IMG/VR virus record: IMGVR_UViG_3300044714_000024
Coordinates: 204-64,203 of that record
Strand: one strand, 5' to 3'
DNA length: 64,000 nt
Source of the DNA: a virus
Taxonomy: Duplodnaviria; Caudoviricetes
In this document: positions 1-64,000 of the stretch, one piece after another
Numbering within the stretch: position 1 is the stretch's first letter
Layout: every line of letters starts with the position of its first letter
Position numbers and translations under genes: made by a program
The notes under the pieces: generated by a model
What the model was told of the DNA's origin: nothing
Database searches by the model: none
Seen by the model: the letters and a program-made list of their open reading frames with translations, nothing else

Positions 1-159
1 GGGGTTTCTCACCATCGTTTGATGATTAAGGCACTCAATGGAATCTACGAGCTTTTGCGCGAGCCTGAACCCGTTCCCGGAACCCTGCCTCTCAACGCAC
101 AGACCTCGAAGGAACCCGGCCAACGCGGCTGGTACGATTCGGTCAACAAGAGCGCGTAG
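1..159 (+). CDS. C-terminal part of capsid scaffolding protein (partial)
   Basis: Frame 1 is open: GVSHHRLMIKALNG...PGQRGWYDSVNKSA*. It lies directly before the capsid gene and fits as the continuation of the ORF starting at 63288. Confidence 0.75.
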   Translation, partial: GVSHHRLMIKALNGIYELLREPEPVPGTLPLNAQTSKEPGQRGWYDSVNKSA

Positions 160-189
160 AGAAGGCCAAGTTTGAAAGGCTTCTAGCCC

Positions 190-1224
190 ATGGCTTCCTT
201 GACCCTGGCCGATGTCGGCCGTCGCATGGACCCTGGCGGCAAAATCGCCGACATGGCCGAACTGATGTCTCAATGCAACGAGATCGACGAGGATGCCCCG
301 CTGGTCAAGGGCAATCTCACAACCGGCCACGTTGTCACGCTGCGGACTGCTCTTCCGAAGGGTACGTTGCGCCGCTTCAACCAAGGCGTCGGCTACACCA
401 AATCCTCGGCCGCGCAGATCACGTTCGGCATGGCGATGCTGGACGCCTACTCGCAGATCGACAAGCGCCTCGCGGATTTGGGTGGAAATACCAACGCCAA
501 TCGCGAGAAAGAGGACGTGGCCCACATGGAGGGCATGTCCCAGCAGTGGACCGGCTTCCTCGTTTACGGGAATGCCTGGACGACTCCCGAGCAATTCTCC
601 GGTTTCTCAACGTATTTCTCCGCAATCGCCAATACTCCGAATGGTGTCAACGTGTTCGATGCCGGCGGTACTGGTTCCTCGAATACGTCGATCTGGCTCA
701 TCGGCTGGGGCGATCAGACGGTTTACGAGATTTACCCGGATGGCACGAAAGCCGGGCTGATCTTCGAGAACAAGGGCGATGTGGTCCCGGCGTTCACGTC
801 GAACGGCACGGCCCGGTACGAAGCCTATACGTCGTACTTCTCGCGCAACGGCGGATTGGCTATCGAGGACTGGCGCTATGTGATTCGCATGGCGAACTTT
901 GACACCACGACGGCCGGTCTCGCCGGTCCTACTCCCCCGGACATCTTCGCCATCATGTCGAAGTCGGTTGTTCGTCTCCCGACTGCGGGACGGATGGTTT
1001 CCGGTATCGTCAAGACCGACGCGCCGGATCGCGTCGCTCCCTCGATTCGCCTGAAGTTCTACTGCGACCGTACCGCGCGGGAGTACATGGATATCCAGGC
1101 GATCCGGGACAAAAACGTTCTGCTTCGCCCCGAGGATTACGCCGGACGCCCGATTGTGAACTTCCGCAATATCGCAATCGGCGTGGTCGATCAGATTCTT
1201 GATACCGAAAGCCGCGTGGTCTAA
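190..1224 (+). CDS. major capsid protein (BPP-1 Bbp17/epsilon15 gp7-like)
   Basis: 344 aa with motifs GNLTTGH..TLRT.LP, SQIDKRLADLGGN, GGTGSSNTSIWL..WG and GLAIEDWRYVIR.AN. Lies between scaffold and cement genes. Confidence 0.92.
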   Translation: MASLTLADVGRRMDPGGKIADMAELMSQCNEIDEDAPLVKGNLTTGHVVTLRTALPKGTLRRFNQGVGYTKSSAAQITFGMAMLDAYSQIDKRLADLGGNTNANREKEDVAHMEGMSQQWTGFLVYGNAWTTPEQFSGFSTYFSAIANTPNGVNVFDAGGTGSSNTSIWLIGWGDQTVYEIYPDGTKAGLIFENKGDVVPAFTSNGTARYEAYTSYFSRNGGLAIEDWRYVIRMANFDTTTAGLAGPTPPDIFAIMSKSVVRLPTAGRMVSGIVKTDAPDRVAPSIRLKFYCDRTAREYMDIQAIRDKNVLLRPEDYAGRPIVNFRNIAIGVVDQILDTESRVV

Positions 1225-1254
1225 GCGCAACTCAAATCGAAAGGAGAGCACCCG

Positions 1255-1815
1255 ATGGGTATGCTCGATCTCTCTCTACAGTTCTCCAATGCGCAGGCCA
1301 TTACGGCTACCGCACAATCGACCAACTTCTACGATCAGTTGACCGGGCAAACTCTGACGACGACTTACACGCCATCGCCCTCGGCAATCTTCTCGGTCAA
1401 CGAAACCTACTTCGGCGAGGACTTGGGCATCGGCAAAGGCGAAGGGACGCCGCGTGTCGTGGTCAATGTTGGGACGGTATTCGCAACGCTCACGTCGTTG
1501 CAGATTCAGTTCCAAGGTGCGCCGGAAAATTCCACGTCGCATACGTCCGGGTTACGGTCGGACTTGACGTTCGTTACCTACATTCAGACCGACACGATTG
1601 CTCTGGCGCTGCTCACGGCCAATACTCGAATCGCCTCGTTCGATTGGCCGATGCGCAAGACCGGCCAGGCACTGCCCCGGTTCTTGCAGTTGAACTATGT
1701 GGTCGCGGGTTCCAATGCGACGACCGGAACCTTGACCTCGGACGTGACGCTCGGCGACGACGACGCGCAGTCCACGCTTGCGTACTACGGCTCGAACTAT
1801 AAGGTTGCTTCCTAA
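1255..1815 (+). CDS. capsid cement/decoration protein (Bbp16-like)
   Basis: MLD..L.FS..QAITATA.STN start, DLGIG, RFLQLNYVV. Strong AAGGAG RBS. Follows the capsid gene. Confidence 0.85.
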   Translation: MGMLDLSLQFSNAQAITATAQSTNFYDQLTGQTLTTTYTPSPSAIFSVNETYFGEDLGIGKGEGTPRVVVNVGTVFATLTSLQIQFQGAPENSTSHTSGLRSDLTFVTYIQTDTIALALLTANTRIASFDWPMRKTGQALPRFLQLNYVVAGSNATTGTLTSDVTLGDDDAQSTLAYYGSNYKVAS

Positions 1816-1841
1816 CGGCGCGGCCCTCCCCGCGTTGTAAC

Positions 1842-1889
1842 GCGCCGTGCCCATAAAGCCCTTGCAGCAGAGGCCAAAGGGCACGGCGC
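1842..1889 (+). terminator. stem-loop after capsid/cement genes (possible attenuator or terminator)
   Basis: GCGCCGTGCCC (1842-1852) pairs with GGGCACGGCGC (1879-1889); a T-rich tract follows shortly after. Confidence 0.45.
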
Positions 1890-1924
1890 AACCAAGTTTC
1901 TATTTTTCAGGATTGGAGTTAGCG

Positions 1925-2530
1925 ATGAACGAACAACTTCCGGAAAGCTTTGTGTCCGATGACGGACGCAGAGTGGCGGCGCCGACTTACGAGGCGCTGG
2001 CACAGGTTCAATTGATTCTCGCTTCTGCGGAGACCGGCCAAGCTGGGCCTACGCTTCTCGAAGTCGGCGAAATCTTCACCAGCGACGCAATCCCGTCTCA
2101 TGCATGGCTTCCGCTCAATCGCGCGGCCGGCGAGCGATTCGAGAATTGGGTGAATTCGCTTCCTCTGGATGGCAAAAACATCCCACAGGAACTCATCACG
2201 GAAGCGGCGTTCCAGTTGCGCCCACGCGAAGGCGACCCGGAATTCCCGATGGATCAGTGGTGGCCGCACGTGCTTCGGCTTGCCGCAAAGATGGCTGACG
2301 AAAAGCGTGGCCGTCCGGCTGCGGTGACTCCGGGGTTCCGGCCGATGGCGCCCAATACGCCGCCGATGCCGTTTGCTTCGGTCGGGCCTATCGCTCCCGA
2401 TCCGGGTCGTGCTCCCGCGATGCACCAACCGCAGGCTCGGGCAACGATGGATGCTCGCGCTCAGAGACAGCAGCGCCGGCCGCCTATGCCGAATACCGCG
2501 CCGGCCGCGCCCGCGCAGACCACGACCTGA
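1925..2530 (+). CDS. hypothetical head-module protein
   Basis: GGAG RBS before ATG 1925; Pro-rich C-terminus. Confidence 0.7.
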   Translation: MNEQLPESFVSDDGRRVAAPTYEALAQVQLILASAETGQAGPTLLEVGEIFTSDAIPSHAWLPLNRAAGERFENWVNSLPLDGKNIPQELITEAAFQLRPREGDPEFPMDQWWPHVLRLAAKMADEKRGRPAAVTPGFRPMAPNTPPMPFASVGPIAPDPGRAPAMHQPQARATMDARAQRQQRRPPMPNTAPAAPAQTTT

Positions 2531-2570
2531 TACTCACATAGGAGCGCCGCAGCAAAACGGCGATAGCACG

Positions 2571-3869
2571 ATGAAATTCCTTTCTCGCTTCCGTGTTGCG
2601 GCGCTCTGCGCTCTGAGTGGTGCTGTTTTGGCGTTGCTCGGCACTGTCGGGCCGGTGCAGAATGCCGTCAGCCAGGGTATGCAGCAGATCACGAATCTCG
2701 CTGGCACCGAGCAAATCTCCCTGAATTACCCATGCACGGTGTCGTGTTTTACCACGTCGCTTTCGCTCGCTGGTCTTAATAACTCGCAGCCCACCCGCAA
2801 TAATGTCCTGATCGGCGGTGATGCGACAACCAATCTCTGGCAACGCGCCACGACCGGATCGAGCGTCACCACGACTGTCACCTATGGTGGTCCTGATCGT
2901 TGGGCCTATTGGTCCGGCGCTTCAACCGCCATGACGGTCTCGCGAGATTCGACAGCAGCCGATTTGCCCGCGAGCGCTTATCAGTACGGCTTCAAGATGG
3001 CGCGCACGTCGGGTCAAACCGGCGTGGTGCAGGTCTGCATGGCGCAGGAAATCGAATCGGTCAATTCGTATCAGTTGGCTGGATCGACGGTTGAATTCGA
3101 TTTTCACGCGACGGCTGGTGCTAATTTCTCCGCAGCCTCAAGCAATATGACGGCGTATATCGTCTATGGCACGAGCACCGACGAAGGCATGGCATCGCTC
3201 GCCAAGGGGTTGAACGGTGGTGGGGGCGGATCGGCGGGATGGACCGGCCAAGCCAATGCCACGGCGGCAGTCATTCCGATTACGACGACCAACGCGCGCT
3301 ATGCAGCGATTGCGACTGTTCCCGCGACCGCAACGGAAGTTGGAGTGGCGTTGTGCTTTACGCCAGTGGGTACGGCCGGCACAAATGATTATATCGCGTT
3401 CTCCGGGATTCAGTTGGTGCGCAATAGTGCGCTGGCTTCCAAGGTCTCCGCGACGCTTGGTTACGCTTGCACGACCATCAACTGCACAGGCTTTGATCGC
3501 CGGCAACAGGGCGATGAGACCGATCTACAATATCGTTACTACTATCAAGTCAACGATAACGTCGCCAACACGGTCCCGATCACGCTGTGTCAGGCGACGA
3601 CAACCTCGGCGGTCGTGTGTCCCATCCCGTTCCCGGTCACCATGCGTACTGCCCCGACCGCAACCGCATCGGCTTCCACGGCGTTTGGCGATACCGCGAC
3701 TGCCGGCGCTCCTACGGCCTGTACGGGATTTGCGGTCGTGGCGTCGTCAACTTCGGTACAGACCGGCAAGGTGACATGCACGGCCGGCGCGACGACCACG
3801 GCGGGCGGCTCATCCCAGCTTGTCGGAGCTAATACAGCAGCCAACGTGAACTTTAGCGCCGAGCTTTAG
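2571..3869 (+). CDS. fibre/spike-type protein (carbohydrate-binding-like domain) with N-terminal signal peptide
   Basis: RNN.LIGGD....WQR, DRW, ET.LQYRYY and FPVTMRTAPT motifs are typical of phage fibre domains. Leader MKFLSRFRVAALCALSGAVLALLG...AVS|Q. Confidence 0.75.
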   Translation: MKFLSRFRVAALCALSGAVLALLGTVGPVQNAVSQGMQQITNLAGTEQISLNYPCTVSCFTTSLSLAGLNNSQPTRNNVLIGGDATTNLWQRATTGSSVTTTVTYGGPDRWAYWSGASTAMTVSRDSTAADLPASAYQYGFKMARTSGQTGVVQVCMAQEIESVNSYQLAGSTVEFDFHATAGANFSAASSNMTAYIVYGTSTDEGMASLAKGLNGGGGGSAGWTGQANATAAVIPITTTNARYAAIATVPATATEVGVALCFTPVGTAGTNDYIAFSGIQLVRNSALASKVSATLGYACTTINCTGFDRRQQGDETDLQYRYYYQVNDNVANTVPITLCQATTTSAVVCPIPFPVTMRTAPTATASASTAFGDTATAGAPTACTGFAVVASSTSVQTGKVTCTAGATTTAGGSSQLVGANTAANVNFSAEL

Positions 3870-3896
3870 TCGTCGGAACAGCGGAGCAACTTCGCC

Positions 3897-4628
3897 ATGC
3901 GAAGGATTCTGTTTGCTGCGATTGCGCTGAGTCTGAGTATACTGCCTGCTTGGGCGCAAAATACGACCGGGCTTGTTGTGGCGACCTGCGGCACCGTTGT
4001 AACGGCGTTCAAGGCTGGTAATCCCGGCCCATTTACCGTCGATGTGAACGGCAACCTCTGCCAGACTGGCGGTGGGGGTGGCGGCTCAGTAACTCAGGGG
4101 ACGACGCCTTGGGTCGATAATATCACGCAATGGGCGAGCGTAACGCTTGGCGCCGCGACGGCCTGGGGAACGGCGCCGACCGGCAACGTGCCCGGCGTGA
4201 ATGCAAATATTCTTGGCCCGCTCGGGCAGCAACTTTCGGCAGCCTCGATTCCTGTCGTGTTGCCCGCGGCGCAGATCACGACGCTGACGCCACCGACAAC
4301 GGTAACCGCGAACGGCGCGGCCAATGTCACCGCGACCGACTGCTCCGGCACGGTGGCTTCTGGCGGCACCGCACAAAATGCTTTCACCGCGCAGACGACG
4401 CTGCACGGCTTCACCATCGCCAACATTGACACTACCGAGCCGCTGTGGATTTCGTTCACGACGACGGCGGCAGCGTCTGGCGCCGGGAGTTACCCGCTGC
4501 CGGCCGCGACCGCGACGACGTTTGCGGGGTTCGGCTCATTCACGGCGCCGCCTGGCTTCGGTCTCAATCACGCGCTCTCGGTGATCGCGGCGACGACCAG
4601 CCATAAGTTTACCTGCACATGGTGGTAA
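3897..4628 (+). CDS. putative structural/appendage protein with signal peptide
   Basis: Leader MRRILFAAIALSLSILPAWA|Q; Thr/Ala/Gly-rich; small beta-sandwich-like C-terminus. Confidence 0.75.
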   Translation: MRRILFAAIALSLSILPAWAQNTTGLVVATCGTVVTAFKAGNPGPFTVDVNGNLCQTGGGGGGSVTQGTTPWVDNITQWASVTLGAATAWGTAPTGNVPGVNANILGPLGQQLSAASIPVVLPAAQITTLTPPTTVTANGAANVTATDCSGTVASGGTAQNAFTAQTTLHGFTIANIDTTEPLWISFTTTAAASGAGSYPLPAATATTFAGFGSFTAPPGFGLNHALSVIAATTSHKFTCTWW

Positions 4629-4630
4629 TC

Positions 4631-5311
4631 ATGCGCCGATTGGCTCGCACGCTTGCCGCGCTTCTTCTCGCCTCCGCACTGATTTCGCCGAGCGCCGCGC
4701 AATTCGGCGGTTCCGGCAACACCGGATCGTGCAGCGGCGATCTGACCGGCACCTATCCGAACTGTACCGTCGCCAAGGTCAACGGCGGCACGCCGGGCGG
4801 CGCGTGCCCGTCGCATCAGTACATGACCGCAATGTCGTCGGCCGGAACGCCGACCTGCGCGCAGCCCAGCAATGGCGATGTGTCTGGCCTCGGTAGCATG
4901 GGCACCCAGGCATCGAACAACGTTTCGGTCAGCGGCGGCACGATCGACGGTGCCGCGGTCGGCGGTTCGACACCGGCGGCGGGGAATTTCACCAACGTCG
5001 GCTACTCCGGCGTCGAGATCAATACCGGCTTCAACGTGCAGTCGCCTTCGACCGGATTTAATATCACGGTCGGCGCTGGCATCGGATTGCAACTTTTGAG
5101 CCCAGCAGGAACGCTTTTGGCCGGCACGGTGAAAATGCCGGCCGCGCCTGTGAATGGGCAAGTGCTTCGGATCAAGACCACGCAAGCGATCACGACGCTT
5201 ACGCTCAGCCCGAACACAGGGCAGAGTTTGCTCGGCGCCATTCCGACGCTCGCGCTGGGCGGCGGTATCGAGTGCATTTATCAGACCTCGAACACCACAT
5301 GGTATTGCTGA
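4631..5311 (+). CDS. fibre-like protein with signal peptide
   Basis: Leader MRRLARTLAALLLASALISPSAA|Q; fibre motifs GDLTGTYPN and GLGSMGTQ.SNNV.VSGGTIDG..VGG.TPAAG.FT. Confidence 0.78.
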   Translation: MRRLARTLAALLLASALISPSAAQFGGSGNTGSCSGDLTGTYPNCTVAKVNGGTPGGACPSHQYMTAMSSAGTPTCAQPSNGDVSGLGSMGTQASNNVSVSGGTIDGAAVGGSTPAAGNFTNVGYSGVEINTGFNVQSPSTGFNITVGAGIGLQLLSPAGTLLAGTVKMPAAPVNGQVLRIKTTQAITTLTLSPNTGQSLLGAIPTLALGGGIECIYQTSNTTWYC

Positions 5312-5312
5312 T

Positions 5313-6263
5313 ATGCTGCGGCGGGTTGCTCTTGCGCTTTGGCTGACGGCGGCTGTTTCGTTATTTGCTCTGACCGCTCCGCGCGCGCAGTTCAATGGCT
5401 GTTCGGCCGGATTTTGCAGTTCTTCGAGTGTGGGCTATCAAGGACCCGGCGATATTACGTCTGGCGCCATCGCGTTCTTTTCCGCCGGGCGCGCCTATAA
5501 CGCGGCTTACGCCGCGGTCACCGGCAGTCTGGCCGATCTCGTCGCGACGGGAAACGGCGCAGCGGTCTGTACGCTCAAGGCGCTGTTGAGCGGCTACGTC
5601 AACCTGACGAGTTCAGCGTGTTCTGGTTCAACGCCTGCCGCCGCCTGCGCTGCCGCCAATGGCGGATCGTGTAAGGTCACTAAGCTCTATGACCAGGCCG
5701 GCACTGGCAATCACGTCGTCCAGACAACGCTTGCCAATATGCCGGCGCTGACGTTCGGTGCGCAGAATGGATTGCCGTGTCCGGCGGGGACGGCAAATGC
5801 TTCGCTGGTCTTGGCAAGCGCAGGGACCATAACCCAAGCGCAGCCATTTACCTTTACGGCGGTCGCGGAACGCACTGGAAGTTTCACCACGGCTCAAAGA
5901 ATTTTGAATGTAGGAGCAACTAGTCCAACGCTGGCATTTTCAGCTAATGCTAATCAACCCACTTTCAGCGCTGGTACCGGACTCTTTCTCACAGCGGCGG
6001 ATAGCGCGTTCCACGCTTTGCTTGCTGTAGCAAGTCCAACGGCACCTTTATTTGCTGCGGATAGCAGTGCAAACACGACCACAGCGGCTAGCGGAGCAGG
6101 TACGTTGGCAGCGGTAGCATCCTTTATGAACCGTGGGTCAGGTGGGCAAGCAATGCTTGCTGGTTTCGTCTGCGAAGCGGGTATCTGGCCTGCCGATCTC
6201 AACGCATCCTATCAAGCCATGCTCGCCAATATGCGCAGTGCGACCAATGGGTGGAATTTCTAA
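5313..6263 (+). CDS. lectin/ConA-LamG-like head spike or fibre protein with signal peptide
   Basis: Leader MLRRVALALWLTAAVSLFALTAPRA|Q; VTKLYDQ.G.GNH..Q...AN.P motif. Confidence 0.72.
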   Translation: MLRRVALALWLTAAVSLFALTAPRAQFNGCSAGFCSSSSVGYQGPGDITSGAIAFFSAGRAYNAAYAAVTGSLADLVATGNGAAVCTLKALLSGYVNLTSSACSGSTPAAACAAANGGSCKVTKLYDQAGTGNHVVQTTLANMPALTFGAQNGLPCPAGTANASLVLASAGTITQAQPFTFTAVAERTGSFTTAQRILNVGATSPTLAFSANANQPTFSAGTGLFLTAADSAFHALLAVASPTAPLFAADSSANTTTAASGAGTLAAVASFMNRGSGGQAMLAGFVCEAGIWPADLNASYQAMLANMRSATNGWNF

Positions 6264-6264
6264 T

Positions 6265-6384
6265 ATGATTACGGAAATCACGAACCTATTTATCGAGGCT
6301 GCCTTTAAAGCGTGGGCGGCCTACTGGATTTCAACGACAATTGGACTGCTTATACGCAGCGCGACGAATGGGTGGAATTTCTAG
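6265..6384 (+). CDS. 39-aa hydrophobic peptide ending in a copy of the upstream gene's C-terminus
   Basis: MITEITNLFIEAAFKAWAAYWISTTIGLLIRSATNGWNF; fills the gap exactly. Confidence 0.45.
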   Translation: MITEITNLFIEAAFKAWAAYWISTTIGLLIRSATNGWNF

Positions 6385-6386
6385 TC

Positions 6387-6575
6387 ATGCCCTGGAAATC
6401 CGGCAAAGCGTTTGCCTCCAAACACAACAAAAAACTGAAAGGCGAAGCCGCGACTACGGCAAAGAATCAGGCTGAGGCGATGATCAAGAAGGGCGTTCCC
6501 GAACGCATTGCCTTGGCCACGGCAAATAAAACCGGGGATAGACTACAATCCCGGCATAAACGGTGGTACGGTTGA
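6387..6575 (+). CDS. small basic protein (ChaB-like MPW... family)
   Basis: MPWKS...A..QA.AMIK.G.PE..A.ATA; ends RWYG. Confidence 0.65.
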   Translation: MPWKSGKAFASKHNKKLKGEAATTAKNQAEAMIKKGVPERIALATANKTGDRLQSRHKRWYG

Positions 6576-6847
6576 TGGCCTCGTTAACGCTCGCCGACAT
6601 GGCAAGACGGATGGTGCCGGGAAATAAGACGGTGGCAAAGAAAAAGTGGATCAAAGGCGCGATCAAGAATCCGGGCGGACTGCACCGTGCGCTCGGCGTC
6701 CCAGAAGGTGACAAGATACCAGCCGATAAATTGGCCTCGGCAAAGAATTCGCGTAACCCGCGTGTGCGCCGCATGGCGGCTTTGGCGGGTACTCTCGAAA
6801 AGATGCACCACAAACCGCGTAGCGAACGCTGGTATGGAAAGGACTGA
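6575..6847 (+). CDS. small basic protein with capsid-like N-terminus
   Basis: TGATG coupling to the upstream gene; KWIKGAIKNPG.LH..LGVP.G.KIP..KL...A.LA.TL motif of small basic phage head proteins. Confidence 0.75.
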   Translation: MASLTLADMARRMVPGNKTVAKKKWIKGAIKNPGGLHRALGVPEGDKIPADKLASAKNSRNPRVRRMAALAGTLEKMHHKPRSERWYGKD

Positions 6848-6850
6848 AAA

Positions 6851-7141
6851 ATGGCCGAACGCAAATGGTACGGCAAAGAGGGCGGCGGCGGGGAGGGGAC
6901 TCACGAACGCCACTCCCGCGAGCGCAAAGAAATGCACACGCGCCATTCCAAGATGCGCGATGCCCTCCATAAGCAACACGAGGACGAAATTGGCCAGATG
7001 GCCGAACGGCAATCGGCCGAGGCTGCGGCTGAGAATCAGGGCGCGCAGGCTGCGGCGCCGGCCGCTGCGGCAGCGCCCGCAGCGGCCCCAGCGGGTCAGG
7101 GAGCCGCAGCGGCGGCAACCGGGGCGGCGGCACCGGCATGA
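6851..7141 (+). CDS. small His/Glu-rich protein with Ala-rich tail
   Basis: AAGGA RBS; HERHSRERKEMH.RH helix. Confidence 0.7.
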   Translation: MAERKWYGKEGGGGEGTHERHSRERKEMHTRHSKMRDALHKQHEDEIGQMAERQSAEAAAENQGAQAAAPAAAAAPAAAPAGQGAAAAATGAAAPA

Positions 7142-7148
7142 ATTTAGG

Positions 7149-7265
7149 CTACGTCCCAGCTCCCCCTGTTCGGCCGGCGGCCCGCAGGACACGCACCCGA
7201 TGCCCGGCGTGGGACGCAGGCGGGGGAAACCTCCCATAGTTGACGCTTAATCGGGTGAAGCCGCC
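7149..7265 (+). ncRNA. candidate structured RNA (double pseudoknot)
   Basis: Several complementary segments in a 147-bp intergenic gap; see findings. Confidence 0.4.
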
Positions 7266-7288
7266 ACTTATTCGGAAAGGAAGATCAG

Positions 7289-7672
7289 ATGGCTCGTTTT
7301 TCGGCGATGGTGGACATGGGAAAAACGGCCGATGAGGTCAAAGAAGAAATTGAGGAACGCAGCGGCGGTCCTGAGGCTTCGACGGCGGTTTATCCTTATG
7401 GCCTTTGCGTGGCACTGACTGAGGAAGAACTGGAAAAGCTCGGCATTGGCGACGAATTACCGAATCGCGGCGACATGATCCACATCATTGCCATGGCGAA
7501 AGTGACCGCAGTTTCTGAGAACGAGAACGAAATGACAGACGGGTCCAAAAAGGTTCGGCGTCGGGTCGAACTGCAAATTACACATATTGCTCTCGAAGAT
7601 GAGGACGATGAAGGCGAAGAAGAAGCGCGCCGCTCCCGCTTCTATGGCTCGAGTGATACCAAAGCCGCGTGA
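7289..7672 (+). CDS. capsid staple protein (epsilon15 gp10-like)
   Basis: MVDM...YPYGLC..L..E.L.KLGI...P..GD.I...AMAKVT...VELQIT. Confidence 0.8.
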   Translation: MARFSAMVDMGKTADEVKEEIEERSGGPEASTAVYPYGLCVALTEEELEKLGIGDELPNRGDMIHIIAMAKVTAVSENENEMTDGSKKVRRRVELQITHIALEDEDDEGEEEARRSRFYGSSDTKAA

Positions 7673-7716
7673 ACCAAAGTATCTGATGATAAGCATGCCA
7701 AGGAAGGAGAATAGCC

Positions 7717-8058
7717 ATGGCAAATTGGGAAAATCGGACCTATCGGGTTTTGCAGACGAGCCACATCAACGGCGCCATTGCCGAAGTGGGCGAAATCGTC
7801 ACGATCAAGATTGATCGCGACACATGGCGGCCGGGACCAAATCTGCAAGAAGTCGAGGTTGGCGAACAAAAGCATACGCCCGCGCAGCAGGCCGAAGGTG
7901 ACGGCATGGCCGCGCTGACCAAAGAGGCCGCCGACAAACAAGCCGCCAGGGAAGCGAAGCCGGAAGCGGAAGAAAAGTTGCCGCTCGAACCGGAGCCGCC
8001 GCGCGCAGAGACAACGCCAGAAGCGCCGCAGCCGAATCAACCGAGCAATCCGGCGTAA
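7717..8058 (+). CDS. hypothetical head-module protein
   Basis: GGAG RBS; YRVLQ.S.ING....VGEIV...PGPNL..V pattern. Confidence 0.7.
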   Translation: MANWENRTYRVLQTSHINGAIAEVGEIVTIKIDRDTWRPGPNLQEVEVGEQKHTPAQQAEGDGMAALTKEAADKQAAREAKPEAEEKLPLEPEPPRAETTPEAPQPNQPSNPA

Positions 8059-8161
8059 TTGCCACTTGCCTCATTGAGAAGAAGGAGGTACAAATAGCGA
8101 ACCGACGCCGCCCCGGCAAGGGCAAGCATCGGCTCTGGCCACCCCCGAAGGAGACTCGGAA

Positions 8162-8839
8162 ATGGATGCCGCCCAAGATACCCTGAATCCGCCCAAACTC
8201 AAGACCTGTACGGCTTGCGGGATTGCGAAGCCGCTTGTTGAGTTTTTTCAAGATAAGCGCCGCAAGGAACCACGGGCTACCTGTAAAGAATGCGGCAAGG
8301 AGTACTATAGAGCTTGGTATCATCAGCGAGAAAATGCGCTGAACTTGGCTCGGGCTGCACAAAAGAAGAAAAAACAAGACCGGGAGTGGCAGGAAGTTCT
8401 AGATGGCGGTCGGGTTTGTGTTACTTGCGGAGAAAATAAACCAATCACGGAGTTTTTTAAGCATAGCCGTTCGTCGCGAGGATATAAGCGTATCTGTAAG
8501 GCTTGTGAAATAGCGGGACTCAAACGTTGGCGTCACGAAAATCCAGAGGACGCGAGAAAACGCGCAAGAGCGGCCCGCATTCGTATGGATTATGGAATGT
8601 CTACTCTTGAGTTTCAGGCGATGGTTGAAGCACAAGAAAACTGCTGTAAAATATGTGACAAAGAATTTCACCCGGACGGTGGTTATGCTGGCCCATATGT
8701 TGACCATAACCACTCGACAGGAAAAGTACGTGAACTTCTTTGTTTCGAGTGTAACAGCGGCTTGGGTCGTTTTAAGGATAATCCAGAATTGCTAAAGCGC
8801 GCAGCGTCCTATTTGGAAAAACATAAATCAGATGGATGA
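8162..8839 (+). CDS. endonuclease VII-family (His-Me finger) homing-type endonuclease
   Basis: Two C..C...KP..EF zinc-ribbon repeats, then Q...C.IC, VDHNH.TGKVR.LLC..CN.GLG.FKDN. More AT-rich than its flanks. Confidence 0.9.
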   Translation: MDAAQDTLNPPKLKTCTACGIAKPLVEFFQDKRRKEPRATCKECGKEYYRAWYHQRENALNLARAAQKKKKQDREWQEVLDGGRVCVTCGENKPITEFFKHSRSSRGYKRICKACEIAGLKRWRHENPEDARKRARAARIRMDYGMSTLEFQAMVEAQENCCKICDKEFHPDGGYAGPYVDHNHSTGKVRELLCFECNSGLGRFKDNPELLKRAASYLEKHKSDG

Positions 8840-9623
8840 TGTCACGATCAGTAATTTAGCCTTAGACGCCATAGGCGCGCGTTTCAGCCTTACGTCACTA
8901 CAGCCGCCGTTGCCGCCGCCCAATGCAGTAGTGGTCAGCCGGCGCTATCAGGTTACGATGGACAGTCTTTTTAGATCAGCGCATTGGAATTTTGCGAGAT
9001 TTCAGCGCCACGGCGTTGTACTGAAAGCCGCGCAAGGAACCCCGGAAAATCCCAACGGTACAACGCTACCAATTCCTCCTTATCCCTGGCAGTATGCCTA
9101 TCAATACCCCGCAGATTGTTTGCTCGCGCGTTATTTGCTCTGCAATCAGCCTTTGACGGGGAGTGGCAATCCATTTCCCGCAGGCGTGACGACAACGCCG
9201 CTGTGGCCGTTTGGCAATCCCGGTTATAAATTTGTGGTGGCGAACGATACGGATGTGGCAGGGAATCAAATAAAAGTTATTCTGACCGATCTGGAATTCG
9301 CGGATATTGTCTATACGGGGCGAGTGACGAACGTCGATCTTTGGGACGCTCACTTTCAGAACGCGGCGATTGCGACTCTTGGGGCGTGGTTGGTCAATCC
9401 TCTCGCTCGAAATGCAATAGTCCTCAAAGAGCAAATCGAGATCGCAACGTCGGTGGTGCAGTCGGCGCGAATCTCGGATGGCAATGAGGGAATTACTTCC
9501 ATAGATCACGTGCCCGATTGGATGGCCGTTCGTGGAATAACCGGCTACGGTCTCGGTTGGGACACGGCAATGTGTTATTACGGTTGGTCAAGTTTGGGAT
9601 TTCCTGGGGGCGGGTTTGTGTGA
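8832..9623 (+). CDS. tail adaptor / tail tubular protein A-like
   Basis: I.N.AL..IG, H.WNFA, W.YAY.YPADCL, D..F..A....L and AR..D..E motifs. Confidence 0.85.
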   Translation: MDDVTISNLALDAIGARFSLTSLQPPLPPPNAVVVSRRYQVTMDSLFRSAHWNFARFQRHGVVLKAAQGTPENPNGTTLPIPPYPWQYAYQYPADCLLARYLLCNQPLTGSGNPFPAGVTTTPLWPFGNPGYKFVVANDTDVAGNQIKVILTDLEFADIVYTGRVTNVDLWDAHFQNAAIATLGAWLVNPLARNAIVLKEQIEIATSVVQSARISDGNEGITSIDHVPDWMAVRGITGYGLGWDTAMCYYGWSSLGFPGGGFV

Positions 9624-12600
9624 ATGACAACGCCGATCATAAAATCGTCGTTCTCAAGCGGCGAAGTGTCGCCGTCATTATATGGTCGCGTGGATTTAGC
9701 GGGTTGGCATAAAGCCTGCTCCGTATCTCGTAATTTCTTTGTTTCATATAAAGGTGGATTACTGAGTCGCGGCGGCCTCGCTTATGTAGGGGTCTGCAAG
9801 CAAGCCGCTTCCGCAAGCTCCATTCCTCCGCGCAATATCGAATTCACGTTCAATATTTTCCAGTCGTATATCCTGGAATTCGGCGAACTCTATATGCGTG
9901 TGGTCGCCAATGGCGGCTATGTGACCGAGGCTGCGTTTACGGTTACGGGAGCGACGCAGGCCAATCCATGCGTGCTCACGATACCGGGACACAATTTCGT
10001 CGTCGGCGATTGGATTTTTCTTATCGGTCTCGGCGGCATGATTCAGTTGGATGCACGCACAGTCATTGTGCGCAGCGTCGCTGGAAATAATGTGACAATC
10101 GAGGATGTCTTTGGCGTTCCAATCAATTCTCTTGCCTATAATGCTTACACCGTGGGTGGAACGGCGGCGCGACTCTACACGCTGATCACGCCATATCACG
10201 CCATCGATCTGCCTTATCTAAAATACGTGCAAAGCGCCGACACGATGTCGCTGACCTGCATCAATCAGGCGACCCAGACCGAATACCAGCCGCAGGAATT
10301 AAGCCGTCTCGCTGCAAACAATTGGACCATAGCTCCACCAGCTTTTGCTGCGTCCATAGCTGCGCCGGCGACTTGTACGGTCACGGGGACCGCTTATTCG
10401 GCGGGGCCGGGGCCGGCGGCTTACGGGTATGTCGTTACGGCCATCGACAGCACGACCGGAGACGAAAGCGAGCCGTCTCCGATTGGCGTTGTTACGAACG
10501 TGGTGGATATTGCCGGGCAGTTCGGCACCAACACGGTCAGTTGGACCGCTGTACCCAATGCCGGGAGTTACAATGTTTATCGTGCCACGCCAGATTATAC
10601 CAACACAGGGAATTTTGCCGGGCAGTTATTTGGTTTTGTCGGTTCCTCCCGGTCGGTCACTTGGCAGGACACCAACATCATTCCCGACTTCACCACGACG
10701 CCGCCGGAACATCTTAATCCGTTTGCGCCGGGGCAGATCGTCAACGTTGGGACGATACCCGCGACGGGGGTGTTTGCCGCAGCAACTACGACGGCGGCGA
10801 TCAACACGACGACGGGATCGCAAGGAATCATCCAACCGATTGTCTCGGGTGGATTCGTGGTAGCGGGCAACGTCCTCAACGGCGGCCAAAAATACAGCCC
10901 CGGCGACACCGTGACGTTCACGGATTCCGGTTCGGGAGATACCGTGGTAGCCCCGCTCATCCTTGGTCCGCAGTCAGGAACTTATCCGGGTGTCACGGCA
11001 TACTTTCAACAACGGCGGACTTATGCGTTTTCGCTAATGGCGCCCGACACCTACGAAATGTCGCAGCCGGGATCGTATCTCAATTTCGATTCGGCCGATC
11101 CTCCCATTGATTCTGATGCGATCACGGGAACGCCGTGGGGCGAGCAGATCAACGGCATTCAGTGGATGCGGCCGATGCCGGGAGGGCTTGTTACGTTTAC
11201 GGGCGGTACGACGTGGCAAGTGTCTGGAACGTCCGGGGCTGGCTCGCCCATAACTCCCTCGCAACAGAACGCGCAAGCGCAGGAAGGCATTGGTTCCTCG
11301 CCGACGCTCGCGCCGATCCGAATCCGAAACAATCTGCTCTACGTCGATTCGCTCAATGGGTTCGTGAACGAGATCAATTATAATTTCTATTTCAACATCT
11401 ATACCGGGCAGGACATTACGCTTTTGTCGAGTCATCTGTTCCAGGACACGACTTTGGGGCAGTGGGCGCTTTCATTCAGTCCTTATCGGTTGATCTGGGT
11501 GGTCAGGAACGACGGCAAGATGCTGTCTCTGACTTACATCGCCGAGCAGGAAATGCGCGGTTGGGCGCGGCACGATACGCTCGGGTTGTTTGCGTCTGTC
11601 GCGGTCGCTTCGGAACCTCCGGTCAATGCGGCTTATTTCATCGTCAAGCGGTATGTCTCTGGCAAAGGCCAGTGGGTTTACATGCAAGAGCGCATGGACA
11701 ATCGGTTGTGGCAGAATGTGGAGCAGTCGTATTGCCTCGATAGTGCGCTTTCCCTTCCACAACCTGCGCCGAATGCGAATCTCGTGGCGTCTGCCGCAAA
11801 AGGTCCGGGTGGGGTGAAGCTTGGGGCCGTGATTCTTGGTGGCAATAGTTATTCGGCGACGCCGGCCGGGCAGATCGTCGATGACGCGGGAACCGGCTCG
11901 GGTGCCGTGGTGACGGCGTTCACCGTTGTTGGGGGCGTGATAACCGGCCTAACGATCACGCCCGGCATCAATTACCAGAAGCCGCGAATCATCGTCACGG
12001 ACGCGACGGGATCTGGTGCGGATATCTCCTTGGTGGTCGATAATACCGTGATGTTTACGGCGGATGGCGCCGTGTTCTCAGTGGCCAACAACGGGGCTGT
12101 GCTGCGCACGGGTGGGGGTATCGGAACCAGCGTCTTATACGTCTCCCCGACCCAGATAACCGCACAGGTGGCGCCGCAAGCGGCGATTGCGACCACGTTG
12201 CCGAACGATCCGAACAATATGCCGGCGCCGGCTGTGGCTGGGTCTTGGACTCTCACTCAGCCGATTACGACGGTTCTTGGGCTTGAGCATTTGGAAGGGA
12301 TGACGGTCAATGCGCTGTGCGACGGAACGCCGGTCGTGGGGCTTTTGGTGGTCAATGGGTCGGTGACTTTGCCAAATCCGGCGAGCCAGGTGCTTATCGG
12401 ACTTCCTTTCATCGCACAGGCACAGTCGATGCACGCCGACATGCCGGGTGAATTGATCCAGGGCAAGCGCAAGCGGATTCAAGGGGTGGCCGTGAGGCTC
12501 GCGAATTCTCGCGGCATCAAGCTCGGGCAGGATCAGCCTATCGCTGCTCAACAGCCGAATCAGATCGAGATTCCGTGGGATCAGGCGCCGAATCTGATGA

Positions 12601-12818
12601 CGCAACTCACGGAACCGAACGCGCTTGCGGGCGCGGGGAATGCCGTGCAGTTGTTCTCAGGTGACAAATACGTGGTGATCGCGGGGGATTATTCGACAAC
12701 GGATGGTCAGCCGTCGCCGGGCATGGTAGCGGTGGAGCAAGACCTTCCATTGCCTTGTGAAATACTGGCGTTCATTCCCGAACTGGAAGTGGGCGATACT
12801 GGCGATTCTCATGCTTAA
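9624..12818 (+). CDS. tail nozzle / tail tubular protein B-like
   Basis: 1064 aa; SF..GE.SP.L.GR.DL, Y.QSAD, YP....YFQQR, W.VR.DG, W.RH.T.G and GL.HLEG.TV motifs. Confidence 0.9.
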   Translation: MTTPIIKSSFSSGEVSPSLYGRVDLAGWHKACSVSRNFFVSYKGGLLSRGGLAYVGVCKQAASASSIPPRNIEFTFNIFQSYILEFGELYMRVVANGGYVTEAAFTVTGATQANPCVLTIPGHNFVVGDWIFLIGLGGMIQLDARTVIVRSVAGNNVTIEDVFGVPINSLAYNAYTVGGTAARLYTLITPYHAIDLPYLKYVQSADTMSLTCINQATQTEYQPQELSRLAANNWTIAPPAFAASIAAPATCTVTGTAYSAGPGPAAYGYVVTAIDSTTGDESEPSPIGVVTNVVDIAGQFGTNTVSWTAVPNAGSYNVYRATPDYTNTGNFAGQLFGFVGSSRSVTWQDTNIIPDFTTTPPEHLNPFAPGQIVNVGTIPATGVFAAATTTAAINTTTGSQGIIQPIVSGGFVVAGNVLNGGQKYSPGDTVTFTDSGSGDTVVAPLILGPQSGTYPGVTAYFQQRRTYAFSLMAPDTYEMSQPGSYLNFDSADPPIDSDAITGTPWGEQINGIQWMRPMPGGLVTFTGGTTWQVSGTSGAGSPITPSQQNAQAQEGIGSSPTLAPIRIRNNLLYVDSLNGFVNEINYNFYFNIYTGQDITLLSSHLFQDTTLGQWALSFSPYRLIWVVRNDGKMLSLTYIAEQEMRGWARHDTLGLFASVAVASEPPVNAAYFIVKRYVSGKGQWVYMQERMDNRLWQNVEQSYCLDSALSLPQPAPNANLVASAAKGPGGVKLGAVILGGNSYSATPAGQIVDDAGTGSGAVVTAFTVVGGVITGLTITPGINYQKPRIIVTDATGSGADISLVVDNTVMFTADGAVFSVANNGAVLRTGGGIGTSVLYVSPTQITAQVAPQAAIATTLPNDPNNMPAPAVAGSWTLTQPITTVLGLEHLEGMTVNALCDGTPVVGLLVVNGSVTLPNPASQVLIGLPFIAQAQSMHADMPGELIQGKRKRIQGVAVRLANSRGIKLGQDQPIAAQQPNQIEIPWDQAPNLMTQLTEPNALAGAGNAVQLFSGDKYVVIAGDYSTTDGQPSPGMVAVEQDLPLPCEILAFIPELEVGDTGDSHA

Positions 12819-13347
12819 CATGAACGGCTATGCTCATACGAAAGTACCGCTGCATCTTGAGCCTGTGCAGCGTGGCTACACTATCGAGCCAACCGAGGTC
12901 GGTCATATCTACCAATTAGCGGAGACTTTGCGCGAGCAAGACCGATTGGAGATTCTGAATCTCGGTTTTGGGGTCAAGAAAGCACTTTGGCGGGCCTATC
13001 GTAATTCGATCATGTGTAAGACGGCATTGGTGGCTGACAAGGTTGCGGCGATTTGGGGCTTGGGAATCGGTTTGCGTGCGGGTGTTAGTCCTTTGTCCGA
13101 TCTTGGAGTCCCGTGGTTGCATACATCGGTTGCTATCGAGTCTGTGCCTTTCTCTTTTGTCCGAGTAGCCAAGGTAGAGTTGGCAGCTATGTTGAAGCTA
13201 AGACCACGACTTGAATCGTTCGTGGCTGCTGACTATGCGCAGGCAATTAAATTTCTTCGGATTTTGGGCTTTGCTGTGGAAAAACCGGAAGTGGTTGGGC
13301 TTGGTGGTGCGCTGTACTGTAGGTTTCACATGGGCTTTGACGCTTAA
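12811..13347 (+). CDS. GNAT-fold virion assembly protein (T7 gp13-like)
   Basis: LRE.D..E, G.PW, L...V...Y..AIKFL..LGF; sits between nozzle and ejection genes. Confidence 0.7.
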   Translation: MLNMNGYAHTKVPLHLEPVQRGYTIEPTEVGHIYQLAETLREQDRLEILNLGFGVKKALWRAYRNSIMCKTALVADKVAAIWGLGIGLRAGVSPLSDLGVPWLHTSVAIESVPFSFVRVAKVELAAMLKLRPRLESFVAADYAQAIKFLRILGFAVEKPEVVGLGGALYCRFHMGFDA

Positions 13348-13356
13348 AGGATTAAA

Positions 13357-13881
13357 ATGGGTGCGGTGCTCGCTCCGTTAATGTTGGTTGGAGGATTGGC
13401 TGGCGCTGGCCTCAGCGCCGCTGGTTCCTACGGCTCCATGGAGGCATCATCGAGGAATGCGGCCTATCAAGCACAAGTCGCGGCGAATAATGCCACCATC
13501 GCCATGAAGAACGCCGCAATGGATACGCAGTCGGGGGAGATTGCGGCGGGAAATCAGGGCTTAAAGACGCGTGCTGCGGTCGGTAAGACGCTGGCGCAGC
13601 AAGGGGCTTCGGGAATCGATGTCAATACCGGCTCAGCGCCCAAGGTGCGTGCGGCCGAAAGCGAACTCGGGATGATGGATGCGTTGACGATACGCTCCAA
13701 TGCGGCGAAGAAGGCTTACGCGGATACGGTTGCGGCTACAGGGGATACGGCGGAATCGCAGTTGCTTACATCGGAATCGCAACAAGCATCGGCTGCGGCG
13801 CCGGTTTCTGCGCTCGGGACGTTCCTTAGTGGGGCGTCGAGTGCGGGTGGAAGCTACGCGAAGTATCTACAAACGTCGTGA
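13357..13881 (+). CDS. internal virion (ejection) protein, small
   Basis: Gly/Ala-rich N-terminus; A..GASG.DV..GS and DALTIR.NA motifs. Confidence 0.8.
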   Translation: MGAVLAPLMLVGGLAGAGLSAAGSYGSMEASSRNAAYQAQVAANNATIAMKNAAMDTQSGEIAAGNQGLKTRAAVGKTLAQQGASGIDVNTGSAPKVRAAESELGMMDALTIRSNAAKKAYADTVAATGDTAESQLLTSESQQASAAAPVSALGTFLSGASSAGGSYAKYLQTS

Positions 13882-13934
13882 TGACAATGGGTCACGATTC
13901 TTCCTTCTTGGGATAGGCACCGGATTCGGTCAAC

Positions 13935-16154
13935 ATGGCGCCGCAGATTCTTAACGTGGAATTTCCTGAAATAAATCCCTCGGGTGCCCCGTCCGACGAT
14001 TACGAGCGCATTCCGTCGTCGCCTAATATGTTCGGTGCATTTGGCGCGGAGGCTGCAAAGCAGACAGGCGAAGGATTGGTCAAGGCGGCGGACACTGGCC
14101 TTTCCTATCTGACCCAACAGAACGAATACAACAATCAGATTCACGCCAGCGAATTGCATTCGTGGTTTTCCGATCAAGCAGGCGATCTGGTCTCCAAGCA
14201 CTCCGAGTTGCAGGGCCGTGCAGCGCTCGATGATCTTCCTAACCTGAAAACAAAAATTGCCGACCTGCAAACGCAGGCTGAATCGCAGGCCGGGAACCTC
14301 CCGACAAAGGCTCTTGTCGCCGGCAATACGCGCCGGACGATGGATTGGCTTATCGGGGCCGCTACGCACCATGCCGACGCCCAGCATACCGCATGGGCCA
14401 CAAAGACGGCGGCGGATAATATTGTCTCGGCGTCGAATATCGGCGGCCTCGCGATTCAGACGGGGGACTTCAACAAGCTCGATCAACAATTCGATATTAT
14501 TGGCAAGGAGGCTCACAACTATTTCGATCCGATGGGCTATGACGCGCAGACGTTGGATGTCGAAGTCTCCAAGTACCGAGGGAATGCGGTCAAGAATTGG
14601 GTTGAAACGGCGGCCACAAATCAGAATGACCCCGATGCTCTCACTCATGCAGTACAGATTTATCAGAAATACGCATCCGACATCGATCCGGCAAGCCGGC
14701 TTACGATTTCCAGGGAATTGAATACGAAAGTGTTTAATCGCACGGTCGATAGGCTGTCGAATTATTATATAAGTGGTTCAGTCGCAGGACTCAATCCAAG
14801 TTTTGTTGCCGGGCTCAAACAATCCGAAGGCTATAAGGACAAACCATATTGGGATGTCAATCATTGGAGCGTCGGCTACGGCACGCCAGCTTCTGGGCCA
14901 GATGAAAAAGCCGACAGATTCACTCTTGAGGGCAGGTTTGAAGATAAAGTGACTGAGGCGGCAAGCGTTGTCGATTTGGTCAATCCACATCTTGATCCAG
15001 GAACCCGCGCGGCCCTCACATCGCTGACGTTCAATACTGGACAAAAGTGGGTGAATTCCGGGCTGGGCGACGCCATCCGTAATGGCGATCTAATGAAAGC
15101 GCAGGAGCTTTTCCGGCAATATAATCAGGTCGGCGGTAAGTTCGATCAGTCCATAGCCGACAGGCGCAATCGCGAAGCGGAATGGTTCGGGCGCCAGGAT
15201 GCGCAGGGCGTACCTAAGCCCGATCCCGCTGCGCTGATTCAACGAGTGCGAACCGATCCGGCTTTCGAAAATAGACCGGAACTGCAAAAGGCGGTGGAGC
15301 AGAATATTCTGTCCAAGACCGCGATGCAGGAGCGCGCCGACGTACTACAGGCCAAGCAACAAAAGGAAACATCCGACGCGACCGAATGGGAAGTGTTCAA
15401 GAATATCCATTCCGACAAGCCATCGGTCACGATGGACATGATCGATAAACTTCCGCTCACGGTCGAAGCAAAGAAACGGATGGTCGAACAGTTAGATAAA
15501 GTCACGGGATCGAATGAGAAGGCGGAAAAAACTTACGGTGCAGGTTTTTACGATATGTACCGTCGTATTCATCTGCCCGAAGGCGATCCCGATAGAGTGA
15601 CTGACGGCGGGCAACTCTATGGGCACGTTGGGCCGCAGGGCGATTTGACTGTCGCGGGTGTCGATAAGCTTGTTACCGAAATCCAAGCAAGAAAATCCCC
15701 CGAAGGCGTTGCCGAATCCGAAATGAAAGCGCAGTTTTTGAAGAACGCGCGGGCACAGATCACAGGAACGGATGAGGGTCTGCACATCAAAGACCCGAAA
15801 GGCGATGAACTTTATTTGAAGTTTCTGGCGCAAGTGCTGCCGATGTACGATGCCGCGCGCAAAGAGGGGAAATCCGCGCCGACATTGTTCAATCCCGATA
15901 GTCCCGATTATCTCGGCAAAGCCATTGCGGGATTCCGCCGGCCAATGGATCAGTGGTATGCCGACACGATTCACGATCAGGCATCGCCCTCAACTTTCGA
16001 CGTAACCAAAGTCAAATCGCTTGACGATTTAGTTACGGCGTATCGCGCCGGGAACGTCGATAAGGCGACCGCCGATGCTACCGCGATTGCGCATGGTTGG
16101 GCAATGCGCAAGCCTTCTCCCATGCCGATGCCGACCGTTCCGATGAGTCAGTGA
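13935..16154 (+). CDS. internal virion protein with GH24 lysozyme-like domain
   Basis: Helical protein with central EG....PYWD....SVGYG...AAL.SL.FN.G...RR..EA. Confidence 0.8.
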   Translation: MAPQILNVEFPEINPSGAPSDDYERIPSSPNMFGAFGAEAAKQTGEGLVKAADTGLSYLTQQNEYNNQIHASELHSWFSDQAGDLVSKHSELQGRAALDDLPNLKTKIADLQTQAESQAGNLPTKALVAGNTRRTMDWLIGAATHHADAQHTAWATKTAADNIVSASNIGGLAIQTGDFNKLDQQFDIIGKEAHNYFDPMGYDAQTLDVEVSKYRGNAVKNWVETAATNQNDPDALTHAVQIYQKYASDIDPASRLTISRELNTKVFNRTVDRLSNYYISGSVAGLNPSFVAGLKQSEGYKDKPYWDVNHWSVGYGTPASGPDEKADRFTLEGRFEDKVTEAASVVDLVNPHLDPGTRAALTSLTFNTGQKWVNSGLGDAIRNGDLMKAQELFRQYNQVGGKFDQSIADRRNREAEWFGRQDAQGVPKPDPAALIQRVRTDPAFENRPELQKAVEQNILSKTAMQERADVLQAKQQKETSDATEWEVFKNIHSDKPSVTMDMIDKLPLTVEAKKRMVEQLDKVTGSNEKAEKTYGAGFYDMYRRIHLPEGDPDRVTDGGQLYGHVGPQGDLTVAGVDKLVTEIQARKSPEGVAESEMKAQFLKNARAQITGTDEGLHIKDPKGDELYLKFLAQVLPMYDAARKEGKSAPTLFNPDSPDYLGKAIAGFRRPMDQWYADTIHDQASPSTFDVTKVKSLDDLVTAYRAGNVDKATADATAIAHGWAMRKPSPMPMPTVPMSQ

Positions 16155-19100
16155 TGCAGGACGTTCCAGCACAACAGCCCACGGCCGCGCCTGTCCCGCA
16201 GGACGTGGATACTTTGTTCCCGGAGAAGGGTGGGGCGCAGGATGTTGATTCGCTGTTTCCATCTTCTATCGAGGCGGATAGGAAAGCGAAGGCCGCTGGT
16301 ATCTCTCATTCGCCGATCAACGATTTGATCTTCGGCGACAAGACGGTGAACCCGGTTGCGCGGATATTGGATTCGTTCGAGCAGGGATTTGAACAGGGGT
16401 GGGGTACGGACCGGTTGGGATTGTCCGATGAAAGTACCGAGTACCTGAAAAAGATTGGTATTTTCAATGATTATCAGAAGGGCCAAGCGAGTCTCGTAAA
16501 GACCGCAAATGAAGTTCTGTTGCGGCCTGCGGCGGTTGTACTTGACGCGGTAATCCGACGTGGCTTGCCAGCGATGTTCCGGGGCGGTCAGGCGGTTGTG
16601 CAACAAGTCGGCGAGGAAGTCGGGGCGCCAAATCTTGCTCGCGAAATAGCGGCGCTCCCGGAAGCATTTCCAACGGGACTGCATGGGCCAGTGAGCGGAA
16701 TGCCGATACCCGGCCTTGGGCTTGGCGAAAGCATCAGAAACACTCCCGGATTGGTCGAGGCCGCGCGCAACATGAGAGTCATCGGTGCTGGCGAGCGTGG
16801 ATGGGCCGGCACTGGACCTGTCGAAGCACCTAAGACTGAGCCGGTTAAGATTGAGACCGTGCCGCAGCCCGTCAGCGGAAAACCTGAGCAGCCATCGCCA
16901 ATGACGCCGCCGCCTCCGGTCACGGCGATTGAGCCGGAAATCATTACACCGGATATTCATACGGCAGCACGCCAGGCCGCACCCGATGTTTTTGCGCGCT
17001 ACGACACGTTGAAGCAGCAGCAAGACGGTTTGCAAAAATGGCTCGCCGAGCGCGAGGCACAAGGCCAGTCCGAGCCGGGAGTGAAGGCTTATCTAGACGG
17101 CGTAAATAAGGAACTTGACGAACTCTCGCCACAGGTCAAGGCGGCCTATCAGCAAGCGGCGGAAACTACGAACGCCGCAACAGTGCTGCCGCCCGTGTCG
17201 CAATCGTGGGGCATGTTTCCGCCGCCGGAAGTGACGGGGGCGCCAGCGAAGATCGACGCGACGCATACGGTTCTCTCGGGCGCAAACTCGACGGTGGATG
17301 GCACAGTCGTTGTTGATCGCAGTATCCCGGAATTCTCGCCGACGCTCAAAACGAGTGTTGGCGAGTCGGCTCCGCTACATGAGTTTCTTGCGGAGCATGA
17401 GACTACCGAAGCGGCGTTGATGAAAGACGGAATGCCCTACGATCAGGCGCATATCCGCGCGACGGCCGCCGAGCGTGCGAAAGTCGAAGCGGCCGGCGTG
17501 GATTGGACTGCCTACACGCATGAGATTGACGGCTATCTCAACCATGTAGAACACGAGCCAAACACCAATCCACCGACCGAGCCTTTGCATATCGATCCGC
17601 AAACGGCGATTGGGCACCACAAGTCGGAGAACAAGGAGGGAATTGCTGCCGCGCCCGCTACACATCCAATCGAGGCGCAGCGGGATTTCATCGTCAACGA
17701 TGTAAAGCGCCAGTTGATCGCGGCGGGGCGACCGGAAGCGGAAGCGCAGGCGGCCGGACAGCTTGTCGCTGCACGGTACGAGGCGCGAGCCGCAAGGCTT
17801 GGCGGGGCGCGTGGCAGCGCGGAGGAACTTTACAAGGCCGAGGGCGCGCAGATACGTGGGCCGAGCGGGACAGCGGCGCCAGCGCCCACAGGAGCGCCGG
17901 CAATCGCCCCGATGCCAGCGGCAGAGGCAATCCCAGAGGACGAACTTACAACCATCCATATAGGCCATAGAGCGCCACGCGGCCCGCGCGCCGTGCCGCA
18001 AGAACGCTGGTCGCTCTTACAATTCATCGCCGATAGGGGTGGCATCAAAGCCGACGACAAGAACATCGGCGACGTGAGAACGATCTTCGGCAAGGACCAG
18101 AAGTGGATTCCTGGATTTGGACCGCTGATTCGCAAAGATGGCATGGAGATAGACCGCGCCCGCGAGGCGGCGGTCGAAGCGGGTTATATCCAGGATCACG
18201 GCCAAAGCGGTGTGAGTTCCGGGGAGGCCACGTCCAACATCGACACGCTCTTGCAGGCGATGGACCGCGAGGAACGCGGCAACAAGGTTTATCGCCAAGG
18301 TATCGAACCTACGGAAGCCAGCGAGCGTGTCCCCGACGCCGCCGAATTGGAACAGCACAGAGCCATCCAGGCGGAACTCGATACCCGCATAGCGGATTAT
18401 CTCAAAGAAGTTGGGATCAAACCCAACGAAATCGAACCATCTATCTTCGCACGAATGCGCGAATTGATGGACAGACAAAGACTGGAACCCGACATCGCTC
18501 ATGAAAGAGCGGTAATGGAGGCAGACGATCATGCCGTCGAAACCGAAAACGCTCCCGAACGCACCGAGTATATCCCCGGATGGGATGTACCTGATGACAC
18601 CGGAGCAGCACAGGAAGCGCGCGGCGCAACTGCGCAAGGCGAAGAAAGACCATCTGGCGCTGGCCCACGAACAGATCGCGACGGCGATAGAGAAAAGGCT
18701 TGGACGGAGTTCTACCAGCGGAAACGCGAACGCGACTTGATCGCGGAGCGCGAGGTAGAAGGGCAGCAACAGATTCCGGGCGCGGAGAAAATCACAGACG
18801 CCGAACTCGCGCAGCGCAGAGCAAACGAACCGCTCAAGCGGACGGCCGAACAGAAGCCGATGGATGTTGGTTTGTTCGGTGATGAAAAGGATCAGCAAGA
18901 GTTATTCCAGCAAGCACGCGGCGGCATCGTCCTCAACCCCAACGCCGTCCCCGGCCACGACTACATCGGCATGGAGAACGTCCGCCCGCTAATGAGACTG
19001 ACCGTAGAGGCCAACGCCTCGACGTTTTTTCACGAATCCGGCCATCATTGGCTTGCGGAACTTGTCCGGGATGCCGCCCACGAAGCCGCCCCCGCAGACC

Positions 19101-22100
19101 TCAAGGCTGACGCAAAGACGGTCATGGATTGGCTCGGACTGAAAGGGCCACAGGACTTAGCCCTGGGTTCGGATGCCTCACGGGCGGCCAAGATCAAGGC
19201 AACCAAGGCCCACGAGAAGTTTGCCAGGGGATTCGAGCAATATCTAAGAGAAGGCGTCGCGCCCTCTCCGCAGCTTGCCGGGGTATTCGCCAAGGTAAAG
19301 CAATGGATGCTCAATATCTATCAGACAATCAAAGGCTTAGGTGCTCCGATCAATGACGATATTCGGGCCGTTTTCGATCGGATGCTTGCGGAAGAACCTC
19401 AACGTACCGTGATCGCGCCTGAGATTGTCAAACGGCCTGATTTGCAGGATATTCATGAGTCGGACGCCGTTCTGACCGAGCCACACGAAGCGGAACGGGC
19501 AGCAGACCGCATTCAAAGTGAGGATGCCCGTGCACGAGCCGAACTCCCCAAGGATATAGCGGATGAGCATCGAGGAAGTGCAGAGAAAATTGGAACTAGC
19601 CCAAGCGAACCAATCCCATTGGGAGAAGATCGCGGCCGACCCGACACTATCGGTCCGGGCGGCGCTGGCAGCGCGCAACTCGGCACGGAGCCACCGGGCG
19701 GCGGCCACATTGTACCGCAAGGCGCTGGGCTACGAACACTTGAAGGCGGCGCAGGCACAATAGAGCCACTGCCGATTGGTCCTCACGTTCCGCTGGATGC
19801 TTTACCGGCGGCGAAGATGGATAAGGTCGGCAATATCCGGCTGGAAAATCTCGATAGTCCCGCCGCCGTCAACGATGCAATCCGAACGCTCTACCACGAA
19901 AACAGCGCGCAACTGGACGCCGCCACCCGAGGCGTCATGTCCGATCAATCCATCATGGATTTGGCGGACGCAATGGGCGTCGATCCGCGAATCGTCGCAA
20001 ATAACATGGACCGTCTGCGGCAGATGTCCGTGGAGGATGGAGTCCCGTTGGCTGCGCGTATCTGGTTGATGCGCGACACGTTCACAAAGCTCGCCGCCGA
20101 AGTCAGCCGGACCATGCAAGGCACGGATGAAGTCGCCTACGCGGAAGCGCGGCAGCGATTTTTGATGGCACACGAAACGCTGTCCGGCATCACGGCGGAA
20201 ATGGGCCGTGGGCTTCGCGCATTTAGGACTATGAAGGGAGCGACACAGAGCGCGGAAGAGCTTGCGGCGGTTTTGAAGGATGCGACCGGCAAGACGTTGT
20301 TTCAGTTGCAGCAGGAAATGACGTTGGGGCGCGCCGCGAATACTCCCGCTCAAATCGCGCGCATGGTGCAACAGGCGCAATTGTCGTGGTGGCAGAGAGT
20401 AAGATCGGGGGTTATCTCCTACGTCATCAACAATCTGATTTCCGGGCCGATCACTCACTTGGGATATTCCATTGGTAACGAGGTTTTGCAGTTATGGAAG
20501 GCCGTTCCTGAGACTGCGGCATCGGCGGCCGTCGGCGCAATCCGCGAACGCTTTGGAACTGCCGAACCGGGCGAGCGCGTGTATTTCGGCGAAATCGGAG
20601 CGCGTCTCTACGGCATGATGTATGGTGCAAGGGATGGAATTATGCCGTCCTACAGCGCACTTAAAACCGGCGTGTCAGTGATGAAGGGCGACGCTTCTGG
20701 GGTTGATCTTTTTAACTCAGAAATCGCTTACCGGCCGCAACAGATTCCCGGCAGGGTCGGTTACGTGTTGGAAACGCCATCGCGCCTTGTGGCGGCGATT
20801 CATACGATGCACTACGCCATGAACTACGAGGCGGAAATCTCCGCAATGGCGTTCCGCGATGCGATGAAGGAGGGATTTGATCTAGGCAGTGCGGAATTCA
20901 ACCAGCATATGGCGGAATTCCGGTCCAATCCTCCCGCGAACGCGATGCAAGAGGCGCACGACAATGCACTCGAAATGGTGCTGATGAAGCGTCCGACGTT
21001 CGGTTCGGCGCAATATCACTTGCAGAAAGCCGTCAACGGAAATCTTTTCGCCAAGCTCGTAATGCCGTTCCTGCAAATAGGAACGAACATTCTTCGGGAG
21101 GGTTATGTCGAGCGCACTCCGTTTGGTGCGCTGGTCTCTCAGGACATCCGAGATAATCTGTACGGCAAAAACGGCGAGGTTGCGCGGCAGACGCAAATGG
21201 GCAAGATCGCGCTCGGAACCGGACTCGCTACAACGGTTATCGGACTGACGGCGCAAGGCATTCTGACCGATGGAGGGCCGTCCGATCCGAAACAGCGCGA
21301 AGTCTTGGAAATGACGGGATGGAAGCCGTACAGCATCAAGGTCGGCAGCGAGTACATTCCCTATCGAAAATATATGAGCGCGCTCGGGCCTCTGGTCGCA
21401 GGCGTGTCGGATATGTATGCGGTCGGGCATCATCTGAGTGAGGAAGGCTTGACCAAAGGTGCCGCCGCCGCGCTGTTCGGATTTGCCGAAGTGGTTGCCG
21501 ATGAAACATGGATGCGAGGACTTGCGGACTTTATCGACGCGGCGCGGCATTGGGACCGTGACGGGGGAAAATTCTTGCGGAATTTCTCGATGAACTTTAT
21601 TCCGTTCTCTGTCGGGCTTCGACAAGTCGCCTCCATGACCGATCCCGTATGGCGCAGCGTGCGCTCGGAAATGGACGCCTTGCGCGCTCATATTCCCGGC
21701 ATGAGCCAAACGCTTCATCCCATTCGCGACATATGGGGCGAACCAATGCGCGGCGGCACGATGATGTCTTGGTCGCCGGCCGTGAACGATCCGGCAACAA
21801 TCGCGCTACAGAAAGCCGAATACTACCCTGCGCGGCTTCCGAGAAAGATTCGCGGCGTCGAATTGACCGATCAGCAGTACGATGACTTCACGCGAATCGC
21901 AGGCCGTGACGCCAAGATGCGTGTCAATGCCATGATATCGAATCCTGGCTTTAATCTCATCCCGCAGCAGCACCGCCAAGAAATGTTGCGCGACGTTTTT
22001 GCGGGGAAAAGTAGTTCAAAAGAGATGGCGGAAACCGTCATTATGATGCACTCTGCCGGTACGCCTAACGATATAATGAAGCAGGCGAACGATGCTAAGG

Positions 22101-22132
22101 AGGCTATCATGCAGAAAAGAACCGCCCCCTGA
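16154..22132 (+). CDS. large internal virion / DNA-ejection polyvalent protein
   Basis: ~1990 aa; TFFHESGH zincin-like motif, HEKFARGFE.YL.EG.AP, G.KPYSIK.G and P.RD.WGEP. TGATG coupling to the upstream gene. Confidence 0.85.
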   Translation: MQDVPAQQPTAAPVPQDVDTLFPEKGGAQDVDSLFPSSIEADRKAKAAGISHSPINDLIFGDKTVNPVARILDSFEQGFEQGWGTDRLGLSDESTEYLKKIGIFNDYQKGQASLVKTANEVLLRPAAVVLDAVIRRGLPAMFRGGQAVVQQVGEEVGAPNLAREIAALPEAFPTGLHGPVSGMPIPGLGLGESIRNTPGLVEAARNMRVIGAGERGWAGTGPVEAPKTEPVKIETVPQPVSGKPEQPSPMTPPPPVTAIEPEIITPDIHTAARQAAPDVFARYDTLKQQQDGLQKWLAEREAQGQSEPGVKAYLDGVNKELDELSPQVKAAYQQAAETTNAATVLPPVSQSWGMFPPPEVTGAPAKIDATHTVLSGANSTVDGTVVVDRSIPEFSPTLKTSVGESAPLHEFLAEHETTEAALMKDGMPYDQAHIRATAAERAKVEAAGVDWTAYTHEIDGYLNHVEHEPNTNPPTEPLHIDPQTAIGHHKSENKEGIAAAPATHPIEAQRDFIVNDVKRQLIAAGRPEAEAQAAGQLVAARYEARAARLGGARGSAEELYKAEGAQIRGPSGTAAPAPTGAPAIAPMPAAEAIPEDELTTIHIGHRAPRGPRAVPQERWSLLQFIADRGGIKADDKNIGDVRTIFGKDQKWIPGFGPLIRKDGMEIDRAREAAVEAGYIQDHGQSGVSSGEATSNIDTLLQAMDREERGNKVYRQGIEPTEASERVPDAAELEQHRAIQAELDTRIADYLKEVGIKPNEIEPSIFARMRELMDRQRLEPDIAHERAVMEADDHAVETENAPERTEYIPGWDVPDDTGAAQEARGATAQGEERPSGAGPRTDRDGDREKAWTEFYQRKRERDLIAEREVEGQQQIPGAEKITDAELAQRRANEPLKRTAEQKPMDVGLFGDEKDQQELFQQARGGIVLNPNAVPGHDYIGMENVRPLMRLTVEANASTFFHESGHHWLAELVRDAAHEAAPADLKADAKTVMDWLGLKGPQDLALGSDASRAAKIKATKAHEKFARGFEQYLREGVAPSPQLAGVFAKVKQWMLNIYQTIKGLGAPINDDIRAVFDRMLAEEPQRTVIAPEIVKRPDLQDIHESDAVLTEPHEAERAADRIQSEDARARAELPKDIADEHRGSAEKIGTSPSEPIPLGEDRGRPDTIGPGGAGSAQLGTEPPGGGHIVPQGAGLRTLEGGAGTIEPLPIGPHVPLDALPAAKMDKVGNIRLENLDSPAAVNDAIRTLYHENSAQLDAATRGVMSDQSIMDLADAMGVDPRIVANNMDRLRQMSVEDGVPLAARIWLMRDTFTKLAAEVSRTMQGTDEVAYAEARQRFLMAHETLSGITAEMGRGLRAFRTMKGATQSAEELAAVLKDATGKTLFQLQQEMTLGRAANTPAQIARMVQQAQLSWWQRVRSGVISYVINNLISGPITHLGYSIGNEVLQLWKAVPETAASAAVGAIRERFGTAEPGERVYFGEIGARLYGMMYGARDGIMPSYSALKTGVSVMKGDASGVDLFNSEIAYRPQQIPGRVGYVLETPSRLVAAIHTMHYAMNYEAEISAMAFRDAMKEGFDLGSAEFNQHMAEFRSNPPANAMQEAHDNALEMVLMKRPTFGSAQYHLQKAVNGNLFAKLVMPFLQIGTNILREGYVERTPFGALVSQDIRDNLYGKNGEVARQTQMGKIALGTGLATTVIGLTAQGILTDGGPSDPKQREVLEMTGWKPYSIKVGSEYIPYRKYMSALGPLVAGVSDMYAVGHHLSEEGLTKGAAAALFGFAEVVADETWMRGLADFIDAARHWDRDGGKFLRNFSMNFIPFSVGLRQVASMTDPVWRSVRSEMDALRAHIPGMSQTLHPIRDIWGEPMRGGTMMSWSPAVNDPATIALQKAEYYPARLPRKIRGVELTDQQYDDFTRIAGRDAKMRVNAMISNPGFNLIPQQHRQEMLRDVFAGKSSSKEMAETVIMMHSAGTPNDIMKQANDAKEAIMQKRTAP

Positions 22133-22299
22133 TGGCTGAAATTCGCCCGCCGATCACGCCAAGGAACGCGCCAGCCAAGACGCGACCGAGAGTGCGCCCG
22201 CTGCGGAAAGTAAAGGCGCCGTTTCTGCCGACCGAAAAACATCCCCACGGTTGGCTTGCTCATCATCGGATGAAGGCTGAGACTGGAAAGACCGAATGA
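22132..22299 (+). CDS. 55-aa basic hypothetical protein
   Basis: TGATG overlap upstream and ATGA overlap downstream; MAEIRPPITPR...KAETGKTE*. Confidence 0.55.
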   Translation: MAEIRPPITPRNAPAKTRPRVRPLRKVKAPFLPTEKHPHGWLAHHRMKAETGKTE

Positions 22300-24275
22300 A
22301 AAAAGCCGCCGGCCTCCTGCTCGCATTCCTCGGCCTTCTCATTTTAGGTGAGATCGTCGATCTGGCGTGGCTGGGTTATGTTCGCGCCACGGTGACGAGC
22401 GCGCAATCGTCCGTGGTGATCGGCGGCAACGGCTCTGTCACGAATTTCACATTCCCGTTTATTGGCGTCGCCTCCAACGACATTACGGTGATGTACACGG
22501 ACGCGAACGGCAATCAAACGACGCTCACGCCGAACACACAATACACGCTCACTCTCACTGCACCATTACCCGGAGCAATCTGGGGCCTCGGCGGCTCGGT
22601 CACATATCCCCTCGTTGGGTCTCCCATCGCGTCGGGGACCACGATTACCATCGCGCGGACGCTGCCCTATCTGCAAACCGTAAGCTCGAATCAGGGGCAG
22701 GCTTTCCCAACCGCGGTCGAAGCGGCGCTTGATCTACTGGCGATGCAGATTCAACAGGTCGATGCGTTGTTTGGGCGTGGGATTGCGATCCCGGTTTCCG
22801 ATAGCTGCGGCAATCTTGCGGCTTTGCCGGCGGCGGCACAACGAGCGAATCAGGTATTAGGCTTCGATGCGACTGGCTGCATCCCGGTCGCGGTTTCATC
22901 TTTGCCGGCAGGTACGGTTTCCTCGGCGATGCAGCCCGTGGTTAACGCGCCTACGATTGTGGCGGCGCGAGCAGGCCTTGGGCTAGGAAGCGCCGCGACG
23001 GAAAACGTCGGCTCTTATGGACTCGCTGACGATGGAGCAGGAAATTTAAGGCAGACTTTTATAACAGTTTCGGATTCAGGCTCCCAAAGCGTCACGTCGG
23101 CATTTCAACTCAATCAAAGAATCTGCTCCGGGCCGATCACCTATACCTTGCCGCGAGCAAATACATTGTGGAATGGATTTGGGTTCTGGATTTACTCCAT
23201 TTCAGGAATCTGCACGATCACGCCAAATGCTGCGGATAACTTTCCGGGCGTAGCTTCCGGTACGGCAATTACGATTGCCGCAGGCTCGTGGGCCTGGATC
23301 AGCACCAACGCGGCATCGACGGGAACGTGGTGGCTCGATGCTCATGGACCGTCGAATGGAAGTCTCGCAGCGGTTGCGAGCGGTAATGCTTTGACGATCA
23401 CATATTCGGGTGGACCGCTGCGATTCCGCGACAACACGCTGGCGAACGGCGATTCATTGTGGGCCATCCCGACAGGGGCGCTCGGCATCACTATCCCGCA
23501 AGGAGCAACGCTTGGAACATCAAGCAGCAATGTGCCATTTCGTATCTGGATATTTGCGGCGTACAATAGCGGCACGCCTATCCTGGGGGTAGCAACTTGT
23601 TCCTCTGCGACGCAGATTTATCCGTGCAAGGTATGGATGACACAGCGCAAGACCGGAACGGCAATTACCGCAGGAGCGACAAGCCCTGGAACGCTCTACA
23701 CATCTGCGGCGGATTCAAACGATAGCATTATCATCTTAGGTTATGCCGATTATGCGTCCGGGCTCGGAACGGCAGGAACATATGCCACTGCGCCCACCAC
23801 GTTGCAATCTTTTGTGGTCGGAGTTCCGGGTCCGGGAGAGGTCGTACAGACTATCGCGCCAGCGCCAATCACAACCACAACGTCATGCCAGACAACACAA
23901 ACCCAAACGACAATTACCGCCGCGATTAGTCTGCAAGGTCCCAACCTCGTAAGACTTCACGCGGGTGTTGCGGGTGTGATTGGTTCTGGACACAATATTT
24001 CGTTACGCTTTTCAAGGGGCGCTGGCCCCACGCTGTTCGGTGCGGCTCCTTTGCTCTCTATAGCATCTGGGGCTTTTACCTTTTTTACGTTTTTTGAAGC
24101 CATGGATGCGCCGCCGAGTGGTGGCACGCTCACGTACTATGTCTATTGCGCATCGGATGTAAACTCGGCGGCGACGGCAGGCGGCTCAAATGGCAGTTCG
24201 CTTATAATTGAAGAAATCATGGGAATGCTTGAACCCACAAACGACAATGAACTTTCTCTAACGAAAGTCGGATGA
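22296..24275 (+). CDS. tail fibre protein (podovirus fibre attachment domain) preceded by signal peptide
   Basis: After MKKAAGLLLAFLGLLILG...VRA| comes TVTS......GNG..T.F.FPF...GG.VTYP...G.TITI.R.LP..Q...NQG...P..VE.ALD.L.MQIQQ. Confidence 0.85.
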   Translation: MKKAAGLLLAFLGLLILGEIVDLAWLGYVRATVTSAQSSVVIGGNGSVTNFTFPFIGVASNDITVMYTDANGNQTTLTPNTQYTLTLTAPLPGAIWGLGGSVTYPLVGSPIASGTTITIARTLPYLQTVSSNQGQAFPTAVEAALDLLAMQIQQVDALFGRGIAIPVSDSCGNLAALPAAAQRANQVLGFDATGCIPVAVSSLPAGTVSSAMQPVVNAPTIVAARAGLGLGSAATENVGSYGLADDGAGNLRQTFITVSDSGSQSVTSAFQLNQRICSGPITYTLPRANTLWNGFGFWIYSISGICTITPNAADNFPGVASGTAITIAAGSWAWISTNAASTGTWWLDAHGPSNGSLAAVASGNALTITYSGGPLRFRDNTLANGDSLWAIPTGALGITIPQGATLGTSSSNVPFRIWIFAAYNSGTPILGVATCSSATQIYPCKVWMTQRKTGTAITAGATSPGTLYTSAADSNDSIIILGYADYASGLGTAGTYATAPTTLQSFVVGVPGPGEVVQTIAPAPITTTTSCQTTQTQTTITAAISLQGPNLVRLHAGVAGVIGSGHNISLRFSRGAGPTLFGAAPLLSIASGAFTFFTFFEAMDAPPSGGTLTYYVYCASDVNSAATAGGSNGSSLIIEEIMGMLEPTNDNELSLTKVG

Positions 24276-24598
24276 CGATGCCCGAACCCTTGATCCAGCA
24301 AAACCAGATTATCCCGATTGCTAGTCCGGTTTTTACGTCGGTCGCTCTGACCGGGGCGAACAGTCCGAGTGTCATCGGTCCGAACGCACAGCGACGCGGG
24401 ATCACGTTTGCAAATCCCTCCGCGACACAGACGATATATATTGCGCCTGCGGGCAGTCCGATTGCCGTGGGGCAAGGTATTCCGCTCTTTCCGGGAGCAA
24501 CATATTCGGTGATGGCGCAGGGTAACTTTCAGATCAATTGCGGATGGCAGGCTATCGCAAGCGGCGCGTGCAATCTCAGCATTCTGGAATTTGTCTGA
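24272..24598 (+). CDS. small beta-sandwich structural protein
   Basis: N..R.G..F.N......YI......GI.L.PG pattern; overlaps both neighbouring genes. Confidence 0.65.
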   Translation: MTMPEPLIQQNQIIPIASPVFTSVALTGANSPSVIGPNAQRRGITFANPSATQTIYIAPAGSPIAVGQGIPLFPGATYSVMAQGNFQINCGWQAIASGACNLSILEFV

Positions 24599-26358
24599 TG
24601 AAGAAGATTCTGCTAGTCTTGGCATTTCTGTTTGCTGCGGCAGTCCCGGCGGCAGCGCAGGGATGTGGTCCGCAGAATCCGAATTGCATTGTACCGACTG
24701 CGCCGCCAGGGACGAGCGATAATCGCGCGGCTTCTACGGCGTTCGTGGAGAATGCCGTAACGGCGGCGCCGATAACCTCAGCGCAACTTGATGCCATCTG
24801 TTCTACCAATAACGAGTTTTTGATTCGCGTTACAGGCACTTGGCAGTGCGGCACATTCAGCGGTCAATTCAGCGTTGGCAGCACGCTCAGTATTGCAAGC
24901 TTGGCGTGGAGTCTGATCACCGGCACGCCTACAACGCTCGCAGGCTACGGCATCACGAATGCCCGCCCCCAACTTTCAAATGCGCTGACCATCTATGTCA
25001 ACGGGAATAGCACGTCAGCGACATGCCAACCCAGTAGTGCAACGCCGGCAACTTGTGCTGCCGGGAACGATAGCAACAATTGCCTGACGCCAGCGACGGC
25101 GTGCTTGACTCTGGCGCGGGGCCTCATCGCGGCTCGAAGCGTCGACGAGGCGGGATTTCAAATCACCATCGTCCTTGCCTATACGACGGCGGGGAGCGCT
25201 GGCGCACTGAATTATGGCGGCACGTTTGCTCTTGGCCCGGCCATCGGAGCGCAAGGCCCCGGCGGCAATGCATTGTTCATTACAGGCGATCTTAATTCGC
25301 CCGCATCCGTCAGCATAACGGCGCCGAATACTGGGCTGCTCGATGGCATCTACGCCAGCGACGGATTCGTAGGACGCTTGTCATACGTTCAACTTGATAA
25401 TCAAAGCGCCGCGTCGGACGGCCTTCGCGTCGGGCAGATGGCCATTGTTGACCTTCTTGGTGTGACGTGCGGAGCGTCCTGGACGGGCACTGCGGGCTCC
25501 TGCCTTTACTTGGAGAAGGGCGGCGTTATGAACGGCGCCGGCTCCCCGATGCTGACCTTGGCCGGATGTGGTGCATTTGCTCTGCAAATGACGGGCGGCA
25601 TTTTCAACGCCGCCGACATATCCAATCCCGGCACGCCCAGGACCATAGCCATTCCGTCAGCTATTGCGTGTGGTGTTTCAACCGTTGTGGCGACGGGCAA
25701 TTCGGAACTTCTCGGCTTTACCAACAATACCTTCACGGGCTCTGGTGTTGCAGGAACGACGGGCACGCGCGCCATTCTCGCGGGCGCGGCCTATGTGAAT
25801 TATTCCGGCGCAAGCTCCGTCAACTCGATCTTTCCCGGCAATGTCAATGCAACAATTCAGGACGCGGCGACAACAAATCACGCGGGCGACACGCGAACTG
25901 TGCCACTTCCGGTAGCGAGCGGTGGCACCGGCGTCTCGACTACTCCCGGTATTCAAGCCATCGCCGCTGGGGAGTTCATCAATTTTATAGCTAGCGGCGT
26001 CAACTTCAACTCAGCAAACACCGACACGGCTATCCCTATAACACTGCCGACTGGCTATACCCGTTATATTGTTTTCCAGGTACAGATAAGCGGCGCCAGT
26101 GCGTCAATCAGCACGGCGACCTTTGGTGTTTTCTCAGCAGCGGGCGGGACCGGTACGGCTTGGGTTGCGAGCGGCACGGCCATTTCCGTGGTAAGTGCTA
26201 GTGATGCAACCACGAATAATTATCAGTCAACGAATGCGTCAGCAGGTTCAGCGAGTTTTTTGGTCGCTAATACGCCTAACATTTACTTCCGGGTCGTGGG
26301 AGCACAGGGATCACCGGCGACCGCCAACGTAATCATTAGTGTAAAGCCGTCGCCGTAG
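24598..26358 (+). CDS. tailspike/fibre-like protein with signal peptide
   Basis: Leader MKKILLVLAFLFAAAVPAAA|Q; PTAP.G.S...AASTAFV, I.G.PTTLAGYGIT.A and IYV....GND.N.CL...AC.T motifs, then a beta-helix-like region. Confidence 0.82.
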   Translation: MKKILLVLAFLFAAAVPAAAQGCGPQNPNCIVPTAPPGTSDNRAASTAFVENAVTAAPITSAQLDAICSTNNEFLIRVTGTWQCGTFSGQFSVGSTLSIASLAWSLITGTPTTLAGYGITNARPQLSNALTIYVNGNSTSATCQPSSATPATCAAGNDSNNCLTPATACLTLARGLIAARSVDEAGFQITIVLAYTTAGSAGALNYGGTFALGPAIGAQGPGGNALFITGDLNSPASVSITAPNTGLLDGIYASDGFVGRLSYVQLDNQSAASDGLRVGQMAIVDLLGVTCGASWTGTAGSCLYLEKGGVMNGAGSPMLTLAGCGAFALQMTGGIFNAADISNPGTPRTIAIPSAIACGVSTVVATGNSELLGFTNNTFTGSGVAGTTGTRAILAGAAYVNYSGASSVNSIFPGNVNATIQDAATTNHAGDTRTVPLPVASGGTGVSTTPGIQAIAAGEFINFIASGVNFNSANTDTAIPITLPTGYTRYIVFQVQISGASASISTATFGVFSAAGGTGTAWVASGTAISVVSASDATTNNYQSTNASAGSASFLVANTPNIYFRVVGAQGSPATANVIISVKPSP

Positions 26359-26485
26359 CAACAGCGCTGATTGTGACGCCACGACGACTCAGGCATGGTG
26401 AGGGCATGGGTGATCCCATTCTCGCTGCGGTCTTTCTGGCGCTTGTCGTGAGTGCCGCTATAATTATCACAAGGAATGCGATGCG

Positions 26486-27038
26486 ATGACCGATGCAACA
26501 ACTGCCCTGGCCGATCCGCACTTCGCTGCCTGTTGGCCCTTTACTTTAATCCAGGAACGCCCGCTGCCGAACGATTGGAGCAACCGGCGAAATTTCTCCA
26601 ATGACGCGCACGATCCCGGCGGCGAAACGATGTGCGGCATCATTCAACGGGAATATGATCAGTACCGCAAAAGCAAAGGACTACCGCTGCAAGACGTGAG
26701 CAAGATCAGCCGCGATGAAGGCGCCGACATCTACTACAATTCATATTGGTTGCCGGAATGCGCGAAGCTACCGCCGGGTCTCGATTTGCAGTTTTTCGAT
26801 GAAGCTGTGAACGCCGGGCCCGGCGCGGCCACGCTGATCCTACAACGCGCGCTCGGTATCACGGCCGATCGGATGTGGGGATCGATCTGAAACCGATGCC
26901 GCAGTTAAGGGCATCACAAACATCGCTGGCACTATCAACGCCTTCACCAATAATCGCGAGGCGTACTATCGCGGGCTGCGCGTCTTCCAATACTTCGGCA
27001 AAGATTTGATTAGGCGCTCGGCCGCCCCAAGCATTTGA
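26486..27038 (+). pseudogene. GH108-family endolysin, frameshifted
   Basis: SND.HDPGGET.CGI, IY...YW and FD.AVN.G motifs. The GATCGATC duplication at 26880-26887 causes the stop at 26890; the C-terminal domain (R.AYYRGL..F..FGKD..RR) continues in another frame to 27038. Confidence 0.8.
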
Positions 27039-27176
27039 ATTTATTGTCGTCGGGATAAATCCAAAATAACCCGCCAGTATTCCAAAACAAAAGATGGAAA
27101 ACACCAATGTGAGTGAGGTTGACTGAGGATTGGATTGGAGTCAGGGTCGCTCCCATCAAAGAATCAGGACAACGCC

Positions 27177-27404
27177 ATGATCCTTTCCGTCGAAGAAATC
27201 TGGGTCGGCTTCATGGAAGGTGTCGAAGGCGTCTGTGTCGTGGTAAATAAGGGCACCCAAACGGAAACCATCCTGTCAATTCAGATGTGGACGGCGCTCA
27301 ACGCTGGGTTGGAATTGACGCGGAGAGGGGCTATTCTGATTTCCGATAGTTGCTCGACGGTGCCGAAAGTGACGCCGCAGGAAATTCGGAGAATGGATTC
27401 GTGA
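27177..27404 (+). CDS. hypothetical protein
   Basis: AGGA RBS; ORF. Confidence 0.5.
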   Translation: MILSVEEIWVGFMEGVEGVCVVVNKGTQTETILSIQMWTALNAGLELTRRGAILISDSCSTVPKVTPQEIRRMDS

Positions 27405-27583
27405 GCAGAAATTTTGGTCACGCGAGGGCAACGCGAACTGAAAGACCGGACTCGGTCAACGATCCGCTTGAGGGGAAGTTAACGCCGTTTCAGCGTTTTA
27501 TTTTGCTTGTCGGATGTGCGGCGAGTTTGGTCCTGAGTGTGTCGGTTGCTCATGGTTATTATCTTTGGTTTTTGAAGCCATGA
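27401..27583 (+). CDS. small single-TM protein
   Basis: GTGA/ATGA overlaps with neighbours; FILLVGCAASLVLSVSVA hydrophobic stretch. Confidence 0.5.
   Translation: MSRNFGHARATRTERPDSVNDPLEGKLTPFQRFILLVGCAASLVLSVSVAHGYYLWFLKP
27417..27460 (+). repeat. repeat family B, copy 1
   Basis: 41/44 match to the reverse complement of 29047-29090. Confidence 0.9.
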
Positions 27584-28170
27584 CCAATATCCCCGCGCTC
27601 AAAGCTGCCAACGCGGCGCGATGGAAGGCGATGCACACAATAGCGTCGCTTGGCCCGACGTTGGACGCTGTAGCTCATCGACTTATCGCTCCAACCGCCA
27701 AGGCTCAGTATCAGGTTGTCAGCGCGACAACGCATGTGCCGTGGTTCGTGATTGCCGTCATCCATGAACGGGAAGCCTCGCAAAGCTGGCTTGCTGGGCT
27801 GGCACAAGGCGATCCCTGGAATAGAGTCTCAATTCATGTGCCGCGCGGCATCGGGCCGTTTGCATCGTGGGAAGACGCGGCAGTCTATGCCCTCGAAAAA
27901 GCCCCGCCGTTCGCAGCGCGCTGGACCGATTGGACAATCGGTGGACTGCTCACACTTTTGGAGGAATACAATGGTCTGGGGTACGCCGCTCGCGGCGTGC
28001 CATCCCCATACGTTTGGGCCAGTACCGATCAATACCATTCGGGCAAATATATAGCCGATGGTCACTATGACCCGAATGCTATCGATCATCAACTTGGGTG
28101 TGCGGCGCTTTTGAGCCGGATGGCGCTTGCGGATAATTCAATCGTTTTCGACATAGGAGCATCGGTATGA
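27580..28170 (+). CDS. endolysin (lysozyme-like family)
   Basis: Y..V...T.VPW..IA.IH.RE.S, GPF.SWE.AA..AL, LE.YNG.GY...G.PSPY.W..T..Y..GKY.ADG.YD....D.QLGCA. Confidence 0.88.
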   Translation: MTNIPALKAANAARWKAMHTIASLGPTLDAVAHRLIAPTAKAQYQVVSATTHVPWFVIAVIHEREASQSWLAGLAQGDPWNRVSIHVPRGIGPFASWEDAAVYALEKAPPFAARWTDWTIGGLLTLLEEYNGLGYAARGVPSPYVWASTDQYHSGKYIADGHYDPNAIDHQLGCAALLSRMALADNSIVFDIGASV

Positions 28171-28550
28171 CCCAAGACGAATTTTTCTCAACTCTACGCA
28201 GCGGTTCAGTGTTCATAGCGGGCGCTGCGACGGTTATGGGCCTCAACGCCATATCGGCGACTGACCTTCAAACCGATTTTGACCACATGATAAACGGGGC
28301 TAAGGAGTTTTGGCTTGGCGCCGGTCCTCTTGTCGGGCTTGCAATCGCGTGGTGGGGGAAGAACAAGGCCAGTCTTACCTCTCAGAAAGCATCGGTTGCG
28401 GCGAGCGGTGCTCTTGTCGTGCAGCCTAGCTCGCCATCAGCAACAGTTGCGATTGCAAACGCGATTGCGGCCATTCCGCAGATTGACAAGGTAGTTGCCA
28501 CGGCGCCAGTGGCACAAGCGACGCCGAGCAATAAAGTGGTGGCATCATGA
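28167..28550 (+). CDS. putative holin
   Basis: Two hydrophobic segments; coupled to the endolysin gene. Confidence 0.6.
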   Translation: MTQDEFFSTLRSGSVFIAGAATVMGLNAISATDLQTDFDHMINGAKEFWLGAGPLVGLAIAWWGKNKASLTSQKASVAASGALVVQPSSPSATVAIANAIAAIPQIDKVVATAPVAQATPSNKVVAS

Positions 28551-28699
28551 ACCCAGAGCTTATCGCCGAACTCGCCGCGAAGAACAGCGCGGACCTCGAA
28601 GCCATCATCGCTAAGATCGGGATTGCAACGCTGTTGGCGCTGGCACCGAACTTCATGAATATCGTCAAGACGGTGCAGGCGCATCAGCCGACCAAATAG
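28547..28699 (+). CDS. 50-aa lysis-cassette protein
   Basis: ATGA overlap; MNPELIAELAAKNS...IGIATLLALAP. Confidence 0.55.
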   Translation: MNPELIAELAAKNSADLEAIIAKIGIATLLALAPNFMNIVKTVQAHQPTK

Positions 28700-28703
28700 A
28701 GTT

Positions 28704-28752
28704 TTTGTGTCACGAGAGGCTAACGCGAACTGAGAGACCGGACTCGGTCAAC
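28704..28752 (+). repeat. repeat family B, copy 2 (left arm of 49-bp inverted repeat)
   Basis: 48/49 identical to the reverse complement of 29047-29095. Confidence 0.95.
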
Positions 28753-28774
28753 CAACCATCAGGAGAGAAATAGA

Positions 28775-29038
28775 ATGGCTTATCAGAACGAAACGAAAAG
28801 TACCGCAATTGAAATGCCGTCGCTTGTGGGCGATGGAGAGAGACTCAATGGGCGCTTAAACGATATGGCGATGCGTGTTGCGAAAATCGCCGATACTTTG
28901 CACGGCACCGCGCCGCGGGATGCGTCAGCAAAGCCCGGTGCGCCCGTTGCCAGTTCCGTTCGGCGCAATGTAGATACTGCTTTCGAAATCGTGGCGGATA
29001 TCGAAACTGAATTACAGCGCATCGAAAGTCGCCTCTAA
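28775..29038 (+). CDS. 87-aa helical-hairpin protein enclosed by inverted repeat
   Basis: AGGAG RBS; two amphipathic helices. Confidence 0.75.
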   Translation: MAYQNETKSTAIEMPSLVGDGERLNGRLNDMAMRVAKIADTLHGTAPRDASAKPGAPVASSVRRNVDTAFEIVADIETELQRIESRL

Positions 29039-29046
29039 GGCGCCCC

Positions 29047-29095
29047 GTTGACCGAGTCCGGTCTCTCAGTTCGCGTTAGCCTCGCGTGACACAAA
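29047..29095 (-). repeat. repeat family B, copy 3 (right arm)
   Basis: Reverse complement of copies 1 and 2. Confidence 0.95.
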
Positions 29096-29183
29096 GCAGA
29101 CTCAATCTAAAACTGTGATGTTGTAATTTAGTCACGACTTTATCTGCTAGGCGTATGGCGTAACTTCAACATTGGAGAGACTC

Positions 29184-29993
29184 ATGCGCAAACTGTTTCT
29201 GGGGACTGTGGCGCTTATTGCGCTTTCTGTTCCTGCATATGCGGCAGATATGGCTCTGAAGGCCACTCCCCCGCCTGCCCCTGCCGGTTCCGGCTGGTTC
29301 GTCGGTATTCTCACTGAGGCCGATGTCGCTCAATCGAATGTCAGCGGTACGAACGTCTTTGCTACAAGCCTCGCCAGCGGCAATCTGACGGCCACTGGTG
29401 GCTCTGTCGGCGGTCGCGTTGGCTTTATCGGCGGCGGCCAACTCGGTTGGTACAGAGGGCTCCTGACCGGCGCTTGGGCCAATATCTCCGGTAACAACAG
29501 CGTTGGCGCGACGGCAACCACAAGTGCCGCAAGCGCGGCCATCGCCAGCCGATGGAGCTCGACCCAGGAATTCGATATTGGCGTCGAGTGGTTGCAACGC
29601 ATCACTGCGGCTCTGCCGACGTTGGGCAACATCAATCTGTTCCCGGCCATCACACCGATCACCCCGACCGTTCCTGTTGGGGCACCAAAGCAATACATCG
29701 GCGTTGGCCTCAAGGAAGCCGGGATCAGTGGGTCATTCGGTGCGGCGTCGGGTACGCAAGTCGGCATCTATCCGATAGTCACTGGTGGCTTCATCTGGCC
29801 CACGCTCGGCGCCAATGGTTTGCCCAATGGGGGCGCCATCGATGCCTCTGCCGGTGTCGCGTTTCCCGTGAAAGGTTTCACGATGAATAACGCCTTCGCC
29901 ACCAACGGTGCTCCGCTCACGTTCGGCGCCGGTGCAAATCTCGGAACGCAGTATTGGACGCGGCTGAGCTACGATTTTGCCGTGAGTAAGTAA
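29184..29993 (+). CDS. outer-membrane beta-barrel protein (Omp25/RopB-like moron)
   Basis: Signal peptide AYA|ADMALKATPPP..GSGWFVG; C-terminal strand RLSYDF. Confidence 0.8.
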   Translation: MRKLFLGTVALIALSVPAYAADMALKATPPPAPAGSGWFVGILTEADVAQSNVSGTNVFATSLASGNLTATGGSVGGRVGFIGGGQLGWYRGLLTGAWANISGNNSVGATATTSAASAAIASRWSSTQEFDIGVEWLQRITAALPTLGNINLFPAITPITPTVPVGAPKQYIGVGLKEAGISGSFGAASGTQVGIYPIVTGGFIWPTLGANGLPNGGAIDASAGVAFPVKGFTMNNAFATNGAPLTFGAGANLGTQYWTRLSYDFAVSK

Positions 29994-30027
29994 CCCGTGC
30001 GTGCGTAACCCTCCCAATTGTGACTTG

Positions 30028-30053
30028 ATGGGGCGCAAATGCCCCATACTTTC
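30028..30053 (+). terminator. intrinsic terminator after porin gene
   Basis: ATGGGGC-GCAAAT-GCCCCAT followed by ACTTTC. Confidence 0.55.
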
Positions 30054-30185
30054 GTCCTAGGCCCAAGACTTTCGTACCAGTACGTCAGAATGAATAGCGC
30101 GTGGAACCGAAGGACCATAGTATGATTTGCCATGTGGGAGGCCGCTTCGTTGACTGCCGCCGTCTTTATGGAGGAATGGCTTAAC

Positions 30186-30614
30186 ATGCCGCGCCGTCCG
30201 CTCCCGCGAAATGGAAGGGGTGCACTGACCCCCGCGACGCAAATCTCATTGACGGTCGTCCAGTTCATTGCCGTTCTCGCCATCGTCAGTCTAGCAGTCG
30301 GAGGTTATTGGTGGTTGGAATCGAACGTCACGACCGCGGCCGCCAAAGTCGATACGTTTAGCGCCAAGTTGGATCAGGCGGTCAAAGCCAATACGGATCA
30401 GTTCAAGGACCAGGATAACAAGCGCGAGCAATTGGGCAAGGATTTTCTCGCCAGTCAACAGCAGATCGTCGCAAAAGTTTCAGAACTCAATACCGCCGTC
30501 ACAGTGCAGCAGCACGACACAAAGACGATTGCCGATACGCTATCAAAGATCAGCGACCAATTGAGCGCGGTGTCCGTCAGTCCAGCAGGGAAGCCGTGTG
30601 TTGGCCGGTGTTAG
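30186..30614 (+). CDS. single-TM coiled-coil protein
   Basis: GGAGG upstream; one TM segment, then heptad repeats. Confidence 0.7.
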   Translation: MPRRPLPRNGRGALTPATQISLTVVQFIAVLAIVSLAVGGYWWLESNVTTAAAKVDTFSAKLDQAVKANTDQFKDQDNKREQLGKDFLASQQQIVAKVSELNTAVTVQQHDTKTIADTLSKISDQLSAVSVSPAGKPCVGRC

Positions 30615-31133
30615 ATGGCTGACGGCAAGGGCGATATTCAACTTTCGTGGGTGACTATCGTTGGGGCCGCTACCGTCGTGGGGCTAATGGCTGCCGCCGG
30701 CTGGACGATCTTTCAGAATGAATTTGCCAACGTCAAGGAAACTGCCGCCGAAGATCGCAGGCAATCGGCACTTTATTACAACACCAATCGGGACGATTTG
30801 ATCCGCCGAGAGACGGAAATCAAAGCGACCTTCAATCTCTATCTGACAAAGGACGAGCACAGAGCGTTTCTGGACGGCGTGACCAGGGATATGGCCACCT
30901 TAAAAGACCGGGTGGATACGATCCAGCGCATTCAAGAATCGCGGTCCTCCAAATTGGCGCGCGATCCGGTCGAGCAAAAAACCATCGATGCGATCAATCA
31001 GGCGATCGATAAGCGGATTGATTTGATCCAAACACAAATTACCGACATCAATCGGCAGATCGCGGCGGCACTGATCATCATCGACAATAATAATTTAGGA
31101 CCGAGGAAGAATCCGCCTGGGCTTCCTCCATAA
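30615..31133 (+). CDS. single-TM coiled-coil protein
   Basis: N-terminal TM segment, then coiled coil. Confidence 0.7.
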   Translation: MADGKGDIQLSWVTIVGAATVVGLMAAAGWTIFQNEFANVKETAAEDRRQSALYYNTNRDDLIRRETEIKATFNLYLTKDEHRAFLDGVTRDMATLKDRVDTIQRIQESRSSKLARDPVEQKTIDAINQAIDKRIDLIQTQITDINRQIAAALIIIDNNNLGPRKNPPGLPP

Positions 31134-31312
31134 AGTAAGAGCGCCGTTCCGCTCTAGAAACGACGCCCCTTCGTGACAGTTCTTCCAAAAAGTACGGGTC
31201 GCTATGTGATGAGTGATCCTACATGCAGGTATTCTCCGCACAAGGTTTAGTTGCGGGGTGAGTGTGGTCTGGTATCCACAGGTTGTCAACACTTTGTGGA
31301 AGGAAGAAAAGA

Positions 31313-31368
31313 TGCTGACTCATTCCTGATCATGGGGTGCGGAGACGGCACGGAAATTCACACGACCG
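31313..31368 (-). repeat. repeat family A copy
   Basis: 54/56 identical to the reverse complement of 48735-48790. Confidence 0.9.
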
Positions 31369-31372
31369 TTTG

Positions 31373-31447
31373 TGGTGCCCAAGGAAGGATTCGAACCCAC
31401 GACCAACGGTTTACAAAACCGCTGCTCTACCGCTGAGCTACTCGGGC
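31373..31447 (-). tRNA. tRNA-Thr(TGT)
   Basis: Cloverleaf GCCCGAG...GCGGT-TTTGTAA-ACCGT...CTTGGGC-A-CCA; T-stem imperfect. Confidence 0.9.
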
Positions 31448-31458
31448 GTTCCACAAAA

Positions 31459-31535
31459 TGGTCGGAGAACTACGATTCGAACGTAGAACCCTCTGCTCCC
31501 AAAGCAGATGCTCTACCAGGTTGAGCTATTCTCCG
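31459..31535 (-). tRNA. tRNA-Pro(TGG)
   Basis: CGGAGAA...TCTGC-TTTGGGA-GCAGA...TTCTCCG-A-CCA; C1-G72 and A73. Confidence 0.93.
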
Positions 31536-31555
31536 AAACTCATTCAACTCCTATT

Positions 31556-31633
31556 TGGTCGGGGCTAACTGGATTTGAACCAGCGACCTTCGGCTCTGCA
31601 AGCCGACGCTCTACCGGACTGAGCTAAGCCCCT
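31556..31633 (-). tRNA. atypical tRNA, anticodon GCA (Cys) on a Pro-like body
   Basis: TCGGC-TTGCAGA-GCCGA arm; D and T arms normal; acceptor irregular, ending GACCA. Confidence 0.75.
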
Positions 31634-31640
31634 ATCTCGT

Positions 31641-33269
31641 TTAGTCCCACCGATCGATGCGATAGGTAGTCCATGAAGCGCCCGCAAGCGTGCGCAGTAA
31701 ACAATCCGCCGCGCCCTTACGAATGTCGTAGCCGCACGCACTAGCTTGATCTTGGCCGGCCATTGGCGCGGAGCGCGAATAGGCTTCGATCACCGCGCGT
31801 GCGCCGTGAATGTCATCCCGCAGACATTCCGGAAAAAGCGCGTTGCCCTGGCCGGTGCGGATATCCGCGGCACCGTCGATGATCAGAATCACGCCGTCGC
31901 TAAGAAACGGCATCGGTCGCGTGCCCCATAGATTCGGGAATGGCGTTATGGCGTTCACCTTGGCCCATGTGCCGGCCGTCAAACGCCATTGGCTTGCTTC
32001 GCTGCCGTTGTTATAGCAGTACCAAGCAACCGGATTGCGCTCATCCTCGCGATCCCATTTGAGAATAGGAGGCGCGTCGGAGTGAGCGGCCGTGGTCATG
32101 GCGATAAAACGCCCGCGGTATGGGACGTGGATTTCGAGTTGCTGGATATCCGGCAGGATGATCCGCATAAACTTGTCCCATGTCATCGTGATAGACGGCA
32201 TATCGACTGGGCGCACAGTCCCGGCGTCGTCTTTTGGCTTGATATGGCCGAACACGCCGCCAGCCTTCATTGCTTCGCGGCGCGCGGGTGGAAGCCATGT
32301 TGCGCGGATATCATCCAAGCACGCGAAGCGGCGTTCCAGTGATGGGGCGATGCCAAGCTTGGCGACCAATTCTTCGGCCGCACGGATATTGGCCGCAGCC
32401 GGCGCGGCCTGTGGCCGCTGGTAAGCCAGAGGGTGCATCTTTGCATCAAACCGCGCCTTGATTTCTGCGAACGGGAGACCCGCTACAATGTCATCCAAGA
32501 GGGGGCCGATAACCGAGGCCTTCGGATGGCAATAACCTTCGGGCGCCGTGGCGATGGCAAGCCACAGGATATTCTCGCCGAGTTTTCCTTTCGGGCGGTC
32601 ATGAAGAGTGCGAAGCCATTTGACCGGGCCGATGAACTTTTCGCTGCGCGCCAGCGTGGCCGCCTGCAACAGCCGCAATGCTTCATCGAGCATTGCGGGC
32701 TTGAATTCAGTCAGGGCGGTAGCGACGGTGCGGAAGTTTTCTTTCGCCGCCGCCATGGCTTGGCCAGCGGACAGCGCTCGTTCGCGGTAGACCATCGCCG
32801 CTGGCGGTTGAACGGAAATGTGCGACCAATCTCCCGTGACTGGATTGCCCCACGTTGTTTGTTTGGTCAGAAAGATCGAAGTCACGCGAGCCTTTTTCAC
32901 GCGCGCGTACATCGCCGCGAAAGCCGTGCGGTAAAATTCGGGAACGCCGTCAGGATTCCACATGGCCGGAGTCGTTGTGCCGTCGTCGGCAATCATGACC
33001 AGCAATCCGTAAGTCTCGATAAATCGACGGCAGCACGAACAATTGTGAACCTGCCGTTCGCTCGGCAATGAATCCAGATAGAGCGTGTTAAGATTTTCCG
33101 CGTTGGTCTGAAACAACTTGGCGCCGCTCGCGGCGATGGCCGTAAAGGAATGCCGGACACCAAGCAAAAGCGCGCTGTAGTCGTGTTCATGAGTGGGGCG
33201 CGTGGCGCGGGCTCGCGGCGCGGCCGAAATCGCCGCCTTGCGGCGGCTGCGGTTGGGGTGATTGATCAT
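31641..33269 (-). CDS. conserved hypothetical phage protein (HNCSCCRRFI motif)
   Basis: 542-aa ORF with its own promoter; probable metal-binding HNCxCC. Confidence 0.8.
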   Translation of the reverse strand: MINHPNRSRRKAAISAAPRARATRPTHEHDYSALLLGVRHSFTAIAASGAKLFQTNAENLNTLYLDSLPSERQVHNCSCCRRFIETYGLLVMIADDGTTTPAMWNPDGVPEFYRTAFAAMYARVKKARVTSIFLTKQTTWGNPVTGDWSHISVQPPAAMVYRERALSAGQAMAAAKENFRTVATALTEFKPAMLDEALRLLQAATLARSEKFIGPVKWLRTLHDRPKGKLGENILWLAIATAPEGYCHPKASVIGPLLDDIVAGLPFAEIKARFDAKMHPLAYQRPQAAPAAANIRAAEELVAKLGIAPSLERRFACLDDIRATWLPPARREAMKAGGVFGHIKPKDDAGTVRPVDMPSITMTWDKFMRIILPDIQQLEIHVPYRGRFIAMTTAAHSDAPPILKWDREDERNPVAWYCYNNGSEASQWRLTAGTWAKVNAITPFPNLWGTRPMPFLSDGVILIIDGAADIRTGQGNALFPECLRDDIHGARAVIEAYSRSAPMAGQDQASACGYDIRKGAADCLLRTLAGASWTTYRIDRWD

Positions 33270-33312
33270 TTTCGGGCTCGCCCCTGAAATCCCCGAGGCG
33301 CAGGCAACCCCT

Positions 33313-33341
33313 CGTATGAATCAACTTTTACGGCCTGTCAA
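33313..33341 (-). promoter_or_regulatory. sigma70-type promoter
   Basis: TTGACA-17 bp-CATACG on the minus strand, upstream of 33269. Confidence 0.5.
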
Positions 33342-33468
33342 CTGCTAAAATCGCCGGTTGAACGCGACATCCAATCCGCTCACGTCCATCAAGAATGACC
33401 CAGCACTTAACCTTGCCTACCTTCTTTCCTTCGTCTATCGTCCCCAACTCAACAGGAGGGCTAACACA

Positions 33469-33822
33469 ATGAGCGAAGATAACCGCGATGAGGCTGTCCA
33501 ATTGGCCGGCGCGCTACAGGTCAAGGTGGACGATATCTTTGCGCGTAATGACCAGCTTGAGGCGGAAAATGATTCTCTCAGGGTTGGCTTTGAAGCCGTG
33601 TCAGCCGAAAATACCGCACTGCGTTCCGCGCTCGATAAGCGCACCCGCCAACGTGACGCCGCCGCCCGCGAAGCGGATTTGCTCAAGGTTCAAATCCAAA
33701 AAATCTATTCGACCGCGGCCGAGACAATGCGGGCCATTCGACCGGAGCGCGGTGATCGATTGCCGCCGGCTGAGACTGCGGGAAACTTGGCGTTCCTCAA
33801 GAGGTCAGTCGCTAGCGGCTAA
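33469..33822 (+). CDS. coiled-coil protein, opposite strand to neighbours
   Basis: AGGAGG RBS; TTGCCT-17-TATCGT promoter-like element upstream; heptad repeats. Confidence 0.75.
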   Translation: MSEDNRDEAVQLAGALQVKVDDIFARNDQLEAENDSLRVGFEAVSAENTALRSALDKRTRQRDAAAREADLLKVQIQKIYSTAAETMRAIRPERGDRLPPAETAGNLAFLKRSVASG

Positions 33823-33955
33823 CTTGTCTACTGTCGGGGGACTCGCCACTCTCGGCCGCATACGTCGCATGTCCAACTATATTTCAAATGAAGATGCTGG
33901 CGCCAGTGAAATAGCAGACACCAAAAATCTCCGAAGGTTTTTGGCGAATAGAGTT

Positions 33956-34189
33956 TCATTCCGACATACTCTTGTTTAGCCGTCCCAATATTGTCCGACG
34001 TGCCTTTCGAGTTGCCGTCACCAAGCGCCGCGCTTTGAAGTGTATCACGCCGTGCTTGTTTATGTGAAAGACAAACTCATGGACGAGTCCGCAATCGCAG
34101 CAACGTATTTTGTGGCGGCGTGCGGCCGGAATCCATTTGGTCCAGCCGGAACCGTTGACTTCGTGCTTGCAAAAATATCCCCGCGCCAT
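33956..34189 (-). CDS. small Cys-rich protein
   Basis: W..P......CCDCGLVH.F.F motif. Confidence 0.7.
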   Translation of the reverse strand: MARGYFCKHEVNGSGWTKWIPAARRHKIRCCDCGLVHEFVFHINKHGVIHFKARRLVTATRKARRTILGRLNKSMSE

Positions 34190-34201
34190 GCTGATCTCTT
34201 G

Positions 34202-34414
34202 TTACTCGGCAGGTGCTCGCCAGCGCCAAGCACCATCGTCAAATTCATAGTATCCGTCTTGCACGGTTGGCTTAGCGTTGGGCATGTAATCTGGCGCGGT
34301 AGGATCGGGAATTGGATCGCGTAAGAGCGGCACCGTAACCATCGTCCGATAATGGGATAGCTGTCTGCCAGCCCATGGTCCGCCGTCGCACCATCCTTCG
34401 ACTTTGAATCTCAT
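34202..34414 (-). CDS. hypothetical protein
   Basis: C.GGPW.G motif; chain of overlapping ORFs. Confidence 0.6.
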   Translation of the reverse strand: MRFKVEGWCDGGPWAGRQLSHYRTMVTVPLLRDPIPDPTAPDYMPNAKPTVQDGYYEFDDGAWRWRAPAE

Positions 34415-35120
34415 GACTTGCCTGCTTGTTGGCCATCAGCCGCTACTTTGACCTGGCACTTCGGTTTCTTCCGGTCGCCGTCAAATGTAGACGCCCCGCA
34501 GTGACCGCAATGCCATATCCATCGCTTCGGATGTCCGGCCGCGCCAAGACATTTGATCTGACACTCGAAGTCAGGAGCGATGAAGTCTGTTAGAGCAAGG
34601 GTCATGCTAATCGCTTATCTGTCGGCGCTTACGTGCATGAAGCCCACCCGAAATTCATCCGCCCCGCAGCTACAGCGGCCGCCTTTATGCCAAGAACAAT
34701 CCGAATCGTGCTCTGAAAGTGCGGCTCTAAGATTATTCAATTGCTCGCGGGCTGTAAGGGGGCGGCCGCGCACTTTATTTCCGGCCGCAATTGCTTCGTT
34801 CAATCGACGGCGCATATCCGCCGAACTCGTGATACTCATTTGTTTTCCCCTACTGTCTGCTCATCGGCGCCCGCGCGAATTACGCGCACGGTTTCAGCTA
34901 GTATATTTTGTTCATTCGGATGCCCCATCCAACGGCTACCGATGATGTCGGCAAGCCGGTCAGGATTAAGTGCCTCCCTCAACTCCGCGATCGTCCTCGC
35001 ATCGGATTCGATCTTGTCGGCCATGCATAGCGGGCACATCCCATCAGCGTGGGCGGCCACATCTATCTCGGCGGCATGATGCAAACACAGTCTCGCGTGA
35101 CTCATGGTTTTGCCTGCTTG

Positions 35121-35474
35121 TCAGGGACTAGTCGGCCGTTGGCCGTCGTCGCGGCAATTGCGTAAAGCCGGATCATTTGGTTTCACTCCATTCGCTATCG
35201 CCATCTCTCGATAGGTCAAGAACATCGGGAAGGGCGATGAGACATCGAACGCTTGCCGCGCCATCCGGCAAGAGAGATTGTGGGAAGATGACTGCAAGAG
35301 GAAGCCTGCGCAGGCAAACTCCCCACCTTCCAGCGATTTGTGGCAGGCAAAAATGCTGCGTGCCATATCCTCAGCGCATGGCGCTAGGATGCGGAACCGC
35401 TCGGCGGTGAAGCGACCTGGCGCAACGTCAGTGCGCCACGGGCACTCGTTGCATGGTGTCTTTATGTATTTCAC
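35121..35474 (-). CDS. DUF6283-like Cys-rich protein
   Basis: PC..CPWR.D..PG.F, FACHKS and CAGFL motifs. Confidence 0.75.
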   Translation of the reverse strand: MKYIKTPCNECPWRTDVAPGRFTAERFRILAPCAEDMARSIFACHKSLEGGEFACAGFLLQSSSHNLSCRMARQAFDVSSPFPMFLTYREMAIANGVKPNDPALRNCRDDGQRPTSP

Positions 35475-36454
35475 GGCTGCTCAGTCTTTCCGACTATCTC
35501 GGCGCATGTGCGGGCGCGTTCAATCCAGCAAGGGAACCCTGTTTCCTTTTCAAGCTCAGCAAGCAATATCTCGCCGATCCAGAACAGATCGCCGCGCGTG
35601 TTATCGATGATTGCCTGGCGCAATCTGCCGAGCGCATTCACGTTGTCGTTTGCCTGCTCTGTCATCGTATATGCCCGAATGCGATGAGCGCCTTAACCTG
35701 TTTGGGTGACAGAAGCACTCGGTCTTTGACCGTATCGCCATCGAACTGAGTGATGCCGAGATATTTGTTCTCGGTGAGATCGAAGCGGACTTCACAATTA
35801 TAGTTGCCTTTGTCGCCAGCAATTTTGTCGCTGTATTTGGTCTCTGTTGGAGCACCCATAGAGGCTTCTTGCTGTTGGGGGTTTAATGCACGACTGCGAT
35901 AACTTCGACCATTTGGCGATCAAGATTATAGGTGACATCGCTCACGCGCCACGACTTCTGCCCAAACACAATGGTTTCGCCGACGCGCGGGACCTGCATT
36001 CTTTCGTAGTTCCGAAATATGTCCGGCTCGCCGCGCTGGTGAAAAAGGAACTGAACCTCTAGATTCTCGGCCATCGGGTTCTCCAAAGCAATGTGATGTT
36101 AAGCCGTTCCTTGCGGCGCGATATGATCGAGCATTTCAGGCGGTAAGATACCGTCGCGGTTCTTTTGCTCGGCTTCCGTCGCGAGATTTCGTAGCTCCGG
36201 CGCGATCCATTCAAGGCCGGTGGTTTTGCCTAAATATGCTGGGGACTTGTGATGCTTGTCGTAGATGTCTGCCAGTCCACGCGCCTCCTTTGGCCCAACG
36301 TGAAGCATCGAGGTATGGATCATCATCATTACGCGCCAGCCTTTAGTCTCGATCCACGTTAATCCAACGGTCAGCGTCGCGCCTTCGGGCGCCGACATGG
36401 CAGCATCACCAAACTTCCGAAACGCCTTGTTCGGATTCATGGAGTGACTACTGA

Positions 36455-36769
36455 TTAGCCGGTCGCGGTGCGTTTGGTCTGCATGTACCATCGCATCCGG
36501 TCGTGCTTTCGTTCCTGCGCCGCCACTTCGATTTGCGGATTATATAAGTCCAGGTCTCTCACCATCGTCAGAAGATAGCGCAGGTCGCCAATCTCGTTGG
36601 CGAGGATTTCAGTATTAGGTCTGCCGTCAGGTTCCGGTCTATTCTCTTTTCCAAATCGCAGGAGCTTGCTCGCGGCTTGCGTTACCTCCGCACATTCCTC
36701 CATGAGGACGGTGAGGACTTCGCGTTCGTAGTCCGTGAGCGGCGTGCCGTTAGGCTGATACTGTGCCAT
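36455..36769 (-). CDS. MazG-like nucleotide pyrophosphohydrolase
   Basis: L.EEC.EV.QA.SK..RFG...L..EIGDL. Confidence 0.75.
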   Translation of the reverse strand: MAQYQPNGTPLTDYEREVLTVLMEECAEVTQAASKLLRFGKENRPEPDGRPNTEILANEIGDLRYLLTMVRDLDLYNPQIEVAAQERKHDRMRWYMQTKRTATG

Positions 36770-37388
36770 GTTTGCTCCTGGCGACTAGGGACGGGTCAGT
36801 CGGCAACTGCGCGAGCGTAGAAGTCTTTGGAAAATTCGACGGTGATGTCGAACGTGGTGATCATGCCGCCGGCATCTTTGACTAGACAGCGTTCCGATCC
36901 TCTGCCGTCGCGCAAGAGTTCACCGCCAGAGCCATCGTCCAGCTTCTCAGCGTACTTGGATGCCGCAAATTCTGCGCAATAGGCCATGACCTCGATCCAT
37001 TCGTCGTCGCCGTCATAGCCAATCATCCGACAGTGAAAGGGAACTTGGGCCATAGTGGTCTCCTAGCGGTTCTTCGGCGGTTAGTGCCTATTTCTCAGTT
37101 TCCATTGCAACGCGGACAGATTTCAACGCATACCCATGAGCAGACGTGTTCCAATTCAGTGTTGCACGCTGGGCATCTGGCCGCCCCGTTCGTCAAATTC
37201 GGTGTAGCGTCCCCACGCGGCTTCCGCCCGAAGATTGACGAGATAGCCAAGGTCAAGTTCTTTCCTTGATAGTTTAAGTGCATCGTCAATCTCCCGAATG
37301 AAGCGAGCAACGTGATTGTCCGAATTGTCGCCGCCCCAAACATCCATCACCACCATCACAGTTCATTCTCCCGACATACGTCCTGTTA

Positions 37389-37745
37389 TTAGCCGAAGTC
37401 GATACCATTCTTTTCTCGCACGCGCTCGACCAATACGGTCGCTAAGTCGAAACCGTGCAAATTTGCGAAACGAATTGCCGCAGTTGCCAAGTCCGCAGTG
37501 GCGGCCGCTATCGCCGCCTTATCTGTGTTGTTCGGCGGCCTGCCCGAATGATCGAGCATTTCGTAAACGGCAGCGATTTTCCCTAGTGACTTTGCGGCGT
37601 GTAGAACGCAATGGCTCCCTAGAATATGGGGCACCGCCGTTTCCGACGCCTGCACAATCTGCGGGCTATAGGGAACAGTCCACGGCTGATTTGCCTGTGC
37701 CTGCCGAAACGTCAGTTTTAGTGGATCGGTCATTTTCCCTCTCAA
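37389..37745 (-). CDS. divergent MazG-fold protein
   Basis: H..K..GK.A...E..DH...ADL...A.R.AN..G.DL......R...KN. Confidence 0.5.
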   Translation of the reverse strand: MRGKMTDPLKLTFRQAQANQPWTVPYSPQIVQASETAVPHILGSHCVLHAAKSLGKIAAVYEMLDHSGRPPNNTDKAAIAAATADLATAAIRFANLHGFDLATVLVERVREKNGIDFG

Positions 37746-38433
37746 AGTTGGACGTTAACCCCGTGTATGTGCCCGATTTCACGCGGCGGCTTTTTCTTCG
37801 GCGTCAATCTCTTTCGCGTGCTCTAGGAGAGCGTCCGCCATCGCCTTCGTAAGCGGAGACAGATTGACTTGCGCTACCCGGCGCGTTCCGTCGTGTTCGA
37901 CCAGGAAGGTCATGACGGATTGAAAGATGCCGAACTTGCGACCTTTGCCACCATTCAGGTCGGCAACATGCTCACGTAGGAACATGCGTCCTTGGGTTTT
38001 CCAGTCGTATAGTTCGACTTCGACTTCAAGTTTGATTTTCACGACGGTTGCTCCTTATGATCCCGGACTACCTGGGACAACATCTTGCGGGCTTGGCGGG
38101 CAGCGTGGCGACCTTCCGCGCAAGATCGGCACATGCCAAAAACTTTCGTTCGGTCGAGCGGCTTGCCGCAATCGCAGCAAGTATCGCCGTGACCGCAGTT
38201 CATGCAGGCCCCTCTCAAAAGGAAGGGTCGCTCACAGCAGTCGCTCATGGTCGGCACCTTTGATCGTGGCGGCGGATCAGCCTTAGGCAAATCAAACACA
38301 GGTGGCCGCGCTGGCCGGTGCAGTGTTTCGGGATCACGAAGTCCTTGCCTTCCACCTTGCCAACGGCTCGGAGCTTCTTGGCCTGTTTCTTACTGACATA
38401 GGGGCGTGGGTCCATTTGGGCACTAACGACGCA

Positions 38434-38841
38434 TTAGCCGAGTGAGATTGCGCGCGAACGCAACCACTTCTCGTCAGGCCGCCATTGTTCCTCGCGGTTC
38501 ATTCCAGTTCCGACTATGCGGCTAGTCCATCCCCACTTTTTGAGAATGTCCGGCATGTCGAAAAGTGGCTCAACAATAATTGGCGTCAAGCCGTGATAAG
38601 CGATCTCTCCAATGAGCCGCCGCAGCGCGCCTTTACCGCGCTCTTTGGCTTTGATGGCCACGATACGTACCTCGCGGCCTTTCACCGAGACTACGACATC
38701 ATCAGGCCAGTCATATTTTGAGAACCACGGAACGTCGCCTGGGCATACCGGCATGAAGCCAGCCGCGCGCTCATCTTCTTTCATGGCCGCGACAGGGCCA
38801 ATGCGCACTAACCGTTCCATCACTTCGTTTAAGTCCATCAC
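38434..38841 (-). CDS. GNAT-like protein
   Basis: V.IVAI.A...GKGALRRLI...L.KWGW. Confidence 0.5.
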   Translation of the reverse strand: MMDLNEVMERLVRIGPVAAMKEDERAAGFMPVCPGDVPWFSKYDWPDDVVVSVKGREVRIVAIKAKERGKGALRRLIGEIAYHGLTPIIVEPLFDMPDILKKWGWTSRIVGTGMNREEQWRPDEKWLRSRAISLG

Positions 38842-39177
38842 GCCACCTTCTCGCTGCTCTTTTCCATCCGCGCTATTTCAGCGGCTAAAATATTTTCTGC
38901 CAAAGCCACACAGCGCTTTTTTGTCCGGCACCACGAAATGCCATGAGATGAGTTCAAATTTTTGTGGTCCGACAAGCGCAAGGCAGACAATCCAAAGCCG
39001 GCATCGCTCGCATGGTAAATATAGAACCGAATGCCAGCAACCTCGGCCTGATATTCACTTTTATGATATTCACTTTTATCGCGACCGGGGAGCCACTTGA
39101 TTTTGTTTTCTGTGCTCATGCCACTTTGCTCTTTTCCATCCGCATCCGCTGCACGGTATGGGTGTTCTCCCGATTAT

Positions 39178-39882
39178 CTAAACTGCCTCACCTAAGATTT
39201 CTCGACTGAGCGCACCAAACTTTTCGGCATCACCAACCACCTGTCCTCTGAGGGCAACAATCCACCATCGCTCGCCTTGCCACTTCGGCGGGATAAGGGT
39301 TGCGTGAAGTGTGCCAGCGGAGCAAAGATTGAGCGGTCCCGATGCGGTATGAATAACTCCGGGATATGCGGGCGGAATCTTGCCACCGCCGTTGGCCGGG
39401 AGTGCTTGTTTGTTTGATCGCCAGAACGCGATGGTGGCGCCTTCCTTCCGAAGCGCCGCAAGGCGCTTCTGCAAAGTGTCTGGCCAGGTGGATGCGAAAG
39501 CATCCACCGTTGCCAGCCAATATTCTTTAGAGCCATCGCCATAGCCATAGCCATCGCCATAGCCATAGCCATCGCCATCGCCATCGCCATCGCCATCGCC
39601 ATAGCCATCGCCATAGCCATAGCCATAGCCATAGCCATCGCCATCGCCATAGCCATAGCCATAGCCATCGCCATCGCCATAGCCATCGCCATCGCCATCG
39701 CCATCGCCATAGCCATAGCCATCGCCATAGCCATAGCCATAGCCATCGCCATCGCCATCGCCATAGCCATAGCCATCGCCATCGCCATCGCCATAGCCAT
39801 AGCCATAGCCATCGCCATAGCCATCGCCATCGCCAAGCCACGCTGGCAGGCTTCCGGCGGTCAAGGATGCTACTTGCGCCAT
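39178..39882 (-). CDS. Gly-Asp/Gly-Tyr repeat protein
   Basis: (GD/GY)x50 followed by a globular domain (LC..G.LHA...P). Confidence 0.75.
   Translation of the reverse strand: MAQVASLTAGSLPAWLGDGDGYGDGYGYGYGDGDGDGYGYGDGDGDGYGYGYGDGYGYGDGDGDGDGYGDGDGYGYGYGDGDGYGYGYGYGDGYGDGDGDGDGDGYGYGDGYGYGDGSKEYWLATVDAFASTWPDTLQKRLAALRKEGATIAFWRSNKQALPANGGGKIPPAYPGVIHTASGPLNLCSAGTLHATLIPPKWQGERWWIVALRGQVVGDAEKFGALSREILGEAV
39532..39831. repeat. tandem hexamer array (GCCATA/GCCATC)x50
   Basis: Read directly from the sequence. Confidence 0.97.
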
Positions 39883-40172
39883 GGGGCACTCTCCCAAGCC
39901 GCGATGGCTTCCGGCGTACAGTCGGCCACGCCAGTTACGTTGCGAGCGTCGAAAAGAGTAGCGGCGGGGCCAATCCGGCAATTCGCATTCGGTCCTGTCG
40001 CGGCAAGATCAAGGAATCCCTTGAGGCTGCGCCATTGAATGCAATTCCGCGCGTTCCTAAGAACGATGTTCGGGCCACTGGTATCGGTCGCGTAGCCGAA
40101 GAAAACGCCACGATTGCCGGTAGTGACAAGCACAGCGCGTTCGGTCTTTTTTCGGTTCGGGTGGTTTACCAC
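39870..40172 (-). CDS. DUF6948-like (Sm/LSm-like fold) protein
   Basis: VLV.T..RGVFFG......L.NAR....W....G...LA..GP....I; GGAG RBS before GTG. Confidence 0.75.
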   Translation of the reverse strand: MVNHPNRKKTERAVLVTTGNRGVFFGYATDTSGPNIVLRNARNCIQWRSLKGFLDLAATGPNANCRIGPAATLFDARNVTGVADCTPEAIAAWESAPWRK

Positions 40173-40712
40173 GTTCGTCTCTCCTGCCCCTGTGACCCGA
40201 GGCGCGGTTGGCAGCATGTGCAGCCGCATTCATCAAGATTGCCCAATATGTTGCTTGTACCCCGCCATAAACGCCTCATGGTCCGCAGCCGACCTAAACT
40301 TCATGCCTTCCAGCCATTGCCAAGCGCGATAGGCGAGGACTTGCAGTTCTCCGGGCCATTGCGGGCAGGCGGCATCGGCCCATTTCCGAAATGACGGGGC
40401 GTCGGTTGGGATTTTGTCGGCGGGGAGGATGGTCACGGCAGGCTCCCGCCGGGGATATGGTTGGCCTGACCGTCCCGCGCTTGTCGCCGACGAATATATT
40501 CTTCTAGCGTTGGCAGTGGACCGCAGTACATAGAATAATCGCGCTGGTAGTCTTCTCGATAACGGGCAAGATCGCCTGCGGTAACGTGAACGGCCGGTTC
40601 TTCGATAATTTTGATTGTCATCGCTCAACTCCATAGCGCCGCGTGCAATATTCGAGCTTGTAGAAACCCGATATTGGGTCGCTGCGGTAGGTGGACATGA
40701 GGGTGCGGAGGT

Positions 40713-40886
40713 TCATGACGCTTCCCGTTCCTGTTGCAACGCGCGTTCGACGTAGTAGAGAATTTGGCCGTTGATGCTCCGATGATCGCGGGCCGCAGAC
40801 TGTTCAAGCCGTCGCTTCTGCGCTGGCGTCATATAGATATGAGCCTCGACACTACGCTCGACATCCTTGCGCGGCTTGCTGCTCAT
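40713..40886 (-). CDS. Arc-like ribbon-helix-helix regulator
   Basis: K..LE..A....RSIN.QI...VE.AL. Confidence 0.8.
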   Translation of the reverse strand: MSSKPRKDVERSVEAHIYMTPAQKRRLEQSAARDHRSINGQILYYVERALQQEREAS

Positions 40887-41142
40887 CGTCGCACGTCCTG
40901 GCCGTTGACGGTCTCGATATTGGACAGCGCCACCATGATCGTTGTGGCTTCGAGCCCAGCGAGGCGATTGCACCATACCGGGACATGGGTGGTCATAGGC
41001 TCCCCGTTGATAAAGCCATCCCAAAGACTCGGGGGTGTGCCCTTGTAATGAATGCCGGTAATCTCAGTTCCGCTCGGCCGGAAGCCTATCCGGTCGCCTT
41101 GTTTCAGTTTCACGGCTATCTCCCATCTGCCTTAATAATCCA

Positions 41143-41171
41143 AACATATCCTATGATGGGATGGTTGTCAA
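41143..41171 (-). promoter_or_regulatory. sigma70-type promoter
   Basis: TTGACA-17 bp-TATGTT on the minus strand; perfect DnaA box TGTGGATAA at 41178-41186. Confidence 0.6.
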
Positions 41172-41705
41172 GTGCCCTGTGGATAAGGCTTTCCCGACAT
41201 AACCTCAGTTAGTCGCTAGGTGTTGCCTGCCCTGTTCGCATAGCGACGCCTTCCTCTTTGGTGACGGTCGGAAGCGTGTCGAGCGCGTCAATTTCAGGTG
41301 GCTCTGGTGCGGCGGCAAGCATAGCCTTGTAAATCGTGTATGGATTGAAGCCGCCAATCCGCTTGAACTCAGCTTTGCCAGCCTCGAACATTTCGTAGGG
41401 CAGGGAGCCGATGCCATCCGGTACCAGCTTCCATCCCTTCGGAACTTCAAATTTTGCCATGTCTAACGGTCCCAAAGTTTTTCTTTTAGTTCCAAAAACC
41501 ACATGATCGGCGCGACCACCACAACACAGATCATGATACCCAGAACGGCTAGCGTTGCCGCCGCTATCCAGAGCGGCCCGCTAATCGGCAGCGTTACAAA
41601 AAACACGCGCCTCCAAAACAGCGGCCACGCCGTAGGCATCGACCAATGCGGCTTGTCCGCTCGCTCAGCCATTGTTGCCATTTCGATCCCCATGCTAAGC
41701 AGAAG

Positions 41706-42266
41706 TTAGCATCCGTTTGCGAGTTGGTGTTCTGTCTTGCGATAGATCGCAAAGAGGCGGATCCGTTTCTGCGGGCCGTTCATCACACCGATGATGCCAA
41801 GCAGTTTCACGGGCAGTTTTCGCTTGCCGCCCGTCGGCGGGATAAACTCGTGCAGCAGCCCGATTTTGCCGCCGGTCTTCGTCACCCGCGCCATTTCGGC
41901 GATGATCTTGGTAGCCGAGATATAGGGCAGGCCGTACCGCTCCGAATCCTTTGGCGAGTAGGGAGGATCCGCGAACGAGGCGTCGAACGTCCCCTCAGCA
42001 AACGGCAGCGTGGATCCGAGAGACACCACGGAAGGCTTCCCAGCGGGGTTGCCGTCAACGGTGGTGATGCCCTCCTCGGGAGCTATCGTACCGCTGAACC
42101 AATGAAGCATCGAACCCCAGGGCCGCAGGACTTGCTTGGCGCGCGGCCAAAATGATTGCGGGAAGGCGCCATAATATTTCGCGGTCGGACGCCCGCAAAA
42201 CCACGTGCCGTGGATGTAGCCGTTTTCCAAAACCGTGTAGGGCGGAAGATCCGTCATTGCGTCCAT
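41706..42266 (-). CDS. SAM-dependent (amino-)DNA methyltransferase-like protein
   Basis: YYGAFP, LH.FSG, LPF....FD...ADPPY and EM.RV.K.GG motifs. Confidence 0.8.
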   Translation of the reverse strand: MDAMTDLPPYTVLENGYIHGTWFCGRPTAKYYGAFPQSFWPRAKQVLRPWGSMLHWFSGTIAPEEGITTVDGNPAGKPSVVSLGSTLPFAEGTFDASFADPPYSPKDSERYGLPYISATKIIAEMARVTKTGGKIGLLHEFIPPTGGKRKLPVKLLGIIGVMNGPQKRIRLFAIYRKTEHQLANGC

Positions 42267-42288
42267 GTTTTTCCCGGCTGTTCTGTCA

Positions 42289-42690
42289 TTAACCGGCTTG
42301 TCTTCGAGCGGACGGCGACATAAATTTTCCCGCCGCCCAAATCGAAATAGAAATAATTACTGCGCCGAGAAGCAAAAAATCACCCACGCTTGAACCTCCC
42401 CAAAAACGGTCGCAGAGATATGGGAGTGCGTTATCTGACGTTAGAGGAATGTACTCACTTCTAAACGGAGTACCATCGTCAATTGCTGGCATGAAGCCAC
42501 CGTTGAAAATAGTGGCAAGAGCATTGCAGGTGCACCCAGGAGTAAATAGCCATCCCCGCACGACCGTAAAGTTGAACAAGATCATTGCTAGCCAAAAAAT
42601 ACAGCAAGTGAATAATCCAGGATATGCCCTCCAAATGAAGGCCATCGGAATCCCTACCAAAAGGCACAGCAAACTCATTCCCGATTTCAT
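42289..42690 (-). CDS. DUF5317-like membrane protein
   Basis: Multiple TM segments; N..A...NGG.MP, L.YL.D and S.GD motifs; low GC. Confidence 0.65.
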   Translation of the reverse strand: MKSGMSLLCLLVGIPMAFIWRAYPGLFTCCIFWLAMILFNFTVVRGWLFTPGCTCNALATIFNGGFMPAIDDGTPFRSEYIPLTSDNALPYLCDRFWGGSSVGDFLLLGAVIISISIWAAGKFMSPSARRQAG

Positions 42691-42713
42691 TTTTTGCTCC
42701 TGTTAATTCCGTA

Positions 42714-43064
42714 TCAACTGCCAAACCCGAAAGACATTGGAGAGCAGGCCCATCGGATTTGCTGTTTTTCTTTGACTTCCGGTTCGTCTTTTGGGCATGG
42801 ATAATTTTTATTACCTTCAATCGCGCAGCCAAATTGGCGTGCTGATTTTTTATCTTCTTCGGCACGAGAGGCAACACAGACCCTACCTATATTCATACAT
42901 TCGATTGAACGGGGTCCTGTGACTTTGCAGCGGTAGTTTTCGACTTCTATTGAACTTCCTGTGGGTGAGATAGGCCCAAGTGGCGGCTCTACCCACGATT
43001 TCCAATCCTCGGCGGCGGCCGGCGTTGCCAGTAAAAATAAAATAGCAATCAATTTCAAGTTCAT
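42714..43064 (-). CDS. small secreted Cys-rich protein
   Basis: Leader MNLKLIAILFLLATPAAA|E; six Cys. Confidence 0.6.
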   Translation of the reverse strand: MNLKLIAILFLLATPAAAEDWKSWVEPPLGPISPTGSSIEVENYRCKVTGPRSIECMNIGRVCVASRAEEDKKSARQFGCAIEGNKNYPCPKDEPEVKEKQQIRWACSPMSFGFGS

Positions 43065-43307
43065 AATGTCACCTATTAACTTGTTGACTGTGCCCGTTTG
43101 CGCGGCTTGCGAAGTTTTTTCGTTTGCGTACGCCACAGTTCGTCTTTCTCGCCCTTCCAGTAGCCGCCGCCTAAGTGCGGCGCCTCGTCTGGCGTGACCC
43201 AGCCTGAGGGACGATCAACGGCAGCAACGCCGGGCTTGCGCCATTGCTTTTCCGCTAATGTCTTTATCTGTTCTGGCTGCATCTGGCGGTTAACCTGTCG
43301 TTATCGC

Positions 43308-43736
43308 CTATACCAACATTCCCGCGCGTGCGGCGAAGATAACGTCTCTCATCTTAACCAAATCCCCGCGCGCTGCATAGAGTCGTTCGGCGAGCAAAAG
43401 CGGATTTACACCGACCATAGACCAGAACGCGCGCTCACCTATTCTGTGTTGCTCTCGGTGGCAGTCGCGGCAGAGTGGAACGGCCCATTTATCGTGTGGC
43501 TTCTTGCTCATGCCGCCGTGTTTGTTGTGCGCGCCAGACTGCATTCGCACATGCGCGGCTTCGCTAGGTTCGTCGTTGCAGCCTAGACACGGCAGCATTC
43601 TGATTTGTGCCAGATAAACCGGATCGGAATCGCCGACGACTTTCAGCTTGATCCGCTGCGCTATGGCGAAGGCGCGTTTGAGTAGGGCGCCGGGTTGCGC
43701 GGGTGGGGTAAGGCGTTGGGGTTGGGTGGGCTTCAT
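43308..43736 (-). CDS. DUF968/HNH-like nuclease
   Basis: YL..IR.LPC..C....EAAH.R.....G...KP.D...VPLC..CH..QH..GE..FW. Confidence 0.85.
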   Translation of the reverse strand: MKPTQPQRLTPPAQPGALLKRAFAIAQRIKLKVVGDSDPVYLAQIRMLPCLGCNDEPSEAAHVRMQSGAHNKHGGMSKKPHDKWAVPLCRDCHREQHRIGERAFWSMVGVNPLLLAERLYAARGDLVKMRDVIFAARAGMLV

Positions 43737-43768
43737 GGCTGTTCAAGATTCTGTGTCACGAGAGTTTG

Positions 43769-44407
43769 TTAGTTTGCGCTACCGGATTCGGTCATCATTG
43801 CGCTTACCGGACGTTTCTTCGCATAGTTGACGCTCGGCTCCGGACAACGGCCAAGTTCTTTCAGCTTGCGGAAAAGTTCCAGTGCAGACCGCGCGTCGCC
43901 GCCGGCAGAATGGGCGCCGTGCTGTTCGATCTTGAAATGCGCCATTGCCTCGGAAAGTTTCGGAAACTTGTAGCCCTTCCCATTCGCTTTCGGAATTTTG
44001 CAGATATCGGTGAGCGGGCGCATGACACAGATATTGGGCGTGCGCTCGAAACTATCATCCATGCCGGCGCGGCGAAGTTCTCCGCGCATCACTTTCAAAT
44101 CGAACTGGGAGTTGAAGGCGACAACGATTAAACCGCGATCAACCGCGTCAGTGTACGCTTGCAGAACGTGCGCGACCGGCAATCCCTTCTCCATCAAAAA
44201 CTCTTGCGGCAAGTGATTGATCGCGGCGACCTCTGGCGGCATCGTCCATCTGTCCGGATGCACCAGCAAATCAACGATGCTTTCCTCTTGTAGATTTTCA
44301 TCCACAAAAATCATCGCCAGGTGTGCGAGGCGCGGCTGGCCTTCGGCATCGGCGGGCAGCGCGAAATTAAAGAGGCCGCTCGTTTCCGTATCCAGAACTA
44401 CGTACAT
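43769..44407 (-). CDS. DEDDh 3'-5' exonuclease (DnaQ-like)
   Basis: LDTETSG, AFN..FD, K.PKL.E and AHSA..DA motifs. Confidence 0.92.
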   Translation of the reverse strand: MYVVLDTETSGLFNFALPADAEGQPRLAHLAMIFVDENLQEESIVDLLVHPDRWTMPPEVAAINHLPQEFLMEKGLPVAHVLQAYTDAVDRGLIVVAFNSQFDLKVMRGELRRAGMDDSFERTPNICVMRPLTDICKIPKANGKGYKFPKLSEAMAHFKIEQHGAHSAGGDARSALELFRKLKELGRCPEPSVNYAKKRPVSAMMTESGSAN

Positions 44408-44567
44408 GGTCTATGCCTTCTCCGGTATCGGATGGTTGAGCACAAGATCGTCAATTGCAGCCTGTTCGGTCGGACCATATCCGGTCGGTCCTTCCGGATC
44501 GTCGTAGTGCGCCAGCCAATCGAACTGCCGCGACGGGATTGGCGGGAATATATTATTGGTTACGATC

Positions 44568-45080
44568 TTACGCATCGTCTTGGCCAAAGGTTTCCTGCCA
44601 CACCTTGCGCAAAACCTCGACGCGGGCTTTCAGTTCGTTGCCCTCGCATTCACAGCGCCCGGTTTCGATGAAAGCGTTGAGCAGCGAGCAAACAAACATG
44701 CGCTCGGCATCGCGTGGTGCGGTCGGGCGGTGCTGGTAGTATTGCTGCGCCTGCGGCTTGGTCTGTGCCGGCGCTGCCGTCGTGAGCGTGGCGCCATTGC
44801 GCTGCGGTTCCCGGATTTCCACGCCCTCGGTGCGTCCTGTCGGCCGCTGCGTATAATTCACCTGCTCGGCCTGCGGAGCAACCCGCTTGACCCCGATGAT
44901 ATTCTTGAAGCCGTTGGGCGCCTCGGTGTACGCGACCTCATAGGTATTGTCGGCCTGGAATTCCTTGATCCGATCCGCCTTGACCGGAAAGGTGGAATTG
45001 TCGGCGCCCTTGATGAAGCCGTATTGCTTGCCCTCTTTCGGGGGGCCGACGTAGGTTACTTCGATGGTTGCGGTCTGCAT
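44568..45080 (-). CDS. putative OB-fold ssDNA-binding protein
   Basis: Beta-rich N-terminal domain, linker, helical C-terminus; adjacent to the exonuclease. Confidence 0.45.
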   Translation of the reverse strand: MQTATIEVTYVGPPKEGKQYGFIKGADNSTFPVKADRIKEFQADNTYEVAYTEAPNGFKNIIGVKRVAPQAEQVNYTQRPTGRTEGVEIREPQRNGATLTTAAPAQTKPQAQQYYQHRPTAPRDAERMFVCSLLNAFIETGRCECEGNELKARVEVLRKVWQETFGQDDA

Positions 45081-45081
45081 G

Positions 45082-45864
45082 TCACAGGCTCCTTTGATAC
45101 TCTGATTTGACACCATCCGGCAGTTCGCCAGTAGCTTCGCGGAAGCGCTTTGCGTCCTTAATAATCTGTTTCTTAAGATCATCCGAGCATCCCATGATGG
45201 TGATGGCTGCACAGGCATCCTCCACGGTGAAGACTTCGGTGGTCCGCATAGAGAGAGACTTGCCACCCATGACCGAGGCAATGCGAACCGGCACGTTGCG
45301 CTCGGCGGTGGCGGCGGCGCGGTCGGCTTTCTGAAAGCCTTTGAAGGCTTGGTCGGCCTCAACAATGGCGCCGCCGGCGTCCGTCAGTTCGCCTTGCTCG
45401 GCATTGTGGATGGCCTCTTGCTCGCGCGCCTCGGCTTCGCGGGCCTCGCGTTCCTGCCGCTCGGCTTTCTCGCGTAGTCTCTGTGCTTCCTTGAGCCGCG
45501 CGGCTTCGACGGCGTTGTTGAATTTGGTCAGTCGCGACTTGGCGAGTTCGTAGAGTTTTTCGAGCGGCTGACGGACCAGGCGGTAAGGCTTGTTGATCCG
45601 TTCAAGCTCAGCGTTCAGTGGGTCAACGAGAGGTTTCCTTTGGTCCTCCACCGCCTGCAAAGCAACGCGCGTGCGCTCGATCCAGGCAGCGTATTGCTTG
45701 GCACCGTCGAAGTTTTCGATGACGGGATTATTCTCGGTGAATGCCGAAAGCTCTTGCATCGCTTCCTTGGCGCTTTCGATTGGTCCGGGCGGATTGTTGC
45801 CGCCGATGGCAAGCCGGCCATTTGTTTGCTCGGCAACGCGATTGTGGTCGGTTTTGTCCAACAT
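45082..45864 (-). CDS. coiled-coil recombination-module protein
   Basis: IG.NNPP start, E..RK....PL and C-terminal LPDGV; GGAG RBS. Confidence 0.65.
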   Translation of the reverse strand: MLDKTDHNRVAEQTNGRLAIGGNNPPGPIESAKEAMQELSAFTENNPVIENFDGAKQYAAWIERTRVALQAVEDQRKPLVDPLNAELERINKPYRLVRQPLEKLYELAKSRLTKFNNAVEAARLKEAQRLREKAERQEREAREAEAREQEAIHNAEQGELTDAGGAIVEADQAFKGFQKADRAAATAERNVPVRIASVMGGKSLSMRTTEVFTVEDACAAITIMGCSDDLKKQIIKDAKRFREATGELPDGVKSEYQRSL

Positions 45865-46128
45865 GCTCCTACTCCATTTCCGGCGCTTCTGCGCTGCCGT
45901 GGTAACGTTCGCCGCAGATGTTGCAAACGAACGCGCGGGCACAACATTGATAGCTGGGCGTGTCTCGGCCACATCCAAACTCTTCGCACTCCTCCACGGT
46001 CGCATCGACACGTTCAGCGTAGCCGCCGCATTTACATTTGATGGCGTCTGCGAGCCTCCAAAGGCCCCAGAAGGTATTTGGCCTATCAGTGCTCCAATTA
46101 ATTTTGTCCACAACGCTCTCCAACGTCC

Positions 46129-46178
46129 GTATGAATTTCCGTGTCGCCAACACACCCCTGATCAGGAATGACCCAACC
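46129..46178 (+). repeat. repeat family A copy
   Basis: TGAATTTCCGTG...CCC.TGATCAGGAATGA core. Confidence 0.85.
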
Positions 46179-46657
46179 TAATCCGCCGCCCGACGATCCT
46201 CATAATCATAGTCAGGATCGAAGCCCTCGTATTCGTCATACTCCGCTTGCAATCCCTCGGCGCATTTCTCAAGCTCAAAGAGAGCGTATCCATCAATGGT
46301 CGATTGAAACTGTCCATCAAACAAACCGACGTTGACATTCTCGCACGAATTCGCCTTGGCTTCCTCGCCGACGATCTTCAACACGCGATCCGCAATCTTC
46401 GCCCAATGAGTAAGGAAGTCCGCCATGTCGCGGAATTGATCGGGAGAAGGAGAAACATCAAGCCTCGGAATGTACAGTCTCGCCAACGCCTGCACGGCCT
46501 CCCGATGCACGGTGGCAATCGCGTTGTGCCTCGAACCGGGCGCGCGACGTAGTGTTTCGACCAGGGCTTGCAGAGGATCGTTGCGCTTAGGCTCAGTGAA
46601 AACCTCGAACTCGCCTCGGATGATATCGTCGCTGTCGTCTTTGTGTGTCTTTGCCAT
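46178..46657 (-). CDS. hypothetical protein with acidic tail
   Basis: GGAG RBS; ORF. Confidence 0.7.
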   Translation of the reverse strand: MAKTHKDDSDDIIRGEFEVFTEPKRNDPLQALVETLRRAPGSRHNAIATVHREAVQALARLYIPRLDVSPSPDQFRDMADFLTHWAKIADRVLKIVGEEAKANSCENVNVGLFDGQFQSTIDGYALFELEKCAEGLQAEYDEYEGFDPDYDYEDRRAAD

Positions 46658-46674
46658 TTCACTCTCCCAAAGCC

Positions 46675-46732
46675 CGTGTGAATTTCCGTGTCAGTGCGCC
46701 AGCCCGTGATCCAGAATGAGACAAACCCCTTG
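46675..46732 (+). repeat. repeat family A copy
   Basis: CGTGTGAATTTCCGTG...CCCGTGATCCAGAATGAG. Confidence 0.85.
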
Positions 46733-46991
46733 CTGATCCAACACGAACCAAACAATGATGCCGACGCTGATCGCCAACAGACCCGCCAGCGCCAAGACGA
46801 TATGCTCGTATCTGCGTTCCAGTTGTTCCCTCCGAAGCTCCGCGCCTAACAGTTTAGCGTGGCTCATCATCGGGTCGGAGTGATGAGCTAAGGCGGCGGC
46901 GTTGAGGCCGGTTGTGTTGTCGCGAGAAAGGAGGGATTTAAGCATGGCTGTCTCACGAGAGGTTGGAGTGTTCTTTGCCGCCGGATGCCGG

Positions 46992-47225
46992 TCAACCGGC
47001 GATCTCAATGGCGCGGCGGATGGCCTGCGGTGCGAGAAAGGCGCCGTGGACCACGCTGATGCGGCCACCGACCGGATCAAGTTTGACTGCCTTCGCTTTG
47101 CGGAAAGTCGTCAGCGCCTTGAACGCTTCATCCTTGGTGCAGCCAGCGATGACCACGAGCGCGTTAGTGAAAGCCTCTTCGGCGTTGATGATGCGCTGGG
47201 CGATGGCTTTGTAAGGGTTAGGCAT
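46992..47225 (-). CDS. first gene of leftward early operon, hypothetical
   Basis: AGGGG RBS; downstream of the leftward promoter. Confidence 0.7.
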   Translation of the reverse strand: MPNPYKAIAQRIINAEEAFTNALVVIAGCTKDEAFKALTTFRKAKAVKLDPVGGRISVVHGAFLAPQAIRRAIEIAG

Positions 47226-47248
47226 GGTTTAGTCCCCTGTGTTCGATA

Positions 47249-47314
47249 GTCATCTTATGACATGCCAGATTATGACTGTCAAGCGTTGACGAAAGATTTT
47301 TTTTCGGCTATGAG
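47249..47314. promoter_or_regulatory. back-to-back promoters with operators
   Basis: Left: TTGACA-17-CATAAG (47282 to 47254). Right: TTGACG-17-TATGAG (47286-47314). Palindrome GTCATCTTATGAC at 47249-47261 and variant GCCAGATTATGAC at 47264-47276. Confidence 0.75.
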
Positions 47315-47319
47315 GGACC

Positions 47320-47523
47320 ATGATCACGGCCACAGACCTAAAGCGTGCCCGTACCCGCCGGGGGGAAACCCAAGAGCAGTTTGCCGCCCATTTTGGGGTT
47401 GGGAGGACTACAATCCTCAATTGGGAGACCAAAGGTCCGCCAGCGACCGGTACGGCGCCTCACTTTATCGCTCAGGTTTTGGCCAAATTGCGCGACAAAG
47501 CGCCGCAGGAGGCCGCAGAATGA
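47320..47523 (+). CDS. XRE/Cro-type HTH regulator
   Basis: LKRAR...GETQ.QFA..FGV.R.TI.NWE. Confidence 0.9.
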   Translation: MITATDLKRARTRRGETQEQFAAHFGVGRTTILNWETKGPPATGTAPHFIAQVLAKLRDKAPQEAAE

Positions 47524-47790
47524 GGGTTTAGACCGCTGGGACGGGGTTGCCTAGCTTCCCCGGTATAAGGTCTCGGGCAAGACGACTACAACAGGAATTG
47601 CTTGCCCCGCGATTGTGCCGTGAATCTGCTTGCCGGGAAGCTACAGCACAAAGCCGGCGAGTGCTCGGACGTAAGCGGGCCGAAGTACAAGGCAGCGCAC
47701 CGGGCATCAAGGGGGTGGAAACCCCTGCTTTACTGAGTTTGTATGACCCCGATGAGCCAACGCCCACTCGGCCAAGAATGAGACAACCCC

Positions 47791-48510
47791 TTGAAACCCC
47801 TAAGCCCCCGCGAACGCCTAGCCCAAGCCCTCGATACCATCGGGGATTACGCCCAACTTGCCCATAAAGCCGGGGTTACGCCACGGGATTTCCTCAATGC
47901 GCAGTCGGGGCGAATCTGCCCTACCGTACCATTTCTGAGGATTTGTGTTGCGGTGCGGCACGATCCGATGCCGGAACTGGTTCACATCATGCCGGAAAAG
48001 CCCTCAGATTTTGACTTTGGCTTTTTTTCCATGGCGTTTCAGATGAAACAGGCTATGCGGGGCGATACCGATGCCGCCGCTGCACGACATATGGGCTTCA
48101 TGCCTGCGACTATTCGCCGCATAGAACGAGGCGACGCGCTGCTGATTGGAGTTATCCTAACGGTCTGTAAGTACATAGAAATGCACCCTTTTGGCTATCT
48201 TTCTGTGTCCGAGACGCCATCCCGTCCTATCGAAAAACCTAAACCGGCTCGTGTTTCACGTGAAACATTGGCGCCAATCGAACCTTCTCCGCTCCATATC
48301 CTCTTGAAAACACGCGCAAAAACGCAACGGCAAGTCGATATGCTCGGCAAAGCACTAGAACGGCTTGAGGGCAAGAAGGACTATGCGGATGTTTTCACGC
48401 GGCATCAGCGGTATTTGGCGGCGCTGGCCGAACAAACGCTGGCGATTGAGGCGGTTAGGTTGCTGGAAGGCAAGGAAGTGAAGGTTTTTGGGTCATTAGG
48501 GGCCGTGTGA
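47791..48510 (+). CDS. protein with two HTH-like regions
   Basis: LAHKAGV.P and AA..MG....TI.RIE.G; start codon uncertain. Confidence 0.6.
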   Translation: MKPLSPRERLAQALDTIGDYAQLAHKAGVTPRDFLNAQSGRICPTVPFLRICVAVRHDPMPELVHIMPEKPSDFDFGFFSMAFQMKQAMRGDTDAAAARHMGFMPATIRRIERGDALLIGVILTVCKYIEMHPFGYLSVSETPSRPIEKPKPARVSRETLAPIEPSPLHILLKTRAKTQRQVDMLGKALERLEGKKDYADVFTRHQRYLAALAEQTLAIEAVRLLEGKEVKVFGSLGAV

Positions 48511-48734
48511 GCGGCGATGATCTCGCGTTCAACCGTTGGAGCGAACAATGAATCAGGAAGAAAGAATCGAGATTGCGGCCGAGGCCATGTGGCGACATCG
48601 TGCATCGAATACCAATGAGACGGATTGGGGTCGAATGACGTGGGATTCGTTCAACGCGCTCAAACCCGACATCGCGGCAATTTATCGGGAGAATGCGACA
48701 GTCGCAGTACGCGCTCTTGATCAGGGCGCCATGG

Positions 48735-48790
48735 CGGTCGTGTGAATTTCCGTGCCGTCTCCGCTCCCCGTGATCAGGAATGAGTCAGCA
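48735..48790 (+). repeat. repeat family A copy
   Basis: 54/56 inverted match to 31313-31368; abuts the IS target duplication. Confidence 0.9.
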
Positions 48791-48874
48791 ACTAAAGAGG
48801 CGATTATCTGCCTCTTGACTGGTCTGTGTCTCATGGGGTATTTCATGCTCCGACAGGCTGACGCTTATGAGGGG

Positions 48875-49627
48875 TTAAGTGATCCGGTTGCCGGTGTCGT
48901 AACTCGCCATCGCTTCGCGGTCGATCATGTCTCGCGTGCAGAACAGCAAGTAGTCAGTCTCGCGGGACTTCCCGAAAGCGTCCGTGTAGCGAATTTCGCC
49001 TATGACATAGAGTGCGTGGCTTCCTCGCTGAATGCCGACAATCGTGGCCACGTTAAGAGCTTGGTTGATGCCCGTATTGACTATGAATGTGGCGTCCGGC
49101 GCCAATGGGCGCGGCGGCAACATTCGGTCTCTGCGAGGGAGGGGGCCAGTGAGCGGGAAAGTGGAAAAGCCCATTGCCGCCCAGTGCGTGAGATTTGTAG
49201 CGGGGGTTTGCCCAGAGTTTTTAATCGTGATTACGGCCTCTGGGTGGCCACCAATGGCCAAGTTAAGGAGATGAACCGAATCCACCATGACGTAAGCGCG
49301 CAATTGCCGTTCCGAATGGCGTTCGCCAGAGAGCCAGAGGAGTCGGGTGGAACGCCAGAGCGTCCAAGTGAAAATTGCGATGACCACCGCAGCGGCGGCG
49401 CTGACGTTGTCATGCGTAACGTAACCCCAACTGAAAGCCAAAAACCGCATGATCCCTTCATGGAGGGTGGCGCAGGTTTGATAGCCGGGCTGATTATTGG
49501 TGCCCTGATACTGGCTTACGACTATGCAAGCAGGCCAGCGTGATGTTTCCCAACTCAGAACCTCTGCGAACGCAATATATCCCGCCGCAAGATAGGCCAA
49601 AAACCACTTGTCGGCGCGACTTAACAT
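48875..49627 (-). CDS. IS passenger gene, membrane-anchored protein
   Basis: Two TM segments, then RQLRAYV and IKNSGQTPA; overlaps the transposase stop. Confidence 0.75.
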   Translation of the reverse strand: MLSRADKWFLAYLAAGYIAFAEVLSWETSRWPACIVVSQYQGTNNQPGYQTCATLHEGIMRFLAFSWGYVTHDNVSAAAAVVIAIFTWTLWRSTRLLWLSGERHSERQLRAYVMVDSVHLLNLAIGGHPEAVITIKNSGQTPATNLTHWAAMGFSTFPLTGPLPRRDRMLPPRPLAPDATFIVNTGINQALNVATIVGIQRGSHALYVIGEIRYTDAFGKSRETDYLLFCTRDMIDREAMASYDTGNRIT

Positions 49628-50523
49628 CCGCCGATTGCCGTTCCGAAGATGTCGGAATTGAAGCGGTTATTATAGCGGAACTGAAATTCCGCAACGTACA
49701 GCGGCATGTATTTGGCGCTGACTTTGTGGAAACTGCCAACGATGCCGCGCTTGAAGATGCTCCAAAAGCCTTCAATCGTGTTCGTGTGGACCGCGCCGAA
49801 CACGTATTGCCCGGCATGGTGGTCAACGGTCTGGTGCGGGTAGCCGCTCAGAGAGTGATAGACGTTGCTCTGGTCAGTCGCGAGCAAGCTAACCTTATTG
49901 GAGACAACCTCGCGGACGAAATCCTGTGCGCTTTCCTTTGTGACTTTAGCCAGCACGCGGGTAACGACGTTGCCCTTGCGTTCGACCGCGCCGATGATCG
50001 GAGTTTTGCTCTTGTGCCCGCCACGCTCGCCGCTGCGCTTGCCGTGCTTATTGATGGCCTTTCCGCCGATGAAAGTTTCGTCAACCTCGACAATGCCGCC
50101 AAGTTGGGTTTCCGGCTCGATCAGCGCCGCGCGGATTTTATGGGTCATGTGCAGCGCGGTTTCATAGGAACCGAAGCCCATTTGCCGCTGAATTTGCAGG
50201 GAGCTAATTCCCTTTTTGCTGCACAGCATCAAATGCACGACCTTGAACCACTGGCGAAGCGGCTTGTTCGTGTTCTCAAAAATGGTGCCCGCGATATGGG
50301 AAAATCTGTAACCCGCGCCCTTGACCGTCTCACACTGATAGCACTGCCATTTGAAGGCCATGGAGCGGACAGGGAAAACCTTGGGGTTGCCGCACCTGGG
50401 GCACACAACGCCGTTCGGCCAGCGCCGCGCTACGAGGTAAACCGCACAGGCTTCCTCGTTCGTAAAGCGCGCCTCAAACTGGCTTTCCGTCATCTGGTGG
50501 ACTGGCTTAGGACGCTTGGCCAT
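49621..50523 (-). CDS. IS1595-family (ISXO2-like) DDE transposase
   Basis: RWP.G..CP.C zinc ribbon, VEVDETFIGG, TD and HTNTIEGFWS.FKR motifs. Confidence 0.96.
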   Translation of the reverse strand: MAKRPKPVHQMTESQFEARFTNEEACAVYLVARRWPNGVVCPRCGNPKVFPVRSMAFKWQCYQCETVKGAGYRFSHIAGTIFENTNKPLRQWFKVVHLMLCSKKGISSLQIQRQMGFGSYETALHMTHKIRAALIEPETQLGGIVEVDETFIGGKAINKHGKRSGERGGHKSKTPIIGAVERKGNVVTRVLAKVTKESAQDFVREVVSNKVSLLATDQSNVYHSLSGYPHQTVDHHAGQYVFGAVHTNTIEGFWSIFKRGIVGSFHKVSAKYMPLYVAEFQFRYNNRFNSDIFGTAIGGC

Positions 50524-50812
50524 GACGGCCTCCCTGCTTATGGAGGCCAATATGGCAGATAATTCTAGACCAGTCAAGAGGCAGATAATCGCCACTAAAG
50601 ACAGGTTGCAAATAGAGGACGAACAAATAACCTCCATCGTCACCAAGGCAATACGAGACTTCAATTTGCTATCGCCTTACCAAAGACGACGCGCGAGACA
50701 AATAACGAGACGATGGTTTGTTGGTGGTGGAGCTAATGCGGTAAGACCTGCGGGCGATGAAGAAGGTTTCGAAACGTCATACGATAATCTCGACTTTCAA
50801 GGAGGATGAAAA

Positions 50813-51268
50813 GTGGCCGAAACACTGCGTTATCTCGCAAGTCCGTACACGGCCTACAAAGGCGGGATGGAGCAAGCCTTCATCGACGTAGCAATCCTCG
50901 CCGGTCGTTTGTTTGCTATCGGCATCCCGACGTTCTCCCCAATCGCGCACGCTTTCCCTTACGTCAAATACGGCAATCTCGATCCTCTGGATTATCCGGC
51001 ATGGAAGCCAGTCCAGGAACGATTGATGGATGCGTGCGACTCACTCATCGTCGCACACATGGACGGTTGGGAGAAAAGCGTGGGGATTGCATATGAAGTT
51101 TCTTACTTCGAACGCAGCAATAAACCTATCTTCGATCTTGATATCGTTGCGCTGACAATGGTGGAGCGCCACAAACATTTCGACGAACGAATGCAGCTAG
51201 GCATCAAGGATATGCCCAGCTATCGCGGCGAGTTGAAGCCGCTGGCGATGCCAGATTCGAAGGGCTAA
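50813..51268 (+). CDS. DUF1937 / nucleoside 2-deoxyribosyltransferase-like protein
   Basis: YLASPY, FSPIAH, CD.L.V....GW..S.G...E. Confidence 0.85.
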   Translation: MAETLRYLASPYTAYKGGMEQAFIDVAILAGRLFAIGIPTFSPIAHAFPYVKYGNLDPLDYPAWKPVQERLMDACDSLIVAHMDGWEKSVGIAYEVSYFERSNKPIFDLDIVALTMVERHKHFDERMQLGIKDMPSYRGELKPLAMPDSKG

Positions 51269-51272
51269 TGAC

Positions 51273-51584
51273 ATGCCGCGAGAAACCGACGCCTACGATA
51301 TGTTCGCCCCACGCGAGCGCGGGCGATTCGGGGAGAATGAGGAACAGCATCGGCTAGGTCGCGGCCCGCGCTTTACTGGCGCCTCCGATCCTATCGACCT
51401 GACGGTATGGTTGATGATGGACAACCCCGACAAGAAAGCGATTGCGGTTTCCGACCCGGCGAAAAAGGGTAAGCCGCAGTGGATTTGGCTTCCCCGGTCG
51501 CAGGTTGAGTATGTCAAGGCTGAGGGCGGCGCGATTCTCTTAACTTTGCCGTACTGGCTGGCGAAGGATAAGGGGCTGATATGA
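51273..51584 (+). CDS. hypothetical protein
   Basis: KAI.V....WLP.SQ.......LP.WLA.DKGL, a common phage motif. Confidence 0.75.
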   Translation: MPRETDAYDMFAPRERGRFGENEEQHRLGRGPRFTGASDPIDLTVWLMMDNPDKKAIAVSDPAKKGKPQWIWLPRSQVEYVKAEGGAILLTLPYWLAKDKGLI

Positions 51585-52960
51585 ACGCGCTGGCCAAATA
51601 CGATGCAGCCTGCCGCGCTCTTGCTGAGGCTGTCACCGCCGATGAGGTCATGAATATTCGCCTCGAAGCGAAGGCTATCGAAGCCGTTGGGCGCGTGGCC
51701 AAGAATATCGACCTGGAAATAGCGGCGCGCACTCTGCGAATACGTGCGGAAGCGCGACTCGGTGTAATGATTCGGGAGGGAGAAGAACAGGGCATCATCG
51801 CCTCGCACGGTGGTCGCCGCAAAGGTCAAGATTCCGACTCCGAAACTTGCTCGGCTGCGACGCTCAAGGAAATGGGTATCGACCCGAAGTTGTCGGCTCA
51901 ATCGCGCAAGCTGGCAGCCATCGGCCCCGATGGGGTAGACGATTTATTGCAGGCATTTGAAAAGACAAGCAAAGATAGCGGAACTTTGGCGACTTTCGTT
52001 ATCACCGCCGCAACCGCCAAACGCAATGCCGAAAGCCGCCGCAACTTAGCCCAAACCCTCTCCGATGCCACAGCCCTTCAACCGACCGGCCGCAAGTTCC
52101 CCGTAATCTACGCCGACCCCGCATGGCGAAGGAAGGCAGGCATCGGCAATCGCGCCTATGAAAACCACTACACGACCGAAACGTGGGATGAAATTCTCGC
52201 CATGCCGGTGGCGAATCGCACCCTCCACGACGCTTGGTTATTCCTCTGGATACCGCGCGCCCACCTTTTGGCGCTGCACCCAACCGAAATCGATACGCCG
52301 CTGGGCCGATGCAAGGTCAAACTTCCGCTCGCCTATGCGGTCGCGCAAGCTTGGGGCTTCGATGCCTATTCGACGTGCTTTGTATGGACCAAGACCGACG
52401 AGGATTGCCCAGAAGATCACGGCCTTGGGCTAATCGTTTGGGATCAAGACGAAATTCTGTGCCTGTTCAAGCGCGGGCGCGGCCTTCCCAAGCCTGATAC
52501 CGATGTCAAAGTCGGATCGAATCACCGCGAGCGCGCCGGCAAGCACTCCGCAAAACCTTTCTACTATCGCGACATGATAAACGCGATGACGGACAATCTC
52601 CCTGTCCTCGAATTGTTTGCTCGCGAAGATGAAAAAAATTGGCTACCTCCAAACTTTTATACATGGGGCAATCAATCCCTGAATACGGCGGAACGAATCA
52701 CTGACGACTCAGGAACGAATCACCAACCCGAATCTGTTCATGATTCGGTTGACACTGACGCCCGCCCCCCAGCTACAGCGTCAGTGTCCGAACCCGCGTC
52801 CGCCGATCCTCAGCCCTCATCTGCCCCGGTGGACGCGGGTTCACCTTCTTTTTCTGAATCCGATCTTCCTGAGATAATCCTTCCGGGGAAGTGGGCTACG
52901 TTTGAGCATGTTGCGGGGTTTGTTGATCTGACATCAGAAGTTGCGGGGCGTGCCTCTTAG
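51581..52960 (+). CDS. MT-A70-family adenine methyltransferase
   Basis: VIYADPAW, HY.T, LFLW, WGF, VW.K, HSAKP, LELFAR and WGNQ motifs. Confidence 0.9.
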   Translation: MNALAKYDAACRALAEAVTADEVMNIRLEAKAIEAVGRVAKNIDLEIAARTLRIRAEARLGVMIREGEEQGIIASHGGRRKGQDSDSETCSAATLKEMGIDPKLSAQSRKLAAIGPDGVDDLLQAFEKTSKDSGTLATFVITAATAKRNAESRRNLAQTLSDATALQPTGRKFPVIYADPAWRRKAGIGNRAYENHYTTETWDEILAMPVANRTLHDAWLFLWIPRAHLLALHPTEIDTPLGRCKVKLPLAYAVAQAWGFDAYSTCFVWTKTDEDCPEDHGLGLIVWDQDEILCLFKRGRGLPKPDTDVKVGSNHRERAGKHSAKPFYYRDMINAMTDNLPVLELFAREDEKNWLPPNFYTWGNQSLNTAERITDDSGTNHQPESVHDSVDTDARPPATASVSEPASADPQPSSAPVDAGSPSFSESDLPEIILPGKWATFEHVAGFVDLTSEVAGRAS

Positions 52961-52963
52961 TTG

Positions 52964-53028
52964 TTTGTTTGGTTAGACTGGCTACCTTGGCGTGCGATTA
53001 TTCTGTGAGATTCTTACGGCCATAGAGG
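52964..53028 (+). repeat. left arm of ~65-bp imperfect inverted repeat around DUF5131 gene
   Basis: Pairs with 53773-53835 through blocks TGGCTACCTTGG and TTACGGCCATAGAG. Confidence 0.85.
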
Positions 53029-53041
53029 GTGGATAAATAGG

Positions 53042-53818
53042 GTGGGCGCGAATAGCAAAATCGAATGGACCGTACACACTTGGAACCCGTGGATCGGGTG
53101 CACTCAGGTCAGCCCGGCGTGTGATCGCTGCTATGCCATGGTCATGATGGACCATCGTTACGGTCGCGTGACTTGGGGCGCGGGAGAAGATCGCGCTCGC
53201 ACGTCGGAGCAGAACTGGAAAATGCCGCTGCGCTGGGATAAGGCCGCAGCCGCAGCCGAACGGATTGATACGGTTTTCTGTCTCTCGCTAGGAGATTTTT
53301 GGGACAACGAAATCAATCCAGGCTGGCGCCGGGAGGCGAAGGCCGTAATGCAGGCTACGCCGAATTTGCTCTATCTCATTCTCTCGAAACGCATCGGCAA
53401 CGCCATCAAAATGTGCGACCCCATGGCGGCCAACAGCCCGCTTCCTGACAATGCCGCACTTGGGTCAACGATGGTTACTCAGGAAGAATGGGACCGCGAC
53501 TTCCCAAAGCTCAAAGAGGCCGGTCGCGTGCTTGGCGCGCGCTTCACGTTTGCCAGCGTCGAGCCGATGTTGGAACGGATTAGACCAAAGCAATTCCCTG
53601 ACTGGGTAATCGTCGGTGGCGAGAGTGGCCGCGACCCGCGCTATATGCACCCCGATTGGGCGCGCTACATGCGCGATGATTGCGCGAAGGCTGGCGTCCC
53701 ATTTTTCATGAAACAGATGACCGCGAAGGTGCCGATTCCGCCCGACTTGTTGGTGCGCCAGTTTCCGCAAGACTCTATGGCCGTAAAACCCAAGCAGAAC
53801 AATCGACAACCAAGGTAG
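53042..53818 (+). CDS. DUF5131 (phage Gp37/Gp68, radical-SAM-like) protein
   Basis: SKIEWT..TWNPW.GC..VSPAC..CYA, S.EP.L, DWVIVGGESG and VPFFMKQ motifs. Confidence 0.93.
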   Translation: MGANSKIEWTVHTWNPWIGCTQVSPACDRCYAMVMMDHRYGRVTWGAGEDRARTSEQNWKMPLRWDKAAAAAERIDTVFCLSLGDFWDNEINPGWRREAKAVMQATPNLLYLILSKRIGNAIKMCDPMAANSPLPDNAALGSTMVTQEEWDRDFPKLKEAGRVLGARFTFASVEPMLERIRPKQFPDWVIVGGESGRDPRYMHPDWARYMRDDCAKAGVPFFMKQMTAKVPIPPDLLVRQFPQDSMAVKPKQNNRQPR

Positions 53819-53835
53819 CCAAGCTAACAAACAAA
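53773..53835 (-). repeat. right arm of inverted repeat around DUF5131 gene
   Basis: Reverse complement of 52964-53028 with a few substitutions and indels. Confidence 0.85.
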
Positions 53836-53863
53836 TCTTTCATCTGATAAACGGGCCTTCGAC

Positions 53864-54175
53864 ATGCACACTCCACCACCAGATAATCCAATCGACCAAA
53901 CAATCGGTTTCTTCGACCGCCAAGAATGTATCTCCATGAATCTCGCATTCTTCAAAGCCATGAAAGCCGCAGTTCAAAGTGGCGGCGAATTAAAAAGCAA
54001 TTTTACTTATGGTCCCAGAGTCGATCACACTCCCTTGGTCGGAGCTTATATCGACAGACAATTGCGCCACTCCCCGATGTCGTCCAGCGCCAACGCGTGC
54101 CTCAATATGACGCTCGATACGTCGCGGCCGGCGCCGATGACCTCAGTGACGTTGGGGCCGGGAGGGCGAAGGTGA
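53864..54175 (+). CDS. hypothetical protein
   Basis: ORF; GTGA overlap with the next gene. Confidence 0.55.
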   Translation: MHTPPPDNPIDQTIGFFDRQECISMNLAFFKAMKAAVQSGGELKSNFTYGPRVDHTPLVGAYIDRQLRHSPMSSSANACLNMTLDTSRPAPMTSVTLGPGGRR

Positions 54176-54511
54176 CTGATCTTGTCGGGACATGCCCGAA
54201 AGACTTTTGGGAGGAATGGATTGCGGAAGGCGATGCCGCTGGTGATCCTGAGTCTGGCGAAGAATGGGGCTGGTTCACAGAACACAGCTTCAAATCCCTC
54301 GCAAAGCCCGGCGACCGCTTCTACGTCGTGGCGCACGGCAGGCTTCGCGGCTGGGCGCCTGTCACCGGAATTTGGGGGGGGCGCGATTGTGCGTAAGGGC
54401 AACGCCGTCGCGTGTACAATCGATGAGCCTATTCCGGGTTTTCGTGGATTGCGTAAGCGTTGGTGGTCGCGTGATATTGAGAAACCTTTTCCGAATTGGA
54501 AAGATCGATGA
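54172..54511 (+). pseudogene. ASCH/EVE-like (PUA-fold) protein frameshifted at a G8 tract
   Basis: PGDRFYVV..G.LRG.AP lies in one frame and PIPGFRGLR..WW in the next; G7 instead of G8 at 54374-54381 would fuse them. Confidence 0.7.
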
Positions 54512-55266
54512 GCCACCTTCCCTACCGCCCCGAACACAACAACGACGCCAGCGCCAACACCGAGGAACTGACGAACGAGGAACTCGGCGCGTTCGTGAGG
54601 CTACAGCGGGCTTTGTGGCGGTCAGGTGGTTACCTACCCGACGATCAAAAAAAACTCGCCAGATACGCCCGCGCCGGCAGCAGATGGGGAATCATCGCGC
54701 CGGCCATCATGGGCAAGCTCAACGCCATCGGCGGCAAAGTCTCATGCCCGACGATCCTCATGACCATTTTTCTGGTCGAACAGCGCCGCGCCAAGGCCGC
54801 GAAAGCTGCCGCGCAGAGGTTTGGCAAAGCTGACCCGCCTCTGACTTCGCGTAACCCATTGGACTCGTTAGAGTCGAACATTACCCAAGCATCAACCGAG
54901 CATATGCTTGGACGCTCCAATCAAAATCAAAACAAGAATCTTGATTCTAAGACTCTTAGTGGGCGCGGCATGTCCTCAAGGAGTCAGGCAAACAACACAT
55001 TCTACGAATTGAGCACGGAATTTCTGATCAAGCGCGTCGGTATCCGCGCCCTCGCAGCACGCTCGCAGGTCGCAAAGTGGCTTAGCGCGGTAGAAGGGAA
55101 CGAATCGGAACTGCAAACGATTATGGATGCTGCCGGCGCCGAGAACCTCCAAGGCGCCCGACTGATAGCCGTCATCGACCAGCGCGTGGGGAACCGCAAG
55201 ACCGAGCGAAAGCAAGGCCCTCCCCTTCCCTTTCCACCGAATCTTGTGGTAAACAGCGACAAATGA
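54508..55266 (+). CDS. DUF1376 (YdaU-like) replication initiator
   Basis: T..L..EE.GA...L....W..GG.LPDD...LAR; C-terminal AR....KWL. Confidence 0.75.
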   Translation: MSHLPYRPEHNNDASANTEELTNEELGAFVRLQRALWRSGGYLPDDQKKLARYARAGSRWGIIAPAIMGKLNAIGGKVSCPTILMTIFLVEQRRAKAAKAAAQRFGKADPPLTSRNPLDSLESNITQASTEHMLGRSNQNQNKNLDSKTLSGRGMSSRSQANNTFYELSTEFLIKRVGIRALAARSQVAKWLSAVEGNESELQTIMDAAGAENLQGARLIAVIDQRVGNRKTERKQGPPLPFPPNLVVNSDK

Positions 55267-55596
55267 ATCGATACGCCCCAGCCACGCCCTACACCCAAGC
55301 CGAACGCGACGCCGACCGCCGCGAGCGCACCAACGCGCTGAGAACTATCCACAACCGCCGCAAATCAACGCCAAGCGGCCAAAACTACAACATTCCCGGC
55401 GATAAAGCGTCGAAAGCCAAGTCACAGCGCATCCTCGGCGAGCGCGAAGCCTCTTGACGGAAGGGCATTGAATCGGGATGATGCCGTTGCATGGTTCTTC
55501 CTCCCGGAAAACCCTGTGTTGTTTGTTGTACAGCCCCCTGTACAGAAGCGACCGCGTGGGGCAACTTGCGCGGTCGTTTCGCCCTCACAGGACAGC

Positions 55597-56004
55597 ATGA
55601 GTGGCGACTTAACCAAGCGAATCATGGTCCGCGTCACGGACGAACAACTCGCCTGGATCGGCGAAATGGCGGCCGATGAGGGCATGGATAACGCAACATT
55701 CGTGCGCGTGGTGCTTGATCGGTTGAGCAAGGGCAGAGCGCCGCTGATCGGGATGATGCAGCCGACGACTCAGGCGCTCAGTCTGCCAGTGGGCTTCGAC
55801 CATCGGCCCGGCGCTGCTAACTATACCGAAAGCCTCGACGACGGCGCTGTGCCGCAAACCCTCGACATCCTCGCTCAACGCGCCGCCGAGGCCGAGGCCA
55901 ACTTGCCGCCTCCCCAAGACGCCGAATCAGACCATCCCGAGGAATCCGCCGCCATCCCCTTGCGCCGAGTAGCGCGGGAACGATATAATCCGGGGCGACA
56001 ATGA
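55597..56004 (+). CDS. ribbon-helix-helix protein
   Basis: RIMVRV.......I...A..EG.....FVR; AGGA RBS. Confidence 0.6.
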   Translation: MSGDLTKRIMVRVTDEQLAWIGEMAADEGMDNATFVRVVLDRLSKGRAPLIGMMQPTTQALSLPVGFDHRPGAANYTESLDDGAVPQTLDILAQRAAEAEANLPPPQDAESDHPEESAAIPLRRVARERYNPGRQ

Positions 56005-56684
56005 GGCAAATCGGACTCGAAACGAATCAGCGTCATGGTGCACTGCACAATCCAGCGCATGAGATTTTTGCGCGAGAGGTCGTCGAAGCTCTGCTGAGTT
56101 CCGACCCAAATGTGCGCCGTAATGCCCGGAAAGTAGGCTACGAGCGCGCCGGCTATCCAGGCAACAAGCACAACGCGCGCCGGCTGGCAAATTCTCCGGT
56201 CGTCAAGAAGCGCATCAAACATCTGTTCGAGGAAGCAATCGCCTTCCGCGACGTGCGCTTGGCAACCGTCGTCATGCGAATCGACCGAGTGGGCAAGGCT
56301 CGGCTCCCCGACTACTTCGAGCCCGTGCTTGACCAAGACGGCAACCGCACCGGCCGCTACACCCTCAAAGACATCACGGCGCTGCCGTCGGAACTGAGCG
56401 AAGCCCTGGCCTCAATTGAGTGGGACGACGAAGGGCGACCCAAGATCAAGCTGCACGACAAGAATCAGGCGAATTTCACGCTCTTGAAGAATCTCGGCGG
56501 CTTGCCGCAAGATGATGAACCCGATAAAGTTCCAGCGACGACGAACAATTACAATTTCTTCGCGGGTCTCAGTGTCGAAGATCAACGCACTCTTGCCGAT
56601 GCTCTCGACGCTCTCCCCGGAGGGCCGGAAACTATTGAGCACGAAGCTGCGCGAGAACATAGCGAAGCAGGCGCCGTTCCGTAA
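56001..56684 (+). CDS. terS: terminase small subunit
   Basis: L.NP.HE.FA, Y..AGY, NA.RL...P.V..RI and KIKLHDK motifs; upstream of TerL. Confidence 0.85.
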   Translation: MRQIGLETNQRHGALHNPAHEIFAREVVEALLSSDPNVRRNARKVGYERAGYPGNKHNARRLANSPVVKKRIKHLFEEAIAFRDVRLATVVMRIDRVGKARLPDYFEPVLDQDGNRTGRYTLKDITALPSELSEALASIEWDDEGRPKIKLHDKNQANFTLLKNLGGLPQDDEPDKVPATTNNYNFFAGLSVEDQRTLADALDALPGGPETIEHEAAREHSEAGAVP

Positions 56685-57393
56685 GCTGTATTCGTTTTAC
56701 CCGGACAAAGGACCGCTGAGGCGGGAGCTTTACGACCGTCACATGGCGTTCTTTTGTGCTGGCGGTCAGCACGATCCAATCGAGACTTGGTGCCCCGAGG
56801 AATGCGACGGCTCGCCGCATCGTGAGCGCCTTGCGCTGTGCGCCAATCGAATAGGCAAGAGCATGGGCATGGGCGGCTACGAACTGGCGATTCACGCAAC
56901 TGGCCGCTATCCGTCGTGGTGGCCAGGTTATAGGTTCGACCATCCGATTGAAGCGTGGGCTGCAGGTAAGACCAACGAGACGACGCGCGATATTATTCAG
57001 CGTGAGGTTTTGTTTGGTCCGGTCAAATGGAACGGGCGATCAAAGACTGTCGCTGGCACCGGGTTAATACCAGCCGAAGATATTGGAGATATTACTTGGA
57101 AGCGCGGTATTCCTGATTTCATCGATACTGTGCAGGTCAAGTCGCAATTCGGTGGGTGGTCGTCAATCGGTCTCAAGAGCTACGAGCAAGGGCGCGGCGC
57201 TTTCGAGGGAACCGCAAAAGATTTGGCGTGGCTGGATGAGGAACCACCACTCGATATTTACACGGAATGCTCGATCCGCTTGATGACGCGGCGTGGCTTG
57301 GCTATGATGACATTCACGCCGTTGGAAGGTATGTCGGACGTGGTGCAGGCGTTCTTGCCTGGTGGACGTTTGCCTGGTGACGCGGAATTTTAG
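56599..57393 (+). CDS. terL: terminase large subunit, N-terminal ATPase part (P22-like); start codon uncertain
   Basis: Walker A ANRIGKS, H.TG.YP.WW.G.RF, KSYEQGR..F.G, Walker B WLDEEP, motif III TFTP. Confidence 0.92.
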   Translation: MLSTLSPEGRKLLSTKLRENIAKQAPFRKLYSFYPDKGPLRRELYDRHMAFFCAGGQHDPIETWCPEECDGSPHRERLALCANRIGKSMGMGGYELAIHATGRYPSWWPGYRFDHPIEAWAAGKTNETTRDIIQREVLFGPVKWNGRSKTVAGTGLIPAEDIGDITWKRGIPDFIDTVQVKSQFGGWSSIGLKSYEQGRGAFEGTAKDLAWLDEEPPLDIYTECSIRLMTRRGLAMMTFTPLEGMSDVVQAFLPGGRLPGDAEF

Positions 57394-57693
57394 ATGATCG
57401 AACGCTTTCTCCCACGAAAATATCACTGGGCAATAATCTGGAACGATATCGTGCGGACAACTCCGATGCCGAAAAAGCCGAACGTCCGACTTTTGGAACT
57501 GCGCGCCAAAGCATTAAAATTGAGCGGATGGCCGTTCGCGATTTTTCGCGTGCCATGTGTAGAGCCAGTAAAACGCAAACATGGCAACGGTTCGCAGTGG
57601 ATTGCTCATCGCTTCCCAATCAAGAGTGGGATCACTTGGTGCGATGTGATGCTGATCGAGGCATCTAGGCCGAATCCTTTTATTGTAAGGTGA
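57394..57693 (+). CDS. hypothetical protein inserted between TerL halves
   Basis: 99-aa ORF starting immediately after the TerL-N stop and ending 7 bp before TerL-C. Confidence 0.55.
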   Translation: MIERFLPRKYHWAIIWNDIVRTTPMPKKPNVRLLELRAKALKLSGWPFAIFRVPCVEPVKRKHGNGSQWIAHRFPIKSGITWCDVMLIEASRPNPFIVR

Positions 57694-57700
57694 CTGCGAC

Positions 57701-58510
57701 GTGAGCGAACCACCCTCCCTATCGTCTGGCTCCCCCGAAGAAGTCATAGCGAAGCGTTCGCGTTTTGTGGTCATGGCCGGTTGGAGTAATGCGCCTCACT
57801 TAACCCCAGAAATGATAGCGGAAGAAAAATCCCGCATCCCGCCCCACGAATTCGAAGCACGCTCGCTCGGCAAACCATCGTTAGGTCAAGGTGCGGTCTA
57901 TCCAGTTCCAGAATCCGAAATTCTCTGCGATCCCTTCGTCATTCCCGATTGGATGCCGCAGTGCTATGCGCTCGACGTGGGTTGGAAACGAACCGCTGCG
58001 CTATGGGGCGCATGGGACCGCGATAACGATGTGGTCTATCTTTACGGCGAACACTATCGAGGGCAAGCGGAGCCTCCTATTCATGCCGCTGCGATTCGCG
58101 CTCGGGGCTTGTGGATTCCCGGCGTGATCGATCCCGCAGCGCGGGGGCGCGGTCAGAAAGACGGTGCACAACTGCTCACGATCTACCAAAATGATCTTGG
58201 CCTTAATCTCACCCAAGCCGATAATGCGCTCGAAGCCGGTATAGTTGCGGTCTGGCAACGGCTCACGACGGGACGGCTGAAAGTGTTTCGGTCGCTGGTC
58301 AATTGGATCAAGGAATATCGATTCTACCAGCGTGACGAACACGGGCGAATCAAGGACGGACAAGCCGACCACTTGATGGACGACACGAGATACCTCATCA
58401 TGTCCGGGTTGAGCGTTGCGTGTGTGCGGCCGGCGGATCAGTGGACTACAGGTAAATCACAAGTCGCATGGCAAGCCGAGTATGACCCCCTCGCCTACCA
58501 ACAACGATAG
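57701..58510 (+). CDS. terL: terminase large subunit, C-terminal lid + RNase H-like nuclease part
   Basis: W...PHL, EARS.G.P.LG.G.VYP, ALDVGW, IDPAARGR.Q.DG and DHLMD.TRY motifs; AAGGTGA RBS before GTG. Confidence 0.92.
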   Translation: MSEPPSLSSGSPEEVIAKRSRFVVMAGWSNAPHLTPEMIAEEKSRIPPHEFEARSLGKPSLGQGAVYPVPESEILCDPFVIPDWMPQCYALDVGWKRTAALWGAWDRDNDVVYLYGEHYRGQAEPPIHAAAIRARGLWIPGVIDPAARGRGQKDGAQLLTIYQNDLGLNLTQADNALEAGIVAVWQRLTTGRLKVFRSLVNWIKEYRFYQRDEHGRIKDGQADHLMDDTRYLIMSGLSVACVRPADQWTTGKSQVAWQAEYDPLAYQQR

Positions 58511-58627
58511 TAAATGCTGTGCGCCCTCGAAACACAGGTGGGCGATTATTGGTCGCCGTGTGCTTTTTACGTTGCGTTTTATAATCCGCCGTTGCACCAA
58601 ATGCGGCGCAGAAATCAGCGACCTTGA

Positions 58628-58837
58628 ATGATCGCGGCGCTCGCCCAACGTCCCGATGACGATCAAGAACGGCGCGAGCGCGCGATTGCGTATATCATGC
58701 GGCGCGATCATGTGAGTCGCGAGAGTGCTTCGAAAGCGTTGCAGAGGTTGAACGGGCCGGAATTATGGATGCTCGAACAGGCGATGAAGCCGCGCGTGCC
58801 GATGTTCGTTTCCGATTATGATCCATTGGGGAGGTAG
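58628..58837 (+). CDS. 69-aa protein ending in TerL-like YDPL motif
   Basis: Helical ORF ending SDYDPLGR*. Confidence 0.6.
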   Translation: MIAALAQRPDDDQERRERAIAYIMRRDHVSRESASKALQRLNGPELWMLEQAMKPRVPMFVSDYDPLGR

Positions 58838-59046
58838 CATGAAGTTTCGCGCAGTCCAGGCGCCCGACGCCAACGGCAATGACTTTGAAGCTTATGTCGC
58901 CCACACTAGGTCTGGCGAGCCAGTCTATGTTGATCGTGCGCTTGCAGATTTGGCGCAGGCGCTTCACGATAAACTTGGCAGGGGACCTACTCGCGCAAAA
59001 TTAATTGCTGCCGAAGTCGACGCGGTAGAACGGAGTGGGGCTTGAT

Positions 59047-59265
59047 ATGGGCAGTTTGTTTTCACCTTCGACACCGACGCCACCCCCGCCGCCTCCAATC
59101 CCGCCTGCGGCTATCCCTCCAACCATGGCGAGTCCTGGCGTGCAGGCGGCCGGTAAGACCCAGATCGGGAAAGCCGGCGCGCTCGCCGACCCTACGGTCA
59201 AGACGAGCCCGGAGGGCGATCTTGTGAAGCCGGCGACGACAAGTTCATCGTTGCTTGGCGGTTGA
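59047..59265 (+). CDS. small Pro-rich virion protein preceding portal
   Basis: MGSLFS.P.PPPP...T..T.P.G.......LLG pattern. Confidence 0.8.
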   Translation: MGSLFSPSTPTPPPPPPIPPAAIPPTMASPGVQAAGKTQIGKAGALADPTVKTSPEGDLVKPATTSSSLLGG

Positions 59266-59266
59266 T

Positions 59267-61111
59267 ATGGCGCTGACCGCCGAACGCGCCGAAGTCTATT
59301 ACGAGAACGCAAGCGCGTCTCTACTTGCTTTGACTCCTGCGATCATAGACGGCAAGACCTGGCAATCGAACCAGGATTGGGAGGACTTTCGGAATTATCT
59401 GGAACAAGTCCTCCTGGGAATGCGCAACTGGCGCACGCCGTGGTGGATGCATTGGGGCGAGATTGCCGCGCAGATGCTTCCGAGGCGTTACTATTGGGTC
59501 ATCACGCCGAACAATATGACGCGCGGATTACCGATCAATCAGAATGTGGTCGATTCAACAACCACACAAGCGATTGGCGTGTGTGCGGCCGGCATGATGG
59601 ACGGCTTATCGTCGCCGACGAAAATCTGGTTCAAGTTCGAGGCGCCCGAAGGCGTAGAGTTAGACACCGCTGGAAAACGCTGGCTCAATGATTTTCAGAA
59701 GGACACTTACGATGTAATCGCCGGATCGAACTATTATGACAGGAAGCATCAGTATTACGAGGATCAGATAACTTTCGGTACGGCGCCGATGCTGATCTAC
59801 GAGAATCGCGAGCGGATCATCAATTGCGAAGTGCCGTGCGCGGGGGAATATTTCGGGGCGTGCGGATCGGACAATTCCATCGAGACCTTCGATCGGGAAT
59901 TTGTTCTGACCTGTCGTCAGATCGTGCAGCGGTTTGGCCCCAAGGCCGTTGCCGGGACCAATGTCGCGGAACTCTGGAACACGAAGGGCGCGAACCTCGA
60001 AACCGAATTCATCGTCGCACATTCCATCGAGCCGAACTTTCCTGCGAATCAATATGGACAGAAGCCGAGGCTCGGCGTCATTCCAGGCGGTTATGCCTAT
60101 CGCGAAACCTATTGGTTGCGCGGCCTCAATACACCGCAGCCATTATCGGTGCGGGGCTATCGCGAAAAGCCGTTCATGTATGCGCCGTGGACGCAACGCT
60201 CGAACGATGCTTACGGGCGCGGCCTTGGCATGGATGCGCTGCCGGATTGTAGTCAGTTGAATCAGATGACACGGAGAGAGGCCGAGGCCATCGACAAGGG
60301 CGTGCGGCCTCCGATGCTCGCGGATGCGACGTTGAAGAACGAGCCTGCCTCGACGCTTCCCGGAAAAGTCACATACGTTCCGAACCTCGCACAGAACGCC
60401 GGCATGAAAGCGGCTTACACGGTCGATCCTCGTTTTGTCGAGTTTATCGAGCAGAAAATCGTCACGTTGCAGAAACGCATCGAGCGATGGTTTGCCAACG
60501 ATGTGTTTGAAATGATCTCGCAGATGGAAGGCGTTCAGCCCCGTAATGAACTGGAATTGCAGGAACGCCGCGGCGAGAAACTGTTGCGGCTTGGGCCGGT
60601 GATAGAGCGCAATCTTCGCGAGGATGCCGTAGGCTTGACGCGCATCGTGTCGATCATGAATCGGCGCGGATTGATTCCCCCCAAGCCGCAGTCGCTCGCG
60701 GGCGTGCCGATCCAGCTTAAATTCGTGTCAAAGCTCGCGCTGATCCAGCAGGCGGCAAAGACGGCGGGCATGGAGCGTACTATCGTCATGGGCGGTCGCA
60801 TGGAAGCCGTTCGCCCTGGCACGCTCGACGAAATCAACTTCCCGAAATACCTGCGGGACTATGGCGAAGCAGTCGAGTTTCCGCCTGAGGATTGGAATAC
60901 CGACGCGGAAAAAAAGGCATTGCAGGCCGCGAGGGCGCAGCAGCAACAGCAGGTTGCCCAGATGCACACGGCGGAAAAGGTCACGCCGGCTCTTGCGTCC
61001 GCCGCACAAAACCTGTCACAAACCGATACGGGCGGCGGCATGAACGCGCTGCAAATGCTGTTGGGTGGCGGTGGCACAGGTGCGCCGCCGACAGCGGGAG
61101 GCGGACAGTGA
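59267..61111 (+). CDS. portal / head-tail connector (T7 gp8/Bbp21-like)
   Basis: W.EIA...LP, D.T...A....AAGM..GL.SP...WF, FGTA, YGRG.G.DAL.D and E..ER..EKL..LGP motifs. Confidence 0.93.
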   Translation: MALTAERAEVYYENASASLLALTPAIIDGKTWQSNQDWEDFRNYLEQVLLGMRNWRTPWWMHWGEIAAQMLPRRYYWVITPNNMTRGLPINQNVVDSTTTQAIGVCAAGMMDGLSSPTKIWFKFEAPEGVELDTAGKRWLNDFQKDTYDVIAGSNYYDRKHQYYEDQITFGTAPMLIYENRERIINCEVPCAGEYFGACGSDNSIETFDREFVLTCRQIVQRFGPKAVAGTNVAELWNTKGANLETEFIVAHSIEPNFPANQYGQKPRLGVIPGGYAYRETYWLRGLNTPQPLSVRGYREKPFMYAPWTQRSNDAYGRGLGMDALPDCSQLNQMTRREAEAIDKGVRPPMLADATLKNEPASTLPGKVTYVPNLAQNAGMKAAYTVDPRFVEFIEQKIVTLQKRIERWFANDVFEMISQMEGVQPRNELELQERRGEKLLRLGPVIERNLREDAVGLTRIVSIMNRRGLIPPKPQSLAGVPIQLKFVSKLALIQQAAKTAGMERTIVMGGRMEAVRPGTLDEINFPKYLRDYGEAVEFPPEDWNTDAEKKALQAARAQQQQQVAQMHTAEKVTPALASAAQNLSQTDTGGGMNALQMLLGGGGTGAPPTAGGGQ

Positions 61112-61313
61112 ACCAGATAAGCCCAATCACGGCACTCTTGCTTGATCGCACGGTCGCGATGCTGATGACGTGTCCGAACGAGGATAAGCGTCCGCACAAG
61201 CATTTCGTTGTTATCAGCGGCAAGATGATCGGGACGCGGAGTCCAAACCTTGAGCGCGTGATGCTGACGCAGGTTGAGTTTTTGGAGATGTTTGGGCCGC
61301 AGAGTGTTGTGCA

Positions 61314-61553
61314 ATGAGCGAAGATTTAAAGCAGCAACCCGCGAAAGAGTTGGCCGCGTCAGTCACCTACATTCGCAATGAGCGCGAACGCGCCGCTGAA
61401 ATTCGCGACAGCATAAAAGCACTCATGGGCGAAGTCGGCCATTGGATGGATCAGGCCAACGCACAAGGAATGCGCGTTGAGTTTCAGATGGTCATCGACG
61501 GATTCGGCAAGAACGTGATCGGCCGATTGGATGTCACGAAGTCGCTGTTATGA
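61314..61553 (+). CDS. hypothetical protein
   Basis: ATGA-coupled ORF. Confidence 0.65.
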   Translation: MSEDLKQQPAKELAASVTYIRNERERAAEIRDSIKALMGEVGHWMDQANAQGMRVEFQMVIDGFGKNVIGRLDVTKSLL

Positions 61554-62095
61554 ACGAAGAAATAAAAACCTACGAGGCCGACGACCCGCAGAACCCGAAC
61601 AATCTTGTTATTCGGGGCCGCGACGGCGATCCGATTCCGCATCCGACTAGCACGGCCATGATCGAGAAGGAATCGTATGAGCGCGTGGTGGAGGGTTTAA
61701 AGATGGCCAGCGATGCTTGCGTACATCTTGCCAAGCGTGAGCCGCTGACCGCCTCGGTATGGAACGAGATAGCGCAGATGCTCGACAAGATACGCTGCGA
61801 TGCCGTGGCTCTAGGTGGCGTCGATCTGGTCATGAAACAACAAGAGACCGAAGCGGTGCGCGGCGAGCCACTGTCCTGGCGCGCGGCGCGCGAAAAGTTT
61901 CTCGACGGCATCAAACAAACAACCGGCGGAATGCGTCAATTGGCGACATGCTTTCGCGGGGACTATATGTGGTCGATGATGGCGCAGCGGCTTGAGAGGC
62001 AGGAAAAGACGTTCCGGGGATTGTTGCTTGGGCGCGTGGTGGAGAGTAGAAAGGGGACGCCTTTGATTCTGCCGCCTGGTTTTGCCAGGAACTGA
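61550..62095 (+). CDS. hypothetical helical protein
   Basis: ATGA-coupled; internal repeat (ERVVEGLKMAS..C.HLA / EKFLDGIKQT..G..QLA). Confidence 0.7.
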   Translation: MNEEIKTYEADDPQNPNNLVIRGRDGDPIPHPTSTAMIEKESYERVVEGLKMASDACVHLAKREPLTASVWNEIAQMLDKIRCDAVALGGVDLVMKQQETEAVRGEPLSWRAAREKFLDGIKQTTGGMRQLATCFRGDYMWSMMAQRLERQEKTFRGLLLGRVVESRKGTPLILPPGFARN

Positions 62096-62107
62096 AAGGA
62101 GGCTTCC

Positions 62108-62302
62108 ATGCCTATCGGACTTTTGTTCTGGGTACTTTTCATCCTGTGGATCATCTTCGGCGGCGTGTGGTGGCGCAATGGCGCCGGCTGGGCTTATGGC
62201 TGGGGCGGCAACATGCTGCTCGTTATGGTGCTGCTATTTCTCTTGGGCTGGAATGATTTCGGCTTCATCTTGCAAGGAGGCAGAGTAAGCCCTTTTCACT
62301 GA
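62108..62302 (+). CDS. small 2-TM membrane protein
   Basis: AAGGAGG RBS; MPIGLLFWVL..LW...LLGW..FGF. Confidence 0.8.
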   Translation: MPIGLLFWVLFILWIIFGGVWWRNGAGWAYGWGGNMLLVMVLLFLLGWNDFGFILQGGRVSPFH

Positions 62303-62363
62303 ATGAGAGTGAAATAGCGCCCATTCCGCCCGATCTGCGAGAAACGCCGTCAATCTGCCGGGG

Positions 62364-62792
62364 ATGCTGATGCAGCCGAAGAAAGCGATGACCGATCTAC
62401 CGCTTGGGGTAAATATCTCCGCATTCGTGAAGGGTGGTCAAAGCCATATCCGCAAGGATGTGGACGAAAGATTCCGCAAGATACTGACCGAGGCTGCGGC
62501 GCGATTAGCGAACTTCGCGGCGCGGTTTCACATCAACAATGCGCTGCACAACGGGCCGTCGCGTGGGGGCGCGGCCGAATCGATCAAGTTCTTTGGTGTC
62601 GAACTTGACGTGAAACTCGCACTGACCGCTGAAATCGTCGATGCCCTCGAAATCTCTGCCCCTGGATTCAAGAAGTGGTTGGAATTGACTGGCTTTGCTA
62701 ACGACAAGACGATGATCCGAGGCTTTGTCGAATGGGCAGAGTTCAAGAACGGTCGCGGTCGGGTGATGACTAATCTCGCGGACATCAATTAA
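62364..62792 (+). CDS. hypothetical protein
   Basis: ORF; start uncertain. Confidence 0.6.
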   Translation: MLMQPKKAMTDLPLGVNISAFVKGGQSHIRKDVDERFRKILTEAAARLANFAARFHINNALHNGPSRGGAAESIKFFGVELDVKLALTAEIVDALEISAPGFKKWLELTGFANDKTMIRGFVEWAEFKNGRGRVMTNLADIN

Positions 62793-62905
62793 TGGCGGAC
62801 ATCAACTTTGTCGTTACAGCCAATCCAACGGCAATCTATACAACGATTGGCGTGCTGCACCTGTTCTTAATGTTGCTGATTCTTATCGCCGTGAGTCGCC
62901 GCTAA

Positions 62906-63295
62906 ATGCCCGAACGCCAAGGCATCTACGACTCAACCGACCCTGCGGCCATCGACGCCGCGGCTAGCGCAGCCGCGCGCCGCGACCACGACGACGACGA
63001 AACAATCCGGGTTTGGATGAATCACCCCAAAGGGCGCGATCTTCTGTACCGCCATGTTTACGAGACTTGCCACCTTGGACGGACCTTTGTTGCCGTCGAT
63101 GAAAACGGCCATTCCGACACGCACCGGACGTATCTGGACCTCGGCGAAAGAAATATCGGTGCATGGTGGGATGAAAGGCTTCGCAGGCACGCAGAACTCT
63201 ATATGCTGATGCTCAAGGAACAGGAAATCGACCGGCAAGCGCACAACGCGCAACTTCTAAAGCAGAACGAGAAGCAAGACAGCGATAATGGCTGA
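62906..63295 (+). CDS. Bbp19-like head assembly protein
   Basis: WM..PKGR..LY......C....F........T....GERN.G......Y..ML.E. Confidence 0.8.
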   Translation: MPERQGIYDSTDPAAIDAAASAAARRDHDDDETIRVWMNHPKGRDLLYRHVYETCHLGRTFVAVDENGHSDTHRTYLDLGERNIGAWWDERLRRHAELYMLMLKEQEIDRQAHNAQLLKQNEKQDSDNG

Positions 63296-64000
63296 TAAAG
63301 ACGCAAAACCTGAGCCTGTTGTCGCTGTTCCTGCGGAGACGAAAGCTGCCGATTCGCCGGTACTTCCCGCGTCGCCTCTAGCCACAGCCGATTCAACCAA
63401 GCACGAAGGTGCGGCGCCCGCAGCCGAAGTCAGGCCCGATCCGAAGGCTAACGGTCACGATACATCCGCAGCCGCCACTCCCGAAGCGAAGCCGGCGACA
63501 GAGGCCAAAGCCGAAACAAAGCCCGAGACCAAACTAGATTCAGCGTCGGAGACTAAGGCCGATGCAACGAAGTCCGCTACGGAAAGTGGCGAGACCAAGC
63601 CGCCCGCAGAAGTGAAGGTTGAGGCCAAGCCCGAAGGCGAAGCCAAACCCGAGACGAAGCCGGCGGATACCAAGGAAGCCCCGGAAGCAACGCCGCAGGC
63701 CCCTCCTGTTTACGAAGCGTTGAAACTCCCCGACACGGTGAAGTTGGACAAGGAGCGCGTCGCGAAATTCGACGAGCTTATCGGCAAAACCGAACTGTCC
63801 ACCAAGGCCGATCACGCCGCCATGAGTGCCATGCGGCAGGATTTGGCCAATCTCTATGTCGAAGAGGTCAACCGCATCGGACAACAGGTCGCAAAGCACC
63901 AGCATGACGTGTGGAATAGACTTGTCGAGCAGCGGGTCAATGAACTGAAAAACGACCCACAGCTAGGTGGCAACCGCATCGAAACCACGCTGGGTAACGC
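63288..64000 (+). CDS. capsid scaffolding protein (partial, runs off window)
   Basis: Long Ala/Pro/Glu/Lys-rich N-terminus, then YE.LKLPD.V.LD......F, Q.L..LY and DP.LGG motifs. Confidence 0.85.
   Translation, partial: MADKDAKPEPVVAVPAETKAADSPVLPASPLATADSTKHEGAAPAAEVRPDPKANGHDTSAAATPEAKPATEAKAETKPETKLDSASETKADATKSATESGETKPPAEVKVEAKPEGEAKPETKPADTKEAPEATPQAPPVYEALKLPDTVKLDKERVAKFDELIGKTELSTKADHAAMSAMRQDLANLYVEEVNRIGQQVAKHQHDVWNRLVEQRVNELKNDPQLGGNRIETTLGN

What the first reader, a model, noticed from the sequence alone, without database searches (positions are those of the whole stretch)
2571..26358. Six fibre/spike structural proteins carry Sec signal peptides and paired cysteines: candidate periplasm-folded, late-attached virion appendages
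Seen: ORFs at 2571, 3897, 4631, 5313, 22296 and 24598 each begin with a basic n-region, a hydrophobic h-region and an AxA-like site (AVS|Q, AWA|Q, SAA|Q, PRA|Q, VRA|T, AAA|Q). Four starts are tightly coupled to upstream stops (TAAtcATG, TGAtATG, ATGA, TGATG), so the leaders are not over-extended calls. Mature Cys counts are 10, 4, 6, 8, 8 and 12: all even and mostly local pairs (GCGPQNPNC, GCSAGFC). On reading, the two large ejection proteins and the cement protein contain no Cys. The bodies carry phage fibre/spike motifs. Established: tailed-phage virions assemble in the reducing cytoplasm, their fibres normally lack signal peptides, and DsbA/B forms disulfides in the periplasm. Inference: this phage exports its receptor-binding and decoration proteins, folds them oxidatively and docks them on particles at or after lysis. 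While in the periplasm they might also mask receptors.
Basis: partly seen in the sequence, partly recalled or inferred. Interest (0 to 1): 0.92.

Follow-up and report, generated by a model that had tools for sequence, protein, structure and literature searches.

The report
Phage tail fibres carrying export signals
An uncultured 64-kb short-tailed soil phage puts ordinary bacterial secretion signals and paired cysteines on all its host-recognition-type proteins, including the fibre that plugs into the tail, so these parts very probably fold outside the cytoplasm where the particle is built.

Summary
All six ORFs start with a basic, then hydrophobic, then small-x-small leader, and their mature Cys counts are 10, 4, 6, 8, 8 and 12. 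The two ejection proteins and the cement protein have no Cys.

Comparative data show the leaders are real:
- **E leader:** synonymous changes outnumber replacements (9:2, 11:5, 10:5).
- **A family:** 113 of 120 members have a leader, and Cys columns come and go in pairs.
- **F-type N-module:** all 48 proteins follow a leader, and 46 of 48 have even Cys counts.
- **E-type fibres:** 23 of 151 carry leaders that always end x-x-Ala just before the Thr where 112 leaderless fibres have Met-Thr.

The bodies are fibre or spike types:
- E resembles the tail fibres of BcepC6B gp18 and BPP-1 Bbp9.
- A is a CBM-like fibre tip.
- F is a tailspike beta-helix.
- D has a lectin/GH54-like fold.

E is the only tail-attachment domain in the genome.

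Export and oxidative folding are well supported. Docking onto particles after the inner membrane opens is the most economical reading, but it is untested. Five literature searches found no description of this route for tailed phages. This scan has noted the same pattern before on other DNA (myo- and siphophages of Bradyrhizobium-type bacteria).

The parts
2571..3869 (+). A: 432-aa leader-bearing fibre-tip-like protein. Leader aa 1-34 (2571-2672), predicted cut AVS|Q, 10 mature Cys.
   Evidence: Sequence. The family has 646 metagenomic proteins at E<=1e-3, none named and none with a Pfam domain. 113 of the 120 listed have a leader at the called start. In 47 aligned members the Cys columns are paired: 55/59 in 12+12, 156/262 in 47+47, 300/305 in 28+28, 340/350 in 41/44, 384/403 in 44/40. 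AF2 model: pLDDT 77.8, pTM 0.72. It matches predicted phage tail-fibre structures in BFVD at E 7e-29 to 1e-12, TMq 0.45-0.67, and CBM4/16/61 jelly rolls and CBA120 TSP4 in PDB at E 1e-5 to 1e-3.
3897..4628 (+). B: 243-aa leader-bearing protein. Leader aa 1-20 (3897-3956), AWA|Q, 4 mature Cys. Fold unknown.
   Evidence: The only family hit is PHROG 22789 (unknown function) on aa 146-241, E 3.6e-6. ESM Atlas gives only unnamed viral clusters, score 0.90-0.91. Residues 1-55 (leader plus first mature stretch) recur in L027 and L017/L018 in front of different bodies.
4631..5311 (+). C: 226-aa leader-bearing protein. Leader aa 1-23 (4631-4699), SAA|Q, 6 mature Cys. It has a C-terminal ~95-aa domain shared with other phage fibre-like proteins.
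   Evidence: Start coupled to the B stop (TAAtcATG). 21 homologues. Among the fetched homologues that end in the same C-terminal domain, the leaderless ones inspected (P0359, P0360, P0362, P0363) have no Cys at the two C-terminal positions of C (215 and 226), while the three leader-bearing ones (P0356-P0358) keep the pair.
5313..6263 (+). D: 316-aa leader-bearing protein. Leader aa 1-25 (5313-5387), PRA|Q, 8 mature Cys. Lectin/glycosidase-like beta-sandwich.
   Evidence: Start coupled to the C stop (TGAtATG). ESM Atlas: nearest clusters are viral and carry PF09206 ArabFuran-catal (40-80% of members) or Laminin_G_3 (10%), feature score 0.98, structure TM 0.74 by query. Treat this as a lead, not an alignment.
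22296..24275 (+). E: 659-aa tail fibre. Leader aa 1-31 (22296-22388), VRA|T. Tail-attachment domain about aa 32-165 (22389-22790). 8 Cys.
   Evidence: Eight PHROG tail protein/fibre/spike families hit aa 33-184, aligned to profile positions 3-13 onward, best E 1.2e-18. tblastn finds annotated tail fibres of BcepC6B gp18 ('similar to BPP-1 Bbp9'), Pelagibacter Skadi phages and E. coli podophages. gp18 starts MTVTSS and mature E starts TVTS. Leader codons 1-31, synonymous:replacement, are 9:2, 11:5 and 10:5 against L046 and L047. It is the only match in the genome to a profile of this domain.
24272..24598 (+). s108: leaderless 108-aa gene between E and F (2 Cys), overlapping the E stop (ATGA) and the F start (TGATG).
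   Evidence: tblastn finds an s108-like stretch in 18 of 34 viral loci that hold an F-type N-module gene, just upstream of that gene in most of them. Role unknown.
24598..26358 (+). F: 586-aa leader-bearing tailspike-like protein. Leader aa 1-20 (24598-24657), AAA|Q. Conserved mature N-module aa 21-54 (24658-24759). Beta-helix about aa 125-440 (24970-25917). C-terminal beta-sandwich. 12 mature Cys.
   Evidence: 48 of 84 homologues share the N-module behind leaders of unlike sequence, and 46 of those 48 have even mature Cys counts. The module is fused to unlike bodies, including PF13884 Peptidase_S74 and PF12708 Pectate_lyase_3. Q21, G22, C23, G24, P25, N27 and C30 are invariant, and A20 at -1 is at least 90% conserved in 31 sequences. 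AF2 model: pLDDT 76.7. VIA-align gives Z 15.7 to phage Fri1 tailspike gp49 (rmsd 4.0, 239 aligned) and Z 12-15 to many tailspikes and pectin methylesterases over aa 123-445.
190..2530 (+). Context upstream of the A-D cassette: major capsid protein (190-1224), cement protein (1255-1815) and a Cys-free 227-aa ORF (1847-2530).
   Evidence: Pfam GP7 E 1.6e-91 and Bbp16 E 6.9e-7. PHROG 212 major head protein. Cys counts.
8832..22132 (+). Context: leaderless tail tube A (8832-9623), tube B (9624-12818) and four internal virion/ejection proteins (12757-22132).
   Evidence: PHROGs 394, 376, 308, 418, 7, 9880 and 6651. No leader at their starts by the heuristic. 0 Cys in the 174-, 739- and 2011-aa proteins.

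Best explanation
The window is nearly a whole 64,203-bp genome of an uncultured short-tailed (BPP-1/T7-type) phage. Its host is probably a soil alphaproteobacterium.

Its six fibre/spike-type late proteins are made with cleavable Sec-type signal peptides. My reading runs in five steps.
1. They are exported across the inner membrane during late infection.
2. Signal peptidase I cuts them, at VRA|T in E and before Gln in the other five.
3. They fold in the oxidising periplasm with disulfide bonds.
4. Capsids, tail tube and ejection proteins assemble in the cytoplasm without fibres.
5. When the holin breaches the inner membrane, the particles meet the folded fibres. E plugs into the tail through its canonical N-terminal domain. 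F, and perhaps A-D, dock through their own conserved mature N-terminal modules.

What is shown by sequence comparison: the leaders are real and under selection, the cut-site rule holds, cysteines are paired, the bodies are of fibre/spike type, and the genome holds no leaderless fibre.

What is inferred: export, cleavage, disulfides, and above all late docking.
For: **The leaders are real.**
- All six fit the n/h/c pattern.
- The E leader shows 9:2, 11:5 and 10:5 synonymous:replacement changes against two relatives. The in-frame GTGs near the junction are not conserved: V33 only in the window, V29 only in L046/L047.
- A family: 113 of 120 members have a leader of variable sequence.
- F module: 48 of 48 follow a leader.

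**The cut site is constrained.**
- The set is E plus its 150 best cluster representatives, 151 in all.
- 118 start within one residue of a conserved Thr, 112 of them as Met-Thr.
- 23 carry a 19-46-aa hydrophobic leader that always ends x-x-Ala right before that position: VRA 8, AHA 4, ARA 3, AAA 2, and one each of six others.
- 10 of 16 E-type fibres beside an F-module gene in viral contigs have such leaders, all of unlike sequence.
- On a tree of the mature domain the leader needs 8 changes, at least 4 of them forced by well-supported branches.

**Cysteines point to disulfides.**
- Cys columns are paired in A.
- Even counts: 46 of 48 for the F module; 61 even, 14 odd and 9 zero of 84 leader ORFs across loci.
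- Leader-bearing E-type fibres have 1.22% Cys against 0.70% in leaderless ones, Mann-Whitney p 5e-4.
- The leaderless versions of C's end domain that I inspected lack its Cys pair.

**The proteins look like virion parts.**
- E carries the tail-attachment domain of annotated tail fibres, and it is the only copy in the genome.
- PHROG scans of 40 ORFs found no other fibre.
- The mature N-modules are nearly invariant while both the leaders and the bodies vary.
- The genes lie in the late structural operon, three of them with coupled starts.
Against: - No experiment of any kind exists, and no cultured relative. tblastn of A and F against 50,697 phage records found nothing.
- SignalP was not available, so the leader calls rest on a home-made heuristic plus comparison.
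- I could not obtain model coordinates, so no Cys-Cys distance was measured.
- The A-D cassette is accessory. By the heuristic, 24 of 46 related loci have 1-8 leader ORFs between the cement gene and the next conserved gene, and 22 have none. These 22 include the distant relatives with a 1.3-kb gap, and some are truncated loci. The core particle therefore does not need A-D.
- In some relatives (L100, L101, L104-L106) the E-type fibre has no leader while the neighbouring F-type gene has one. The two would then be made in different compartments.
- The small gene s108 that usually precedes F-type genes has no leader.
- 14 of 84 leader ORFs, and 4 of 16 long leader-bearing E-type fibres, have odd Cys counts.
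- The 23 of 151 share is inflated, because the query included E's own leader.
- Exported fibre-like proteins that are not virion parts exist in bacteria: Bdellovibrio MAT fibres, each with a signal peptide followed by a conserved ~130-aa domain (PMC10769870, passages read).
Confidence: 0.5

Rival explanations
1. Mixed case. Only the tail fibre E (and perhaps F) reaches the particle after export. The A-D cassette proteins are exported but stay free. They would be glycan-binding or glycan-cutting factors that work in the periplasm, on the cell surface or in the lysate: remodelling or degrading LPS/EPS, masking receptors so that progeny are not lost on debris, or excluding superinfecting phages.
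For: - The cassette is accessory and turns over fast. It holds 0-8 leader ORFs in relatives. With a capsid 99.7% identical, A is only 52% identical, B 61% and D 62%.
- Folds are carbohydrate-binding or glycosidase-like: A CBM-like, D PF09206/Laminin_G_3 look-alikes.
- G+C is slightly raised at 2001-6000, 0.60-0.62.
- Recalled precedents of exported phage proteins encoded beside fibre genes: T5 Llp, lambdoid Cor, Lom, Bor.
- Bdellovibrio MAT fibres show that exported fibre-like adhesins work without a virion.
Against: - A-D keep conserved mature N-terminal modules in front of swapped bodies: B 1-55, D 1-35 and A 4-71 recur in other loci. This is the pattern of docking modules in receptor-binding proteins.
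- They lie between capsid and tail genes on the same strand, with coupled starts. They are not arranged as separate morons.
- A's fold matches annotated tail fibres far better than free enzymes do: E 7e-29 in BFVD against 1e-5 in PDB.
Confidence: 0.22
2. None of the six joins the particle. All are exported decoys, surface adhesins or exclusion factors, and the particle recognises its host by another part, for example the enlarged tail tube B.
For: - Tube B is 1064 aa against a 712-position PHROG profile, so it has room for an extra domain.
- About half of the ORFs in the genome have no family hit and were not all scanned.
- Exported tailspike-like enzymes exist in bacteria. Pantoea WceF, PDB 6tgf, is among F's structural matches at Z 13.7; its export is recalled, not checked.
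Against: - E keeps a well conserved tail-attachment domain, with 25 invariant columns in 24 sequences, and there is no leaderless copy.
- A decoy would not need that domain, nor a cut site held exactly at the canonical first residue in 23 of 23 leaders.
Confidence: 0.1
3. The leaders do not lead to export of the bulk protein. Either the starts are mis-called, or the hydrophobic segment is an uncleaved membrane tether or timer, and the fibres are loaded in the cytoplasm as in other tailed phages.
For: - No export or cleavage predictor and no experiment was available.
- E's own leader type is atypical: 31 aa with acidic residues after the hydrophobic core.
- The window has an in-frame GTG at V33.
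Against: - There is a synonymous excess in the E leader, and no alternative start is conserved.
- Many E-type leaders are textbook short signal peptides ending AHA, ARA or AAA.
- A positive n-region ahead of the hydrophobic core puts the C-terminal body outside (established topology rule).
- Even, covarying cysteines and higher Cys content go with the leader. A reducing cytoplasm would not select for that.
Confidence: 0.08

Closest known systems
Tail fibres of BPP-1-like and T7-like podophages (Burkholderia phage BcepC6B gp18, annotated 'similar to BPP-1 Bbp9'; T7 gp17 by recall)
   Same: E shares the N-terminal tail-attachment domain: 34-38% identity to annotated fibres and PHROG tail fibre/spike families. 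It sits after the internal virion proteins. Mature E begins TVTS, like gp18 residues 2-5.
   Different: Those fibres start at Met1 with no leader, as do 112 of 151. E has a 31-aa leader and more cysteines.
Anchor-and-branch multi-spike systems of podophages (K1-5/SP6, KP32 gp37/gp38, G7C gp63.1/gp66; recalled, not checked here)
   Same: A first fibre carries the tail-binding domain. Further spikes carry a short conserved N-terminal module in front of swappable depolymerase bodies. F's module heads Peptidase_S74, Pectate_lyase_3 and other bodies, and F's beta-helix matches Kp32gp38 at Z 14.2.
   Different: All known examples are cytoplasmic and leaderless. Docking of F on E was not shown here.
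Bdellovibrio bacteriovorus MAT fibres (PMC10769870, passages read)
   Same: The architecture matches: signal peptide, then a conserved domain right after it, then a phage-fibre-like trimer with variable tips (with or without S74), some with disulfides.
   Different: They are chromosomal genes of a predator and work as cell adhesins. They are not encoded in a phage structural operon and have no tail-attachment domain.
Filamentous phage coat and receptor-binding proteins (Ff pIII, pVIII; recalled)
   Same: These are phage receptor-binding proteins made with Sec signal peptides, disulfide-bonded in the periplasm, and added to the particle outside the cytoplasm.
   Different: Ff particles are extruded through the envelope without lysis. 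There is no homology, and they are not tailed phages.
Exported phage late or accessory proteins: Sec/SAR endolysins, T4 RI (title seen listing), T5 Llp, lambdoid Cor/Lom/Bor (recalled)
   Same: Tailed phages do use host Sec for some proteins. Several of these are encoded next to fibre genes and act on receptors.
   Different: They are small enzymes, regulators, lipoproteins or outer-membrane proteins. They are not fibre/spike proteins, and none is a virion part.

Membership tests
Sec-type (signal peptidase I) signal peptide | Positively charged n-region followed by a hydrophobic h-region of about 10-15 residues | tested here: met
   All six pass. Best 9-residue hydropathy is 2.2-3.5, and net charge is +2 or +3.
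Sec-type (signal peptidase I) signal peptide | Small uncharged residues at -3 and -1 of the cut site | tested here: met
   The six sites are AVS, AWA, SAA, PRA, VRA and AAA; the -3 Pro of D's site PRA falls outside the small or aliphatic residues usual at -3. 23 of 23 E-type leaders end x-x-Ala with V/A/S/G/T at -3. A20 is at least 90% conserved in the F-module alignment.
Sec-type (signal peptidase I) signal peptide | Homologues keep the pattern while the leader sequence drifts | tested here: met
   A family 113 of 120; F module 48 of 48. E-type leaders in 10 of 16 viral loci are all unlike one another.
Sec-type (signal peptidase I) signal peptide | Export and cleavage shown by experiment or by a trained predictor (SignalP, DeepTMHMM) | not testable with these tools
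Twin-arginine (Tat) signal | Conserved RR in an S/T-R-R-x-F-L-K-like motif | tested here: not met
   B, C and D have RR, but their homologues start MKIK, MRWL, MGRF or MTWR, and A, E and F have none.
Lipoprotein (signal peptidase II) signal | Lipobox L-[AS]-[GA]-C with Cys at +1 | tested here: not met
   No lipobox in any of the six. F has A-Q-G-C with Cys at +3 of the AAA|Q site.
Disulfide-bonded exported proteins | Even cysteine number, and cysteines gained or lost in pairs among homologues | tested here: met
   Exceptions: 14 of 84, 2 of 48 and 4 of 16 have odd counts.
Disulfide-bonded exported proteins | Paired cysteines adjacent in three dimensions | not testable with these tools
   I could not obtain model coordinates (the fold outputs are summaries and no model file lay in /data or /scratch).
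Podovirus tail fibre with N-terminal tail-attachment domain (E) | Homology of the N-terminal ~130 residues to known tail fibres, and a gene placed after the internal virion proteins | tested here: met
   7751 library proteins hit at E<=1e-3.
Podovirus tail fibre with N-terminal tail-attachment domain (E) | The domain begins at the protein's first residues | tested here: not met
   E has 31 extra residues. The feature would be met only after the predicted cleavage.
Tailspike-type right-handed beta-helix depolymerase (F) | Parallel beta-helix body | tested here: met
   On a predicted model only. Z 15.7, rmsd 4.0, 239 aligned to Fri1 gp49; Z 12-15 to at least 20 tailspikes and to pectin methylesterases.
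Tailspike-type right-handed beta-helix depolymerase (F) | Catalytic residues, trimer formation and attachment to the particle | not tested
   No active-site comparison was made. See Tried and rejected for the docking attempt.
Phage exclusion lipoproteins and outer-membrane morons (Llp, Cor, Lom, Bor) | Small lipoprotein or beta-barrel, with its own expression signals outside the late operon | tested here: not met
   The six are 226-659 aa with fibre/spike folds and no lipobox. They lie inside the late operon, three with coupled starts. No homology search against those families was made.

The most novel reading that the evidence does not exclude
Two-compartment virion assembly in a tailed phage. 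Every host-recognition part of this podovirus is secreted by Sec, including the fibre that plugs into the tail. Each is trimmed to its canonical N-terminus by the host's signal peptidase and stapled with disulfides in the periplasm. DNA-filled, fibreless particles wait in the cytoplasm, and the two meet only when the holin opens the inner membrane. The same trick has arisen or been kept repeatedly in soil phages of different tail types.
Probability: 0.45. Interest if true: 0.9.

Novelty: new variant of a known kind. Interest (0 to 1): 0.8.

Why it matters
Textbook assembly of tailed phages takes place wholly in the reducing cytoplasm. If these fibres are exported, several things follow.
- A large uncultured group of soil phages builds its host-recognition gear in another compartment.
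- That gear uses host Sec, signal peptidase and Dsb enzymes, which would then be host factors for infectivity.
- The fibres gain disulfide-stabilised domains that cytoplasmic fibres cannot have.
- Lysis would become an assembly step.

There are practical consequences too.
- **Annotation:** leader-bearing ORFs in structural modules should not be dismissed as morons.
- **Expression of soil-phage receptor-binding proteins:** they may need periplasmic expression.
- **Host-range prediction** would have to take these proteins into account.

The claim is directly testable by N-terminal proteomics of particles and by fusions of the leaders.

Tried and rejected
**Mis-called starts.** Rejected. The E leader has a synonymous excess and no conserved alternative start. 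In fact the window has GTG at V33, and L046/L047 have GTG at V29. Neither is shared.

**Tat signal and lipoprotein signal.** Both rejected (see Membership tests).

**Type IV pilin-like leader.** Rejected by eye: the hydrophobic stretch lies before the cut site, not after it.

**Docking of F on E.** Complex prediction with E 165-360 x3 and F 21-110 x3 returned 'no answer', score 0.00. This is evidence neither way.

**Searches that gave little or nothing.**
- Pfam found nothing for any of the six at E<=0.01.
- PHROGs found nothing for A, C, D or F.
- Megablast of window 1-24000 against cultured phages: no match.
- tblastn of F and A against cultured phages: no match.
- F's first 66 residues against 301 genomes of the family of a Bradyrhizobium-labelled MAG: 1 of 301, a weak 43% match. 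I record this as not found in those searched.
- The same query against 3 MAGs holding related capsids: 1 weak match.
- Foldseek of the F model against PDB gave tail fibres and spikes, but with TM at most 0.18. The VIA second look was needed.
- ESM Atlas gave no named family for B.

**Host.** It is inferred only from MAG labels on contigs with related capsids: Beijerinckiaceae, Bradyrhizobium, Reyranella, Rhizobium, but also Terriglobia, Sterolibacterium and Collinsella. One F-type protein is listed from Bradyrhizobium zhanjiangense. Binning of phage contigs is unreliable.

**Literature.** Five full-text searches found no tailed-phage fibre described as exported or signal-peptide-bearing.
- I read passages of PMC12210884, PMC3556154, PMC9144972 and PMC13412088. 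None bears on the question.
- I read passages of PMC10769870 (Bdellovibrio MAT fibres), which does.
- All other papers were seen only as search listings.
- Supplements were not opened.

**Not done.** The lysis genes were not classified, with no family hits except GH108. No RNA or read data were examined.

Full report
**What the window is.** The window is 64,000 of the 64,203 bases of one virus record. It carries a BPP-1/T7-type podovirus structural module on the + strand:
- major capsid protein, Pfam GP7, 190-1224;
- cement protein, Bbp16, 1255-1815;
- a 227-aa ORF, then the four ORFs A-D (2571-6263) and some small ORFs;
- an endonuclease VII-like gene;
- tail tube A and B (8832-12818);
- four internal virion proteins (12757-22132);
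- fibre E (22296-24275), a 108-aa gene, F (24598-26358) and a GH108 fragment.

Portal and terminase pieces lie at 56-61 kb. No cultured phage is close. Megablast finds nothing, and tail tube B is at most 35% identical to cultured podophages.

**The observation.**
- All six ORFs begin with a basic n-region, a hydrophobic core and a small-x-small site.
- A crude heuristic of my own passes all six. It passes 19 of 515 ATG ORFs of 80 aa or more in six frames.
- Mature Cys counts are 10, 4, 6, 8, 8 and 12.
- The 739- and 2011-aa ejection proteins, the cement protein and the 227-aa ORF have none.
- Cys codons are 19.9 per 1000 in the six genes, against 3.6 per 1000 in ten other structural genes.
- One detail is wrong. 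Only C, D and F have starts coupled to a stop. The ATGA junction belongs to the leaderless 108-aa gene.

**Are the leaders translated and selected?** I fetched 50 viral loci and 19 MAG loci with related capsids or fibres.
- *E.* Two relatives keep the leader. Synonymous:replacement changes in codons 1-31 are 9:2, 11:5 and 10:5, and the replacements seen are mostly hydrophobic for hydrophobic. The in-frame GTGs near the junction are not shared.
- *A.* The large protein collection holds 646 homologues at E<=1e-3, unnamed and without Pfam domains, many on contigs of about 60-68 kb. Of the 120 listed, 113 have a leader at the called start. The other 7 are over- or under-called starts or near misses of the heuristic. 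The leaders differ widely in sequence.
- *F.* 48 of 84 homologues share the mature N-module, and every one of them is preceded by a leader of unlike sequence.

**The E junction.** I searched 1.84 billion cluster representatives with E residues 1-170. This gave 7751 hits at E<=1e-3. The set analysed is E plus the best 150.
- 118 begin within one residue of a conserved Thr, 112 of them as Met-Thr.
- 23 carry a hydrophobic leader of 19-46 aa that always ends x-x-Ala immediately before that position.
- 10 look like over-called starts.
- Because the query held E's own leader, the share of 23 in 151 is biased upward. Many of the 23, however, have short classical leaders unlike E's.
- In viral contigs chosen through the F module, 10 of 16 neighbouring E-type fibres have such leaders and 6 start directly at Met/Val-Thr.
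- A quick tree of the mature domain (150 rows, 136 columns, weakly resolved) needs 8 changes of the leader state. At least 4 are forced by well-supported branches, and 0 of 500 shuffles scored as low.
- The annotated tail fibre gp18 of Burkholderia phage BcepC6B ('similar to BPP-1 Bbp9') starts MTVTSS. E after the predicted cut starts TVTS.

Cleavage would therefore recreate the N-terminus that leaderless fibres have once their first Met is removed.

**Cysteines.**
- In 47 aligned A-family proteins the Cys columns are occupied in pairs: 12+12, 47+47, 28+28, 41/44 and 44/40.
- F-module proteins have even mature Cys counts in 46 of 48.
- Over the window and 69 loci, 84 dereplicated leader ORFs have zero 9, even 61, odd 14. 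Other long ORFs, spurious frames included, have 165, 280 and 354 (tests).
- Leader-bearing E-type fibres of 350 aa or more: 12 even, 4 odd, 1.22% Cys. Leaderless ones: 56 even, 48 odd, 4 zero, 0.70% Cys, p 5e-4.
- The C-terminal domain of C also occurs in leaderless phage proteins; the ones I inspected that end in the domain lack its terminal Cys pair. The three leader-bearing homologues keep it.
- These rows are related to one another, so the p values are generous.

**What the bodies are.**
- *E:* tail-fibre/spike PHROGs on the N-domain.
- *A:* the model (pLDDT 77.8) matches predicted tail fibres in BFVD (E 7e-29 and weaker, TMq up to 0.67) and CBM-type jelly rolls and a CBA120 tailspike in PDB.
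- *F:* the model (pLDDT 76.7) has a beta-helix at about 125-440, with Z 15.7 to a phage tailspike and Z 12-15 to many more and to pectin methylesterases. Proteins sharing its N-module carry Peptidase_S74 or Pectate_lyase_3 domains.
- *D:* Atlas look-alikes are viral clusters with the arabinofuranosidase-B catalytic fold or Laminin_G_3.
- *C:* shares a small end domain with other phage fibre-like proteins.
- *B:* remains unassigned.
- In a relative's cassette, one leader ORF has Peptidase_S74 and tail-fibre PHROGs.

**Modularity and turnover.**
- With capsids 99.7% identical, A, B and D are only 52-62% identical.
- By the heuristic, the stretch between the cement gene and the next conserved gene holds at least one leader ORF (1-8) in 24 of 46 loci and none in 22. 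The 22 include truncated loci and the distant relatives with a 1.3-kb gap.
- Leader plus first mature residues recur in front of different bodies: F 1-54, B 1-55, D 1-35, A 4-71.
- In the F module the mature residues are nearly invariant while the leader just upstream is not. The conservation is therefore at the protein level, as in docking modules of receptor-binding proteins.
- An s108-like stretch is found in 18 of the 34 F-module loci, just upstream of the module gene in most of them. An E-type fibre is found in 17 of them, 16 of which I read at the start.

**No leaderless alternative.** A profile of the attachment domain finds one frame only in the whole genome, which is E. PHROG scans of 40 ORFs found no other fibre. 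Not every small ORF was scanned.

**Reading.**
- Export, cleavage and disulfide formation are inferred, but they rest on several independent kinds of comparative evidence. I put them at about 0.85.
- That E then joins the particle follows from three points. It is the only attachment-domain protein. The domain is well conserved. The cut site is held exactly at the canonical first residue.
- From established knowledge (recalled): holin lesions let large complexes cross the inner membrane before the outer membrane fails, and fibreless T4 and T7 particles accept fibres in extracts. Late docking is therefore physically reasonable.
- For A-D, and to a lesser degree F, a free exported role remains open. 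That role could be glycan remodelling, receptor masking, exclusion, or adhesins like the Bdellovibrio MAT fibres, which have the same layout of signal peptide, conserved domain and variable tip.
- Relatives in which a leaderless E sits beside a leader-bearing F-type gene show that the two need not share a compartment. This weakens a simple picture in which the whole complex is preassembled in the periplasm.

**Comparison with what is known.** The five literature searches and the passages I read turned up no tailed-phage fibre with an export signal. The closest kinds are:
- leaderless fibres with the same domain;
- anchor-and-branch spike systems;
- MAT fibres;
- Ff coat proteins;
- exported endolysins and exclusion proteins.

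Earlier notes of this scan describe the same pattern in myophages, siphophages and prophages of Bradyrhizobium-type bacteria. I did not test those. What this window adds:
- a podovirus case in which the tail-plugging domain itself carries the leader;
- the exact-junction statistic;
- the finding that no leaderless fibre is left in the genome.

Noticed in passing
window 31373-31632 (-): The phage carries tRNA-Thr(TGT), tRNA-Pro(TGG) and tRNA-Cys(GCA). The six leader genes use Cys codons at 19.9 per 1000 and Thr codons at 126 per 1000. Ten other structural genes use them at 3.6 and 68 per 1000. The tRNA-Cys and tRNA-Thr may serve these late genes.
   Followed up: partly
window 29184-29993 (+): A 269-aa ORF with a textbook signal peptide and no Cys, placed after the lysis region. 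Pfam and PHROGs give no hit. It may be an outer-membrane or periplasmic accessory protein.
   Followed up: no
window 42714-43064 (-): A small early-region ORF (116 aa) with a signal-peptide-like start and 6 mature Cys. No family hit.
   Followed up: no
L004:4522-5010, L007:12352-12834, L014:10004-10501, L015:12717-13226, L022:14284-14778, L026:12555-13058, L050:1722-2198: Relatives encode a ~160-aa family just after the cement and 227-aa genes. It has a leader, then an N-stretch like A's mature start, then an end domain like C's. Pfam and PHROGs give no significant hit in the five scanned, apart from one sub-threshold StcE_b-sandwich match for L015. It may be the minimal member of the cassette.
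   Followed up: partly
window 24272-24598 and loci L073-L106: An s108-like stretch is found in 18 of 34 loci that hold an F-type N-module gene, just upstream of that gene in most of them. A leaderless partner for an exported protein is unexplained.
   Followed up: partly
window 9624-12818: Tail tube B is 1064 aa, against a 712-position PHROG profile that it spans end to end. It must hold large insertions.
   Followed up: no
window 8162-8839: An endonuclease VII/HNH-like gene with 13 Cys sits inside the structural operon just before tail tube A.
   Followed up: no
window 56512-57393 and 57701-58510: The large terminase appears as two separate ORFs with PHROG terminase hits. This agrees with another first-reader note on this window.
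   Followed up: no
window 2001-6000: G+C is 0.60-0.62 over the A-D cassette, against 0.52-0.60 in the rest of the window.
   Followed up: no
L034:2377-3744, L035:2595-5760, L038:3201-4266, L062:11509-19676: More distant relatives lack the cassette after the cement gene. They carry runs of 2-5 leader ORFs with even Cys counts elsewhere, upstream of the capsid gene or, in a Terriglobia-labelled MAG contig, downstream of it.
   Followed up: no

Follow-up and report, generated by a model that had tools for sequence, protein, structure and literature searches.

The tail fiber of the phage described here is best read as a protein that is exported by the host Sec pathway, cleaved between the V-R-A motif of its leader and the following Thr, folded under oxidizing conditions, and attached to the particle at lysis (probability about 0.6). 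Judged from its sequence, the gene product is probably a precursor whose Sec-type signal peptide stands directly in front of the domain that docks podovirus fibers to the tail.

Fiber Gene and Its Neighborhood

The window, that is, the whole stretch of DNA analyzed (64,000 nucleotides), comes from an uncultured phage whose complete genome of 64,203 bp has terminal repeats and encodes a portal, a terminase, and a T7-like tail. The following genes are of interest.

22296..24275, plus strand: tail fiber/receptor-binding protein precursor, an ORF of 659 aa with matches to PHROG tail families
22132..22299, plus strand: conserved basic ORF of 55 aa, whose TGA overlaps the fiber ATG (ATGA)
8832-9623, plus strand: adaptor-like (tail tubular A) gene, covered together with the next gene by phrog_394/phrog_376
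9624-12818, plus strand: nozzle-like (tubular B) gene, 1064 aa, PHROG match
26486..26890, plus strand: GH108 endolysin (PF05838, phrog_315)

PHROG profiles place the fiber gene where a T7-like module has gp17, after the internal-virion-protein genes, and it is the single match to the docking domain in the genome. Its product starts with MKKAAGLLLAFLGLLILGEIVDLAWLGYVRA, continues behind the predicted cut with TVTSAQSSVVIGGNGSVTNFTFPF, and carries ALDLLAMQIQQ further in. The upstream 55-aa ORF has its own ATG overlapping the stop of a 2011-aa gene, while its ATGA overlap with the fiber start, which is kept in the two closest relatives, L002 and L003, suggests translational coupling.

The adaptor-like and nozzle-like proteins, which are the expected docking partners of the fiber, have neither a signal peptide nor an N-terminal hydrophobic segment, and a check of N-terminal hydrophobicity found the capsid genes to be likewise without leaders. 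The endolysin has no signal, SAR, or other hydrophobic segment, and this implies a hole-forming holin. Further proteins of exported type are encoded near the fiber gene, one of them OMP-like. A Pfam search gave no match for the fiber or for a second fiber-like ORF downstream, and a PDB sequence search with ORF 3897-4628 gave none either.

Tail-Attachment Domain

22389..22673, plus strand: D1 beta-sandwich, tail-attachment domain, residues 32-126 (AF2, Foldseek, phmmer)
22704..22778, plus strand: neck helix, residues 137-161, including ALDLLAMQIQQ (AF2)

The domain behind the leader is confirmed as the tail-attachment domain of podovirus fibers and tailspikes, and the homology on which the initial annotation depended is borne out by three kinds of matches. 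PHROG tail families are hit at E values of 1e-18 to 1e-5 (phrog_1640 at 1.2e-18 and seven others); phmmer matches Dpo31 (Cobetia phage Carin1; E 2.7e-12) and sets Thr32 against residue 2 of that chain; and the best Foldseek match is 8ck1_B, the fiber chain of the Carin-1 tail assembly, at E 1.2e-8. Foldseek also returned 9efk_AE (E 2.4e-4) and, weakly, chains of the T7 gp17 N-terminus in tail complexes (7ey9 and 7boz, E ~1e-2). Passages in PMC13317679 place D1 at the virion base.

In the AF2 model containing D1 (mean pLDDT 80.6), a beta-sandwich is followed by a helix. Within D1, the pLDDT is mostly 85-96 (78 at residues 31-40), and the strands run from E32-43 to E116-126, the first of them beginning at Thr32. 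The neck helix, with near-invariant residues E142, D146, M150, Q153, and Q154, is probably where the trimeric coiled coil begins. The full-length fold has a mean pLDDT of 71 and an all-beta C-terminal part (260-645), whose Foldseek matches are weak (TM <0.2), of jelly-roll capsid or RBP-like type, and support neither a fold assignment nor an enzymatic function. In T7, the fiber binds at the interface of adaptor and nozzle; prediction of a complex of the adaptor alone with three copies of fiber residues 32-175 gave a score of 0.00 (mark 0.32), which speaks neither for nor against docking.

Residues 1-240 share ~92% identity with L002 and L003, as opposed to 81% and 73% for the whole protein, and this contrast between a conserved N-terminus and a diverged whole is what one typically sees in a receptor-binding protein constrained at its N-terminus by the fit to the tail. 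The same pattern bears on whether the exported protein belongs to the virion at all. It could instead be a moron-like, formerly structural gene product that is exported and cleaved but serves as a periplasmic or secreted fiber, masking or modifying the receptor for superinfection exclusion or to stop progeny sticking to debris. Export does part the fiber from the assembling particles, and the other exported proteins encoded nearby fit this picture. Such a role is nonetheless unlikely: D1 is the best-conserved part of the fiber, the genome is complete and holds no second gene with a docking domain, and a free protein would have no need for the exact regeneration of its N-terminus set out below.

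Where the Leader Ends

22296..22388, plus strand: leader, residues 1-31 (M-K-K, Leu-rich core, V29-R30-A31)
22386..22391, plus strand: predicted signal-peptidase I junction, Ala31/Thr32, from alignment to leaderless homologues

The initial annotation had placed the start of the attachment domain directly after VRA and had held that related proteins usually start it at Met1. Both statements agree with the homologues. Run against 1.84 billion representatives, phmmer gave 8276 hits at E<=1e-3, and in the best 150 of them the usual alignment sets query residue 32 against residue 2 of the protein. Ala31 of the window fiber thus aligns with Met1 of the leaderless forms, and the equivalent Thr is residue 2 after Met1 in 142 of 209 pooled homologues. 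At the DNA level, an ATG, GTG, or TTG stands directly before the junction Thr in 42/47 leaderless viral loci; in the remaining five, the start is 1-4 residues from it. PHROG tail fiber/spike profiles match residues 33-43 with their positions 3-13, which puts profile position 1 near residue 31. Finally, none of the nine matches among 50,697 deposited phage records extends upstream of query residue 32, and eight start precisely at that residue.

Leaders are not peculiar to the window fiber. They are present, with lengths of 19-46 aa, in 62 of 249 distinct N-domains, of which 30 carry a long "DLAWL" type and 32 a short classical type; by sequence layout, about half of the 62 would be Sec signals of textbook form. 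Among the 52 protein leaders read, position -1 is Ala (51) or Gly (1), position -3 is Ala (25), Val (21), Ser (4), Gly (1), or Thr (1), and position +1 is Thr in 51. The same small-x-small pattern stands at the junction in all leader-bearing viral loci (16/63), and no spacer separates it from the Thr in any leader read (52 proteins, 16 loci). This exact placement strengthens the earlier argument that the fiber is a true virion part.

Translation of the Leader

22392-22394, plus strand: in-frame GTG (Val33, codon +2), a possible, nonconserved internal start

Is the leader translated, or does the fiber start behind it? The initial annotation saw no start codon at the junction. This holds for the two codons that flank it (GCC at -1 and ACG at +1), and no ATG, GTG, or TTG occurs within leader codons 2-31; it does not hold one codon further on, where an in-frame GTG encodes Val33. 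One could therefore suppose that virion fibers are made from this GTG and that the form with the leader is either not made or a minor byproduct. Such a start would be extremely unlikely, and an internal start at Val33 was rejected: L002 has GTC and L003 has GTT in its place, GTG recurs at +2 in only two of the 16 leader-bearing loci (L010 and L014), no Shine-Dalgarno-like motif lies ahead of it, and the ATG of the leader is the one coupled through ATGA to the conserved 55-aa ORF. Between close relatives, the 31 leader codons differ by 9-11 synonymous versus 2-5 nonsynonymous changes; by this measure they are under purifying selection, and the codon comparison shows a leader that is translated and selected. 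The risk that translation starts inside the leader, which would have undermined the earlier reading, is thereby set aside.

Cleavable Signal or Membrane Anchor

The signal peptide was called from its n/h/c pattern together with the -3/-1 rule. The n-region holds K2 and K3, the h-region A4-G18 is uncharged and Leu-rich, and V29 (-3) and A31 (-1) are small residues, as the rule demands; in a check of topology, the K/R residues of the leaders precede the hydrophobic core. Other signal classes were rejected. A Tat signal is at odds with an n-region lacking RR, and a lipoprotein signal with Thr at +1 in place of the lipobox Cys. SAR domains are weakly hydrophobic, rich in Gly, Ala, and Ser, and have no cut site, whereas in the window leader 9/15 core residues are Leu, Ile, or Phe and V-R-A, a V-x-A motif, follows the core.

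A more serious question is posed by the segment behind the core, where E19 and D22 follow, as the initial annotation had observed, within a conserved stretch (E19..D22-L-A-W-L) that leads to V29-R30-A31. In the long leaders (the window leader and 29 others), a median of 13 residues, 2 of them acidic, separates the cut site from the first uncharged run, an atypically long arrangement, while 22 short leaders have the classical c-region layout. AF2 builds the leader as a single helix, residues 2-28, of membrane-spanning length (pLDDT ~91 for residues 1-20 and 69 for 21-30). Long c-region and single helix together mean that the leader could be an uncleaved type II signal anchor, holding the fiber on the periplasmic side of the inner membrane, either until lysis or for good, in the latter case for exclusion or receptor masking; the conservation of E..DLAWL in 30 leaders suggests a role beyond targeting. 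This reading is improbable all the same. The small-x-small motif lies exactly at the junction, without spacer, in every leader read, and long-leader proteins have as sisters others that carry textbook cleavable signals and the same junction (P0081/82 with P0039/99, support 98 on the N-domain tree, which is unrooted and does not distinguish leader gain from loss). In addition, only three nonhelical residues (VRA) separate the helix from D1 in the AF2 model, so that without cleavage the docking domain would be fixed against the membrane, and a tethered trimer would have little chance of joining a tail.

Cysteines of Leader-Bearing Fibers

22806..22880, plus strand: Cys171 (22806-22808) and Cys195 (22878-22880), putative disulfide

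Further neighboring pairs in the window fiber are 277/306, 435/444, and 531/618. Across relatives, leader forms contain 1.32% Cys versus 0.755% in leaderless forms, and the count is even in 50/57 of the former versus 85/168 of the latter. Cys171 and Cys195 occur together in 29 of 29 cases, namely 28 leader-bearing proteins and the N-terminally truncated P0012; an alternative pair, 189/200, occurs together in 15/15, all of them leader forms. The leaderless forms have unpaired Cys columns instead (41 and 51 sequences), and the C-terminal pairs are gained or lost together across relatives. The paired cysteines of leader-bearing fibers fit disulfide folding in the periplasm, and the sequence suggests a fiber folded outside the cytoplasm. 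The association of Cys content with the leader cannot be separated from common ancestry on the N-domain tree, where a comparison of independent pairs yielded five pairs only (sign-test median p 0.5 to 1). When the C-terminal parts were clustered to examine Cys parity, they merged by chaining into a single large group, from which no statistic was taken.

Proposed Route of Export and Docking

How might such a fiber reach the particle? In the preferred reading, export followed by attachment at lysis, the basic N-terminus would remain in the cytoplasm while the 628-residue mature part passes through SecYEG. Signal peptidase I would then cleave behind V-R-A, leaving Thr32 at the N-terminus, the same Thr end that methionine aminopeptidase should give on the leaderless Met-Thr homologues. 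Folding and trimerization would follow in the oxidizing periplasm, with consecutive disulfides Cys171-195, 277-306, 435-444, and 531-618. Threading, cleavage, and oxidative folding are, taken together, likely. In the last step, DNA-filled particles assembled in the cytoplasm without fibers would meet the fiber only once the inner membrane has been opened by the holin, or immediately after lysis, and D1 would dock on the adaptor/nozzle. This step is finely poised, tending toward doubtful: since adaptor, nozzle, and capsid genes have no leaders, it needs an assembly route that has not been described. To our knowledge, the assembly of tailed phages takes place in the cytoplasm.

If the route is as proposed, a final assembly step could occur across the inner membrane or after its loss, and this would explain how soil-bacterial phages might come by receptor-binding proteins stabilized by oxidation. 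For structural work or phage engineering, such proteins would need periplasmic expression with DsbA.

Comparison with Known Systems

The closest likenesses are Dpo31 of Carin-1 and the N-terminus of T7 gp17, which share with the window fiber a homologous D1 beta-sandwich with a helix behind it, a gene placed after the internal virion proteins, and a conserved N-terminus joined to a variable C-terminus. Leaderless podovirus fibers, however, begin with Met1 and then Thr, whereas the window fiber has a predicted 31-residue export signal first and has paired cysteines.

According to textbooks, the morphogenesis of tailed phages is wholly cytoplasmic, and one preprint explains the missing signal peptide of the P22 tailspike in this way. 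No tailed-phage fiber with a signal peptide was found in the literature searched (without supplementary files), and the sequence-based proposal of a fiber with an export leader and extracytoplasmic folding appears not to have been described for tailed phages. The literature matches concerned endolysins, spanins, and, in a study of archaeal viruses and their hosts, host pili.

Late phage proteins that use the host Sec pathway before lysis are known among endolysins, as passages in PMC8878798 and PMC3765740 indicate. Those are lysis enzymes acting on the envelope, while the window fiber is the homologue of a virion part. Examples are Lys44 of fOg44, of the signal-peptide type, and phiKMV or JG068 gp47, of the SAR type. 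In filamentous phages, the virion proteins pVIII and pIII have cleavable signal peptides and are assembled outside the cytoplasm, but there the whole assembly takes place at the membrane by extrusion, unlike in a phage with portal, terminase, and T7-like tail.

Exported cellular fibers offer another parallel, and the proposed route would link phage fibers with such adhesins. In PMC10769870, all 21 MAT fibers of Bdellovibrio are reported to have a ~130-aa beta-rich domain right after the signal peptide, and they resemble the layout predicted for the window fiber in combining signal peptide, beta-rich domain, and long trimeric fiber. This shared architecture could mean that the window gene is a captured cellular adhesin, displayed on the infected cell. 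Yet MAT fibers are encoded by the bacterium and act on its own surface or vesicle, whereas the window fiber lies in the structural module of a tailed-phage genome, in the gp17 position and coupled to internal-virion-protein genes, and its D1 matches phage fiber chains in tail complexes. Capture of an adhesin is consequently a very unlikely origin.

A Second, Probably Exported Fiber-like Protein and the Phage Lineage

24598..26358, plus strand: second fiber-like protein with a classical signal peptide (…AAA/QGCGPQNPNC…)

The QGCG..NPNC module of this protein recurs in 102 of its 120 listed homologues. A test for a hydrophobic leader was passed by 100 of these 102, and the other two also open with a short hydrophobic stretch; the predicted signal peptide is thus essentially always present in the family. 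Fiber export and export of the neighbor are not strictly coupled, as the related loci L012, L017, and L018 have a leaderless fiber next to neighbor proteins predicted to be of exported type. A PDB sequence search with the ORF gave no match, and an Atlas search gave scores <=0.86, which are leads only.

Both proteins might reflect a habit of the lineage. A podophage lineage of ~62-67 kb could export its receptor-binding proteins (the D1 fiber and the "QGCG" family) by Sec and assemble in two compartments, with disulfide folding in the periplasm and attachment to DNA-filled particles when the holin merges the compartments; this generalization is tentative. As for the host, a scan of genome contigs returned two metagenome-bin contigs only and did not identify it. 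The hosts of this lineage are probably Hyphomicrobiales such as Bradyrhizobium, and a homologue of the adaptor is present on a 575-kb Bradyrhizobium contig.

Identity of the docking domain and its junction with the leader

The N-terminus of the 659-aa fibre ORF at 22296-24275, MKKAAGLLLAFLGLLILGEIVDLAWLGYVRA, is followed by TVTSAQSS..GGNGSVTNFTFPF, and the initial annotation had placed the start of a fibre attachment domain directly after VRA. Several comparisons bear this out. Eight PHROG families of tail fibres, spikes or tail proteins match from residues 33-43 on, at their profile positions 3-13. When residues 1-178 were used as a phmmer query against 1.84 billion cluster representatives (E ≤ 1e-3), 8276 relatives were obtained, and query residue 32 usually aligns with protein residue 2 in the best 150 of them. 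The equivalent Thr is residue 2 in 142 of 209 pooled proteins (the best phmmer relatives plus 77 matches from a word-indexed search), so that leaderless relatives do usually begin the domain at Met1, as had been stated. About nine further pooled proteins bear short, non-hydrophobic extensions, with L, V or I as last residue, that look like mis-called starts. Among 47 leaderless viral loci, 42 have a start codon directly 5' of the Thr (ATG 30, GTG 9, TTG 3). Alignment with the leaderless homologues therefore puts Ala31 in the place of Met1.

With regard to the fold, residues 32-191 match the tailspike Dpo31 of Cobetia phage Carin-1 in the PDB (E 2.7e-12); chain residues 12-124 pair with query residues 11-128 (counting Thr32 as 1), which sets Thr32 against chain residue 2. 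Residues 1-240 were modelled with AF2 from a 44-sequence alignment (mean pLDDT 80.6); the model comprises a helix at 2-28, strands from 32, a sandwich up to 126 and a helix at 137-161, and pLDDT is mostly 85-96 in the sandwich block and 78 over residues 31-40. The best Foldseek match is 8ck1_B, the fibre chain in the Carin-1 tail assembly (E 1.2e-8), followed by the LME-1 portal-tail complex and, more weakly (E about 1e-2, probabilities near 1), by the fibre N-termini of the T7, PhiM1, Kp7/Kp9, HRP29 and P-SCSP1u tail complexes. The PHROG, Dpo31 and 8ck1_B matches confirm the presumed homology: the residues after the leader are a tail-attachment domain, present in one copy in the whole genome. 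An unlikely alternative is that the fibre is an adhesin taken over from a cell, comparable to the MAT fibres of Bdellovibrio; these share its architecture, a signal peptide and then a beta-rich domain of ~130 aa (PMC10769870).

Translation and distribution of the leader

The structural module of the window is T7-like, and its genes and their neighbours are as follows.

Portal, PF12236
Major capsid protein, PF20911
8832-9623, tail tubular A/adaptor-like gene, phrog_394
9624-12818, tubular B/nozzle-like gene, phrog_376
Internal virion proteins, phrog_308 and phrog_418, plus a 739-aa protein with a lysozyme domain
2011-aa protein, structural module
22132-22299, very basic 55-aa ORF; TGATG overlap with the 2011-aa gene, ATGA overlap with the fibre
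24598-26358, second fibre-like ORF, the next large ORF after the fibre; classical signal, predicted cut between AAA and QGCGPQNPNC
26486-26890, endolysin, GH108

The 55-aa ORF is kept in the related viral loci L002 and L003, and in part in L006, and its overlaps suggest translational coupling at both ends. The fibre ATG overlaps its stop (ATGA) in all three genomes compared (window, L002, L003). Comparison of the 31 leader codons with those of L002 and L003, the two closest relatives, shows 9-11 synonymous and 2-5 non-synonymous differences, resembling the 147 codons of the N-domain (42-45 and 7-10, respectively). The leader is real, translated and under selection. The earlier claim that no alternative start codon lies at the junction holds as far as the window's leader itself goes, which contains no ATG, GTG or TTG; it had overlooked a GTG at Val33. 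Initiation at this codon would make a fibre devoid of the leader, but this is unlikely: the Val33 codon is GTC or GTT in L002/L003, and just two of the 16 leader loci have GTG there.

A hydrophobic leader of 19-46 residues occurs in 62 of 249 distinct N-domains (proteins plus loci), a fraction biased upward because the homologues were drawn by a leader-bearing query, and one in which P0076, a protein whose signal-like leader lies below the hydrophobicity threshold, counts as leaderless. Thirty leaders are of the long type to which the window's belongs, with a conserved tail [E/A]..D-L-x-W-L....[R/K]-A, and 32 are short and classical, for example MKLLRIFLALFLLALPAHA or MRTLRTILVLLLLALAAPLAQA up to the predicted cut. 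Of the 52 leaders read from proteins, all but one have Ala at position -1 (the exception has Gly) and 51 are followed by Thr at +1; position -3 is occupied by A in 25, by V in 21, by S in 4, by G in 1 and by T in 1. The 16 leader-bearing loci among 63 viral ones follow the same pattern, with endings such as ADS, AGA, AHG and ATA, and no leader sequence read has a spacer residue between the small-x-small motif and the Thr. Long- and short-leader proteins fall in one clade (P0081/P0082 sister to P0039/P0099, support 98), and the two types look like indel variants of each other. On an unrooted FastTree of the N-domain (~150 columns), leader state requires at least 12 changes, gains and losses being indistinguishable; with shuffled labels the number averages 55.6 and never falls below 50. 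A search of 50,697 deposited phage records gave nine matches, of which eight start precisely at query residue 32 and one starts beyond it; none of these cultured phages shows the leader. The leader is thus a recurrent feature placed precisely at the docking-domain boundary.

Cysteines and the proposed export route

In proteins of at least 350 aa, mature leader-bearing fibres average 1.32% Cys (n=46) versus 0.755% in leaderless ones (n=136). The Cys count is even in 50 of 57 leader forms versus 85 of 168 leaderless forms. Cys171 and Cys195 occur together in 29 of 29 sequences, 28 of them leader-bearing; the other, P0012, comes from a contig of 2.6 kb, is N-terminally truncated and has a leader form as its sister. 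An alternative pair, 189/200, is found in 15 leader forms and no leaderless one, and both Cys of the pair 277/306 are present in 8 sequences, a further one having just one of the two. Leaderless fibres instead have Cys in isolated columns (in 41 and 51 sequences), neither of which is occupied by Cys in leader forms. In the 21 homologues sharing the window's C-terminal part, the neighbouring pairs 408/415, 435/444, 506/510 and 531/618 are gained or lost jointly. The association of leader and Cys is strong, yet not phylogenetically independent (5 independent contrasts on the N-domain tree, sign test not significant). The pattern is what folding of the fibre under oxidising conditions, outside the cytoplasm, may leave in the sequence.

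How would such a fibre reach the particle? The positive-inside rule places the mature part in the periplasm and the -3/-1 rule sets signal-peptidase cleavage after VRA, so the fibre would be exported and cut there. As methionine aminopeptidase takes off Met before Thr, fibres with and without a leader would end up with one common Thr N-terminus. DsbA oxidises consecutive cysteines, and those of the fibre would be among its substrates. A plausible alternative for the long leader type, whose length and acidic residues suit it, is an uncleaved membrane anchor; since leader helix and first strand of the docking domain are just three residues apart in the model, it would pin this domain to the membrane. 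Under the cleavage reading, the mature fibre might join the particle once holin action makes one space of the two compartments, or directly after lysis. This is the weakest step, and a fibre exported yet lacking a virion role is possible. Full-text searches of the main text of openly accessible articles gave no precedent for a signal peptide on the fibre or tailspike of a tailed phage; if attachment does occur at holin opening or lysis, the assembly route would be categorically new.

Exported neighbours and lysis

Among the matches listed for the second fibre-like ORF, 102 of 120 homologues carry a QGCG..NPNC module near the N-terminus. A hydrophobic leader of 16-28 aa (median 20, Ala at -1 in 93) precedes it in 100 of these; the other two have a short hydrophobic stretch, signal-like in one. 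The module reads QGCGPxNPNC, then IVPTAPxGT..N.AASTAFV, and the C-termini are very diverse, pectate-lyase-like domains among them. Receptor-binding proteins are expected to combine a conserved N-terminus with a C-terminal part that varies, and the family looks like exported proteins of this kind. By a heuristic call, 13 of the 17 loci with a leader (the window and 16 others) have a large signal-bearing ORF directly 3' of the fibre, as do 3 of 47 leaderless ones, only L012, L017 and L018. In these three, a start codon directly precedes the fibre Thr beside large signal-bearing ORFs of QGCG or similar type, so that the fibre would stay in the cytoplasm while its partner is exported.

No export signal was found in the GH108 endolysin, which implies a holin that opens large inner-membrane holes.

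Other signal-bearing ORFs were seen. One at 3897-4628, among the head genes (phrog_22789, function unassigned; no match in Pfam or PDB), has the mature start QNTTGL; this post-signal motif recurs at the start of large ORFs close to the fibre in L014 (18090-19694) and L036 (11397-12878), two related loci. Upstream of a close relative's fibre, L002:674-1123 has a twin-arginine-like signal (…NRRSFFIGAAAG…).

Host and genome

The exported protein 29172-29993, likely a moron, has no Pfam match; its resemblance to outer-membrane beta-barrel proteins of Pseudomonadota (atlas score 0.95) is no more than a lead. A homologue of the second fibre-like ORF is named from a Pseudolabrys MAG, and an adaptor homologue, P0439 (48-49% identical), is encoded on a contig of 575 kb that is named Bradyrhizobium sp. 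RT9a; it probably belongs to a prophage relative and is the best available lead to a culturable host. Because of these three leads, which point to a diderm, the host is probably among the Hyphomicrobiales.

The source record (64,203 bp, direct terminal repeats) is rated 100% complete, and the window covers its bases 204-64203; contigs with close fibre homologues are about 62-65 kb. The lineage is an uncultured one, since the tubular B protein is only ~30% identical to its counterparts in cultured Pseudomonas and Caulobacter podophages.

Three tRNA genes cluster at 31373-31632 (-), Thr-TGT, Pro-TGG and Cys-GCA, adjoining a 542-aa ORF (phrog_1735, function unassigned); a phage-borne tRNA-Cys is notable beside Cys-rich exported proteins. 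The terminase large subunit looks split, with Terminase_6N at 56512-57393 and Terminase_6C at 57701-58510 in another frame; a 99-aa ORF (57394-57693), which has no match, shares the frame of the preceding Terminase_6N. The split could reflect an intron, an intein, a mobile insert or a genuinely divided gene.
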